DNA of 60,000 nt, taken from positions 13,518,001 through 13,578,000 of the forward strand of contig CM119372.1 in NCBI GenBank assembly GCA_051294905.1. Reading direction: 5' to 3'. The notes beneath the pieces were generated by a model, which worked only from the letters and a program-made list of their open reading frames with translations, made no database searches and had not been told where the DNA came from. This document shows positions 1 through 60,000 of this stretch, piece by piece; position 1 is the first letter of the stretch, and each line of letters begins with the position of its first letter. Origin of the DNA: Botryllus schlosseri (taxonomy: Eukaryota). The position numbers were made by a program, and so were the translations under genes.

Positions 1-261
1 TATTATTGATAAAATTATTCCGATTTAAATATCATAAAAATAAATAATTCTTCGAACCGATAGCAGACGATACAAAAAAAAATATTAGGATCTTGGTTGC
101 TTTCACACCCTATTTAGCGTCCCCTTGCAACGTATTAATTTTATTTATTACACGAGCTTTCGGAGCTCCGCTCCTTCTTCAGGTGTTAAAGGTGTTAAAA
201 ATTAATGATATTCGATCGCTGTCGCGTTACAATTGCATTTCGATTATCGTAACTTCCACTA
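1..261. mobile_element. Possible right end of a hAT-like MITE starting before the window
   Basis: Ends in ...CGATTATCGTAACTTCCACTA, resembling the TAG-type termini of other MITEs here. Left end and TSD not visible. Confidence 0.25.
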
Positions 262-894
262 AGTATAACCAATGTAGTTCTAAAATCGTAGACTCTGAGA
301 ATGTAGAAGTTACATCAATATTTTTATCAATTTGTTAATTTTCTGCGCTTCGGGAGGATGATCGTCACGCAATATCTATTTGACAGAATCATCATTGTAA
401 TTCAAAAATATGTAGCTTGTCTTGAAGCGACTTTACGATATGTAGGCTACGACACGCATTGTAACTTCAGGAAATCTGGTTATTTCTGATATAATGGACA
501 GCGGACACCTTGATATTGGCTAATGAAGCTAACGGATGTGACCCACAGATTGGCGGAGAAAATATAGACATTTGATTATCTGTCGCAAACTTATTGTAGT
601 TATGTAAAATTTATTTAAAGATATATCCCAATGCAGGTGTTTCCAACCGATGGGGATGCGACAGTGTGGGTTATGGTGGCTTATATCTACCATACGCATA
701 AGTTCGTCAACACCAGGAAGTTTATCTGACTCATGCAGTATATTCGGGGAGAGAGAGAGAGAGTCTTTATTTTCATCCAACCAAAATACATAACACACGG
801 CAGTGATGGTGGTACGGCATTTACATATGTAAATTGATGCTACCTTGGTACATTTAGAAAAATTACAAACCCTTCCTAGTTTTTGTGGGCTTAC

Positions 895-1019
895 CTCACA
901 TATCCATTTTAAGGAGGCGCAACATTCAGTGTACGCCTGTACGGTTACCAGTTCACTGCGCATTAATTTTATTGCGTGCTGTTCCATTCTGGCGGTCTTA
1001 ACTTTCACCAACAGCAAGT
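895..1019 (-). CDS. Candidate isolated coding exon of an unidentified gene
   Basis: Pyrimidine tract plus AG acceptor (gtctttctcttgtaaag), one open frame (LLLVKVKTARMEQHAIKLMRSELVTVQAYTECCASLKWICE) and a GAG|GTAAGC donor. No family recognised. Confidence 0.3.
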
Positions 1020-1080
1020 CTTTACAAGAGAAAGACTTATATCAAATTTTATTGAAGGAACAATTTTAAAGTGTATAAAG

Positions 1081-1400
1081 CATTAGTTCTCAACCTGGGG
1101 GGGCGCCCCCCTCCCCTTGGGGGACGTGAAAGCAACTGAAGGGGGTGCGATGAAGCGGTTAACGGAAAAAAATTTCGCGCTCTGCGTGATTTACCTCCAA
1201 TTCACGCATGTTTCTCTATTATATAGACCGAACATCATATTTTTTAATTCTCTCATCAACAGTCATAACCTTCCATGCCATCAAACAATCTGTTGTGGTT
1301 GCTAGCATCCCGGTTAGATTTTGTGATATGACGATAAGGGGGCGCGAAATTTTTCACTATCAGAAAGGGGGGCGTGTCCAAAAAAGGTTGCGAACCATTG
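1081..1400. mobile_element. hAT (Charlie/Buster-like) MITE
   Basis: Imperfect TIRs CATTAGTTCTCAACCT / AGGTTGCGAACCATTG. Perfect 8-bp TSD GTATAAAG at 1073-1080 and 1401-1408. Confidence 0.85.
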
Positions 1401-1744
1401 GTATAAAGGTTGGGAACCTATCTTATAATTTGACAATACCTTTGTTTTATGTAATTCCGTAGATTAGGTTATGCTAGCAGTGCGTTATCACACTAGATTT
1501 ACATGTCGTGAGATTCTGTTGTGATTTCCAAGAAATAATCCCGTGTGTATAGGCCTACGCCCTACATCATACGTTCCTACATCGCTGACGACATATGATA
1601 TAAAGAAACGGGGGATAGCATTGGTGCATCAGGACTGTTTAAATGAATAATTAATCTCATCCAAAATTATTAGAATATATACGCCGGAACATTTTCACAC
1701 ATCAAAAATAGAATATCACTTTAGAGGTTGGTCAAGTTTCGAAA

Positions 1745-1879
1745 GTATGGAAAAAGTATCAAATATGGTATGGAAGAATGTTGGTATGGTATGGAAAATT
1801 GTCAAGTATGGTATGGAACGATTGGGCAGGTATGGAGTATGGGAGATTCTCATTCCATTCCATACCATGCCATGCCCTG
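1745..1879. mobile_element. Terminal fragment of a (TATGG)n-rich MITE
   Basis: Run of GTATGG/TATGG units ending in CCATGCCATGCCCTG, a hAT-like CAGGG terminus on the minus strand. No partner end. Confidence 0.5.
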
Positions 1880-1972
1880 ATGAAAAGTAAAAAAAAGACA
1901 ATCAAGAGACTTTTTGGGGTACAGAACTTTAATATACATTTTAATAATATATTCATATTACAAATATATTAA

Positions 1973-2008
1973 AACCCGAAGCTTTTCGTGCCAACACTCT
2001 TCAGGGCT
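1973..2008 (-). ncRNA. Minimal type I hammerhead ribozyme motif
   Basis: Minus strand reads AGCC-CTGAAGA-GTG TTGG CAC-GAAA-AGCT-TC-GGGTT: intact core and 3-bp stem II, but stem I has a G-G mismatch. Confidence 0.65.
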
Positions 2009-2968
2009 AATCGTCGGCATAGAGAGAATTTCATAAACTTGCATATAACCATAACCATAATGTCCTATATGGTGTCGACACCAGACATGGGGTAATCGCG
2101 ATTAGTAATCGTAATCGATTACGACGATTACAGCATTTTCAAGTAATCGTAATCGCAATCGATTACATTCGAAAAAAATCCAAAGTAATCGTAATCGTAA
2201 TCGACTACTTCATATATCTAATCGATTTCTTTGTGAGAGATCGATTACTTTTTATTTGTACAATGAATATGACATAACCGAACATTCGTGAACAAGGAAG
2301 AGATATTATTACAGGTTGTTGATAGCGCAAGTGGCTGATTTACAAACGCCACTGCTCATTATTACGTCAGAAGTAGGCTATTAGCTTTGCTCGTCCTTGC
2401 GTAAGAAGTATCCACACGTAGTAAATATATATTCGATGTACATTGTTTTGTGATTGTTAGAACAGTGTGAGCCATGCCGTATATCAAGTTATCAATAAAC
2501 ACCAGACGCCACTATACCTCGCCGCAAGATCATAATCGAATCACCACTCTGCCTAGTTTCAAATAGTAACTCATGTATTGCTGTTTGGTTATGCTTAGTT
2601 AAACGCAATTTGACCGTTTCTGCTTGGCGAGCAGTAGGCCTATCTATGTAGTATACGTATGTATTTTGTACGCACACCGGACAAAGATTTGAAATTTTAT
2701 ACTCGTCAAATAAAACATTACGATGGTTAAAATCAACAGCTGCTGATATATATCATAACCGAGACGTTCTTTGCCATTTCTCGTAACGGCAGCTTGCAGT
2801 ATCTGTATTAAGTGGAAGGTAGAATTTTAAGTTCACTTTATTTTATTCTCATATGACTCTACTTGAAACGGGCGCCAATCGTTATTTCACAATTCTTCAC
2901 TCGACATTTATACCTGTCGCCATGGCCATCCAGTTATACACCATGTTAGCGTGGGTTGTAGGTACAAT

Positions 2969-4135
2969 CAGGACCAAAACAGCAATTCGTCCTCAACTCC
3001 AAACGTTGGTATTGCTAGGGTTGTAACCTAGTCACAATGTCAATCTCACTTTTATAGTTTTGACTCGAGTCAAGTCAAGTCAAGTCATTTTCAATTCATC
3101 CCCGAGTCAAGTCCGAGTCCAGGTCCGCTAGCATAGGGTTGAGTCCGAGTCATAGTGTTTGACTCGAGTCCGAGTCCAAGTCGTTATGTTCACAGATCAG
3201 TTTTCAGGTCAATCCGCTTTAACCCCCTTTTTCCAACTCTTCTTGAGTGATATAGAATGACTCGTATTCATAATATAGTAATCTTCATCAGTTATCACAG
3301 GTTACGGCCCTATTTCCAAGTATCAGAACTGATAGACGAAATACAAATAATGTGGTAACTTTACTATTCTTCGAAGTTACATGGAATGTCTGTCTTGGCC
3401 GTTCTAGTCTCGAGTCATGCAAAATGAATCGAGTACATGTCGAGTCAATACAAAAAATTTACGCATTTAAAAATATGACTTGAGTCAAGTCTAGTCACCG
3501 AAAAATTGCGACTCGAGTCATTACAACCCTGGGTATTGGGGCCTCATAGGGTGTAAGTTTTCAAGTTGATGACTTAATTTCGTCAATGATATTGGTAATT
3601 GCATTATATTGCTATTCATTCAGATTTACCCGTAGAGCTGGGGCACCTAATTCATAACTATAGCATCTGGTATGTTGTTATAATTACTTTATTGTATGTT
3701 GTTAATTCGTGAGCTCCCGTCTTTTATATAATAAAAAGATACTGTAGTCGCCCAAACGTAGCAGATTAAAAAAAAAACTTTCGTGAGACGCACACACAAA
3801 TTCTTATGTATTCCCTCCTCTGTGGGTGGCATTTGCATTGTTGGGGCTCAGATTTGAAGGACCGGACTATTCGTCACGCCCACAGAACGCGGCCACTGAC
3901 ACCGAAATGCCTATTCCTATAAATTATGCATGCTTTGATGGGGAGAAGTATGCATTTCAAAATCAAGCTATTTAGAGACATTAAATCACGAAGCTCGAAG
4001 AAAATTTTCAATTTAATAAACTCTCTTGAAAATACTCTATAATAATTTATGTTGATTTACGAAATACTTTTGAGTCCCCTTGGAGCTCGCTTCCGGTCCT
4101 ATTGGGGAGTTTGGGGTGTTGCAGTTACGGACCTG
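2969..4135 (+). mobile_element. CAGGACC-family element nested in the 2.4-kb element
   Basis: Ends CAGGACCAAAACAG...GTTACGGACCTG, homologous to 22648-23285 and 28986-29954. TSD not recognisable. Confidence 0.65.
3016..3531 (+). mobile_element. (C/T)AGGGTTGTAA hAT MITE with GAGTC repeats, third nesting level
   Basis: TIR TAGGGTTGTAA / TTACAACCCTG. TSD GGTATTGC/GGTATTGG (perfect CCAATACC in the 40377 copy). Free paralog at 9837-10338. Confidence 0.85.
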
Positions 4136-4942
4136 GCAAGAATGCAAATCGTTGGGTGCGACGAATAGTCCTGCATCGAGTTGGGCAATGGGTACATTAT
4201 GACAAAACAAGCAAATGACGTATGATATGTAAAGAAAGTTGTTATCTCATTAGACCTTTTCATCGCAAGCCACATATTGTCTTCCAATATGTCTTCTGAA
4301 ATTAGTGCTTCAAGAAGGAAAACAAATGTAATCGTGAGTAATCGTGATTACATTTGAAATGTAATCGTAATCGTAATCGACTACTTCCTGATTTTGCTGT
4401 AATCGTAATCGTAATCGTAATCGTGGGATTCACAAGTAATCGTAATCGCAATCGATTACATTCATGAAGTAATCACCCCATGTCTGGTCGACACAAGCAA
4501 ATCTCACGGCTCAGTGAAATTGTATCACGTCACAATTTCCATTTGGCTACAGGCAGTTTGACGGTCATTTTTGATCGGCTTGCCGAGCATTCAATTTGGT
4601 AAAACGGGTATCAATCGAAAGCTGACTCTGAACTGATTACGAAAATATAAATTTTATTCTGCTCGCGGCCCTGGAACCCCCACAATCAGCCTCGAATTTT
4701 TCATTGTTATGGAGATTGGCATTGGGACGCAACAATGCTGTCCGCTCTTTTTCACTTGAGCTACTCTCTCGTTTCGCCAGACAGCATTGTTGCGTCCCAA
4801 TGCCAATCTCCATAACAATGAAAAATTCGAGGCTGATTGTGGGGGTTCCAGGGCCGCGAGCGGAATAAAATTTATATGATATAACTACATTGCATACAGC
4901 CAATTGGGACGTCATAGAAACAAAACAACATCATGTGCAGAC

Positions 4943-4981
4943 AAACCCCTGAAGAGTGTTGGCTCGAAAAGCTTCGGGTTT
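4943..4981 (+). ncRNA. Minimal type I hammerhead ribozyme motif
   Basis: AAACCC-CTGAAGA-GTGTTGGCTC-GAAA-AGCT-TC-GGGTTT: 6-bp stem I, conserved core, palindromic AGCT in place of stem III. Confidence 0.75.
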
Positions 4982-5559
4982 TAATAGACACTTACGTGAC
5001 CTTTGACACGAACCAATCAGGTTGCTCCAGGATGTAAACAAACATCAAGCTCGGGCAAGCTTACTATGAGCTCTTATGGAAAAGGGTTGAAAAATGAAGG
5101 TTTTTAGCAAAATTACATTGAATTGGGGATGGCTGGACCTGATGAATAGTAATAGCGCAGAGCTAGTATGTAGATGCAGCGTTTTAATCTAGAATGAACA
5201 ATTTGAACATGAATAGTGGCAAGTACGCATCAGCATGGTGTGTCCAAATGCATGGAGTTTTGACAACTTTTAGGATTAAGCAACGATTGATGTATACTAT
5301 ACTATCGGATTGTGGTTATGCATACTTGACGATTTCATAGGCTCAGGGCACGAGTAAAATCTCCAAGCATAATATCTCCTGTTCAGAAATATATGTTAGA
5401 AAAATATAGCCGCTGCCACACAGTACAATTTTGGTATATATTGATTGAAAGCTATGGATATTCTATCGGATTTGAGTGGGACAGTATTTTCTTCTAACAC
5501 CGCGGAGAAAGCTACGTACACGACTTAGGGATAAAGATTGAGGAGACAATCCACTCTTA

Positions 5560-5800
5560 TTGTGGAAGCAATATTCTAGTGAACAGCCAATGTTATCGCA
5601 GAAAAAACTTGCAGAAAAGTGAGATACCACACCTGATGGAAATATCTCGGAAAATCTAATATTGATTCGTCTTGCACTTGTAAGACAGGGTAAGTAAGGA
5701 AAAAGGCATTTCTTCAGAGACTCATGCAATAGATATTGTAACCATGGTTTTATTTTCAGATTAGGTTCTGATATGCTCTCATGCATATGCAGTTATGCAA
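5560..5800 (+). pseudogene. Relic of the second ISL2EU ORF (SWIM-type zinc-finger region)
   Basis: Translates as NILVNSQCYRRKNLQKSEIPH...IDSSCTCKTG, then a GT-AG intron (~5690-5759), then ICSHAYAVM (CxC...CxH). Frameshifted. Confidence 0.55.
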
Positions 5801-6096
5801 GGATCAAGACAATCCAACACCTGAAGCTACAAGGGCTGAAAGGCATACATTGTGATTTGCGTCAGCATCAGTGAGCTCGATCGTGATTGCCAAGCCATCT
5901 CTTGACCGTACTCGCAACCCATCAACTCCTGCCTCTAGGTAGATTTTGGTGTGTCTGGTGTCTTCGATTTTATAACATTACACCAAACACAAATAATCCT
6001 ACAACATCTGTACCTGGAGAACTGTTTATTCAACAAATTGGGCATCTAAATGAGATTCAATGCACACCACACCACTGGAATATAGTATGTATAGAC

Positions 6097-7470
6097 CAGT
6101 GTTGGGATGACTCGAGTCAGACTCGAGTCACCTTTTTCGCATGACTTGACTTGACTCGAGTCACTTTGCCAAAATGACTTGACTTGACTTGACTCGGCGT
6201 ATCAGAAATGTGGATTGACTCGTGACTCGGAGCAAAATTCACGAGTCAATTTCAAGTCATCAAGTAGCCTAATCGGTGTCGATAAAAATCACTTTATCTT
6301 GGATATGTTCGGATTGTTCGCGAAACGCTTGTGTAACCCCTGTGACTGAGAGCGACCAATCATTCAATAAGCGTGCATTTCACCGAACCTCGATTGTTCT
6401 TTCACAAATAGATTGACTGCAAACGAAGTGATCGAAGCTTAAAGCTTACGTTGTCGTAACTCCAGTGGTAAAGTAATAGAATAGCAAAATGTCTGTTCTT
6501 AACCAAACCGATTGTTTTATTGAAATTGAAGTCGAATATAGTTTATATAGTCCTCAACCATGGGCACAGGCTCGAATGGTATCATATCTATTTGTAAATG
6601 GGTAACGTATTGCATCTTATCAATTCGTTTCCCTATTCTCTATTTTGGCTGGTAACTATAAACTGAGGCTATGCAATTACGTAGTTTCACAGTTCTACGT
6701 ATATGTGAGCGATAAAGCGCCTTCTTGCGTGTATATTTAACTCTATATTCGTTCATCGGTTCGAAATCAATGACCAATGACCACTCAAACTGTATTTCAG
6801 ACAGCTAGCAAATTGCAGTGACGTAATCATTCCTCATACATACATCGAAAAGGCAACTTGACTTGAAATGTGACTTGACTAGGGCTGGGCACAATGATTC
6901 GAGTACTCGAATCTGAATCAAGTATTAATTCTAATGATTCGAGTCGAGTAGTAAAAGGTGATGTTTTCGAGTACTGAAATTGTACGCTCCATGTCAACAA
7001 GGGTGAATTTATCAACGAAAATTATGATTCGATACCATTTTTCACTCTGGAAACCTTAAAACTTCGATTGGTCATGTACCAGCTTACGTAACACGTATTG
7101 CAAAGCTACAAATTACCTTTACATGGTGTGCGACAGGCTTTATATTATTTATGGTAGGATAAAAGTTCATATTTGAATTTTGTCATTTTCCATACCGATG
7201 TGACGTCATAATAAGTGATACTCGATTACTCGACTCGAAGCAAAATACTCGATTCAGAATCGAATCACTCAGGTACTCGATTTTGCCCAGCCCTAGACTT
7301 GACTCGTGACTTGACTTGACTTGACTCGACTTGACTCGAGTCACCTCCAAAAATCGAGTGACTTGACCTGACTCGAGTCACCTTTGAAAATCGATTGACT
7401 TGACTTGACTCGAGTCAAAATGTGCAATGACTCGAAATGACTCGAAGGTAGTGACTTGATCCCAACACTG
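6097..7470 (+). mobile_element. CAGTGTTGGGAT hAT MITE with GACTT/GAGTC repeats
   Basis: TIR CAGTGTTGGGAT / ATCCCAACACTG. Perfect TSD GTATAGAC. Confidence 0.92.
6880..7295 (+). mobile_element. TAGGGCTGGGC hAT MITE nested in 6097-7470
   Basis: TIR TAGGGCTGGGCA / TGCCCAGCCCTA. Perfect TSD GACTTGAC. Paralogs at 12769-13286 and ~19790-20021. Confidence 0.92.
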
Positions 7471-7809
7471 GTATAGACATGCACTGTTGGCGCACACTGA
7501 CCATGGCACCATGCAATTAGGATCTGTAGCATGCTATTAGTCATTACGATATTCACAATGGAACTGAATTTGCACAAATGCTGAATATGTTGCGTCATTC
7601 ATTTCTAATCTTGAATTAGAGTAAGCAATTAGTCCATATTCGGTTAGTTGATAGACAATGCTGCATATTATGACACCGGACAAAATTTCACACTCCTTGA
7701 TTCTTCCGATCAGTTGTTTAATATGAATATGATGTCTCGTCATCTTTCTTGTTGCGGAACAGTTTGGCCCCGACATTTGACGATGTGCCAAATCATGTGC
7801 AGGAATATA

Positions 7810-9710
7810 AAATCTAGATTTAATTTCTTGATTTCAGGCTCAATTGCGAATCCCTTTTCTGCCATGATAGCATCTCTTAGTGCACCATAGCTCCATGTGA
7901 ATAGTTCTCGCCAGTGTTGTGATCAAGTCACTACCTTCGAGTCACAAGTCATTTCGAGTCATTGCACATTTTGACTCGAGTCAAGTCGAGCCACGAGTCA
8001 AGTCACACACACCAATGAACGAATACAGAGTTATACACACAAGAAGGCGCTGTGTCGCTCACGTATACGTAGAACTGCTAAACTACGTGATTGCATAGCC
8101 TCAGTTTATAGTTAACATCCAAAATAGAGAATAGAGAAATGAATTGATAAGATGCAATACATTACCCATTTACAAATTGATATGATACAATTCGAGCCTT
8201 CGTCAATGGTTAAGGACTATATAAACTAGCCTATATTCCAATCAATTTCAATAAAACAAGACATTTGGTTACGGTAAAAATGTAGAACAGAAATAGACAT
8301 TTTGCTATTAAATTACTTTACTACGGTATACTAGTTTACGACAACGTAAGCTGTAAGATTCGTTTGCGATAAAAATATATTTGTGAGAGAACAATGAAGG
8401 CTCAGTAAAACGCTCGATCATTGAATGGTTGGTCACTCTCACGGGTTGGTTGGTCACTCTCACCAGCGTTTCGTGAACAGTCCGAACATACAGTGTGCAA
8501 GATACAGTGGTTTTTATTGACACCGATTACTTGAGGACTTGAAATTGACTCATGAATTTTGCTCCGAGTCACTAGTCAATCCACATTTCTGACATGCCGA
8601 GTCAAGTCAAGTCATTTTAGCAAAGTGTCATGACTCGAGTCATACCAACACTGGTTCTCGCACAAAAGTTAGTACACCACAATCCATCAATCCTTTCAAA
8701 GTTGTATGTGATTTATAGACAAAGATATTGTGAGCACGGCGGGGTTTGTCTTCATCAGTTCAGTACAGTCAATAATCATTCTAGATTTGAGAATTCGCGA
8801 ATGGATGCAAATACTGCATTTTTAAGAACCACATCTCTACATAGCCAAATCGAAATTTAATGAAGCAGTTACATACGATTCACCTAATGGTTTAATACTA
8901 TGCTTACTACAATAATAGGAATTTGACGTCAGTAGGATAAGTCGGGCAATTCAGAAAGAATTTAATGTAGTCCAGTATAAAATTTCATCAGCTTCTCCAC
9001 ATCTTTTGACACTATGGTGCTCTGAGAGCTGAACTTCACCAGCAATAATTGTCCGTCAATTTGTAATTTTCCTGGAAGAGTTTCCTGTTTTGTGCTTCTA
9101 TACTTCTTCCAGAAATTTGATTTTCTTGCGTTTTATCCCTCGACTTCCTCTTTCTGCAGCGTCATAAAGGATATCCATCAAGCCTGCATAAAATATATAA
9201 TATGTTTATTTTACAGAGCAACAACACTGCTGTACAGGCACCCATCAAGGCGTGCTCGTGCGACTCATGTCGACCCCTACCAATGTCATCAACTATCCAT
9301 CTTATCATTGAATATATTGCTTTCAACAATTTCAATCCATTTTACACCATCAAGCAACAACACTGGAGCGGAATAATATGAGACACACACCAAGTCGATT
9401 GTGGCATCAACAACGAAAGCGGTGTGACTGCATATCAGTTTGGACTCATTGTTCTATCTACTAAATTATGTGACGATTCAATATTTTTGGTACAATAATA
9501 CATACGTCATTTTATCAATAAAATGAGAATTCAGATGACTATAAGGAAGTCCACATGCCTTTATCCAGATTTTACTTTCTTCCATGCATGTTATTGGCTC
9601 TGGGAAAGGTAGAAGCGCACACCAGGAACGTTCTGGGTAGCAATCTCCAAGTTTCACCCGTAGGTAGGCTATTAGCAGTTTAGCAGCTGTGTTTATCCGG
9701 CATTTATCCT
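7810..9710 (-). pseudogene. ISL2EU THAP + DDE_Tnp_4-like transposase relic
   Basis: Minus-strand motifs: THAP-like LPFPEP...WIKACG (~9550-9630), KFYTGL (~8970-8985), RMIIDCTEL (~8757-8783), YKSHTTLKGL, GVLTFVRELF, DAIMAEKGFAIE (~7840-7875). Contains stops, frameshifts and a MITE insertion. Confidence 0.8.
7912..8653 (-). mobile_element. CAGTGTTG hAT MITE, inverted shorter paralog of 6097-7470
   Basis: TIR CAGTGTTG / CAACACTG. Perfect TSD GTTCTCGC. Interrupts the transposase relic. Confidence 0.92.
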
Positions 9711-9836
9711 GATGGATTCAATACATGAGCTAGAACAAAAAATGGCAATTTCAGCTGTGGTCGGATCATGTTGCCTAACACATATATTATAGTAACATGT
9801 TGATTATAGAATATGCAGACAAGTGTCCAGTGTAAC

Positions 9837-10338
9837 CAGGGTTGTAACCAAGTCACAAGTCAATCACACGTTTATAGTTTTGACTCGAGTCATTTCAATT
9901 CACCACCGAGTCAAGTCCAAGTCAGCGATCAGAGGGCCGAGTCCACCATGACTCGAGTCGAGTCCAAGTTATTGTGTCGACTGATCAGTTGCTAAATCTT
10001 GCTGAATCCACTTTTTATAACTCAGTTTGGTGATATCGAATGGTTCGCATTTATAATACTAATTTTCCTCATTTTTAGCAGTTTCTGGTCGCGTTTTCAA
10101 GTATCAGTACCAATAGACGAAATCCCAATAGTGTGGTTACTTTACTATTCTTCGAAATTACAATGAAATGTCGGTCTTGGCCGTCAGAGTCTCGAGTCAC
10201 GCACAATGACTCGAGTCCAAGTCAAGTCAATACACAGATTGATTCGAGTCGAGTCATTTCCGTATTTTAAGAAAATGAGTCGAGTCATCATAAAATCGTG
10301 ACTCGAGTCGAGTCATGACTCGAGTCATTACAACCCTG
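9837..10338 (+). mobile_element. CAGGGTTGTAA hAT MITE
   Basis: TIR CAGGGTTGTAA / TTACAACCCTG. Perfect TSD AGTGTAAC. Confidence 0.92.
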
Positions 10339-11166
10339 AGTGTAACAGTATAATTTGCTAGATAGTGATACAGACTGTTCCGTATATGATTCCCTAAATA
10401 GAACGCATATAACACCGAGCACACATAATGAATACCCCACCTATCCTGACTCAAGATTCCTCTAATACATGCTATTCGGTACGACAATCCTATAGTATTG
10501 TTTACGACTAATGATAACACCGCAATAGTTGTTTCATCCGAAAAGTTGTCAGAAATCCATTCATTTGGACATACCGTGCTGATGGTTGCTTGCCACCATT
10601 CAGGTTTATTCTAGGTTATAACACTGCAAATACGTACTAGCTCAACGTTATTACCATTCACCAAAGCCAGCTATCCCCAATTAAATGTCATTTTGCTAAA
10701 AACCTTCATTTTTCAACCCTTTTCCATAAGAGCTCATAGTAAGTTTGCCCGGGCTTGATGTTTGTTTACATCCTGCTGCAACCTGATTTGTTCGTGTCAA
10801 AGGTCACGTAAGTGTCTATTATATTTGTAATATTAATATATTATTAAAATGTATAAAAAAAGACAATACAAAAGCTACAAAATGAGGTGGCATGTGACGT
10901 TGTTCACGAGTACTTGGTAATCCATAAATTAGTTGTATGTTTTGTTTGTACATTATACGACTGTTATATTTAGTGAAGGTATAAGTTGTCATCCTGTATT
11001 TGAAAATACGAAGGGTAGGTCATGAACATTTTCCGCTTGGGAAAATTCATTCAAGTTTCTGCCCAGATGACAACAGTCAAATACTCAATTTTACTCTGCT
11101 GTTATCGGTTGTGAGCGTTGAAGTTTGTCGGGTAGCGAAGTGCTGCAGTAATATTTGCCTGGAGGC

Positions 11167-12189
11167 ATGAATCGCCGTTGGGCAAAATCAGCTGCTGCAT
11201 TGATATTGCTTACTATCGTTAGTCTTGCTTATTATTCATACCATGACTCTCAACATACGAATACTCCTGACGACTACAATACTAGGACTGGTGTCCAAAT
11301 TGGTCGTGCCGCCATGGCTTATGATAGCGAAAAGAATCAACGAAATGTGGCAGAAACATTTGGAATCATAGAAAATGAACCGTCTCGTAGTTCAACATCA
11401 AAGGTTATTTATAACAGGGTTGGGAAATGTGGAAGTAGATCTATGTTGAGCCTAATGTCGAAGCTTGCAGGAATCAATGAATTTACTTTGTTTGACTCAC
11501 GGATATCGAATCATACACAAGCGTCATTGAAAGAACGCCTGGAAATTGCTAGGAAAATAAGTACGATGCCTTCTCCCAGTATTTATACAAGACACCTCCA
11601 CTACCTGGACTTCGCGAAGTATGGGGTTGTTCAACCCATGTACATAAACCTTGTCAGGGATCCAATTGATCGTTTCCTGTCACACTACAATTATTTACGA
11701 TATGGTGATAACGTGAAAGCGGTGGGAAGGACCTATACAATGAGCAAGACAGAGAAAGAGATGGACATTAATGATTGCGTACTTGGCAATCACTCATTTT
11801 GTTCAAAGGAGAGACTATTCTACATTATCCCATACTTCTGTGGTCAAGATGTTCAGTGCCAGTCACCAAGTAAAGAGAGTCTACAAAGAGCTAAGATGCA
11901 TCTTCTTCAGAATTACCTTGTAGTAGGTTATCTGGAAGACTTTGCTGGGATGATCTATGTTTTAGAGACACTACTACCCGAGTTCTTCTATGGAGCGTCT
12001 GATTTGTGGAAGCAAATGTCTGATAAAGAAATAAAACGCACCTCGACATTCAAGAAATCTACCCTCAACCGGACTGCTCGTGAGGTTTTGCAGGTGAAGT
12101 TGGAAGAAGAATACGAATTCTATCATTTCGTGAAGCGACAGTTCAAAGCTTCGAAAAATCAGTTGATTTCTGCTGATTACAAGAACTGA
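11167..12189 (+). CDS. UST: Uronyl 2-O-sulfotransferase-like, type II Golgi membrane protein, single coding exon, 340 aa
   Basis: N-terminal TM (AAALILLTIVSLAYY). PAPS 5'-PSB motif YNRVGKCGSRS matches UST rather than HS2ST (YNRVPKT). Also YINLVRDPIDRFLSHY and RLFYIIPYFCGQ. First ATG at 11167. Confidence 0.9.
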   Translation: MNRRWAKSAAALILLTIVSLAYYSYHDSQHTNTPDDYNTRTGVQIGRAAMAYDSEKNQRNVAETFGIIENEPSRSSTSKVIYNRVGKCGSRSMLSLMSKLAGINEFTLFDSRISNHTQASLKERLEIARKISTMPSPSIYTRHLHYLDFAKYGVVQPMYINLVRDPIDRFLSHYNYLRYGDNVKAVGRTYTMSKTEKEMDINDCVLGNHSFCSKERLFYIIPYFCGQDVQCQSPSKESLQRAKMHLLQNYLVVGYLEDFAGMIYVLETLLPEFFYGASDLWKQMSDKEIKRTSTFKKSTLNRTAREVLQVKLEEEYEFYHFVKRQFKASKNQLISADYKN

Positions 12190-12346
12190 TTTGCATATTT
12201 AGAATATACTGCATGATCTAGGTACCGTATAATTCCATAATGGAACAGAAGTGGTCAATTATCTTGCCAACTATATTCATCTTACAGCAAATATTTTGCA
12301 TACAGGTACAATTATACAATTGTATAGTATATTCATATTGAAATGA

Positions 12347-12380
12347 ACCCGAATATTTTCGGCTGACACTCGTCAGGGGT
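12347..12380 (-). ncRNA. Minimal type I hammerhead ribozyme motif
   Basis: Minus strand reads ACCC-CTGACGA-GTGTCAGCC-GAAA-ATAT-TC-GGGT. Confidence 0.7.
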
Positions 12381-12426
12381 AATCGTCAGCAACTAGTGGA
12401 GAATTCTCTGTTAGTTGCTGACGATT

Positions 12427-12460
12427 ACCCCTGACGAGTGTCAGCCGAAAATATTTGGGT
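12427..12460 (+). ncRNA. Minimal type I hammerhead ribozyme motif (UU at cleavage site)
   Basis: ACCC-CTGACGA-GTGTCAGCC-GAAA-ATAT-TT-GGGT. Confidence 0.65.
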
Positions 12461-12636
12461 TCATTTCAATATGAATATACTATTCAATTGTATATTGAAG
12501 TTCTGTACCTCCAAGAAGCTCTTCAGGTACAATTATATTAGCAATTATAAAAATTGAACTAATTTTATAGTTTCTTTGCTGTTTTCTACTAAAGTGGTTC
12601 AGCTCTATGCTCTGTTGTAAGAGGCGGGCCTGAAAC

Positions 12637-14924
12637 CATAGGCGCCGAGTTACGGGGTGGCACAGCCACCCTATGACACACTTATGGGGTGGCGGTCACC
12701 CCATACAAAATGCTCAAAAGCCCACCGTCTGATTTCGAATTCCTATTGTCTGGCCAGTTCGATATGATTAGGGCTGGGCACAATGATTCGAGTACTCGAA
12801 TCTGAATCGAGTAATTATTTTAATGATTCGAGTCGAGTAGTAAAAGACGATTTTTTTCGAGTACTGAAATTATACGCTCATAGCCACCGAAAGATATTTT
12901 ATCAACTAGAATTATGGTTTCGATACTATTTTCCACTGTGGAAGCCTTAAAACCTTGATTGGCCGTATCCCAGCATACTAAACATATAATACAAAGCTAC
13001 TATTGTAACTGGATATACCACATTTCCGAAGTAATGATCCTCCCACAACATTGTCACAATGTGCAATGAAATCGGTAGGGTCGCAAAAATACCAAAGTAT
13101 CTTTAATATGATGTATAACAGGCATTATATTCTTTGTGGTGGCTTAAAAGGTACATATTTGAACTTTGACATAGTATATTCTGTTATGACGTCATAATGA
13201 GTGATACTCGCATACTCGACTCGACTCGAAGCATAATACGTGATTCAGAATCGAATCACTCAGGTATTCGATTTTGCCCAGCCCTAGATACGACATCAGC
13301 CCAACGAGATCATCAGCGCCGTCAATTAGCGAGTCCGTGATAACGCGTAAATGCCAACTATTTACCGGTAACCGGTACGAACGCAGCGCGAATAATTGCT
13401 TCGGCGACGACGACGAACTAGTGCTTAAAACGCCCCAATAAATTGTAATTCATGATAAGTAATCTACAATCGAAGCGACCTCGTTTACGACGTCGATTTC
13501 GACACGCGTGCGCTGAGAAACATCATCTCCTCCTTCGACTAGACGAGCGTATTCACGTTCAACTTCTCGTAATTAAATTATATTTGTTTACAGAATAATT
13601 CTCGAGTTAGTTTCGTGATAGTCTCTTCAATTGGAGCGCGAAATAGGACAGTGTGTTTGTGTATGCCTGCGAATTGAAAGTCAATCCTGCGCATATTCGT
13701 TACTCTAACAAGGCTTTGCTAACTTTTATCGGGAGAAGAAGCAGCTCAAACGTCGTTATAATGAGCAAACAATTGTCGCGATATCAGACTCGGAACCTCA
13801 TTGTGCTGTACGCAAGTTGAGGAATTACTGATTAGATGCGCGCTTTCTCGTTTGCTATCATCTGCAGGCTGTTAATTCTCGTCTGCTTTATACACTCGAT
13901 GTCACTTGTCAGTGTTTGATTTGTTATTAATACTCCGCATTGTGCAGTGCACGGCGTTGAATTACGTTGTCAAATATTGATGCGACACGAGATGCTCGGT
14001 GGCGCAAATTCTGAATTTATTCGATCATTGCTGGACGGACTCTATCGAGCGCAACTAATTCGTATTATCGATGCTGCGTGCTGCAAATTAACGAGAATCA
14101 TTTGTATGCGAAATTGGTCATTTATATCTGATCTGCGCTATCGTCGCTGGTTCGATTTAGCGCGTCCTCATCCTCATGCAGGCATGCCCGCTATAATCTC
14201 TGACATGAACAATCACGTGCACCAGGCGAGGCCTGATATCGTTACCAGCCTGAACTATCGAGCCTACGGCAGGACTGACACATGTGATAATATCGCTGGC
14301 CTAAACTATAGCGTTTGCTACAGGCCTCGCATGATTTGCATGCTATCTCTACTTATGCGATTGCTACGTCACACTGGCTTAAGACTGACAGCGTGAAATT
14401 GAATAACTTTGAATCTGCGCATTTGGCCACGAACAAACTCGAACGGGAGTAATTGATTAGCGTTAGCGCTAATATACGCACATCGGAAGATGTGTGTTAA
14501 GGCCGAGTTATCATAAGATGCGACAGGCCTGAATCACCTGAAATCGGTGCCATTACAGAACAGATTCCACAGCAGACTTCAATCGTATTAATTTGTGAAA
14601 TAGTTCGTCGTCACTGAGGTTGCGTATTCAATTGTTCGCGCGCGTCTGTTGGTGAATAGTTGATATTACAGCGAGATCGAGGAATCGCTAATTTACCGCT
14701 AGACTCGCTGGCGAGATCACGCGAACTTATACGCGTAAATTCGTCAACACGATGAAGCTTGTCCTATCCATGTATAATGGGCATTTACGCATGTACTTAA
14801 CCGTAATATATTGATGCTAACTTGGTAAATTTGAAACAATGTCATCCCCCCCTCCCCTTTTTATTCAAACCCCTCCCTTTTTTCATCTGGCCACCCCATA
14901 TAAAAGTAAAAGTCGGCGCCTATG
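12637..14924. mobile_element. 2.3-kb non-autonomous hAT-like element
   Basis: TIR CATAGGCGCCGA / TCGGCGCCTATG. Perfect TSD CCTGAAAC. CpG-rich interior. Confidence 0.9.
12769..13286 (+). mobile_element. TAGGGCTGGGC hAT MITE nested in 12637-14924
   Basis: Same TIRs as 6880-7295. TSD GATATGAT/GATACGAC (6/8). Confidence 0.88.
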
Positions 14925-16505
14925 CCTGAAACTGTGAATGTCATTTGTCTAAACTCTGCCAATGACTCATATCTCGAGCTTCATATTGTATGACCCTATA
15001 CAATTGATTTTAGATTAAGTATATTTTGATCCAGATTTGCACAATTCAATTCGAATACACATGATTATTCATTGAATTATTAACTTTTTATCTTGTTATT
15101 CTTGCAGTAGGTATTTCCATACGCTTCACATGCAGTATATTACCCATCTCATTCACCTTATGCTGGATCCTGATAGGTGATCAATCTGATGTTTTTTCAA
15201 AACGTGCATTCAATTTGTGCAACAGGATTATTTGTAGTTATGTTATTCAGCTTTTCTGATGTGCCTTATCGATCATAACATATCTTCTTTATCAGATTAT
15301 TTCATGTTATACCTTCTAACGCAGTTATCATTATCTAGATGTGTCGATGTATATTATATATTGGAGCACCTGCATCATCATCCTCTTCTACATTACCGAG
15401 TTCTGTTTTCTGTAAATGTGTTCAATTTCATTTTAAGCATCTATGTTGGATTAAGACAAAAGTAATGAGTGGTGTATTCTTGACAGTTAGCGCCGGGCTG
15501 ATGATCATGGCAGTATAAATATCATGCTGTGTTTTTTCTTGCTCTGATTTCACTGCTGGTAATTTCATGCCATTAATATACCAATTGGTGCTTGATGATT
15601 TTAAAAGCCAGAAGATTATTCTTCATATTTCTACCTCTAACTAGAAGTATTTTATCTAGCTATTATGATTCAAATTTCGCATATTATGTGTCGGCCTTGC
15701 TCATAAGGGAAACTTAACTGCCTGTAATAATATTTTTCAACATGCTCTCAAGCACATAGCATGCAATGGGATTTCATTGAGTCTACTATCATTCCAAATG
15801 AAGGCTAACGTAGAAGAACCTCATTGCTGTATAGTCTTGAGTTCGGTAGGTAGTTTCTAGCCCACTAATAGACATAACTCAGATCAGTATGGCTGCATGA
15901 TACAGTTGTTGTGGATCTCACCCATGGTTGAAATTACAGATTGACGAAATCGAAACACCGCGGATTCGAATAAGATCTATAAATTTTGCTTGAATCGAAT
16001 CACCACTTTTGAATGTTGTTTCATGGACAAAAATATACAACTGAACTTCATTTAGTCCACCGAAGTTAATAGGGATGGGTCTATTTGTATCTTGGCTGAC
16101 TTGGATCAGATTCTGAAAATTTGGCTTGAATCGAACCACCACTTTCCAATATTATTTTCATCAAAATTTACAGCAGCATATTAATCAGTCAAAACGAAAT
16201 TCAAAGCGGTTTGCACAGCGAAAAGCATAGAACTATTGTGTAACATAACGATCATGGGTTGGTCCTGAACTTCCACACACCTTATAGCAGCAAAAATGTA
16301 ACGGCAGGCAGCCCCTCTGAACGCGTAAAGGTAGGAGCTTGGAAGATATTTCTAGCCTGGTTGGAAAGCAAACTATTCTGCCAAAGCCAACTTTGATGCT
16401 TTATTCTTAAAAGACACCGCTATTCCGGCATCATTCCTGACTGCCACAGACTCTCGCACGATATTATCCATCAGATGATCGAGATTTATTTAATATGTTC
16501 AGGGT

Positions 16506-17099
16506 ATCATTGGTTTATTAGCAATTTTTATAAGTTCAATACACCACAAAATGCGACACAATGAAAAGACAGGAAGATGTCGAAGCGACTTGGAGTGGTC
16601 TATGGAATCAGACACCCACCTTGGCCTAGGCGATGTAAAGAGGAGGCATGCACAGTGCACACTGAATAAAAGTAAAGAAGATATTACAGAAAAAGAAAGC
16701 GGCATGTCATGGGAAGCGAGATCGATAGGTCAGTCGTGGTCCGGTAATCTTGAGGATGGACCGTATTTATCTATAGTAATTGCTTGTATTTCGACTTGAA
16801 TGTGGACATGCTCGTCTACTGTCGGATAGCCGGCGGGATACTGTTCCACACATCAGGTCCGGCATATTTGATAGAGCGATGATCTTTTCGGTCGATCATA
16901 TGATATTTGGACGACGTGGACGCGCGTGTGTTGTACTTATGCGCTTTTGATTCTGAGGTAAAGAAGTCATTGAAATATTCGGGGCAACGACCGCAGTGGA
17001 ACTGATACATAAACTTGGCGATTTCTAGTTTCCGCATATCTTCTATGTTTAGGACGCCGAATCTCTTCAGCAGCGACTTGTTGGACGGGCTGCCAGGCC
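16506..17099 (-). mobile_element. 5'-truncated LINE (CR1/L2-like) 3' end
   Basis: ORF2 C-terminus LNIEDMRKLEIAKFMYQF...HKYNTR...GPDVWNSIP, 3'UTR and AATAAA. Highly similar to 39039-39753. Confidence 0.85.
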
Positions 17100-17322
17100 A
17101 GGTAGAAGCAGCATCAGCATGAATGAGCACTGAGCAGTACCGTTGAGTGCCAAAACAATTAATATGCTTTTGTGCAATATCGCGGTTGAAAACAGCCCTT
17201 GAGCGCGAGATCACCTCGTACATAAGTCAGTTACCAGTTGTAAAGTGAGGCGCAAACTCTATGTACTTTGCGACCAGGACCGTAACTACCTCACCCCCAA
17301 AACCTCAATTGATATGATATAG

Positions 17323-18141
17323 CAGGGGTAGCCAACCTTTTTGCTATTCACGGCCGCATTTCGATTACCTAACGGCCGCGTTCCGGAACATAGCCGTATA
17401 ATGAACCAAGCGGACGCCAAACACCCATGTTAAACTGTCCATGTTTATTTCCAGTGAAATCCGGACTTTCTCATATCGGCTTACTATACGCACCGAAATG
17501 GCGAGTGGCCATGTTGTGAATAATTACTGAGATATGTTATGGATTTTTTTTTTTAGATTCAGAAATGAATTTCGTCATTACTATTGGTGGATTCTAATAG
17601 TGCCATCAAATATTTATCCTTTATCAGCCCATGTGATCAGATTCATTGGTGGATTTGATGGAGGTAGTGTCTTCGAAAATTTAGGGCGAAAGTTACACAT
17701 TATGATCCATCTTTGGGTGGACCAATTGTTATTATTAGTCACTTTGTTGCAAGATATTATTTCTTGTCCTCCCATCAGGATTGTCGGTAGGCTATATTGG
17801 AAATATAATGGAATCGGCTATAAGCCTAAACGTACCAGAAACAGATTTCAAGCATGGTCATTCTAAATGGGGCGTATCATTTTCCTCTGCTGTTCGCATC
17901 TGCACTGTGGGGCTCAGATTGCAAAGGGCGATACCATATTAAAATCGACAAATGAAGTGTAGCATTGAATCGCTCATAGCGCGGAGAAAATTTCAAGATG
18001 AATTAAATTCTCTCAAAAATTCGGGAGTCTATTCGTAAATTCAATTTGCCTGTTGACGGCCGCCAACGCATAGCCTACTAATTAAAGTACTAGTCACGGC
18101 CGCACAAATTTCCTTCTACGGCTGCAGGTTGCCCACCCCTG
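17323..18141. mobile_element. hAT (Charlie-like) non-autonomous element
   Basis: TIR CAGGGGTAGCCAACCT / AGGTTGCCCACCCCTG with GGCCGC subterminal motifs. TSD degenerate. Confidence 0.7.
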
Positions 18142-18149
18142 CTCTATAT

Positions 18150-18870
18150 ACTCTCACTCTTGTCGCTATATATTTACTTGCTGAGAAGCTGCGACACCGC
18201 TGTATTCCAGACGTCATTGTTGCATCACAATTAGGGTTACCATACGTCCTCTTTTAAGAGGATTTGTCCATTTTTGAAAGTGTCCTCGGAGGACGCCCAA
18301 ATGTCCTCTCTTTTGAGATTTTGGTGAAATATAGAGGAAATTCGACTGTGATACAGTAAATCGATCAGCACTGAAGTAACGCTCCGGAGGCTATTTCGGT
18401 AGCTGAGTCGGAAAGTTTACTTTTTTTTGTCAACCAACTAATATTGTGAAAGAAAAACTATATTTTAGGAGCTGAGCTAGAAAGTTGACCTTTTTTTAGT
18501 CAACCGACCACGAGGTGCAAAAATTTACCATCGTTTCAGGATTTTCCTCCGGTATCGCAATTCTGAAAATTCTGAAAAAGTGCATGTCCTCTTTTCATAT
18601 TTCCAAAATATGCTAACTCTAATCACAATGCAAAATTCGAGGCTGGTTTATGGGGGTTCAAGCAGAATAAAATTTATATTTTCGTAATCAGTACCGTGGT
18701 ATAGTTTTCGATTGATAACAAATTTATCAAATTTCACATTCGGCAATGCCAGTCTAAATGGTGGAGTAAATTGCCTTTGGTTAAATGGAAAGAATGATTT
18801 AATCCATCGCAGTGAGCCGTGCGATTTGTCTGTGTCCACATCCACACCATTGTAGGACACGATATGGTGT
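18150..18870. mobile_element. Arm of the foldback family (paralog of 4487-4877)
   Basis: Shares AAAATTCGAGGCTG...GCAGAATAAAATTTATATTTTCG...GTGAGCCGTG with the 4487-4877 and 31010-31210 copies. Interrupted by 18232-18621. Confidence 0.65.
18232..18621 (-). mobile_element. TAGGGTTACCATA hAT MITE (GAGGACA repeats)
   Basis: TIR TAGGGTTACCATA / TATGCTAACTCTA. Perfect TSD ATCACAAT. Confidence 0.9.
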
Positions 18871-19187
18871 CTGTAGGAGATCCCTGTTATCGTCCAACCA
18901 TGAAATGTGTATATCTCGTAACCGAGAGACATCCTGTCCTAGAGTAATTTGCCTCTAGTATAAAACTACTGATTCTCTCGAATCAGTAGACTCTTTTGCT
19001 AAACCTACTTGTAACAACGTCTGAAATATATTCGTATGTCCTGTGTAATGTTGGCGTCTTAAGAAGATCTCACCAGGATACAGGATTCCAGGTTAAGTAG
19101 TCAGCCAGCTAAACCTATAATACTTTGGTTATAGCTACTCCCAGGAACATTACCGCTGTATTGTTGCAATGGTACAACGCTACGCAC

Positions 19188-19735
19188 TAGGGATGGTGTG
19201 AACGTGAGGTTCACGTTCGCGTTCTATGTGTGAACCTCAGAAAATTAGAGAATCACGTTCACAAACGAACCCTGGTAAGTTCTGCACTGTGATCCTTTAA
19301 AATATATTACAATTTTTCACGTCGTTATAACATAGTTGGTTGAAATTCTTGGCATTTCAACTTCGGACCACTCTATATGCATGGCAACATAAAAAAATCA
19401 ACACTAAACGAGACCGGACAATGTATTCACAAACGGAAAGCTGGATATTTCGAGCAAACTTTTGTAACGAAGCAAGTAAAATTTTTGAGATTGGCAATAA
19501 GCTTCATGCTCGTTGATTATTTTATGCTGCCGCAGTGTCATGCATAGTGGCCCGAAGTTGAAATGTAAAGAATTTCAACCAAAATTGTTATAATGACGTG
19601 TGAAAAATTGTAATGTATGAAGAAAAGAGTTCACAGTGCGGAACCTACCAAGGTTCGTTTGCGTACCTGAACCTCTAAATTCCGGAGGCTCACACGCAGA
19701 ACGCGAACGTGAACCTCAAGTTCACACCATCCATA
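19188..19735. mobile_element. Long-TIR hAT MITE (GTGAAC repeats)
   Basis: ~200-bp imperfect inverted arms starting TAGGGATGGTGTGAAC. Perfect TSD CTACGCAC. Confidence 0.9.
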
Positions 19736-19786
19736 CTACGCACGTTTATGAAAATGACATATACCTGTGAATTAAGTTCTGATCAA

Positions 19787-20021
19787 CCCACAGCATTGTC
19801 ACAAAGGTCGATGAAATAGGTAGGCCTATGATCGAAAAGATACCAAATTATCTTCAATGTGGTGTAAAATAGGCATTATTTGTGGTCGCAATCTTTCCAC
19901 ATCATTGCATACTGTTACTGCATACTGCGCATTACTGCATACTGAATACTCGACTCGAAGTCGACGAATAATAATCGATTCAGAATCGAATCACTCAGGT
20001 ACTCGATTTTGCCCGGCCCTA
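19787..20021 (+). mobile_element. 3' half of a TAGGGCTGGGC MITE
   Basis: Homologous to 13040-13286 and ends GCCCGGCCCTA. Confidence 0.7.
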
Positions 20022-21910
20022 CTCGTGGTTATTCCTCCTCTACTCTTTTCTTTCAAATTGATATGCAAATATATTATTGATCTTCGCATTGTTTCAACCC
20101 CATCAGATCTCAATTTTAATATTATGTTTGCGTATGCATTGTTTTTAGTATAGCGTAAAACAGAATATATAAAATCAATAGATTCTGTTAATTAAAAACC
20201 AAGAGGAGTCCGTTCAACTAGAAAAGATGACTGATAAAAACCAATGCAATTATTGATTGGGATTATAGGTCAGACAGAATCCCGCTGTAGAGTAATTCAG
20301 TAGTTCGGAGATTACTTGAAAATCGATCAAATCGCAATCAAAGTAAATTTTAGTTGGTGCGTGCCGACCGCGTACGCACTACGCAGTGTCTTTTCAGCCA
20401 CGATAAGAAAAGGACTTTTCTGTGCATACTCCGGATTGTCTGGTTTTGCTTAGATGTTGTACTTTTAAATATGTTCTTTGGCTAAAAGACCTTACTGCGA
20501 CTATGTATCTGAAGTGTACTGAAGCAGAATTGAGTAGCACTAGAAAGAGTCAGTACCAAAGTATCGACCTCTGCACCTTCGACTGATGTTCACTATTCAG
20601 ATGAAGTATTTTAAAAGGCCTCCGCAGCGCAGTTTATGGACCGTTCTCGGGCATGCCACAAAATTTTCATCCCATTACCGGTATGGACTTGTGAGCCAAA
20701 ACGTTTGTGATTTCACACTGGAGTGTCATCGTGGAAGCTGAAATCTTTTTTGTGAGCAAAGTGGTGTGACGGCGTTGATGAGATGACGTTGTTGAGTAGG
20801 CATTGTAAAATTGTTATTCCTTTAAACATAATACAGCTTTCTTCGGTCAAGGAAGTATAACTATCGCTAGATTTTGAGCAAGAAGATTTTAGTCACGTAC
20901 GGTAGCATGAATGAACAGGAATTAAGATGTATAAGGTGCCATTTTCGTCCGCTCTACCGCTAATGTGATCACGGGGGCTGGTAATACTAGCGCTTTTGGT
21001 GCGCAGCACGCTGATAGAAATATACATATAAATCGGGCGTTTGCCGTTCATTCGTGAATTGCGTAATACCGGACTTGGTTCGCTACGGAAAGGGTGTGTG
21101 TATGTGTGCGCCCAAGGCCTTGCAGTAACTTTGTAATGCTCATTCGTCTTTTGACGGGGAGATAGCGTAGCGGTGACGATAAGCGCCTACGAATCGGGCG
21201 GCTCCGGTTCCATTCCCGTCGGAGGTTCATCCGGGCTCGCCTCTTCCCCGCCGTCGCCGTTCTTACGAAAGAAAGCACTTACAAGGAATGGAAAGAACTA
21301 GAAAGGGCTGCGGCTTCGAAAAGATCAATATCGAAAAGAACTGTTACTTCGGGCACTCTGGGCCGAGGAGGATGTCAGTCTATAAAGATCGCAACTGCGT
21401 GTCGTTCGATATCCTCCTATCTGTTCATTACATCGCATTGTGTCTTATCGCATTGTGTGTGACTTTTTCAGATGAAAAATATAACCCAACGATTATATTT
21501 ATTGTTGTTGTGGAATGACTTCATTCAAGCGCACCCCCATTCTGCAATCCTTTGCGTATCCACGTGGCCGTGTCAATTCCATGCTACTGAGTTGTAGCGC
21601 GTCTCAGTTTTTCTCTGGGCTTTTAATGTAGCCTACTGCACACTGCACAGTCGCAGTGCGATGTCCATCGGACGGACGAACGTAGAAACCAAGCATGTAC
21701 GATGTCGATGTCGTATGTCACTTATCCTGTTTCAGTGTGTGCGAATACTCATGGTTTGTCCTCCCCGATGATATACCGATCGGCCTGTGGGCAATAATGA
21801 CAGGCTTCTAAAATCTTCAGTTATTATAAAAACTAGAGCACTTTCTGACACTGTTTCAGTTTTTAATTATTATATACTAAATCATTAATATTGTATGATA
21901 TCAATCCATC

Positions 21911-21953
21911 ATGAAGGTATTCAGAGCAGCTAAGATCTTTGCGATTATTTCAG
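21911..21953 (+). CDS. nAChR alpha exon 1 (signal peptide)
   Basis: [14 protein letters not shown]. Phase-1 donor G|GTACGG matches exon 2. Confidence 0.75.
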
Positions 21954-24900
21954 GTACGGCCTACGTGGCGGCATTCGTGGTGTGTTAGCTGCCCGTCTAA
22001 ACACGAATTATATTTTGCAGTAACCGTGTTTGTATCGAATGCTGCATTCGCTACGAGAGAGGAGGATATTCTGTTTCACGACATCTTTCGAGACTATAAA
22101 CCTTGGATTCGACCAGTTAAAAACTTCAACGATAGCGTTGTCATCGAATTCAAGCTCTTCATGTCACAATTGGTCAAAGTAGTAAGATGAATCGTATATG
22201 CGTTTTCTACCGGAATACGCTGTGGAGGACATTTAAAATCGTAGTAGAAGTCGGATTATTGCCGGTGTTTAAACTTCGAAGTTTCAGAGCATATTAAACT
22301 CGTTCCGAATTCCAGTAACTTAATTTCTCTCAGGCGGCTTCGCGCCACCCAGGCATCCCTGGCACCACCCTTGTGATGCTTTCACGCGACCAGTTTGAGA
22401 ATCACTTGCCTATACGATGTACAGAAGAGGCATGATCACACAACGAGCAGTAATAGAAAATAACATAAAAGCATCAAGCGATAAAAATTAGGTGGCAATA
22501 AGTGACGGAAGGCGAGGTCGATATATCATATCGTGGTTCGGTAATCTCGAGCGTATAATATGAAATGCATCCTAGCGATGAATGTAGAATGCCTATAATT
22601 ACCTCGAGTACAATTTTCAAGATTATATTATGTTACCTTGATACAGGCAGAACCAAAACAGCTGCGCCTCATCATCTCCCTTAAACGTTGGTCTTGGGCC
22701 CCATAAGCTGATAAGCCAAACTTTTGGAAGGGCTCTAGCGACGTACGTTTTGTGGGCGCAATTTGTCATGTAATCTAGTCAGCGTGTTGTTGTTGTTATT
22801 GTCTAGTCACGCCGGGAGCAATTTTTTTAATTCATCATTTAATTCGGTCAATAATATTGGATTGGTAATGGTAGCATAAAATTTTCTTCTTCTCTGAGCC
22901 CACGTGGTCGGATACCAATAGAGCTGACGTAGGCGGTGGCTTGATCTTAATTCGCGCAATTACTAATTATACATTTTAATGATGAATTACAATTTATCCA
23001 TTTATGCGGCTATGGACAATTAAAATTAGGCCATTTAGGCCAGCCATACATAGCCGCCTATGGACAACGGACAATTCCACATATATAAATATCGAAGGTT
23101 TCTGTAATCATGAGACGGTCCTTTTCGTCCAAGATTCCCCCATCCCCCTCCATCTTTTTCACAGCACACTTCGTGGAGTATAGCATGTTGGCCGAAACTA
23201 GATATGTCTTGGTGTGTCGTGGCGTGGACCCCCTTTGAGCTGCGGCCCGCTGTAATGGGGGAGAGGTGCGGCTGTTATGGCCCTGGATACAAGGGTTGCC
23301 TAAACGCTATTGTTGCTTCGTGTCAAAATTCGAAGTAGTCTAAAGACAACATCATTCTAGTGAGTAATTCAAACCTACTTGAATACTCCGAAAGAGTAGA
23401 AATCGCTGCGAGCGACAAGAATGCGTTATGGCGAAGCGCCTGGCTTGTTGATCGGTAGGTCGATGGTTCGGTACCCGGCCGGGTCAGGCCAAAGACCTGA
23501 CCAGTAACACTGGTATCCATGACTTCCCCGCTTGGCGATCATGCATTATTGGGATAGCATGGAGGGGTGGTGCAATACTGAGAAAGCCGTACAAGACGCT
23601 ATATCTGCACATTGTTTGTCCAGCGACATATGCACATCATGCACTCATGGTATGTATATGCACATATCGTGTGTATGTATAAGTATATCATGGGCAGGTG
23701 TATATGCCGCAAAAACACCAAAGACAAAAATATACGTCCTTTCCTCTACTCAAATCTACTTCAAGTGGAAGTAGATAACGACGAATTGAAAGCTCTGAAA
23801 AGTACTCTCCAGGAAATAGTTTCAGAAAAGTACATTTGATCAAGAGGTCGCATGCTTTTTGCAGTTAATCGGAGGTGGCCACTTTCAAAAGTGGATTGTG
23901 TAACTTCGTGACTATTTAGCGGATAATGACCTATGACGCTACAAATAGGTTCGATTTTTGAATATTTAGTTACCCGTATATACATGCATATCACAAAAAT
24001 ACTTGTCATAACTAGGGCAATTTTATCACATAAAGTTTGAATTGTACTACTTCTCTTCATTTCTGGTCGGAACTGTCCGTCCTTGCGAAGTGGCTTGGCC
24101 TGAAAAAACTTTTTGACTTAAACAATGACAAATTGTTACATGAAAAAATTTTATTCTAACGAAATATGGACCTATAAAGAATGCCAGTAGTTACATTACG
24201 CATTACTGCACAAATAGTTGAGTGACTTTGCATAACATCATGTCAACGTATTTGTTTCATTTGACCGATTATGATTCACAATGAGCAGACAATGTACCGT
24301 CTACAACGGTAGGCCTAAAAACTAGGCTACAAAGCTGTAAAATGTGAAATGATAAATTCACCGACACCGCAAACATGTGGGCCTACGATACCAACGAAAT
24401 GCAGGTTGCAAAAATTTTGACTTTGTAAACAATTTTGACAATTTTTGACCTAACGCTACAATTTTGACAAAATTTTAAGTTTTTCTGCAACGCCCTAGTC
24501 ATAACCATTCAAAATGGTTGCCGTCACTTTTGGCTCACCTCACATGCGGTATCGAATGTGACCATGGAACGGAAACACATGTTTACCAGAGATGAGCATG
24601 GATTAGGATTAGGTTTTGAAAAAACAGGATTTGTGAAATTTTGTCGGATTTGGATTGGATTTGGATTAGAGATTTTTTTCAGAACGGATTAGGATTTGGA
24701 TTGGATTTACCTATTTCTGGGAGATTGAAATGTCGTTTGGCGAATGGCGACAAACTTTATTCAGATCAGTTATTAATGTACTTATGGTTACTAGGTTATC
24801 TTGAATCAAGTGAATCGTTGGTTGTGAAAGAAAATTTTCGAATCCCTTCATTGCATAAATTAGTATTTTTTCTGAATTTCCACTTGGAATCGGATTAGGA

Positions 24901-27900
24901 TTGGACATGGACTTGAATATGAAAAAGTTATGGATTAGGATTTGGATTTGGATTTGAAGGTTCGGATTTGGATTGGATTAGGACATAGAAATTTCAAATC
25001 CGCTCATCTCTGATGTTTACCCATTGTTAGGTCACGCTTGACTACTTATAGTCGTTTTGGCCAGTCGTAGCAATTTACCGTATGTGAGATGCTATATAAC
25101 TAGGGTTACCTTATTTGGAGATCCAAAAAAGAGGACAATTATTAAACACTTTTAAAGCTGGAATACCAGAAAAGAATATGGTTAATTCAAAAAGTTTTTC
25201 AGTACCTGTGTTGATTACAAAAAAAAAAGGTCATCACTTTGCCCTGACCCCCGAATTACCCGCATTTTACATACGTGTGTGGTGTTGATTAAGAAATAAA
25301 AAGTGGTCATCAATGGTCAGCGGAGTTATTGCCGTCGAAAAATTTCGATTACCAATAAAATGGTATTTACGGTGACCAAAATCTTTAATTATTTATTATA
25401 GGTGTGCACACCGTAAATACTATTTCGTTCAAATCCAAATTTTTCGACGGCAATAACTCCGCTTCCATTTGTTGGAATTGAGCCAAATTTGGTGAACATC
25501 GTTTCCATAGACAACCTAACACTTTCATGGGGAGAACCGAAAATTTTGAAATTTTGGTTCATTTACTTTTATATAATAAATAGAAACTTTCTTTTCCCGT
25601 AGCAACGCGGCTACTGGCTGGAATTGAATCAAATTTGGTGTGTAGGCTTAAATTAGGTAACCTAACAATTTTATTAAGTAGCCAGTACAGTTTGAGAAAA
25701 AAGGTCTTTTTTGAAGACCCCTACTGCGCACACCTATATATACATAACTCGAATTCGTAGGCCTATATGTGACCCCGTGTTTTCTGCTCACTGAATTGTA
25801 ACGCTACGTTCAATTTGTGAAATGAGTTAGTGGCAAACGGCGGGAGAACGTACCAATTCAATTGAAAAATATTTACACTAATCTTGCTCTGTGGGCGCTG
25901 CTAAAATGTGGGACACCGCAACAATGATTTTGACCATAATATTTTCTAAATCATGTCGCAATGCTGCGCTATGATTTTTCCCTCACTATTTTGTATTGTT
26001 AGAATTCATCATGAATTTTTGAATGGAACGCAAGACGCAAAAATTGGCCAGTGAAATTCCACAGCAGATTACAATATAAAATAATATGAGTGTATAAAAT
26101 GGACTATTTTGTAGGACGAAGTTAACCAGATTATGATGACAAATTTATGGCTGAAGCAAAAATGGTATGACCACAAACTTCAGTGGGATCCGAAACTTTA
26201 TTCAGGTGTTGAACATATTCGGATCCCATCAAAGAAAATATGGACACCTGACATAGTGTTGTACAACACGTAAGAGCACGTGTACCTAATTGCGCGAATG
26301 CATCCGTTCTCCACAACTGCTTCTACTTTTATCAGGGCTGTCGGTAAATTTCAAGTCGGCCAAAGCACAAAAGCGTTACTTCGTTACACTGGCGATGTTG
26401 TATGGACACCACCCGCCATTTTCAAAAGTTCTTGCAGCATCGATGTCACCTACTTTCCATTTGATGACCAGGTATTGATGTAGGCCTATGTTTGATCTAC
26501 CACGGCATGAAAAGGGCAGTCTGGTCCGATTTCTGACTTCCAACGAAAGTACCAACGGATGGACATCGATAAAATGATGAAGAGCGAATAAAATGGCATA
26601 CGCATACTCATACGTATACGCAATTAGGTCACATTAACAATTTTATAGCAAACTTCGATGGAATGTTTGGTGATTTCCCACCAATTTACTTTCTATCTTG
26701 CGAGCCTCCTGGATAATTTCCTGAATACTTTTGCTAAATCTCCCGTCAATGATATTTATGAAACGAATAATAATAAGCATTGATGAGGCAATGCAATCAA
26801 ATCTGCCACCAACGAAAGTACACATATGTCGCCCAAACAGCTATTTCTGAAGTACAATATGACTAGCAACCAAGAAGAAGCATGCACCGTGTATGTTCCC
26901 TACTATCTGGACATTGCATCTTACATAACAAACGAAATATGCACTTGATTGCTATTCTAATCTGACGTTGAAGTTGATAGGTCGCTCATAGCTTTGTCGT
27001 GTAATGCGATTACAATCTAGAATTGCACGATGAAGTTTGGGTCATGGACATATGATAAGGCAAGGGTTGACATGCGGATTCAAGGGGAGGGCTTTGCTAA
27101 AAATGAGTATTGGGAAAGCGGAGAATGGACTGTGCTCAAAGTCCGTGGTCAAAGGTGAGTCGAAATTTGTTTACATTACAATTCTATTATTAGGAATTCC
27201 ATCGAAAAGCCTTCAAGAAGTCTGTCAATCAAATATAGGAATTAAAAAGAAGACAAATGATAACAAGAGGCACACTGAATGAGAAATACAGAAATATAGT
27301 AAATTAAGGTTACCATATTTTGGGAATCTGAAAAGAGGACACTTTTTAAAAATTTCCAAACTCACAGTATCGGAGTAAAATCCGAAAACATTGGTAAATT
27401 TATTGCGAATTTGTAGTTGGTTGACAAAAAATGGTCAACTTTTTGCCTCAACTCCCTAAAGACCCGTTGGAGTGTTACTTGAGTACTGATTTAATGTATC
27501 TCATTTTAATTTTATCATATATATTCAGCCATAATTTTCAAAAAAGAAGACAAATCCTCTTAAAAGAGGACGTATATATGGAATCCCTAACTAAAATGTG
27601 CAATTAATGAGAATGAAAGGACATGTTATTTTCGCGTGAGTTATAGACGAAGTCGACATACCAAACTTCTCAAAGCACAGGATATTGCTATTATATTATT
27701 ATATTCTTTATTCACTGTAAAACAATAACAATTGTTATTATTATTAATATTACGAAAGTAGCGCTTTCAGCCGATGACGTTTTTTTCGCGCCATGCTCGG
27801 GATAGATCGCAATAAAGCGACCAGAAAATGAATTTTATAGAAACAGTTCGCAGCCGAGCTCTCAATAACTGAGCTATCATTGTTCATGTGTTGGTATGTA

Positions 27901-30900
27901 ATTATACTTTGTTTTTCAGAAATGAAAGAAAGTACAATTGCTGTCCAGAAATTTATCCCGACATCACGTACTCTTTCGAAATTCGACGACTCCCTTTATT
28001 TTACACTATCAATCTCATCGTGCCGTGTTCCTTGATATCATTTCTCACGATCATGGTATTCCTCCTTCCGTGTGATAGCGGAGAAAAAATCACTCTAAGT
28101 ATATCAGTTCTTTTGTCGCTGACGGTGAGAATATACTTCTGATGGTGATGACGCAGGTAACATATAAGGAGCGTTCAAATTCCAGGTCTTCTTACTGGTT
28201 ATAACGGAGATAATTCCGTCTACGTCGCTCGTTGTGCCCCTTATCGGGAAATACCTTCTGTTTACGATGTTCTTCGTTACGCTCTCGATCGCCGCCACCG
28301 TCTACGTTTTGAATGTTCATCATCGATCACTTGATACTCATGTCATGTCGAGCTGTACCAGGAAAATTTTCTTGGAAATCTTGCCTAAGGTATAAGGTTG
28401 TTTATATGATATGATTTCAGCAAAACGATATATATCTTTGTCATATGTGCGTTAATAACGAAGATTCTGTGCATGCCCAAACCCCCGGTTTCTATCAAGA
28501 CGCATCTCGCGGATGTTGAAATGACCGCGGAATGTGTCTCAAGCTTGGATGAATATACTGATCCATATGAGGTACGCTATGACTTGAGATTCATGTATCC
28601 TATAGTATTGCGATGTACACAAAATTCAAAAGGAGTTAAAAACAAAGTAGAATTATATTTTCCGAGTAGCGAAATGGGTCGAATTACTGACTCGAGCTGT
28701 ATTTCAAATTCTACATACGATAACTTTAGTAACTTGTTACTTTTCTGTGATATTCAAACAGCGAACTAAACTATCAAGATGCCATTAATCATTATTTCAA
28801 GCATTGAAATTTATATATATATATATACAATGTATCAAAATAGAATTTGGATAATAGCAAACGAATATGTGTAGAGCATTACTTCGCGGAGATGTATCGT
28901 GTGATGATGAAAGGTGACAGAAGCTATTGAGTATCAAAATACTTCTACTGCTTTTACAAAATATCATCAATACATACTCCTGACCCAGGACCGAAACAGC
29001 ACTTCGTCAGACCCCCACAAAACGTTGGTCTTGGGCCCTCCATAGGGTTATAAACCAAACTTATAGGGGCTATCGCTACTTGTCAGCGATAGTTGGTGTA
29101 CCGTTTAGTTGTTCAGCTTATGTCGCCTATATGCGCCAAACGCGGAAATTTTCTATAATTCATGATTGAATCGATCAATGTGATCGGGAATTGCATATAT
29201 ATGGCTAATTTGCTATCAATTTTTTTAACCTCTGTTCCCGTAATCAGATTTACTGGTTGAGCTGAATAAGGTGTCTTGGAAAATGTAGGGCCCGTAAATA
29301 ATAATTGAACATATTCGGGCGGACCCGTTGCTATAATCACTTTATTACATGATGTTCTTTCGTCCCCTGTCTGCTATGTCAAAAGATATTGAAATCGCCC
29401 AAACGTACTAAACTAAATGACGCGCGCGATTTCAAATTGGTATTTCTTCACTGGCAAATATTTTTTCTGCGAAATGGCATTTGTCATTTGGGGTTCTGAT
29501 TGCTAGGACATGAAAATTTGGCGTCAGCCGTTTAGGCGCCAATAGACAATCAAACATATACGTATTATGTATAGCCTATATATCGAAGTTTTCGGTCAGC
29601 ATGAGGGCAGTTCTATTCGGCTGTTTTCTCGCAGACGATCGTTCTGGCCCACTCATCGGAGTGGCATCTTACATGGCCTAAAACTTCATATGTCTTGGTG
29701 CGTCCTGGAATTGTAATGGCTGACGCCGAAATCCCATTTCTATAAGTCATGCGTATTTTTTGGGGGGAGGGGTACCCAATAATCAAGACATTTGGCAACA
29801 CTAAATCGCGCCTAGCGCGAAAGAAAATGGAAGAAGTTGCATAAATTTTCAAAAAATACTTTATAATTTAGGTTAATTCAGAAAGTAATTTTGAGCCCCC
29901 TTCGAGCTCCCCCCCCCCAGTTGGGGGGTTTGGGGTGCGACAGTGACGGTCCGGCTCTGAGCATCTGTGTGCTTTAAAGCTGTACAAAGCTGTACCTGTA
30001 TACTTCCCAAGCGCCTCTTGTACAAAATCTGTATGAGTATAAGAAGAAAAAACATATGCTCATATCGCATTCCGTGTAAACGTGCTATATAAATGGTATG
30101 CCTATGAAGCCCAACAATCCAACATGTATATTGTATATCCTTATCATGCTAAGTCAATTTGTTGCAATTTCACAAATTATGCTACTTACGAGATCGTGCC
30201 GATGGATGCCTTTATATAGTTTCATCGTTAGGCCTACCGTTAGCGTGTTTCGCACATAATTTTATCAGAACCTCACCCACAATTCTCGATATGACAAGAA
30301 AGAGGATCTGTTCTCACAACTGAATGCGATGGGCTCCCCCAGTCCAGAAGAAAACTTTTCAACATTGTCTCGGAAATTATCCGCTGCTCTTCCGGGAGTG
30401 TCCTCTGTCGCACGGCAGCTACAAGAGAAAAATTTACATGATGAGGTAAAGTCGCATTTCCACCATTATGTATTAGAGACAAGCTGGGAATCACAGATAT
30501 TCTAAGATTTTATTTCCGCTATCATGTGGCCGCATCCACCTGCTGGCAATGTCACCTGAATTCGTCCGTAGTTTCTAGACAACATGTCAGTTAGTTCTAC
30601 AATTCAAGCCTAAATTTATTGTTATACTATCACAATACTCCATCGGTCTATCAACGTTAGCAAGGGATTGAAATGAGATCTCAAGAGTCGATTTGGTCGC
30701 AATGATAATTCTACGCACCCTAAGAAATTATTACTGAATTGACACAATATTTTATTATTATTTTATTGGCTTGTAGGAGGGATATTCGGCAACATCCGAC
30801 TGGTACCACTGGGGTTGCATCGTCTAACTCTAACACATCATGTTTAAATGCCATGTCAGTTGACAAAGATTATTTTCAAAAGTTGCATTATTCTGGCATA

Positions 30901-31401
30901 ATTGTATATTCGCCAGAAAATCGTGTAGTATGAACGTTCGCACGCACGACTTGCACCCAATACAGTCGACATATGCGATATGGCGTGCTGGAACCCTCGA
31001 AATCGAGCCCACGGGCAGAATAAAATTTATATTTTCGCAATCAGTACCGCGGTAGCTTTCGATTGATACCAATTTCATCAAATTTCGCGCTCGGCAAGTC
31101 GGTCAAAAATTATGGTTAAATTGCCTTCTGGCCAAATGGAAAGTGTGACGTAGACCAATCGCAGTGAGCCGTGAGATTTGCCTGTGTCTACCCCATATAG
31201 GGCACTATGGTAATACAAACATTGTCTTGTCAGTAGGCTGCCATGACTATATGTATATATAATCCGAACGATTTTTTCTTATAGGTTACCAAGGAATGGA
31301 AATACGTAGCAATGGTGATGGATCGAATGTTTTTAGTTATATTCATCAGCACATGCTTAACAGGGACGTTTATGCTTTTAATACACCCTATCCAAGATTG
31401 A
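21911..31401 (+). CDS. Neuronal-type nicotinic acetylcholine receptor alpha subunit (alpha3/alpha6-like), 10 coding exons, ~479 aa
   Basis: join(21911-21953,22021-22181,26115-26269,26336-26471,27021-27154,27920-28124,28186-28389,28464-28571,30269-30445,31285-31401). All introns GT-AG with consistent phases. Cys-loop [15 protein letters not shown], loop [10 protein letters not shown]2 [20 protein letters not shown]4 [10 protein letters not shown]. Confidence 0.93.
22021..22181 (+). CDS. nAChR alpha exon 2
   Basis: [20 protein letters not shown]...MSQLVKV|gtaag. Confidence 0.92.
22648..23285 (+). mobile_element. CAGGACC-family hAT-like element in nAChR intron 2
   Basis: Ends CAGAACCAAAACAG...GTTATGGCCCTG. 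TSD GATACAGG/GATACAAG. Confidence 0.75.
23415..23600 (+). mobile_element. tRNA-derived SINE
   Basis: tRNA-like head with B-box-like GGTTCGGTACC, followed by a body GGGTCAGGCCAAAGAC...CTTCCCCGCTTGGCG. No complete cloverleaf. Confidence 0.6.
24587..25012. mobile_element. CAGAGATGAGC hAT MITE with (GGATT)n repeats
   Basis: TIR CAGAGATGAGC / GCTCATCTCTG. Perfect TSD ATGTTTAC. Confidence 0.92.
25101..25320 (+). mobile_element. 5' fragment of a TAGGGTTACC-type MITE
   Basis: Starts TAGGGTTACCTTATTTGG...AAAAGAGGACA. No right end. Confidence 0.55.
25399..25736. mobile_element. TA-flanked MITE (Tc1/mariner-like)
   Basis: TA|TAGGTGTGCACA ... TGCGCACACCTA|TA. An inverted partial copy lies immediately upstream (~25320-25375). 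Confidence 0.55.
26115..26269 (+). CDS. nAChR alpha exon 3
   Basis: [17 protein letters not shown]...[10 protein letters not shown] (not in the ORF track). Confidence 0.95.
26336..26471 (+). CDS. nAChR alpha exon 4
   Basis: [45 protein letters not shown]. Confidence 0.95.
27021..27154 (+). CDS. nAChR alpha exon 5
   Basis: [17 protein letters not shown]...YWESGEW (loop B). Confidence 0.95.
27305..27589 (+). mobile_element. TAGGGTTACCATA-family MITE (degenerate)
   Basis: Homologous to the 47363 and 50744 copies. TSD eroded. Confidence 0.75.
27920..28124 (+). CDS. nAChR alpha exon 6 (loop C, M1, start of M2)
   Basis: [13 protein letters not shown]...[15 protein letters not shown]...[15 protein letters not shown]. 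Confidence 0.95.
28186..28389 (+). CDS. nAChR alpha exon 7 (M2, M3)
   Basis: [28 protein letters not shown]...VLNVHHRS...FLEILPK. Confidence 0.95.
28464..28571 (+). CDS. nAChR alpha exon 8 (cytoplasmic loop)
   Basis: ILCMPKP...YTDPYE, phase 0/0. Confidence 0.8.
28986..29954 (+). mobile_element. CAGGACC-family element in nAChR intron 8
   Basis: Ends CAGGACCGAAACAG...GTGACGGTCCGG. Homologous to the 2969, 22648 and 36126 copies. Confidence 0.75.
30269..30445 (+). CDS. nAChR alpha exon 9 (MA helix)
   Basis: Open frame, phase 0/0, ...[21 protein letters not shown]|gtaaag. Confidence 0.82.
31010..31210. mobile_element. Foldback-family arm fragment
   Basis: Homologous to 18660-18870 and to inverted 2055-2081 plus 4487-4665. 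Confidence 0.65.
31285..31401 (+). CDS. nAChR alpha exon 10 (M4, stop)
   Basis: [38 protein letters not shown]. Confidence 0.93.
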   Translation, partial: VTKEWKYVAMVMDRMFLVIFISTCLTGTFMLLIHPIQD

Positions 31402-31494
31402 TCTACGTAACCAAAGTCCAATTTCTTGAACGAGGTTTTCTGTCTACGATCCTGTCAATGTGACAAAGATATTCAGCAAGATCATAGACATAGG

Positions 31495-32582
31495 CTGGGG
31501 TCGGAAACCTTTTTCGACCGAAGAGCCATATTGACCCAATATTTCCAATTGTATATCCCAAAGAAGCATACATTTCAATCACCTGTTACGTCACAATTGA
31601 AAAGTACGTGACGTATTGGTAGCACTAATATATAAGATTTGTAGAGTGCGCCATATTTTGTGCCCACGTGCGTAGGTTCGGAGGTGGAGTCAAACAGGGT
31701 CACTACAGCAGTACATACCCACTGCAATGCCTCACATGACGTCAGGGATGAGCGAGGAAAAATTGTGAAACCTTCAATGATTATTGGTATTTTTTTGTCG
31801 ATGTTTATGAATGACCAGATTTTAAACATTTCTATTCCAAAAATATAGGAATTTTCATATTTATTGTTCGAAAATAAAGCACGAATAGAGAGTTAGGGCA
31901 CAGATGAGGCTAAGACGGGCCAAGCCTCACCCGTGATAGCGCAACTCATTGTGAATACCTTATAATTTATCATCATTGATATTATCCAAACGAAATTGTC
32001 GCGCTGATTCTGAAAATCTAAATATTGATTGACTTCTAAAGTATTCTGCGTCTCATAACGCTGCACACCTACATTTTACATCGGTTCTAGAAAGCTACTT
32101 ACGCTACCAATCAAGAACTTGGAAAGCTATGACGTTGTTATTAATTTGAATTTGTAATTGTTAATGTCTCTTTCAAGGAAGTTTATTCATGGGCGTAGAT
32201 CAGGAAGACAATGTATATTTGAAAACTGCATTGACCTACAAGCGTCGCCGTGTCAAGGTATCAATCAAGGCACCGTGCAATTCATTATTTCGAGGCGCGC
32301 GATGGCGGTTACATCGAATTCGCCAGTGGTGTTGGTCGCCGGCACGACAGCAACTTCAATTTGAGTAGGGTACGAACCCCTAACCCTGGTCACCCCACTG
32401 TCTTGACCCCTCGAAGACAAGTTCATGGTGCCACGAGAATAATTATTCCGGCTGTCATGAAGATTTACTAAGTTGCTGCAATATTGATAAATTAAGCACA
32501 AAATTTAATATTTTGGCAAAGAGCCACATCTTTACCCGAAAGAGCCATATAAGGCTCGCGAGCCATAGGTTCCCGACCACTG
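31495..32582. mobile_element. hAT (Charlie-like) element
   Basis: TIR CTGGGGTCGGAAACCT / AGGTTCCCGACCACTG with AGAGCCA subterminal motifs. TSD unclear. Confidence 0.7.
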
Positions 32583-32590
32583 CTATAGAT

Positions 32591-34994
32591 CAGACATGGG
32601 GTAATCGCGATTAGTAATCGTAATCGATTACGACGATTACAGCATTTTCAAGGAATCGTAATCGCAATCGATTACATTCGAAAAAAATCCAAAGTAATCG
32701 TAATCGTAATCGACTACTTCATATATCTAATCGATTTCTTTGTGAGAGATCGATTACTTTTTATTTGTACAATGAATATGACATAACCGAACATTCGTGA
32801 ACAAGGAAGAGATATTATTACAGGTTGTTGATAGCGCAAGTGGCTGATTTACAAACGCCACTGCTCATTATTACGTCAGAAGTAGGCTATTAGCTTTGCT
32901 CGTCCTTGCGTAAGAAGTATCCACACGTAGTAAATATATATTCGATGTACATTGTTTTGTGATTGTTAGAACAGTGTGAGCCATGCCGTATATCAAGTTA
33001 TCAATAAACACCAGACGCCACTATACCTCGCCGCAAGATCATAATCGAATCACCACTCTGCCTAGTTTCAAATAGTAACTCATGTATTGCTGTTTGGTTA
33101 TGCTTAGTTAAACGCAATTTGACCGTTTCTGCTTGGCGAGCAGTAGGCCTATCTATGTAGTATACGTATGTATTTTGTACGCACACCGGACAAAGATTTG
33201 AAATTTTATACTCGTCAAATAAAACATTACGATGGTTAAAATCAACAGCTGCTGATATATATCATAACCGAGACGTTCTTTGCCATTTCTCGTAACGGCA
33301 GCTTGCAGTATCTGTATTAAGTGGAAGGTAGAATTTTAAGTTCACTTTATTTTATTCTCATATGACTCTACTTGAAACGGGCGCCAATCGTTATTTCACA
33401 ATTCTTCACTCGACATTTATACCTGTCGCCATGGCCATCCAGTTATACACCATGTTAGCGTGGGTTGTAGGTACAATCAGGACCAAAACAGCAATTCGTC
33501 CTCAACTCCAAACGTTGGTATTGCTAGGGTTGTAACCTAGTCACAATGTCAATCTCACTTTTATAGTTTTGACTCGAGTCAAGTCAAGTCAAGTCATTTT
33601 CAATTCATCCCCGAGTCAAGTCCGAGTCCAGGTCCGCTAGCATAGGGTTGAGTCCGAGTCATAGTGTTTGACTCGAGTCCGAGTCCAAGTCGTTATGTTC
33701 ACAGATCAGTTTTCAGGTCAATCCGCTTTAACCCCCTTTTTCCAACTCTTCTTGAGTGATATAGAATGACTCGTATTCATAATATAGTAATCTTCATCAG
33801 TTATCACAGGTTACGGCCCTATTTCCAAGTATCAGAACTGATAGACGAAATACAAATAATGTGGTAACTTTACTATTCTTCGAAGTTACATGGAATGTCT
33901 GTCTTGGCCGTTCTAGTCTCGAGTCATGCAAAATGAATCGAGTACATGTCGAGTCAATACAAAAAATTTACGCATTTAAAAATATGACTTGAGTCAAGTC
34001 TAGTCACCGAAAAATTGCGACTCGAGTCATTACAACCCTGGGTATTGGGGCCTCATAGGGTGTAAGTTTTCAAGTTGATGACTTAATTTCGTCAATGATA
34101 TTGGTAATTGCATTATATTGCTATTCATTCAGATTTACCCGTAGAGCTGGGGCACCTAATTCATAACTATAGCATCTGGTATGTTGTTATAATTACTTTA
34201 TTGTATGTTGTTAATTCGTGAGCTCCCGTCTTTTATATAATAAAAAGATACTGTAGTCGCCCAAACGTAGCAGATTAAAAAAAAACTTTCGTGAGACGCA
34301 CACACAAATTCTTATGTATTCCCTCCTCTGTGGGTGGCATTTGCATTGTTGGGGCTCAGATTTGAAGGACCGGACTATTCGTCACGCCCACAGAACGCGG
34401 CCACTGACACCGAAATGCCTATTCCTATAAATTATGCATGCTTTGATGGGGAGAAGTATGCATTTCAAAATCAAGCTATTTAGAGACATTAAATCACGAA
34501 GCTCGAAGAAAATTTTCAATTTAATAAACTCTCTTGAAAATACTCTATAATAATTTATGTTGATTTACGAAATACTTTTGAGTCCCCTTGGAGCTCGCTT
34601 CCGGTCCTATTGGGGAGTTTGGGGTGTTGCAGTTACGGACCTGGCAAGAATGCAAATCGTTGGGTGCGACGAATAGTCCTGCATCGAGTTGGGCAATGGG
34701 TACATTATGACAAAACAAGCAAATGACGTATGATATGTAAAGAAAGTTGTTATCTCATTAGACCTTTTCATCGCAAGCCACATATTGTCTTCCAATATGT
34801 CTTCTGAAATTAGTGCTTCAAGAAGGAAAACAAATGTAATCGTGAGTAATCGTGATTACATTTGAAATGTAATCGTAATCGTAATCGACTACTTCCTGAT
34901 TTTGCTGTAATCGTAATCGTAATCGTAATCGTGGGATTCACAAGTAATCGTAATCGCAATCGATTACATTCATGAAGTAATCACCCCATGTCTG
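32591..34994 (+). mobile_element. 2.4-kb composite hAT element, copy 2
   Basis: Near-identical to 2082-4486, with its own perfect TSD CTATAGAT. Confidence 0.95.
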
Positions 34995-36125
34995 CTATAG
35001 ATGTTGGCATATCATTATGGCAGAATTGATGATATGTCTGAACTCAATCGAACTGACGCAATGGGAACTTGGTCATCGGTCATGGTCACTTGTTCTGTTA
35101 TCAAGAGCGATAAAACACGAGCCCTATTGCAGTGTTGTGATGAGATATTTCAACCTGAAATTCAATAACGAATTTCGTCACAGCATTTCTCCATGAATTA
35201 GAGCTGTGCTAATGTTATAAGTATGTGAATGGAGGCTTTATAAGATTTATTGGTCAACTTTACACCGAATTGCATATTATATTGTTTATAAATATTTCTT
35301 TTTTTCTCGATTACCATTATAGTCACAGGCGTAGCCAAGGTGGCTGAAAGGAGTCATTGCCCCTTCCACATTTCGACTTGTTATTCGTAACATCATATCT
35401 ATTCACTACAATTACCAATGTCATGTGCCACTTTCTCCAAAATGTCTATCAACACTCTCACATTATTGTTATTGAAGTAGTAGTAATAATAATAAAATTA
35501 CAATTGTGAATCGCAGCATAATTTCTGTAATTTCGATTCTTCATTTTCAATCATCTCTACCTCTGCTCTGTAACCCTTGCCAATTCTTCATCTGCTGCAA
35601 TTCTGTAATCTGACTTCTCCATGTATTGCATGGGAATAACAATTTGACTGTAATACTGAAATTTCAAAAATTTACTCCAATCTCGCAATTTTCCTTTGGG
35701 GGCAGGTTGCACCCCGGATTATGTGTGTATTTACCAGTTTTACTGTGAATAAAGAATATGATTATTGATTTAGTTTACAATTATATTGCTTAATTTTTTC
35801 ACTGTCTGTATTATCTCCAATACATTACGACACGCTTTTTATGAGGATGTTGAAATATCGTAATCAATAGGTGGAGATAGTTTATTCGTAATCGCCATGC
35901 TGCACGAACAATATTTGATTGCTTGCTCCCGAGTTTATTTGATTTGCAATAATAAAATGATAAAATTTATTCAAGTATAATTATTGAATGAAGTTCAGAA
36001 GTGACATTGTGTAATTTGTTTTTTTACTACACCGCGTACCACCTATATATAGATCCCAAATGACTTATTTTAGTCAAATATACCAGTATGATTATTAATT
36101 GGCGTTGTTAATACGCCATAAGACC

Positions 36126-36535
36126 CAGGGCAGAAACAGCACTTCGTCACCCTCGCAAAACGTTGATCTTGACCCCCTTAGGGTGATAAACCTAAACTAT
36201 GGGGAGCATCGCCCGCCAGGACCTCTACTTGTAAACAAGATTTATTGAGCTCGTTAGTGGGTGAGTCTCTATCGCCGATTTTCTATAATTTATGATTGAA
36301 TCGGTCAATAATATCTGGTCTATAATTTTGTATTCTCTCTCTGCCCACGTAATCAGATTTACCAGTAGCGCTAAGTGAGGTGTTGCCTTGGAAGATGTAC
36401 GGCCCGAAAATAATAATTAAACATATTTGCGTAGCCTGTTGGTATAATTACTTCGTTACATGATGTTATTTCGTGACCTCCTGTACGCTATGTCAAAAGA
36501 TATTGAAATCGCCCAAACCTACTAAACTAAAAGAT
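36126..36535 (+). mobile_element. 5' part of a CAGGACC-family element
   Basis: Colinear with 28986-29420 and truncated. Confidence 0.65.
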
Positions 36536-36726
36536 TGCCAGGACTCGAACACTTGGCACCAACTTATCGAGCTTGCTGTACTGATGCATTAATATATGCT
36601 AACCAGATAGTCGGAAAAATAGTATCTTCCTTGCTACACTGATGCGTTAGTATGTTAGCCTTCGTAGGCAGGCTAGCCAATATAATCGGATTCTTGGTTC
36701 TCTTAAATGTGAATCCGCGGTATGGC

Positions 36727-37990
36727 CAGAGGTGGTAAAAGTAGTCAAGAAATCTACTCAAGTAGAAGTAGCTACGAAAATATCTACTCAAGTACGAGTA
36801 GAAGTACTTCTTCCATGAGCACCGTAAACCTACTTGAAGTAGAAGTAGAATTGACTGACTTTAAAAGTACTCAAGTAAGTAAGTAGTTATGAAAACGATC
36901 CTAATTCGTTCACATGGATTGTAAAAAGGTGCAAATTGAGCTATGCGATAGGTGACGAGCTTGATTCATATTGATGCATACTAGCAGGTATCCAATTTTC
37001 GATAGCATAAGTAGGCTATTCGTCCGCATCATGGGATGAAAATGATGCTAATCCTCTGTTTTCTCGAACAGCACGTTCAGAAAATAGCATGGTATGGCGC
37101 CATTCCCCATATTATAAGGCCCGTAGTTTAGTCGAAGAGCAACACGGAGATGTTGTATAGGATACGGTGCAAACACTTTGCGCGATTAGTAAACGTTAAT
37201 AAAAAATATGGTGGACCGTAAAAATGCCATATTGTGCAGATTTATTTCCAGAAATTAAAGGCATTACTACACTTGCTTTTATACTTCAACGTGTTATCCA
37301 GACAAAAGAACTGATAATAATTATAACTCAAAGTATATGATACTGGGAATTGAAAGTGAAGTATAAATACTACTTCTAAAAGCAGAACATGTATTTCATG
37401 TTTTTCGTCCAGAAAGGTTCAAAGGTGGTATGCTAAAACAGCTCTAAAACTAAAAAAAAGTCAGAGTCCACTTTTCCAGATTTGGACACGCCATGGACAT
37501 GCTAGATTACGATATGACACGTAAATGCTAGATTGCGAAACAGCAGTTTCAAACGTTATGACGAGCCATATATACTGAGACGAATTATTTGACATGGACG
37601 GAGGGCGACAATGTGGTATGAACGGAACCACGCCAACCCTCCACCTAAATTATATTCACCGATAATTTCGTGAAATCATACTGGTCACTCCGTATCCAGC
37701 ACTGCGCGCGAAGCGCGACGAAAATTCTGGGATTTACTGAACTTTTATGAAAATTTAATGATGATATTCCGTGAAAACAGCCCCGAAATTCCTCAGGCTA
37801 TCTTCCTGATTGGAAGATTGAACTACTTCTACTTGACAAACTGAAAATAGCGAAAAGTAAGTAAGTAGATCACAAAATATTAGAAGTAGAAGTAGCGAAA
37901 ATCAGATCTACTTGAGTAAGTACCAGAAGTAGAGGAAAGCTACTTGAGTACTTCGAAAAAGTAGAAGTACTTCGTTACTGACCACCTCTG
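36727..37990 (+). mobile_element. CAGAGGTGG hAT element with (AAGTAG)n repeats
   Basis: TIR CAGAGGTGGT / ACCACCTCTG. Perfect TSD GGTATGGC. Confidence 0.92.
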
Positions 37991-38159
37991 GGTATGGCTC
38001 AATCATACCATCGTCAAATTGCTACATAACTATAGTAATCGTGCAATGTGCATCGTGTGTTTTTACAGGGGTTTACTGCAAGAAACAGCTAATTGTAGAC
38101 TGAATACAATTTGAAACCGCCGATCCGCTCGCGTACCACCTGAAAAGGTCTCGCGTACC

Positions 38160-40132
38160 CAGAGGTGGTCAAAGTAGTCAAGAAAGCTACTCAAGTAGAA
38201 GTAAAAGTAGTGACGAAAAAATCTACTCAAGTACGAGTAGAAGTACTTCTTCAATTAGCCACCTCAAACTACTTGAAGTAGAAGTAGATTTGACTGACTT
38301 TAAATCTACTCAAGTAAGTTAGTAGTTTCGAAAACTGTCTTAATTCGTTCGCATGGACTGTCAAAAGCTACGAATTGAGCTATACGCAAGGTGCAGAGAG
38401 ATTGATTCGTATTGATACATCCCAGGAAGTATCAATTTTCGCCAAAATAAGCATTCTTTCGCCTCATGGGATGCCAATTATAGTATAGATATGAAGATGC
38501 GATACTAACCCTTTGTTTCCTAGAATACCCCATTTTACAGAATACCTACCCCATATTATAAGGCCCCATTTTTAGGCGAAGAGCAATACGTACAAGTTGT
38601 ATCGGCTACGGTTTTATCACTTTGCGCGATTAGTATACGTTAATAACAAATATTGTGGATCGTAAAAGTTATATTTAGTGTAGCTTTATTTTCGGAAAAT
38701 AGAGGCATTACTACACTTGCTTTTATGCTTTAACATGTAAGTTCTGCAGACAAAAGAACTGAAAGTAATCAGAACTCTAAGCATGATACTCGCATCGCAA
38801 TTTAAAGTGAAATACGAATACCACTTCTTAAAAGCGGAAAATGTGTTTCATGTCTTTTGTCCATAAAGCTTCAAAGGTGATCTGCTAAAACAGGTGTAAC
38901 GTTCAAAAAAGCTGGATTTTCCAGATCGGCAACACACGAAATCGGCTGCTAGATTACGATATGACAGGTGATTGCTAGATTGCGAAACGGTAGTTTCAAA
39001 CGTTGTGGTGGGCCATATTTACTGTGATGAAATATTTGGTATGGCATCCTCTGTTGGGGGGCTGCCAGTAAAACTGCACTCAAGCCACTGCAGAAACTAC
39101 AGCATAAAGTGCTCCGAATCATAGCTAGGGCCCCAAAGGGGCCTGGCTGCCCATCCAATAAGTCGCTGCTGAAGAGATTCGGCGTCCTAAACATAGAAGA
39201 TATGCGGAAACTAGAAATCGCCAAGTTTATGTATCAGTTTCACTGCGGTCGTTGCCCCGAATATTTCAATGACTTCTTTACCTCTGAATCAAAAGCGCAC
39301 AAGTACAACACACGCGCGTCCACGTCGTCCAAATATCATATGATCGACCGAAAAGATCGTCGCTCCATCAAATATGCCGGACCTGATGTGTGGAACAGTA
39401 TCCCGCCGGCCATCCGACAGTCGACGAGCATGTCCACATTCAAGTCGAAATACAAGCAATTACTACTAAATAAATACAGTCCATCCTCAAGATTACCGGA
39501 CCACGACTGACCTATCGATCTCACTTCCCATGACATGTCGCCCTATTTCTTGTCGCATTCTTCTTCTATACTATCTTCTTTACTTTCATTCAGTGTGCAT
39601 GCCTCCTCTTTACATCGCCTAGGCCAAGGTGGGTGTCAGATTCCATAGACTACTCCTTGTCGCTTCGACATCTTCCTGTCTTTTCATTGTATCGCATTTT
39701 TGTGGTGTATTGAACTGATAAAATTGCTAATAAACCAATGATGATGATGATGACAATGCGGTGTGAGCGGAACCAAGCAATCCGGTACTTAAATTATATT
39801 CACTGATACTTTCGTGAAAATATATTTGTCACTCCATAACTACTGTGCACGAAGCGCAGCAAAATTTCTGGGCTTTACTTTACTTTTATGAATATTAAAT
39901 GTTGGTACTCCGTGAAAACAGCCCCGAAATTCCTCAGGCTATCTTTCGTACTGGAGGATTAGACTACTTCTACTTGACAAACTAAAAATAGCGAAAAGTA
40001 AGTAAGTAGATCACAAAATATTACGAAGTAGAAGTAGAGAAAATCAGATGTACTTGAGTAAGTAGCAGAAGTAGAGGAAAACTACTTGAGTACTTCCAAA
40101 AAGTAGAAGTACTTCGTTACTGACCACCTCTG
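38160..40132 (+). mobile_element. CAGAGGTGG hAT element, copy 2, carrying a LINE fragment
   Basis: Same TIRs, perfect TSD CGCGTACC. Inserted in the end of a Charlie-like MITE (...GTTTGAGAACCACTG ending 40158). Confidence 0.92.
39039..39753 (+). mobile_element. 5'-truncated LINE (CR1/L2-like) 3' end
   Basis: YGILCWGAASKTALKPLQKLQHKVLRII...stop at 39510, 3'UTR, AATAAA and an (ATG)n tail. Confidence 0.9.
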
Positions 40133-40376
40133 CGCGTACCACAGTTTGAGAACCACTGATGTAGTGTCAAGTATCAACTAGACGAGGTTTTAAGTCTTAA
40201 TTCCTGTTTACACTATTTATCCAGGGATAGAGTATTTAATTGTAAAATGAACCATATATATATAATATATGTATTCTATGGGTTGAAGCCTGTTATCGGT
40301 CTCTATTGAACAGTGATTTTTTTGAATACAAAACCAGAAGACAATTTTCGACAAAATAGGAATCATATGTGTGTTT

Positions 40377-42922
40377 CAGACATGGGGTGATTACTTCACG
40401 AATGTAATCGATTGCGATTACGATTACTTGTGAATCCCGCGATTACGATTACGATTACGATTACAGCCAAATCAGGAAGTAGTCGATTACGATTACGATT
40501 ACTTTTCAAAAGTAATCACGATTACTCCCGATTACATTTGTTTTACTTCTTAGAACTAATTTCAGAAGAGATATTGGAAGACAATATAAATTTGGCTTGC
40601 GATGAAAAGGTCTAATGAGATAACAACTTTCGTTGTAAGTCATACGTCATTTGCTTGTTACGTCATAATGCACCCATTGCCCACCTCTATGCAGGACTAT
40701 TCGTCGCACCCAACGATTTGTATTCTTGCCAGGTCCGTAACTGCCACACCCCAGACTCCCCAATAGGACCGGGAGCGAGCTCTAAGGGGACTCTAAAGTA
40801 TTTTGTAAATCAACGTATTTTCAAGAGAGTTTCTTAACTTGTAAATTTTCTTCGAGCTTCGGGATTTAATGTCTCTAAATAGCTTGATTTTGAAATGCAT
40901 ACCTCTCCCCCTCAAGAAAAAAGCATGCATAATTTCTAGGAATAGGCATTTCGGTGGCGGTCATTACCCCGCCACGACAGACCAAAAGACGTAAGCAATT
41001 TCGGCCAACATTCAACTCCACAAAGTGTGCTACCAAAGAATGACCTTGGCCAAAAGTTGGGTATGTGTCCATTGTCAGTAGCCGCGCTCTGTGGGCGTGA
41101 CGAATAGTCCGGTCCTTCCAATCTGAGCCGCAACAATGCAAATGCCACCCGGCCGGGGCACTCACAGAGGAATGAAGATATGGGAATTTGTGTGTGCGTC
41201 TCACGAAAGTTTTTCTTTTAGTCTGCTACGTTTGGGCGACTACAGTATCTTTTGATTATATAAAAGACGGGAGGTCACGAATTAACAACATACAATAATG
41301 AAATTAAAACAACATACCAGATGCTATAATTATGAATTACTTGCCCCCAGCTCTACCGGTAAATCTGAATGAATAGCAAGATAATGCAATTACCAATATT
41401 ATTGACGAAATTCACTCATCAACTTGAAAACTGACCACCCTATGGGGCCCCAATACCCAGGGTTGTAATGACTCGAGTCATGACTCGACTCGAGTCGCGA
41501 TTTTTTGGTGACTACACTTGACTCGAGTTATTTTTTGTATTACCTCGACTTGTACTCGAGTCATTTTGCATAACCCGAACCAAGTCATATGACTCGAGAC
41601 TAGAACGGCCAATACAGACATTCCATGTAACTTCGAAGAATAGTAATGTTACCACATTATTTGTATTTCGTCTATCAGTCCTGATACTTGGAAATGGGGC
41701 CGTAAACTGTGAAACCTGATGAAAAATACGATATTATGAACACGAGCCATTCTATATCCCTCGAGCAGAGTTGAAAAAAGTGGGTTGAACCGGATTGATC
41801 AGAAAACTGATCTGTGAACATAACGACTTGGACTCGTACTCGAGTCAAAAAATATGACTCGGACTCGACCCCATACTAGCTGACTTGGACTCGCACTTGA
41901 CTCGGGGGGGGGGGGGGTTGAAAATGAATAGACTTGACTCGAGTCATAACTATAAAAGTTAGATTGACTTGCGACTCAGAACATTGTAACTTGGTTACAA
42001 ACCTTACCAATACCAACGGTTGGAGTGGGGGACGAATTGCTGCTTTGGTTCTGATTGTACCTACAACCCATGCACGCTTACGTGGTGCATAAGCGGAGGG
42101 CTATGGCGGCAGGTATAAATGTCGAGTGAAGAATTGTGAAATAACGATTGGCGCCCGTTTGAAGTAGTCATATGAGGATAAGATAAAGTGAACTTAAAAT
42201 TCTACCTTCCACTTAATACAGATACTGCAAGCTGCCGGTTATGCCGTTACGAGAAACGGCAAAGAACGGCTCGGTTATGATAGATAAACGCAGCGTAACG
42301 TTTTATTTGAGGAGTACAAAACTTCAAATCTTTGTCCGGTGTACGTACAATACATACGTATACTACATAGATAGGCCTACTGCTCGCCAAGCAGCAACGG
42401 TCAAACTGCGTTTAACTATAAGCATAACCAAACATCAATACAAAAGTTACTATTTGAAACTAGGCAGAGTGGTGATTATTATCTTGCTGCGAGGTAGTGG
42501 CGTCTGGAGTGTATTGATAACCTGATATACGGCATGGCTTACACTGTTCTAACAATCACACAACAATGTACATAGAATATATATTCACTACGTGTGGATA
42601 CTTCTTACGCAAGGACGAGCAAAGCTAATATTTCTGACGTAATAATGATCAGTGGCGTTCGAAAATCAACCGCTTGCGCTATAAATAACCTGGTATACTA
42701 TCTCTTCCTTGTTCTCGAATGTTCGGTTATGTCATGTTCATTGTACAAATAAAAAGTAATCGTTCTTTCACGAAAAAATCGATTAGATATGCGAAGTAGT
42801 CGATTACGATTACGATTACTTTGGATTTTTTTCGAATGTAATCGATTGCGATTACGATTACTTGAAAATGCTGTAATCGTCGTAATCGATTACGATTACT
42901 AATCGCGATTACCCCATGTCTG
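40377..42922 (-). mobile_element. Composite hAT element, diverged inverted copy 3 (2.55 kb)
   Basis: TIR CAGACATGGGGT, perfect TSD GTGTGTTT. Same nested cargo plus an extra ~130-bp segment near 40960-41090. Confidence 0.93.
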
Positions 42923-42978
42923 GTGTGTTTTATCAGTAAACGGAATATATCCGAACAATATTATCTAATAATGTACAA

Positions 42979-42984
42979 TTTATT
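42979..42984 (-). promoter_or_regulatory. Probable polyadenylation signal of the FERM gene
   Basis: AATAAA on the minus strand ~105 nt after the stop codon. Confidence 0.5.
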
Positions 42985-43089
42985 CTTACGCAACATTATA
43001 GCATATATGAAAATATCAGATATTATAAAATATTAATCAGGTCGCTAAATCCATATTAGCCTTGTGATATCTTTCTACGTCTTTCTACG

Positions 43090-43200
43090 TCATTCTGGCG
43101 CCTTCTGCTTGGAATGAGCATCATCGCTATCCGATAGCGTTATCTTATCCAAGCTTTCCTGGTCATATTTGTGGTGGACGTTGGATAGATCTGTGCTTCC
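43090..43200 (-). CDS. FERM gene last coding exon
   Basis: ctag acceptor, GSTDLSNVHHKY...QKAPE*, phase 0. Confidence 0.7.
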   Translation of the reverse strand, partial: GSTDLSNVHHKYDQESLDKITLSDSDDAHSKQKAPE

Positions 43201-46200
43201 CTAGATACAGGAAATATCCATTTTAGCGACATTTGGCTATGAGTTTAATCCGTCTCTTTACTAGGCCTACCATAATTTGCAACGAACAATGGTCAATGTA
43301 AAAGTTTGTCAAATCATAATTTAGAACGGAGGGCATTACACAAGATCATACATTTTGCGATTTAATCTATTCTAAATGCAAGTTCGCTGAATCAGCTCAT
43401 TAAAAACCGTGTTATCTTATTGACAGACCGAACGATTTTTTTAATGAATACGGATTCGTATAAAACAATAGGCAGGCCTATCACTGCTAATTCCTATCAG
43501 CAGCACAATGACGGGAAACAATCCAAAATCCGAAAATATATACGCGGCAGTCAATTAAAGTGATTAAATCAGATTTACCTTCCTTCCTTTTGCTTTGTTG
43601 AAAGCTTCCTGCAGTTGAGGGTAGTGCGGCGTTGATGAGATGGGAAATGCTTCAAATCCCTGGACGACTGGCGTGTCGGTGACTTCGATGGAAGGGACCG
43701 GTTTTGTAGCCTTTTTGTCCCTGCTTTTAGATCTTGCAATCTTTTTATTTCTTTGCTTTGTTACCTTCTTCTCACGCTTTCTTCTTGTTTTACTTCTCCC
43801 CCGTCGTTCATCGGATGCGCGACGAAGCGGAAACACGCTGTGCACGAAACGCGGGAAACTTGAGGCTGACGACTTGGAGTTGGACGAACTCGTGCCTTCA
43901 GACTGTGACGTACTCTCGTTGGGACTGCTGCGGCCAGATGACGCGGTCGGTTTGGCCTGATCAGATACATCCGGTTCCACGTTGAAAAGTTTTGGCGTAG
44001 CACTTTCTGGTACGGGTGTTACCGATTCCCTCTGGACTTCAAGTAAAACCTTTGTCGAATCTGGTGGAGTGGAGGTTTCATCGGCGGTGAACCGAAATTC
44101 AGGAACACATTTTCTTTCATTATTCGGCACCGAAGCATCATCTTCGTTGTATTGAGATGGCACCGTGTCATCTCCTAGTTCAGCTGTGACTACAGGCGTG
44201 GCAAGTTGGTACGGAAGAACGCTGTGAACAAAATCAGGTACTCCCGGTATGAATTCTTCGCCCACCATTCGTGGTGAGGCAGACGGAGACCGTGATCGCG
44301 TCTTGACCTGTCGCCGCATCTCGCTAAATGGATCTCTGAGCTCGTTTCTTCTTTGACGTGATTGAATCCCACTATCATCTGGGAGTACCGCGCGATCATC
44401 ACCCATCATTTCCATATCCACAAGTCTGCTTTCTTCGTCAAGAAGAGTTTTTTGTGCGATTAATGCCGCCTCGACTGCTTTGATTTCTAGCTCGTCCAAG
44501 TCTTTGGAGCTTATTAGCGACAGTGGATCGAACGGCCAGCTGGGTATGAATGGCCTTTTCGCCAAATTTTCCTTGCGTCTTGGACTGCTCGGTTCTTCGT
44601 CGATAATGTTTCGAAACGCCATCGCCTGATGCTTTCCTCTGTTAACTTCACTCAAATCAATTTCAGATCTATTTCGAAGGTTGCGTTTCTTCGGCGGGGA
44701 TCGGAAAAGCACCCGAAATAAATCATCGTCCTCGTCTAACTGAGCACCCTCAGACCACGCCTTTTCGAGAGCATTTGTCACCAAAAGTTCGTCTGTGTCG
44801 TCGCTAGCAAGTGAAGCAATTGAGGTGCAACTTGACAAATCAAACTCTGGCTTCTTCTCCCTCGGTATCACCTTGTCATCCATGTCGAGAATGATGTCAT
44901 GTACTTTTCCAGAATTTTCGTCATCCATAATTTCCTCATCCAACTCCTCGATGGATAGATCGTCATCCTCGCCTATTGTGGCAGCGGTGGTGCTCGCGCC
45001 TCCGTCGTGGATTCTGTCTTGATGCGGCTTATGTACTACATCGTATTTCGATGTATCTTCGGCTGGCGGAAAAGCCGGACTCTGCTGTAGCGTAACATCC
45101 TCCGATTGGATTTGTGCGTTCTCGTCTTCACTGTGGTCGCTGACTTTTGCGTCGTCATCATTGTCTGCATACTGCTCACCGTAAAGTATGTCCTCATCCA
45201 GCTCCTGCATAGCTAGGTCTTCCTCGTCTCCTATGGTAGCGGCGGTTGTGCTCGCTGCCCCATCGATAGCTTTCTTTAGTTTGTACACATCTCCAACTCG
45301 AAAGTCGATACCTAAATTCCTGCCCGAAGTGCGGTAGGGCGTATCTCTTTTTCCGCTTAAGATCGGGCTGCCCTGAGAGCTCTTAGGGTCGCTCGACCCG
45401 TTTCCTCCTCCCGTTGAAGTATTGTTTTCTTCCATATTCTTGCTGGATGGTGTCTCTTCAGCAGGGGCAGTCTTCCGATAAGCAGTAACATGGGCATCAT
45501 CTTCATCTGCTGATTCGTTCGTATCAGACTTGCCATTACAATTAGACTGCATTTCCACAGAACTGGCATAATCTTCGCTCTCTTCCGTTGATTCTTTCCT
45601 CGCTTTTGGCACATATTCTCTGATGGTCTTAAATTCCTCAGCGTCTTCCTCACGGTTTTCGGGTGCTGGAATAGGATCCAGTGTAAGTTCGAAAGGATCG
45701 TCAGAAGGCACAGCTTCTTCTACATCACACCTCGCGTCATTGGTTTTGCCATCAGTTGTATCGTCTTCTTCAGTGCCTGATGTCGATACCGATGGTCTTT
45801 CACGTTCGTGCAGAAATTTCTCATCGTCGCTTGCTTCATCAGTAACGAATCTCACGTCTTTCTTAGGCGCTTGGGCTTGCGTTGATTGTAGATCCTCCCA
45901 CTCCTCAGTATATTCGTGGATGTTTTCGTTAAACTCGGGAGGATCTTGGCCGACCGGATCCAACATCGTGTCTACGTCTAAATCCGTTTCAATTGGTTTC
46001 TCCGTCGACTCGGCTTTATCACTTGCTGCTTCCGTATCATCTTGCAACGGGCTATATTGGATGGGCTTTCGCGGATAGGAAACCGCGTATAATGCATCCA
46101 TTTCCTCTTCCTCTTCGATGGTTTCTGCGAATAGGGGGGCTGGGGAGTCACGACGAGTTGAATCCAAGATTGCGTCGGTTAAATCGTCATCCGTGTACTC

Positions 46201-49200
46201 CCGTTCTTTTTCTTCGGGACGTTCTTGGAGTGTGTCTCCTACCTGCTCGTATCCGCGATCATCCGGTGTTTCCAATGCTGCTGTGAATGCCGCGTCTGCT
46301 TGGACAGGAGAGGTTAGTGATTCGATTGCGGGATTCGTCACTTTTGGTCGGGTATCTTCAGAATTTGTGACTTCGGTGTTGCTAGGATTTGATTCCGATC
46401 CTCCTGAAGGCATCTCTTGAACGACACGATCTTGGACGCTTTTCGGTTTGCGAAGACTTCCAACTCTGGTCTGTGAATATACGGAATAAATGTAGAAACA
46501 GATTCAAAGGGACGAGTTCGATCTATGCGGATATTACAAGTGTTCAATCACCCACATATTTAGGTTTCAACGGTACGGCGAGAATATTCCAGCTAAATAC
46601 CTACCACATTTGGAGGAGGACGCTGTATGCTTTCACTTTCTTCTTTCACGTCGGTCTCCGTTTTTGGACTTTTCTTCTTAGAACTGAGCCTGCGTAGAAT
46701 GGAGCCCTTCCTCCTGTACGAAAAATTTGATTGTCATCTCTTGCTAAACACGAGCTTTGATCGATAGGCTTATACATGAAAAGAACTCCTTATGTAGCTG
46801 ATGATCCAGGATACAACAGCTGCTACAGAAAATTTCAGCCGCGAGTCGCCAAGGCAGCCAGACCAAAAAAGGAGTGAAAACATGAGGTATCGCCACTATA
46901 AGTGTCACAGGGTGCAGTGTAAATAACTACTACATACCAACAACGTGTATTGTATATCAACGAGTGTATAGGGTCAAGTCACCGGTCAAGTCATTAAGTC
47001 ATTTCAAATAATCATGTTCCACGGAAACGGTAGGCCTACTCGTTGAATAAATTTATACATTGTTATAATGATATTATATTACCAGCTAAGGCTGGGTTGG
47101 GCAAACTACGTCCCGCAACAACATTTTGTGCGGCCCTCGAAAGCCCGGAGAAGCGTTATGAAATTGTTGAAAGTATTAGAAGTAAAATTCGAATGAATCC
47201 CACGACTAGTATAACCAAGACAATGCAAACGATCTAAAAATCCAACCTCTACAGTACACCCAACTGCTATTGTGGACGGCTATACCTTGTCCTGGATATT
47301 GTCATTTTTGACCACACCGCGTTACTCTTAAAAATTACACGATTCATCGATATTACGTAGATTATGGTTACCATATATTGGAATCGGGAAAGGAGGACAC
47401 CTTTTCAAAATTTTCTTACTCAGAATCTCGGAGGTAAATCTTGAAAAATGGTTTTTCCCACTTCGCGATCGGTTGACTAAAAAAGGTCATCTTTCCGGCT
47501 CAGCTATCGAAATAGCCACCGGATCGTTACTTCAGTGATGATTTACTGTATCTCAGTCGAATTTGGCATCATATTTAACCAAGATCATCAAAAAAGAGGA
47601 CAAACTCTCAAAAAGGAGGACATTTAGGCGTCCTCGGAGGACATTTTCAAAAACCTGAAAAAGGAGGACAAATCTTCCTAAAGGAGGACGTATGGGTAGT
47701 CTTAACGTAGATGGGATCGCAGGTGAAATTGCGGAAGAAGTGCAAGCTGAAAGGACTATATCCAGAAAACATGAGATGTACTCGAATTCCCGCGTTTTGA
47801 TTGGGGATTCGTTCCGAACGCCTTAATTATTTTTTGGACCGATCCGGGAGAGCCCCCGACCCGAATTCCTAGTCTGAGTCTTAAATTTTCGTACCCAAGT
47901 CCACTTCCCAGCTACCTGAATGGTCGAAACAAAAACAAACAAAAACGCGATCGCTGGTATGGTACAGTGTAAGAAACTTTTTGATGAACTTACTTTTTCC
48001 GCTTATCGGAATCTTTATCCCCAACGCGGTAAAATATATGATGGCCTACGGCATTCTTCCACATGAGTTGAACCTGGTCCTGTGAACCAAATATAAATGA
48101 CTTCTTTAACCTCGGATCCCCATTTGGTGGTGCCTTTAGAAGTTTTATCTTGAATTTATTATTTTTGTGAACAATGTTTTTTATCCGAGACCAGGTGTGT
48201 AGAACAGGGATTTGACCTTTGCGATTTTCAACTACGCCCTTCGAGGATATTCCAATCAAAATATCGCTTCCCGACTTTTCCTTGCCGGCGTAAAAGTGCA
48301 CGCCGTAAAGTCTCAGAGAAGCGGCAGTTAAGAGAAATTCTCTTTCCGCATCAGCACTCGACAGACCATCATTGATTTGGCATAATGACAAAACGCGATC
48401 TACGAATTCGGGATTTGATACTTCGTTGTGGATCTTCGCAATATCCATCACGCAAAGTTTTACAGTTTCCACGGAAATATCTGATCGGTCGCACTCTGAC
48501 TTCTGCCAATATGCGATCAGACTGGCAAGTTTGTCGACTGAGCATTCCAAATGCACACCTAGATCTTGACGAATCTGTAGACATATTTGATATCTGTCGA
48601 GACAAAATACACGTGAATCAACAAGCTGCTACTAACTGGCTGGCTTTCGGGAAACATTTCCTACCATGGTGACACCACGCATGAAGTCAATTGACAAAGT
48701 ATTGAAGGTAGACACTATCGTGATACAACATAGAGAACTTATATCCACAAATGATGCTGTGTGCTCTCATATATAAATTTTTTCATGACAGGGGGTGCAC
48801 TTACAACGAACAAGAGGTTTTGTGATCACTGATCAGGATAAGTTAATCACATATCAATATCAGAGACTTATCATATCGCGAAATGCAATTTGTTTAATGT
48901 GTAGGCCACGCTCGGGAGGGAATTGAGCATATGGGCGCAGGGATAGGAGTTGTAGATCAAGGATTTATAGAATATATATCGTTGATATGATTCGTTGCTA
49001 TTTCAATATTAAATGCTCATTGTTCACTGCTGCTACTGTGAAGTATGTGATTGTGAGGAAACAAAACAATGATTTGGCGAGCCGGCGGGTTTATAATCAC
49101 AACGATGTAGCCTACTGTGGAGCAATGTTCCCTCTAAGCTGCGCACGTGCGCAAATGCGCAGTGCTGAGACTGTCTCTGCGCACAGAAAATCTATGTTGC

Positions 49201-52200
49201 GCACAAAAAAGCCAAAGTGATGACCATTTTTTAGTTGTTACGCACTGTTGTCCAAGGGTCAGCGCAGAGAGTTGGTGAGTGTGCGCAGATTCGTCAAAAA
49301 TAAGAAGGAACATTGCTATGGAGCCGTCTCACAATGGGGGTTCTTTGTCGAAATTTTATCTTAACCTATTTTGAATGAATCTATTCCAATTATCGACCAA
49401 TTCCAAGAAGGATAAAACTTCTATCCCCTCACTGCTAAGCGTCAGTGTGTCAGTCCAAGACCGTGGCAAACAGATCAACCGACGGCACAATTAGTGGTTT
49501 ACACGCAGTAGGCCTACGCCACTCGGCCGAAGAGTTTGATATGAAGAGCTCCTTAGAGTTGTTTCATGATGTTCTAAAATAAGGGTATCGTAGACCATGG
49601 TATACGATCACCATTGATTACGAATCACTTATTCTACAGTCTATAATGGGTGAAATTTGTCCTTCATGGCAACAGTAAACCCGATGGGAAATCAATTTGA
49701 CGTCGATTGCAATTGCGCACAAGTGTGGATGAAACCCGTGCAGTTTACAGTACCGTAGCTAGGAGGGTGAAAACCACGACTTGGGTACATATGGTCACAT
49801 TCCATCTCCGTGAATCTGCGACATAACGTCATTATTGAAAAAATTCACCTCTAGAATATCTGTCATGGCTAATTGGCTATGCCTACGACGTGTGTGGGAT
49901 GCTGAATGCCGTGAATACTCGCGGTTATATTCGTCATCAAATATTTTTCCATTCCGAGTTAACCTTTGAATTGATAGCCCCGGCTGCATGTATATTATGT
50001 AGATACTTCATTCCGACTAGCATACTACGAATAGTTGACAGACGCTATCCATAGGTTCATGTTACTGGTGTATCTAGCTATTGGATAATACCGATCACAT
50101 AAAGACAATAAGCCCTCCAAGCGATACAATAGCATAAAACTAGACTAGGACCAAGGAATTTACAGATAGCTTATACTTTGTTATGCATTGATTGATTGAA
50201 TAGGGAAGTTATGATACTGTTGGTTTGGAAAGAGTAACAAACGCTGCCCAGTGCCCATTGAGGACAATTGGACGATCGTCGAGCACATTTCAGCACATAC
50301 CTAGTGATTTCTTCTTTCACTAGTGCGGGATCGCTTGGGTAAAATTTCACTGCGAGTCTGAAATCCAGTTTCTCTTTCCTGAGAAGAATAAATCAGGATG
50401 GTTATGCTACAGTTTTATAAAATATATTGATCACAGAACCACGGTGCCATCATGAAGCTTGTGTATGACGCAAAATCAGTTGATGTGACTTAGCCTGTAT
50501 ACTATATCCTGTAAACGTAACCAACTATACGTGATGACACAGTTTATGTAGTTCTTACCTTAACAGGTGTACACGAAATTAAGTTACGTATTGGAATCTT
50601 CAAATAACCACCTACTATTTAGGTTAGGATAACTATATATATCCATACTATTTAATGTCCTAAATACATGCAATAGACATTGTTTTGAAAATCATATTCC
50701 ATTTCGATTACAGCGAAGTCAGTATTTTATAGTTTCTTTATCGTAGTTTTACCATATTTTGGAAATGTGAAAAGAGGACACTTTTTCAAAATTTCAGAGT
50801 TACAATACTGGAGTGAAATCCGGAAAAAGCGGTAAATTTTTCCCGACTTTGTAGTCGCTTGACTAAAAAAGGTCATTTTTTCGACTCAAAGTCCGAATTT
50901 CCGGTTTTCTATGAGTTTTTTCGTAGGTTGACTAAAGAAAGGTCAACTTTCCGACTCAACTCCCGAAATAGGCTACCCGTCAGAACATTACTTCAGTACT
51001 GACTTCCTATATCTCAGTCGAATTTTCACCTATATTTAACCCGAATTTTCAAAAAAGAGGACAAATTCTCAAAAAAGAGGACATTTCGGCGTCCTCCGAG
51101 GACACTTTCAAAAAAGTCAAAAAAGAGGACAAATCCTCTTAAAAGGGGACGTAGGCTATGGTAATCCTACTTTATCGATGTCACATATTCCGAATGACGT
51201 TCGGAGTAAATTGACGATTTTCATATCATTAATGACGTGATTAATATAAATTGGAATTTATTAATATTTACTATTATTCTCTGCAAAATATATGCATTCA
51301 TAGTTAAATTTACGGCTGCATTTAAAACAATAATCTATTTAAAACAAATATGATTAAAACAAGGCCCTTGTTTAAAACATGTTTTTTTTAACCCGTGATG
51401 TCACAAATATTCAATTGGGACGTTATAGTCGATTGACACTGACAATTGAAAATATAGGGCAACTATATCTGCTTTGACGAAATAGGTTTCCAGCCCCAGT
51501 CATATATACGGACCGAGAATATTCTTAACCAGGACTACATCGTTATGCAGCATTTTTACGGTCGGCGGTCATCATCATCAGAACATTCCTTTTGAACCAA
51601 TGATCTATATCTACGTAATATAGCTGTTGAGCAGACTATTTCGAGGGTTCCAACCATTCCATATCGTGTACGTCGGCTATATCGGGTGTAAATCGTCCGT
51701 AGGCTCATACAACATGTTTTTTGTAAAGTATTTAGATAATTGTGGAATAATTATAGAACTTGAAAAAAATTTAAAAGTGCCTTTGTTTTGAATGCAACCC
51801 AGTTACAGTATTGTGGTGAAGTATTCGTGAACAAATTTGACGCTATAATTCTACCGTTATTTTTCAAGGCCAATATTCTAAGTGGAAGCAATGTATAAAT
51901 GATGTGATTGATTGTGAATAATCGTAATCAGCACCTTTTCTTGTCATCGTATCATGTGATAGTATGACCTTGAAAACTGAACATTTTATAATGTGAATTC
52001 GGCTCGTGTAGGCGTAAGATCGCCGGGTGGGGATGATCATGGATTGACTTAAAATTAAGTAGTTGAGGTTTTCGATCCTTCAACACAAGGACACTTGCGG
52101 CATCGAGTGAATCCATCGCCGACTTTAAAATAGGCCTTCAATAATTCGGAAGTTCAGAAATCAGCGGCACACATGCAAAATACAGTCTAATGACCGTCTA

Positions 52201-52745
52201 TGACGAAACGCGATACGCAGTCAAGCATACACAAAAACTAATGAGATAACGCATTTCAATAAGACGTTTCCATCCTTCCTGAATCTGGTCTAGATTATGT
52301 GCAAGTCTGCCTATTTGAGGCAATGTATGTAAGAAGCCTCGCCCTGCTCAATGCAGTACACATTCTGTAAAAAGTCGGTGAAGTGTTGCAATGGAATTTA
52401 ATCTAGAAATTTCTTCCGTGTTCCAATATGAGTAAAACGTCAAGGCAATTATTCCTGACTTAGGTCTATATTTATTTCAAATCGGGATTAGGTAAGTCGA
52501 CTCCATAATTTCAATGATGAATGCACAGATACATACTTATTTACTTGCTTTAGTACTTTCTTCTCTAAATTTAGCCAGCATTTTTGGAATTGCGATTCTT
52601 TACAGATCAGTCCGAAGTAATCCTTTTCAACCACATCGATATGATCGCACACATCGTCGAATAACTTTGAACCTTTCGTGCTTTTACTAATTTCGAACTC
52701 CGACTCTGATCCGTCCAAAAGCCGGACGCGGCAACTCAGACTCAT
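43090..52745 (-). CDS. Band 4.1/EPB41-like FERM-domain protein with a long acidic tail, 6 coding exons, ~1332 aa
   Basis: complement(join(52537-52745,50301-50378,47994-48593,46605-46713,43579-46470,43090-43200)). GT-AG introns, consistent phases. FERM motifs CRVRLLDG, EKDYFGL, VKFYPSDP..KEEITRY, AEREFL, LYGVHF, WKNAVGHHIFYR. Confidence 0.88.
43579..46470 (-). CDS. FERM gene giant exon (964 codons, acidic, probably disordered)
   Basis: Covers the 949-aa ORF. Acceptor ttcacag|ACC, donor AAG|gtaaat. Confidence 0.88.
46605..46713 (-). CDS. FERM gene exon 4 (FERM-adjacent)
   Basis: RKGSILRRLSSKK...IQRPPPNV. Phases 2/0 fit the neighbours. Confidence 0.8.
47363..47704 (+). mobile_element. TAGGGTTACCATA-family MITE
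   Basis: Perfect TSD ACGTAGAT and GAGGACA repeats. Confidence 0.88.
47994..48593 (-). CDS. FERM gene exon 3 (F2 and F3 lobes)
   Basis: YQICLQIRQDL...GLSSADAEREFL...LYGVHF...HHIFYR. Confidence 0.92.
49123..49315. mobile_element. Short hAT MITE with GCGCA repeats
   Basis: TIR CAATGTTCCCTCT / AGAAGGAACATTG. TSD CTGTGGAG/CTATGGAG. Confidence 0.8.
50301..50378 (-). CDS. FERM gene exon 2
   Basis: KEKLDFRLAVKFYPSDPALVKEEITR (not in the ORF track). Confidence 0.92.
   Translation of the reverse strand, partial: ERETGFQTRSEILPKRSRTSERRNH
50744..51169 (+). mobile_element. TAGGGTTACCATA-family MITE
   Basis: Perfect TSD CTTTATCG. Confidence 0.88.
52537..52745 (-). CDS. FERM gene first coding exon (F1 lobe)
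   Basis: gcagccATG with an in-frame upstream stop, MSLSCRVRLLDG...WLNLEKKVLKQV, donor gtatgt. The acceptor at 52774-52775 implies an upstream non-coding exon or a trans-splice site. Confidence 0.92.
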
Positions 52746-54205
52746 GGCTGCAAGCCACGCGAATTACCAAGATCTGTACACGAGAAGATATTTGTTTATA
52801 CTACCCAATAAGACATGACATAGAGTACTGCCCGAACATGTCAATCATCAGATAGACACATAGACCTACAGCACTAGCAGACACACTTGGACACACATAT
52901 TTGAATTCGAAATGACGCAATCATGTAATTATGGATATTTGATTGTAGATGCATTCTTCAATGCTATTTCCTACCGTGATCCTGTACATGTACACTGTAC
53001 GTGCAGCCGTATTATTGTTCACGCTTTCATAATAGTGGCGGGGTTGATAAATTATTTATTAAATGGTACTGATAATATTTTTCTTTTCTATCTGGAATTC
53101 ACTACTCTCGCTTTCCTTAACTTCAACGATAGCTCACTCCTTGGCATCAATTCTACAAACAAAAACGACGTACGATTGTACGGGTATAACTGTGCAGGTG
53201 CAATGTGCATACGATCGCCTTCGCCAGTATTGGTAATAATGAATGATGAAAATCACATCACAATGATGCATCCGTTTAGGATCGGTAAGTAAACAAATAT
53301 CGAACTCTCTGAATATAAGGGACATTTCGTTACTGGCCAGTCCCATCGACTTATGCCAGTAAGGTCATATTGCGTTTGCTATTATTCTGCTTAGTAGAGA
53401 GACGCGCGCACGCTTTGTTCGTAGCGTTCACCGACCTTTTGTCATTTATCGATATGATTAATTTAATTTATATGAGCTTTATTGGCTGGTATCACCCACA
53501 AGCGAATGTGGAGACAATTCCAATAGAATCACACGTGTTACAAGTAAACTACCCTTTGTGAGTTACGAACCGGATACTAATAAATTGAACACGCCAGGGA
53601 ATCTGGCCACAATATACATTGCAGTGGTGGCGTTTGTAAATGAGTCCGAAGAGAATTAGAGGCAAAATGAAAATTTCAAAAGTTGTGGGCTCATGACACA
53701 CGGAATTGTGATTGATTCACAATACATAAGCCGACGATTTGGTGTGGACCAGAGGTCTCAAACTCAAATGTGCTCGCGGGCCAATTTCCTAATATGTGAT
53801 GATCCGCGGGCCGCAGCATCAATAAATATGGGTATTCAATCTATAATATCCAAGTATAGGCCTTATTTAACGGCACTTGCAGACAGGCATTCCACAACCA
53901 TCGAGAAAATGCTATTCACGCTTGGCACGAACAAATCACATTTTCAAATATTTGAAAAAATAGTTTTTGTGCCGGGCATAATTTGTTAGAAATAATGAGT
54001 TAAGACATCATGCGAGATGACGCATGATGATATCGTAAAAGCTGTCGGGTTGTAATATTGCCGCTATTGGACCTTTGAAATGCCACAATTTTATGTAGAA
54101 TATTTTAGAATTCACTAAAGATTGATCTGATATCAGAGCATGTGAGCGGTGTAGCCTAATCGGGGTTTCTGATATACTCGGGATAAGTATAGGCTATTGT
54201 TACTG

Positions 54206-56934
54206 CGGGACCTACGATACTTACGGCCTAATATGGCACATTACACTTGCAGGATATACGAGGCCGACACTCCCAAACAGACATCACGATTGACTCAGCG
54301 ATTGTTTTACTTTGCTGGTCGAAACTACTAAATGCCTCCCATCTTGAAGCGAAATGCACTCATTTCACTCTGTGAGATCTAGCTAGACGGTTGCATCTGT
54401 TTATATGCTGCTGTATTGACCGTCTTATACTTATAATACAAGGTAGGCTACTGTGGAGTTGCGATTGCGCTATTCACATTTTGAGGCAAGGTTTTCGAGC
54501 TATAGTCGCTAAGTTAGAATTATTATTTAATGATGTCACGATCAGCTATTACCGTAGTAACAACTCTGTACGATTGCAGTGAAGGTATGTTCAGGAGCCG
54601 TTTTGACCATCCGGTAGCATCTAGGTAGGTAATTCTGTATAGCTGGAAATAATACTTCATGTTGCACTAGTTGCAGTATTAAACAAACTAATATCGGCTA
54701 GAATTCATGGTGGTATTTTATGCGGCATTTATGACAGTGAATTTTGACATATTATATGTATGTTTGACGATGCAGGCTTGGCTTAATGTATAATTGAACG
54801 TTAATGGTCAACAAATGTTGTGTTTATGGCTGTAAATCTGGATATTTAACTACTGAACAAAAAGTTTTGTCGTTTCACTTTCCATTTGACGATGCGGAGT
54901 TACAAAACAAATGGATATCTTTTGTGAATTGGCGCGATTGGAAACCAACTCTCAATTCTGTAATCTGTGAATTGCACTTTGAATCAAAGTACATCACCGA
55001 CTCATGCTTGCGAAAACGACTACGTTTGGAGGAAAAACCAGTCCTAGTGAAGGCACTGCCAGAGACCGAAATTACAGGAACTTGGTTAGCAGAGGAATTG
55101 CTGGATTGCATTGCTACTCTCAATCGGCATGGATTTGCCGTTCGAGGACTTGTGTCGGATAATCATTCTTCCAATGTAAAAGCATTTGGATTAATGAGAC
55201 AAAAATACCCTGGAAATGATGAGTTCTGTTTTCATCATTCATCCTACGCCAAGAAAACATATATATTTTTCGATACTGTACAGTGTACATCTTGTAAAGA
55301 GCATATGAAAAAATTTACTCCGAGCCAAGAAATTCATTTTTTCTCGATTCTCATTCATCATCGCCTGGTGCATTCGTTGCATGGGGCGATCTTCACAAGA
55401 TCAGGGAATATGATGATAAGCTGGATTCGAATTTGTGTAAAGCGCCAAAATTGACATTTTTGCCTCATTGCATCCAAGCAATATCAAACAGAATGTCAAC
55501 TTAGCTCTTGCTCCATTCCATGAGTCAACTATTGCAGCTTGCAAAAGTTGCTTGCCTCACAGGGAAGATATGTCTTCATTTTTGAGTCTTACTAATGCTT
55601 GGTGGACACTGGACTGTGGACAATCATCAATTTCTGTCCCATATTTTCGGCAAACCCCTAGGCCAAAGCAGTGGTCTCACAAGATGCAAAAATGGATTCT
55701 TTACAAGACTGTGCTAATTGGCTTGTAAAATGGAATGGATATAACCCCCAGAACTATTGTCTATCAACTGTCAAAGCAAACCTTGAAAGCTCCGATTGAA
55801 ACCCTGCAGCTCAGTCACTACTTATGAAAGATCCGTTTGAAAGAAGGTTCTCGTGCTATAGGCAAATGAGTGGGGGAGATTTCTGATGGGTTTAACAGAA
55901 GTTACCAATTTTGAAAAGATAATTCTGCTTCGTTTCATCCCAAAAATTGAGGTAAACTACTGGGAGCATGATATTGGTGTTTCAGGTTTAACTCATTTTG
56001 ATCATTTCAAACAAGTGATTGCAGATGTGGCGATTGAAATTACCGAATCAATTCTATCTCCTGACAACGAGGAGGTGTCGTATGTTGTGGCTGGGTACAT
56101 TGGTAAGAAGGTCCTCGAAAAATTGTCTTGTCAAATATGTTATGAGTCCTTTTTTGATGAGTCCTGTGGCGCAAGTTCACGTTATTTCGACTTGCTCGGT
56201 CGTGGGGGGCTGCTTGCTCCCTCAGAACCACTCGCCAAGTTTGTTGCATCCAGTTTTTCAATCCTAGATGGTCTGATAAAATCATCTGCTCTCACCCCCA
56301 AGTCGCCGTGAGAGAAGCTGGTCAATATGTTTTGCATCGTTTGGGGGGGGGGACCTCAAGTCTTGCATGCTGTGATCATCGAGATCGAGCTTTAAAATTG
56401 GCGGGCAAAATCATTGTTAACATATATTATAATAACAAGCAGAAGCTGGTAAATGCCTCTGTGAGAAGAGATGCTGTGGAGGACTTTAAATAGCGGCAGT
56501 TGAGCAAGACGTAGTTTACTTACTGCAGTAATTCATTTCACTTGCAGAACTTCTATGGCTAAGCTTCACGTATGTGTTTCAGAGTAGTTCCAAATGATTG
56601 AATTTCATTTTCACGTGCTTGAATTCGTTTTACCATGCTGTTAAATGCTTTTACATGCCCAAGTTGGGGATTCTCGTTACATTGTCTTCTTGTGTGTTGG
56701 TGGATAAATACATTGCGATGCTGTTACTTGGCTCTTAATTGGGTTGTTTCATCTGAAAGTACTAATTTTGCCTGTTATAAGACTTTATTAGACTTGTATG
56801 GCGAGGCGTCTGGTATCGAGAAGTGAAATCGCAAGCAATCATTGAGTCAGTCGTGATGTCTGTTTGGGAGTATCGGCCTCTTATATCCTGCAAGTGTAAT
56901 GTGTCATATTAGGCCGTAAGTATCGTAGGCCCCG
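54206..56934 (+). mobile_element. Internally deleted P-superfamily (THAP9-like) DNA transposon
   Basis: ~100-bp TIRs starting CGGG(A/G)CCTACGATACTTACGGCC. 7-bp TSD GTTACTG. Confidence 0.9.
54804..56514 (+). pseudogene. P-element/THAP9-like transposase, frameshifted
   Basis: THAP domain (CCVYGC...FP...W...ICELHF), GFAVRGLVSDNHSSN, YIFFDTV, KQNVNLAL, DPFERRFSCYRQMSGG, VAGYI...CQIC...GGLLAPS, spread over several frames. Confidence 0.85.
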
Positions 56935-57044
56935 GTTACTGTCATTGTCAAAGTCAAATTAAACCAGCGTAAGGTTTTCTTCGATTAATATTGGAACAGA
57001 TCAATAACAACTTAAATATAATCATTAATGTTCCATAGTAATAG

Positions 57045-57322
57045 CATTGTTTCTTAACCGTTTTAGCGATCGTACCCCTTGTACTTTCAATTAGATTTCC
57101 ATTGACCGGTGTCGATTTTCAACACAATTTCTGATGGGACCTATAAAAATCACAAAGCCCATTCACACAAAACCGCACGTAACGCGAAGATTATTTTCCA
57201 GTTGAATAAATTAGCCCAGAAAATATTCCACAGCATATAGGCCAATTTCCATAATGCATCTGGTGCCCCCTATGGTGCTTTGTACCCCGAAGGGGATACG
57301 GACCCCTGGTTAAGAACCCCTG
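57045..57322. mobile_element. Short Charlie-like MITE
   Basis: TIR CATTGTTTCTTAACC / GGTTAAGAACCCCTG. TSD not exact. Confidence 0.6.
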
Positions 57323-58877
57323 GTATAGAAATGACTAATCGCGCGAAAATCCATTGGTGTTACAGCTGTGGAGCGTACCACTACCTTACTCGCCGCCGAT
57401 AATAACATGGACAGAGAGAACAAACAACATCCAGGATGTAACCAAATATACGTCACGGGGCCACAGAATGCCAATGGTTTCCATACAGACCTGATTAGAT
57501 TTCTTTATTCTATATACCCTACGCAACGCAAGCTACGGCCTTTTGATATATTACTATTCCCCACGACAACTTCCTAGATTTTTGCGTCCGTAGGATTGCC
57601 AAGTCACTATTCCGCGACGAAAGTCCTTCTCTGATTTTAACGTTCTACCCTACTCAACTCGAGTCATTTTTAGTTTATCACTCAGTTAATCCAAAATCGA
57701 GTAATTTGACGAAACGTCGCACCAAACAAAATCACAATTTTCAGTCGCGATTCATCAAACGGTTCATATTTTGTCATCATGAACTTGAAATGTGACGTAA
57801 TAGCGATCTTCCACTGCATGGTAGATTTTAGGAAGCGATGTGATGGTGAAGTTTGTTTAGATTTCAGGTTTTTGTAGTAGTTCTAAGTGAACTTTAAGTT
57901 CCTAAATCTAAAAAAAAAAGATATATGACACTAGAATATATTGTCGAATACTTGAAATTGAAAAATGCCTTCGCGGGCCGCACAAAATGCTCTCGAGGGC
58001 CGCGTGCGGCCCGCGGGCCGCGTGTTTGAGACCTCTGGTGTGGACGATACCATTCACGAGATGCCCAAGTATTGAGATCACAGCAGTACCGGTGCCTAAT
58101 AGTCTTGCAACACATGCACATTGCCCATGCACAGATTACAGCAACCCAACGGCCTCAGGTGAGCCCAGTGAGAATCTAGTGCAGTAGCTTTTAACCGGTG
58201 TTCCAAGGAGCACTATAGGGGCTCCCTGAGCCAGTCTCAGTGGCTCACTGTAGGTCAAGACACACACTCAACTCATTCATATCAATTGTGATGATACGCC
58301 CGTCTTGGCCACCATTGTTTTATTTATATGCAACTTTAAAAAAGTGCATTATGCCATAATTTCGTAAATTCTTTCGTAAAAACATCTAGTATTAGCATAT
58401 ACGGACGATATGCACCCTATATAGTCGATGTATACGATATGGAACGGTTATAACCCTCGAAATTGCCGTCGTTATAGTTACAGTTATAGCACGTAGTTAT
58501 AGATCATTGGTACGAAATGGATGTTCGTATGATGATCACCGCTGACCGTAAAATTGCTGCAGAACGATGTAGACATGGCTAAAGACATTTTGTCGTCCGT
58601 TTAAGACGGGGGTTAGAAGCCTTTTAATTCATATTTACTCGTGAAGTCATGGCTAAAAAAGATACAATTTAAAAAATAAAAACATCTTTTCAACAAGGGC
58701 CATATTTTAGCTACAGTTTCATTTTGGTTGTGGCACATTCTGCATTCGCCGTCCGTGTTTTTCTTCAGAATTCTTTTGCGATGGTATTTTGTAGGAAGCT
58801 ATTGGTCTTATTATTACTATTATTATTGGTGCGTGTCGCCGCATAGGATTGTAATTAATTTCATACTATATATAGGC

Positions 58878-60000
58878 CAGTGACGTGCGGTGAGGTTCGC
58901 GGCTGGTGAGGCACGTCCCCCCCCACCACATACAAAAGAACAACACGCACGTAAAGAGACTTGAAATGTGAATGACAACAGCAGCGGGTATAGAGAGCAT
59001 TTTCTTTGCACATTGGTAGCCGTTGCAATTTCACATTCTATAATGGACCGGTAGCTATTGTGTTAAATGGGCATGTTTAGACAAATAATAATTACTATCT
59101 TTTCAAGTAGGCCTCCCGGTATAAATTATTCGAAGAACATGAAAAAAGCATCCTCAGTTACAAATTTTATTCGGTAAAAAAACACTAGATTTGCTGAATT
59201 TCGAAAAAAATGCACTAGGTCAAGTCAAAATACACTAGATCTAGTGTTTAGGAGTGGCACCACTGGCACCACTACCATAAACAACAACGCCGGCTTTGTA
59301 AGAATGGCTATCACAATCACATACCACAATTACCGGTTAAAGAGATTGCAGTCGAACACAGCATAAAGGACACAAACAACGACAATGCAGCCTATGCAAA
59401 TAGCTATCACATACCACAATTTAACGTAGCTATGGGTGCAAAATACATAACAGCTACATAACAAGTACGGGAATGTATTGGCTTCGCATTACGCATTGGC
59501 CGTCGCTTCAATCTTATATAATTCCTACAAGACTGTTGGATTCCGAAATCGGTAGCGCGTTCCACTCGGTTTCGATTGTCCAATTGTTAGCGAATAGTGC
59601 ATGAAGCAGATTCGTTTGTGCCTCACCTAGCCATTGTTTCTCTACGATGGCATTGTCTGTAATAAAGGCGAAGGTCACCTTCCTTGGCGATTTTTGGGAG
59701 TTCTGGTGCTCTGACACTGTTAATATTTTGATTTTCGGAATCAGTGTGACTATAGCATTTCATTGATTCCAGTAATTAAGAATTCCGAGCTATTTATGAT
59801 GAATTGCATTGTTGCAGGTGAGGCACGACCCGCCCGTGCCTCACCTGTGCCTCACCTCTCCTTTCGCGCTGTATTTTTGAATAACAATGCTGCAAATTGA
59901 TGATGTTAGGTGAAAAAATGTTCCAATTTAGTTATTTATGAACATCGATGTGTAACATCAATATAATCATCGACTCATGGAGGGGTTTCACAATTTTCAC
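58878..60000. mobile_element. Left part of a probable hAT-like element running off the window
   Basis: Starts CAGTGACGTGCGGTGAGG. GGTGAGGCAC motifs recur at 58906 and 59817-59857. Confidence 0.5.

Follow-up and report, generated by a model that had tools for sequence, protein, structure and literature searches.

Derived TA-site micro-insertions in Botryllus schlosseri as probable excision footprints of GG-ended pogo elements

Micro-insertions and host repeats in the window

The window analysed here is a 60,000-nucleotide stretch of the Botryllus schlosseri genome (assembly GCA_051294905.1, contig CM119372.1, positions 13,518,001 to 13,578,000); its features are collected in Table 1. Three words recur in it, TAGGCTA, TAGCCTA and TAGGCCTA, and alignments of repeat paralogs confirm that these are real insertions of 5 or 6 bp at TA. 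The five principal sites of the initial annotation (2374, 6265, 8227, 37012, and 51152) all lie where it had placed them: four appear as 5-bp gaps in alignment with the paralogs it had named, and 37012 was verified separately against paralogs. In its list of further words, 30228 should read 30229.

Words 2374 and 2635 both lie within a 2.4-kb element that we label hAT-type from its ends and its 8-bp target site duplication (TSD). Because word 2374 was copied within this element, 2374 and 32883 count as a single event and are not independent. The TAGGCCTA copies at 2635, 33144, and 42372 are possibly an old scar; the word at 24310 is common to its paralogs. Scored over 1.79 Mb of genome DNA, the 30 words of the window divide into 8 with mostly empty paralogs, 7 shared with their paralogs, 3 unclear (8227 was scored so automatically, owing to an adjacent 1-bp indel), and 12 without a paralog.

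Table 1. Features of the window; "scar" denotes a candidate excision footprint, and empty paralogs are repeat copies lacking the insert.
Position	Strand	Feature	Evidence
2082..4486	.	2.4-kb non-autonomous, putatively hAT-type host element	CAGACATGGGG ends, 8-bp TSD GTCGACAC
2374..2380	.	TAGGCTA scar (+5) in putative hAT-type host element	29 empty vs 31 full-length paralogs (27 TAGCCTA)
2635..2642	.	TAGGCCTA inherited from host-element master	20 paralogs carry the word
6265..6271	.	TAGCCTA scar	13 empty paralogs, 0 full
8227..8233	.	TAGCCTA scar	8 of 9 paralogs without insert
17788..17794	.	TAGGCTA scar	3 empty paralogs, 0 full
18071..18077	.	TAGCCTA scar	8 empty paralogs, 0 full
19821..19828	.	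TAGGCCTA scar (+6)	8 empty paralogs, 0 full
25758..25765	.	TAGGCCTA in unique DNA, not polarisable	Both haplotypes of public sample S1
26481..26488	.	TAGGCCTA in unique DNA, not polarisable	Both haplotypes of public sample S1
29572..29578	.	TAGCCTA, probable scar	Ambiguous alignment: 7 paralogs empty, 4 of the same length
30229..30236	.	TAGGCCTA without paralog	Same for 43262 and 49509
32591..34994	.	Host-element copy, 99.9% identical	Own 8-bp TSD CTATAGAT
32883..32889	.	TAGGCTA scar, copied along with host element	Same event as 2374
33144..33151, 42372..42379		TAGGCCTA copies, likewise from host-element master
37012..37018	.	TAGGCTA scar	10 empty paralogs (8 CA, 2 TA), 1 full
47031..47038	.	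TAGGCCTA between two minus-strand exon-like ORFs, not polarisable	Two differing S1 contigs span it gaplessly
50969..50975	.	TAGGCTA scar	17 empty paralogs, 0 full
51152..51158	.	TAGGCTA scar within putative hAT-type element end	10 empty paralogs, 1 TAGCCTA

Enrichment of the words

As the initial annotation had suspected, the words exceed expectation. The window holds 18 copies of TAGGCTA/TAGCCTA against 4.35 to 5.5 expected (P<=2e-5) and 12 of TAGGCCTA against 0.44 to 0.69 (P~1e-11), and the enrichment stays significant once copied words are collapsed. A 1 Mb genome-wide sample bears out the proposed spread, with 300 7-mers against 77 expected (3.9x) and 80 copies of TAGGCCTA against 9 (8.6x), falling into 266 and 78 distinct flank clusters, respectively; the excess extrapolates to about 1.2-1.5 x 10^5 words per genome, or about 240-290 per Mb. 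Moreover, among the 5-bp indels that separate repeat copies, the change from TA to TAG(G/C)CTA ranks first (34 of 272), a stereotyped class as had been claimed. Of the related words, TAGGGCCTA/TAGGCCCTA are slightly raised (8 vs 3.6 expected, with two indel events); TAGGGCTA does not rise above background (11 vs 15 expected); TAGGGTA and TACCCTA are absent both from the enriched words and from the indel events found; and the five occurrences of TAGGCGCCTA are four copies of a single repeat context plus one separate site. A parallel class of derived insertions is formed by TACCGTA/TACGGTA (6 of 37) and TACCGGTA (1 of 20); CCG-ended pogo elements are also present in the genome. Long stop-free stretches hold 5 of 410 scar words and 12 of 403 control words.

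Polarity of the insertions

Whether the long form might be ancestral was examined, and it proved usually to be derived. Among the word sites with paralogs these were mostly empty at 52 of 138, against 3 of 140 control-word sites (P=3e-15), while 48 of the 138 had only full-length paralogs. The insert does not vary over the flanks recorded, 25 left and 29 right 3-mers, and in none of the 52 polarised scars does it duplicate the neighbouring three bases. In a tree built with the site masked, the window copy of 2374 nests among empty copies and outside the TAGCCTA subfamily (support 0.997). An 8-bp duplication, as a collapsed hAT element or a hAT footprint would carry, flanks the word at only 2 of 318 and 0 of 92 sites. 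What is duplicated is TA, as in an ITm footprint and unlike the AT or 3-bp duplication given for ISL2EU/PHIS elements in the accessible part of PMC4482050.

Filled alleles at scar-bearing sites

The same TA sites occur in the genome empty, filled by a GGGG element, or as TA-GGC-TA, TA-GCC-TA, or TA-GGCC-TA. Complete elements with GGGG...CCCC ends and a TA duplication lie at three scar-bearing repeat sites. At site A, the homologue of window 2374..2380, the TA is filled in locus L191 by a 948-bp GGGG-ended element and is duplicated. Site B, tallied by eye, has 43 alleles starting TAG(G/C): 16 TAGGCTA, 9 TAGCCTA, 7 TAGGCCTA, 10 others, and one filled (L282, 1343 bp) by an element whose ends match the L165/166/168 transposase family. 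At site C, where 1542 alleles are empty, the first 100 of 150 listed, also tallied by eye, comprise 41 TAGGCTA, 34 TAGCCTA, 7 TAGGCCTA, 13 others, and 5 filled by GGGGAGA elements; of these fillers, three show both ends together with the host flank, another consists of two elements in tandem, and for the last no far end appears in the stretch examined. One scar, L305, reads TA-GG-CCCC-TA, as a CCCC tip could leave but a GCC tip could not. No filled allele turned up at two further sites: at 6265 the search returned one unrelated match, with a pattern that may miss the family consensus, and at 51152 none was filled among 21 genome-wide matches, which include two TAGGCTATGGT and two TAGCCTATGGT. 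In the reverse test 18 of 38 filled elements had paralogs spanning the site in the DNA sampled, and only L191 had scarred ones.

Candidate donor elements

A genome profile search gave 72 DDE_1 matches, and intact DD35D pogo transposases with GG(G) ends are present; the transposase ORF that goes with the L166-type element is intact at 616 aa. The donor elements combine a DDE_1 transposase, short terminal inverted repeats (TIRs), and a TA TSD, as does the pogo superfamily; the DD35D spacing amounts to 35 residues in L166 and is free of gaps over five aligned proteins. From domain, spacing, TIRs, and TSD, the donor transposases are likely Fot-like pogo. HTH_psq scores 20.1 bits in L166, below its cut-off of 20.4, and passes in the CCG-ended L173; HTH_Tnp_Tc5 reaches 22.2 bits in L263 at a cut-off of 22.2; L182 has no HTH motif match; and neither BrkDBD nor CENP-B_N was matched in the donor transposases examined. 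The elements insert at A-n-A-n-R/TA/Y-n-T-n-T and duplicate the TA. For 92 GG-ended termini the target logo gives G.57/A.32 at -1, A.47 at -3, and A.38 at -5; the flanks of the 52 polarised scars give G.49/A.35, A.53, and A.48. As expected of an ITm footprint, a TA-duplicating element thus shares both sites and target preference with the scars. The genome holds about 2,000 exact GGGGAGA(T/C) ends. The commonest filler, a 948-962-bp GGGGAGATGTGG element, has only its first 7 bp in common with the autonomous families found, and neither an autonomous partner nor a transposase of its own was found for it. The window itself contains no donor, as had been noted: BLAST of eight donor-type elements gave no matches.

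Other candidate donors were set aside. Inverted-repeat pairs starting GGC in 1.06 Mb were TAG-ended and read as hAT-type, or were chance pairs of scars; a genome search for the DDE_3 domain of Tc1-type elements (24 candidates scored) gave no matches; and among 151 DDE_Tnp_4 matches, the 30 PHIS loci inspected had no TA-GGC ends, many ends lying beyond the loci.

Proposed mechanism

Since such elements still occupy identical sites in other repeat copies, we read the words as derived TA insertions that are likely excision scars of resident Fot-like DD35D pogo elements and their non-coding derivatives (probability about 0.85, judged on sequence comparison). That one site occurs both filled and scarred is evidence of a shared target and not proof of descent; another TA-targeting element could exploit these hot spots. 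The initial annotation is thereby upheld in its derived, genome-wide, stereotyped TA insertions, best read as excision footprints, and revised as to the donor, for which it had proposed GGC...GCC termini. The donors likely have GG(G)...(C)CC ends and create a TA duplication.

Donor ends of GGG(G)/(C)CCC do not yield GGC, GCC, or GGCC as the remnant of a single end; the remnants are two-ended and were likely stitched from both tips, as GG+C, G+CC, and GG+CC. Such a make-up would imply a 2-nt staggered cut followed by end-joining. The transposase would cut 2 nt inside each tip, leaving on both donor ends 3'-GG overhangs unable to pair, and end-joining would fill in across the gap. Copying of both template G's would give GG+CC (+6); copying of one, with a terminal G:G mispair, would give a heteroduplex resolved at near-equal frequency into GG+C or G+CC (+5), much as in Pol-mu-type skip-ahead. 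In the accessible parts of the literature, ITm transposases cleave 2-3 nt inside the ends (PMC2170065), and Pol mu links ends that lack complementarity and, where the gap measures 2 nt, passes over its first base (PMC5622330). Most insertions would later have been lost by germ-line excision, with no repair from a template, which would leave scars in more than tenfold excess over elements, and host repeats would then have amplified some of the scars. None of three words in unique DNA (47031, 25758, and 26481) differs between the haplotypes of one public sample, and these words give no sign of present-day activity.

Alternative explanations

The same GG(G)-ended donors might instead leave a 3-nt GGG overhang that is trimmed before joining, or the polymerase might not be Pol-mu-type. 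We think this rather unlikely, and its share is already contained in the preferred reading. The 2-3 nt cleavage of ITm transposases (PMC2170065, as far as accessible) allows for it, removal of one base from GGG would yield identical words, and rare longer junctions exist (TAGGCCCTA, two events, and TAGGCCCCTA); against it, the main products never go above 2+2, TAGGGCTA is not in excess, and TAGGGTA/TACCCTA are missing. Improbable, in our view, is a donor, hidden from view or since extinct, that carried GGC...GCC tips and left a Sleeping Beauty-like 3-nt overhang, with GGCC arising through annealing of GC tips. Its canonical chemistry would cover all three words (accessible text of PMC6943129), and an extinct donor could be invisible, the more so as about 0.4% of the genome was sampled. 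Yet all seven filled alleles at the three scar sites begin GGGG and none GGC; no TA-GGC...GCC-TA element was found at scar sites in that 0.4% and with five genome-wide site patterns; none of 36 listed TA-flanked inverted-repeat rows (49 pogo loci scanned) begins GGC; and the nested insertions listed in 1.06 Mb include no TA-flanked GGC element. The odd alleles starting GGC or GCC that were examined (L283, L285, L302, L303, and L307) turned out to be mutated scars, flank deletions, or a re-insertion of the GGGG element, and the TAGGC-starting repeat families seen are TAG-ended and read as hAT-type. The missing DDE_3 match, the CCCC of L305, and the reduction of TAGGCGCCTA to one four-copy repeat context and one other site also speak against GGC tips.

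Two explanations dispense with an excised TA-element altogether. Deletions between TA microhomologies (the long form being ancestral), local templated insertions, or collapsed TAGG...CCTA hAT elements could draw on the abundance of TAGGG-ended elements with 8-bp duplications and on the 48 sites with only full-length paralogs. The excess of empty paralogs over controls, the constancy of the insert across flanks, its failure to copy the adjacent three bases, and the nesting of a long allele among empty copies all oppose this; the polarisation and the absent 8-bp duplications largely refute it, and we regard it as very improbable. That the words are chance or an assembly artefact is hardly credible and, for the class as a whole, refuted: about a quarter of the 7-mers (77 of 300) are expected by chance, and a single unpolarised 7-mer may be just that, but the degree of enrichment, the many distinct flank clusters, and the presence of three of the window's words (47031, 25758, and 26481) in public-run contigs stand against it.

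Relation to known systems

Excision footprints of TA-targeting transposons are textbook knowledge. The comparisons that follow refer to the accessible parts of the papers cited. Sleeping Beauty (PMC6943129) leaves TACAGTA/TACTGTA, which like the words here consist of TA, a remnant, and TA with a net gain of 5 bp, in two about equally frequent mirror forms at TA duplications; its scar corresponds to the three nucleotides at one or the other end of the element, whereas GGC, GCC, and GGCC require both GGG/CCC tips, and its footprints are assay products while those described here form a natural, genome-scale record. Fot and Fot-like pogo elements (PMC7386202) share with our donors DDE_1, DD35D, TIRs of <40 bp, the TA TSD, and a length of 2.5-2.9 kb; they also have HTH_psq/HTH_Tnp_Tc5, for which L166 and L263 score close to the cut-offs. 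TIRs starting with GG (GGGGG, GGGTA, and GGGAA) occur there in red-algal and oomycete Fot-like members, in the 30 Fot-like supplement rows with TAA/TAAA duplications, unlike the TA found here; GGGGAGA and GGGTAGAG are in no TIR column among the matches listed, and the word "footprint" does not occur in the main text. Passer (PMC9976928), likewise of the pogo superfamily with DD35D, leaves short footprints of 0-4 bp at TA; unlike our donors it has BrkDBD/HTH_Tnp_Tc5 and CCGTA ends (supplement rows), and the accessible text of that paper gives no genome-wide footprint load. For the Emigrant MITE and the pogo-like Lemi1 (PMC1636448), natural empty sites with TIR-derived bases were read as excision footprints, as here, in two cases in Arabidopsis ecotypes against about 10^5 words in B. 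schlosseri. Our literature search, conducted largely without subscription papers and figures, found no report of these words as footprints nor of a genome-wide footprint load; in the literature searched, the scale and the two-ended composition were without precedent.

Significance

Transposon activity is usually gauged by surviving copies. Here the putative scars are tens of times as numerous as the donor ends counted, which would mean a cut-and-paste past far larger than copy number implies, and they would contribute heavily to small insertions that break reading frames or carry stops. Since the product of GG tips and a one-ended remnant are not to be mistaken for each other, the words permit a prediction, from sequence only, of the pogo cut position and of the joining of unpairable overhangs; they also counsel caution, as donor termini read straight from a footprint can mislead. 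We give about even odds to the fuller proposition that GG-ended Fot-like elements are cut 2 nt within each tip and that the germ line of this animal almost always repairs the unpairable GG/GG break by Pol-mu-type fill-in, so that some 10^5 two-ended scars, 15- to 100-fold more numerous than surviving elements, would be a fossil record of jumps and of germ-line end-joining and the main stereotyped 5-6-bp indel of this genome. Non-coding DNA rich in TAGGCTA/TAGGCCTA is presumably found in some fish, and all three words reportedly occur in a paper on the trout RAG 3'UTR; the same process may lie behind such DNA in other aquatic animals.

Derived insertions at TA sites

The window, G000:C2:13518001-13578000, contains 11 copies of TAGGCTA, 7 of TAGCCTA (each a TA plus 5 bp) and 12 of TAGGCCTA (a TA plus 6 bp), as against about 4.4-5.5 for TAGGCTA/TAGCCTA and 0.4-0.7 for TAGGCCTA under second- to third-order Markov models; the words that the initial annotation noted as recurrent are enriched. 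Four of the five paralog pairs it took for micro-insertions align with 5-bp gaps, and the fifth, at 37012, was borne out by further paralog comparison. Set against 1.79 Mb of DNA, the 30 words comprise 8 with mostly empty paralogs (repeat copies without the insert), 7 shared, 12 without a paralog and 3 unclear, among them 8227, which is yet in effect empty-majority. The words at 2374 and 32883 are a single event because both are carried by a hAT-type element of 2.4 kb, of which the window has two copies, 99.9% identical and with differing 8-bp duplications; those at 2635, 33144 and 42372 were inherited from the master of this family. Four copies of the element within ca. 90 kb of contig C2 and one on C6 (window copies and loci L003, L004 and L005) are 99-100% identical, which suggests recent local hopping.

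In a 1-Mb sample from 12 contigs of the 495-Mb genome, TAGGCTA/TAGCCTA occur 300 times, where Markov models of order 3 and 4 predict 77 and 123, and TAGGCCTA is present at 80 sites, where they predict 9 and 15; these rank top among TA-n3-TA and TA-n4-TA words, respectively. Distinct flank clusters number 266 for the 300 7-mers and 78 for the 80 TAGGCCTA sites, and therefore the excess does not come from a few amplified repeats; by extrapolation it would amount to some 1.2-1.5 x 10^5 words per genome. When the sequences are aligned all against all, no 5-bp indel is as frequent as TA to TAG(G/C)CTA (34 of 272 events; next class 7), and TAGGCCTA ranks second among 6-bp events (8 of 317). Paralogs are mostly empty for 52 of 138 words with paralogs versus 3 of 140 control words: genome-wide, the words are a real class of derived insertions, as had been surmised. 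Another 48 of the 138 have full-length paralogs only and are inherited or chance. None of the 52 polarised scars (words with mostly empty paralogs) copies its adjacent flank, and 8-bp duplications surround the words at just 2 of 318 and 0 of 92 sites.

Filled alleles and candidate donors

The initial annotation envisaged a TA-targeting element cycling in and out of such sites, and complete, TA-duplicating elements do occupy alleles of three scar-bearing repeat sites, A, B and C. Site A is homologous to window 2374; there, locus L191 contains an entire GGGGAGATGTGG element of 948 bp, and an older subfamily carries TAGCCTA (289 matches; 95 among the first 100). A site-masked tree (5 short or unrelated loci omitted, empty copies chosen with a bias toward window-like ones) places the window TAGGCTA copy among empty copies, apart from the TAGCCTA subfamily (0.997) and from L191; therefore three independent events struck one TA. 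The 43 alleles of site B comprise 16 TAGGCTA, 9 TAGCCTA, 7 TAGGCCTA, 10 others and a single filled allele, whose 1343-bp element shares its ends with the L166 transposase family. Site C has 1542 empty alleles; the first 100 of its 150 others divide into 41 TAGGCTA, 34 TAGCCTA, 7 TAGGCCTA, 13 others and 5 filled, all by GGGGAGA elements (three with both ends and host flank, one a tandem of two elements, one whose far end is absent from the fetched stretch). Odd alleles, 7 each from sites B and C, are mostly mutated scars, deletions or chance contexts; L305 reads TA-GG-CCCC-TA, and L284 position 317 (site B) has the junction TA-GGAGACGTC, with neither host flank nor partner end found. Two other scar sites searched yielded no filled allele, and scarred paralogs turned up within the compared DNA for just one element among the 38 filled ones tested. 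Nested cases (L288; L300; L303, where a GGGG element re-inserted into a scar; L297; G000:C1:15883855) include a double scar TAGGCTAGGCTA, a scar within a donor MITE, re-insertions into scars, and two tandem donors with one TA in common. The site-C repeat also sits in tandem arrays with periods of ca. 1.9, 2.9 and 4.1 kb (G000:C1:18.71-18.86 Mb and 36.99-37.01 Mb).

The genome has 72 DDE_1 profile matches, and the end scan covered 49 of 50 loci fetched. Those with both ends begin, after the TA, with GGGTAGAG, GGGGAGAC, GGGGAGAG or CCGT, besides one CAGT-ended family. A pattern covering two GGGGAGA families alone matched 1,992 ends, through a filter that passes about three quarters. By description, the transposases would belong to the Fot/Fot-like family as portrayed in extracts of PMC7386202. 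Target preference at 92 donor termini (-1 G.57/A.32, -3 A.47, -5 A.38) agrees with that around polarised scars (-1 G.49/A.35, -3 A.53, -5 A.48). Very young PHIS/Harbinger-type families (DDE_Tnp_4; L134-L139, L153-L160) reach 99.97% identity across 3.5 kb.

Probable origin of the insertions

Most likely (probability about 0.85) the words are excision scars of pogo elements with GG(G) ends. The GGC...GCC termini first attributed to the donor did not materialise: none of the scanned DDE_1 loci with both ends has them, nor do the fillers at sites A, B and C; no GGC ends were seen at the 30 PHIS loci inspected, and a DDE_3 profile search of the genome gave no match. A vanished, "ghost" donor with GGC ends is improbable.

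According to extracts of PMC2170065 and PMC6943129, transposases of the Tc1/mariner/pogo group cleave 2-3 nt inside the ends, and the donor keeps 3' overhangs. For the favoured pogo donors, a cut 2 nt inside the GG(G) tips would leave a 3'-GG on each donor end, unable to pair; complete fill-in would yield GG+CC, and fill-in of one base, with a G:G mispair, GG+C or G+CC. The near 1:1 ratio of TAGGCTA to TAGCCTA (41:34 in the first 100 of 150 at site C, 23:18 at polarised sites) fits one-base fill-in. Pol mu is a specialist for non-complementary ends that favours the second template base in a 2-nt gap (PMC5622330, in extract), and a Pol-mu-type enzyme might serve this animal. Alternatively, the overhang may be 3 nt and then trimmed; the less common CCG-ended family, whose matching derived words are rarer (TACCGTA/TACGGTA 6 of 37, TACCGGTA 1 of 20), is equally compatible with both cuts.

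Excision footprints as such are textbook matter (PMC2874221, PMC6943129); extracts of PMC9976928 give 0-4 bp for pogo elements, and those of PMC1636448 record natural pogo-MITE footprints as single cases. Our literature survey, incomplete, without figures and including 30 Fot-like entries from non-animal hosts, found no account of TAGGCTA, TAGCCTA or TAGGCCTA as scars, of two-ended scars from pogo elements or of such a load.

Other features of the window and genome

Other features of the window, with the two hAT-type copies
Feature	Position	Strand	Remarks
hAT-type element	2082-4486		2.4 kb
hAT-type element	32591-34994		2.4 kb
Sulfotransfer_2 match	11152-12186	+	345-codon stop-free ORF; apparently a single coding exon
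Acidic ORF	43567-46503	-	979 codons, no Pfam match
FERM_M/FERM_C exon	47993-48628	-	upstream of acidic ORF
2.7-kb element	54206-56934		ca. 100-bp inverted arms, 7-bp TSD GTTACTG
THAP domain ORF piece	54798-55451		inside 2.7-kb element

The acidic ORF and the FERM_M/FERM_C exon probably form one FERM-domain gene, and the 2.7-kb element we take to be P/Galileo-like. L032, L039 and G000:C11 ca. 14,036,000-14,042,000 have fold-back inverted repeats, 4-6 kb long and near-perfect, all of a single family. CpG observed/expected is ca. 1.0 in 20 scattered 10-kb stretches of the 1-Mb sample, so CpG is not depleted.

Age of the insertions

The words in unique DNA at 25758, 26481 and 47031 showed no presence/absence difference: the two divergent haplotypes of a single public sample, from one study that may have supplied the assembly, each carry all three, which therefore do not demonstrate current activity. 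The donor families look young, and the scar at 2374 is later than its young host subfamily. Copies inside each donor family are 92-99.8% identical.

Follow-up and report, generated by a model that had tools for sequence, protein, structure and literature searches.

The window analysed here, a stretch of 60,000 nucleotides from the genome of Botryllus schlosseri, contains a long hairpin that is bounded by direct repeats and carries a hammerhead ribozyme motif on each strand, and the question it raises is whether this is a minimal mobile element that travels as a unit or a fragment of a larger one. The initial annotation of the sequence proposed the former, a discrete non-autonomous family composed of ribozyme, hairpin and tail and mobilised by a Penelope-like retroelement (PLE). 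We favor a different account, to which we give a probability of about 90%: the hairpin is a head-to-head insertion, dead on arrival and severely shortened at its 5' end, of an abundant PLE that has full-length copies with open frames elsewhere in the genome. We also consider it likely that the hairpin was built during a single insertion, and was not copied from an earlier hairpin. Hairpins of this kind are easily mislabelled as MITEs, microRNA precursors or non-autonomous families, although this single locus, with thousands of other remnants of the same known class beside it, carries little weight by itself.

The geometry of the insertion agrees with the annotation after small adjustments. A perfect 14-bp direct repeat encloses 207 bases made up of two inverted arms and a tail on the right arm only (Table 1), with arms of 87 nt each rather than about 83, and a tail of 33 nt rather than about 30; a repeat-finder called the arms at 91 nt with 95% identity, four bases of the direct repeat lengthening the arm. 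The target-site duplication (TSD) may itself be up to 6 bases shorter, between 8 and 14 bp, because the element also matches four bases at one end and two at the other. The predicted fold of the + strand has an energy of -158.2 kcal/mol (z = -22.7), and none of 200 shuffled sequences was equally stable. The copy thereby combines an inverted 5'-truncated copy, a one-sided tail within the 30-40 bp range and a TSD, as a PLE insertion unit does. The two arms are mismatched at five positions. Four of these are G-T on the + strand (12351/12456 and 12395-12397/12410-12412) and would remain as G-U pairs in a sense transcript of the neighbouring gene, an arrangement with a chance of about 1 in 8.

Table 1. 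Features of the hairpin insertion, in window positions; numbers with a sign are relative to the ATG of the parent frame.
Feature	Position	Strand	Basis
Left TSD copy, 14 bp, last 4 bases also matching the element	12303..12316	.	direct-repeat and element comparison
Inverted arm, tail-less, 3' part of the pseudo-LTR (pLTR), about -69 to +19	12317..12403	-	arm mapping
Type I hammerhead motif, left arm, including leader pairing with loop II; UC as in the family consensus, C17 being the complement of 12351	12347..12390	-	core 20-mer and alignment
Junction, self-complementary AATT common to both arms	12402..12405	.	spanning 22-mer unique in the genome
Direct arm, 3' part of the pLTR, about -69 to +19	12404..12490	+	arm plus tail 97.6% identical to the pLTR-frame junction of a full-length copy over 124 nt
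Type I hammerhead motif, right arm	12417..12460	+	motif alignment
Right motif, leader	12417-12422	+	
Right motif, stem I	12427-12430 with 12457-12460	+	
Right motif, core	12431-12437	+	
Right motif, G10.1	12438	+	
Right motif, loop	12440-12445	+	
Right motif, C11.1	12446	+	
Right motif, GAA	12447-12449	+	
Right motif, palindrome	12450-12455	+	
Right motif, position 17 (T; C in most copies)	12456	+	
Parent RT-endonuclease frame, first 18 codons (last partial)	12471..12523	+	tblastn, residues 1-20, 95%
Tail, right arm only, 33 nt, codons 7-18 of the parent frame	12491..12523	+	match to a full-length copy
Right TSD copy, first 2 bases also matching the element	12524..12537	.	direct-repeat and element comparison

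A similarity search of the 495-Mb genome returned 2,075 candidates, 40 of which were scored, and extension of 18 matches led to a full-length copy of the parent (L049). It has an open frame of 845 aa between two direct-repeat pLTRs of 167 bp that are 100% identical, with the start codon just after the hammerhead, and the right arm and tail of the window copy match the junction of its pLTR and frame (Table 1). The frame encodes a reverse transcriptase (RVT_1, E 6e-9, above the cut-off) in which DKG and YVDD motifs are visible, and a search of solved structures with the protein returned one reverse transcriptase match (E 0.0014) and two weaker ones. The GIY-YIG-type endonuclease region of L049 scores 14.1 bits, under the Pfam cut-off of 22.6, whereas that of a sister family with 69% identity reaches 24.1 bits and two homologues (P0012 and P0077) also pass; C-x-C and two His residues, the CCHH motif, can be seen by eye in this region of L049. 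Tandem pLTRs are present at L135/L136 and other loci. Judged by these sequence features, the parent belongs to the canonical EN+ PLEs, which combine a reverse transcriptase, a GIY-YIG endonuclease with CCHH, tandem-type pLTRs and a pLTR hammerhead. We see no Cys-rich linker between the reverse transcriptase and the endonuclease of L049 by eye, which would fit the Penelope/Poseidon clade as PMC8557442 describes it. Of 13,319 candidates 54 were scored, and these include seven full-length copies without stops (98-100% identity), two at 88%, and the sister family at about 69%; an exact 25-mer of the hammerhead core occurs 4,621 times genome-wide. L049 and the other full-length copies supply the autonomous partner with reverse transcriptase and GIY-YIG domains that the annotation had predicted. 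The sister family (L160, L161 and L163-L168), at about 69% protein identity, has many open frames of 848 aa and a hammerhead core with U3-A8.

How the window copy relates to this parent is best judged against other head-to-head insertions, and we compared 59 such pairs, a small part of the family, leaving out 13 duplicate loci. Twenty-eight, including the window copy itself, were picked by likeness to it and are biased toward short, similar forms; the other 31 come from 80 loci on chromosome C1 chosen by core motif alone. The tail is present on one arm only in 58 of the 59 pairs, on neither arm in one, and on both in none. Direct repeats of at least 10 bp (10-16 bp) flank 29 pairs, as against none of 59 shuffled flank pairs, and measure 12-13 bp in 22 of these; the remaining 30 pairs have no exact repeat of at least 10 bp. 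The duplications have a GC content of 26%. The one-sided tail, inverted pLTR copy, TSD and Penelope origin read from the window alone are borne out by the parent match and this survey, as is the existence of other TSD-flanked copies. Insertion lengths range from 118 to 2,990 bases in the 31 motif-picked pairs and from about 120 to 3,000 overall, and the arms form a continuum that extends up to nearly full-length elements.

It is against this continuum that the mini-element has to be weighed, in which a 207-base hairpin would be transcribed and re-inserted as a unit by a Penelope protein. There are many short hairpins of similar size, with both arms inside the pLTR in 10 of the 31 motif-picked pairs, which are free of the length bias, and the idea has precedents: rotifer pLTR sequences sufficed for trans-mobilisation (PMC3846280), and non-autonomous PLE derivatives have been described, MRC1 (PMC8557442) and the retrozymes (10.64898/2026.07.22.740005) among them. 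A hairpin propagated as a unit would, however, be expected to keep its fold point, and the 22-mer that spans the window junction occurs once in the genome. A degenerate form of the junction carrying the common alleles was found nowhere genome-wide, although the window copy, which has a private change, does not fit that pattern either. Only one pair among the 59 has an identical junction (L110/L115), and these two loci also share kilobases of flank and are a duplication; three further pairs lie within 2 nt of one another in both arms, but their junction sequences differ. Because the lengths are continuous and the junctions vary between copies, the hairpin appears to be the small end of a continuum that is remade at each insertion. 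We found no set of independent copies that share internal structure and junction, and with a unique junction, a continuous range of lengths and a tail that is the start of the parent frame, the discrete non-autonomous family of the initial annotation does not hold up; we regard it as very improbable, while noting that re-copying of hairpins could occur rarely beyond the pairs surveyed. Nor is this a non-LTR retrozyme, in which the hammerheads are head-to-tail and of the same sense. Two further readings, a hairpin gene of microRNA type and a MITE-like DNA transposon bounded by long terminal inverted repeats, are refuted by the match to the Penelope-like parent. The inverted arms are long and Rfam microRNA models score on their shape, but every such match is below the gathering score; the arms consist of pLTR sequence of a retroelement, the two ends lack symmetry, and the center differs from copy to copy.

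Two models could explain how a single event gives rise to inverted arms with one tail, and this genome has intact, recently active copies and enough insertions to separate them. In the first, the element's endonuclease would make a staggered cut in the target, and both cut DNA ends would prime reverse transcription on one RNA, with one start at the pLTR end (about +17) and the other at the tail end (about +52). In the window the two copies would have halted after about 90 and 120 bases and then been joined through the self-complementary AATT; across the family the products would be joined through microhomology or short filler. The hammerhead would be a passenger, carried along because it is located 15-55 bases before the parent ATG. 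The second model is self-priming, with the same parent and an equally dead product, in which the nascent strand folds at the AATT palindrome and copies itself, and the endonuclease resolves the end so as to leave the tail on one side. Arkhipova et al. 2013 favor this second route, with an antisense template, to explain junctions of this type (PMC3846280), and PMC8557442 attributes the tail to resolution by the endonuclease.

Several observations bear on the choice between these. In the window copy the inner ends are equal, the junction between them is perfectly palindromic, and the arms share alleles, as self-priming would predict, but the majority of junctions in the family are not palindromes. 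Measured from the ATG, the outer arm ends group around +17 and +52. As for the inner ends, in the 58 tailed pairs the tail-less arm extends further inward in 35, at times by hundreds of bases, and the tailed arm in 20, while the two are equal in three. A strand that started at the tail and then folded back could not give a longer tail-less arm without later deletion, and fold-back of one cDNA from the tail end is therefore not expected at the 35 loci, although later deletions could shorten either arm and weaken this argument for two-ended priming. In vitro, the PLE protein of Anolis, a predicted dimer, was found to cut both target strands and to extend both, and its start sites are two internal positions that bracket the tail (PMC11167929). 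On balance we lean slightly toward two-ended priming on one RNA, as in twin priming, on the evidence of genomic patterns, and regard self-priming as rather unlikely. A search of titles and abstracts returned no description of twin priming for PLEs.

The use of two different RNAs in one insertion can be ruled out for 12 informative insertions, where the arms differ at none of 147 diagnostic non-CpG comparisons, as against 39% between insertions; the exception is the old, duplicated insertion L110/L115, with differences at 11 of 36. Coupling of the arm lengths is not significant overall (rho 0.21, p 0.25, 31 pairs), and inner ends lie within 20 nt of each other in six pairs compared with 2.3 expected (167 of 10,000 shuffles). 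Microhomology at the priming sites averages 2.1 nt at each end compared with 0.5 in a one-sided control, which is a hint only as the control understates chance. We also note that the junctions of L009 and L051 contain short tandem reiterations of element sequence, with units of 8 and 10 bases, which suggests repeated slippage during joining, and that the arms of very young, long inverted insertions differ at one of 1,458 (L051), none of 559 (L055) and none of 1,048 (L075) bases.

The two divergent type I hammerhead motifs reported for the window are confirmed, one per strand, in the two arms. A 20-mer of the core occurs twice in the window, at 12357-12376 (-) and 12431-12450 (+), where 0.01 occurrences are expected, and both arms have the conserved core, stem I, G10.1-C11.1, A15.1-U16.1 and the UH of a type I hammerhead. 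The corresponding match to an Rfam hammerhead model did not appear at E up to 10, and all that Rfam gave for the hairpin were microRNA models that fell short of their gathering scores and a single weak match to something unrelated. The cleavage position is UC in the left motif and UU in the right, which need not abolish the predicted activity of the + strand motif since related families also show UU or UA. As the motifs are on opposite strands, any one transcript has a single motif together with the antisense copy to which it pairs, and because a read-through transcript would form a long hairpin, cis-dimer cleavage is not expected. A transcript of the whole insert would fold into a long hairpin that buries the ribozyme, and the window copy, ribozyme included, is probably inert. 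An apparent hypermutation of the cleavage base, a hint of cleaved and re-ligated templates, proved to be an excess from sampling by likeness to the window copy: T occupies this base in 9 of 120 motif-picked copies, comparable to nearby C positions, and the cleavage-site CpG shows only a small asymmetry genome-wide (254 C>T, 177 G>A).

The family ribozyme is predicted to have a stem I of four pairs, a stem II reduced to the single pair G10.1-C11.1, and a stem III formed by a six-base palindrome. We aligned nine motifs, one from the window family, three from other families of the same genome, and five from metagenome contigs encoding related proteins. Loop II pairs with a leader whose start lies 14 nt ahead of the core, giving a 6-bp pseudoknot; 88.9% of cells in this helix are paired and five of the six pairs have changes on both sides, although two rows are off register by three bases, which may explain part of this count, and three are misaligned in stem I. 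The stem III palindrome varies among families, yet is self-complementary in eight of the nine motifs, and four of the nine have the switch of the core from C3-G8 to U3-A8. The search pattern required the closing pair, stem I and the core switch from the outset, but it set no condition on the leader-loop helix or on the palindrome. A decayed copy of an included family (L164+) and repeated copies of included families were left out of the alignment, as were two motifs with a longer stem II and no pseudoknot at the same register (L236 and L247); given the latter, the pseudoknotted one-pair stem II is not universal in PLEs. Loop II can alternatively pair with the core, and the predicted minimum-energy fold of a single arm is this inactive form.

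A hammerhead with a 1-bp stem II and a covarying 6-bp pseudoknot would be a modest addition to what is known of these ribozymes. A search of titles and abstracts found no pseudoknotted hammerhead of a PLE, although Lunse et al. 2017 or the supplements of PMC4209133 may already show one. We hold more tentatively, as a possibility of somewhat less than even odds, the combined proposal that a two-headed protein carries out twin priming with one end at each start site, which would leave exactly one tail, on either arm, and matching alleles, and that the hammerhead of this clade has a one-pair stem II replaced by the 6-bp leader-loop pseudoknot together with a dimer-type stem III. The thousands of young copies in this genome would make both claims testable by counting.

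Much of this organization has precedents, and the insertion layout and the close opposite-strand hammerheads are already in print (PMC3846280, PMC4209133). Canonical EN+ PLE units such as Pen2a_Av of Adineta vaga similarly have a pLTR and an adjacent inverted 5'-truncated copy, a tail of 30-40 bp confined to one end (31 bp in Pen2a_Av, 33 in the window copy), an overlap of the tail and pLTR end with the first codons, a duplication of about 8-14 bp, heavy 5' truncation and a parent frame of about 840 aa (PMC3846280, PMC8557442); the window copy departs from the typical units in being at the short end, with no coding body between the arms. The hammerheads described in PMC4209133 share the 4-bp stem I, G10.1-C11.1, a palindromic stem III for dimers and the U3-A8 variant (seen here in the sister family), but have a helix II of 7-8 bp with an extra base before 10.1, whereas the motif of the window family has a single-pair stem II and a loop that base-pairs with the leader. 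The same report ascribes opposite-strand motif pairs about 100-700 bp apart to probable truncated PLEs, which resemble the window pair, although the window cores start just 55 bases apart.

The Poseidon element PAc of Anolis (Frangieh et al. 2024) offers a second comparison, in that its frame starts at the hammerhead, two reverse transcription starts bound the tail, and its targets are AT-rich; the PAc start codon is at stem II, before the cleavage site, whereas the first ATG here is 15 nt after it, and PAc has been tested in vitro (PMC11167929). Base pairing that links loop II, or the flank of helix II, to the side of stem I is also a feature of the pseudoknotted hammerheads of Perreault et al. 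2011, who predicted it for about 40% of hammerheads, types I to III included. Among their tested examples is one, a metagenomic ribozyme of type II, whose stem II has a single pair (PMC3088659); the window family differs from that example in being a PLE and in joining such a stem II to a dimer-type stem III. The non-LTR retrozymes are likewise short, non-coding and related to PLE pLTRs, with type I hammerheads, but form head-to-tail tandem repeats with two same-sense ribozymes, whereas the window copy is head-to-head with one ribozyme per strand (10.64898/2026.07.22.740005).

The insertion site lies close to a gene, an intron-free sulfotransferase frame at 11152..12192 (+) that ends about 110 bases before it (Pfam Sulfotransfer_2, E 9e-12). 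In one raw RNA run there are few reads on this gene and none across the unique left flank of the insertion. A contig from run X1 extends from 12682 to exactly 12524 and then for 76 further bases, and a contig from X3 continues into the tail, a hint of presence/absence polymorphism. At 12769-13286, 230 bases to the right of the insertion, lies a repeat of high copy number that ends in 16-nt terminal inverted repeats and is probably a MITE. Elsewhere in the window, an old single-arm PLE remnant with a tail lies at 1904-2030 (-), with 78% identity to the main family and a stem III palindrome that resembles that of the sister family. A frame at 39031-39510 (+) has no Pfam match but resembles the C-terminal end of a LINE reverse transcriptase, and a THAP-domain frame at 54798-55454 (+) is probably a fragment of a P-element-like transposase. 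A long acidic frame of 979 aa at 43564-46503 (-) and a FERM-domain exon at 47990-48628 (-) are possibly parts of one gene.
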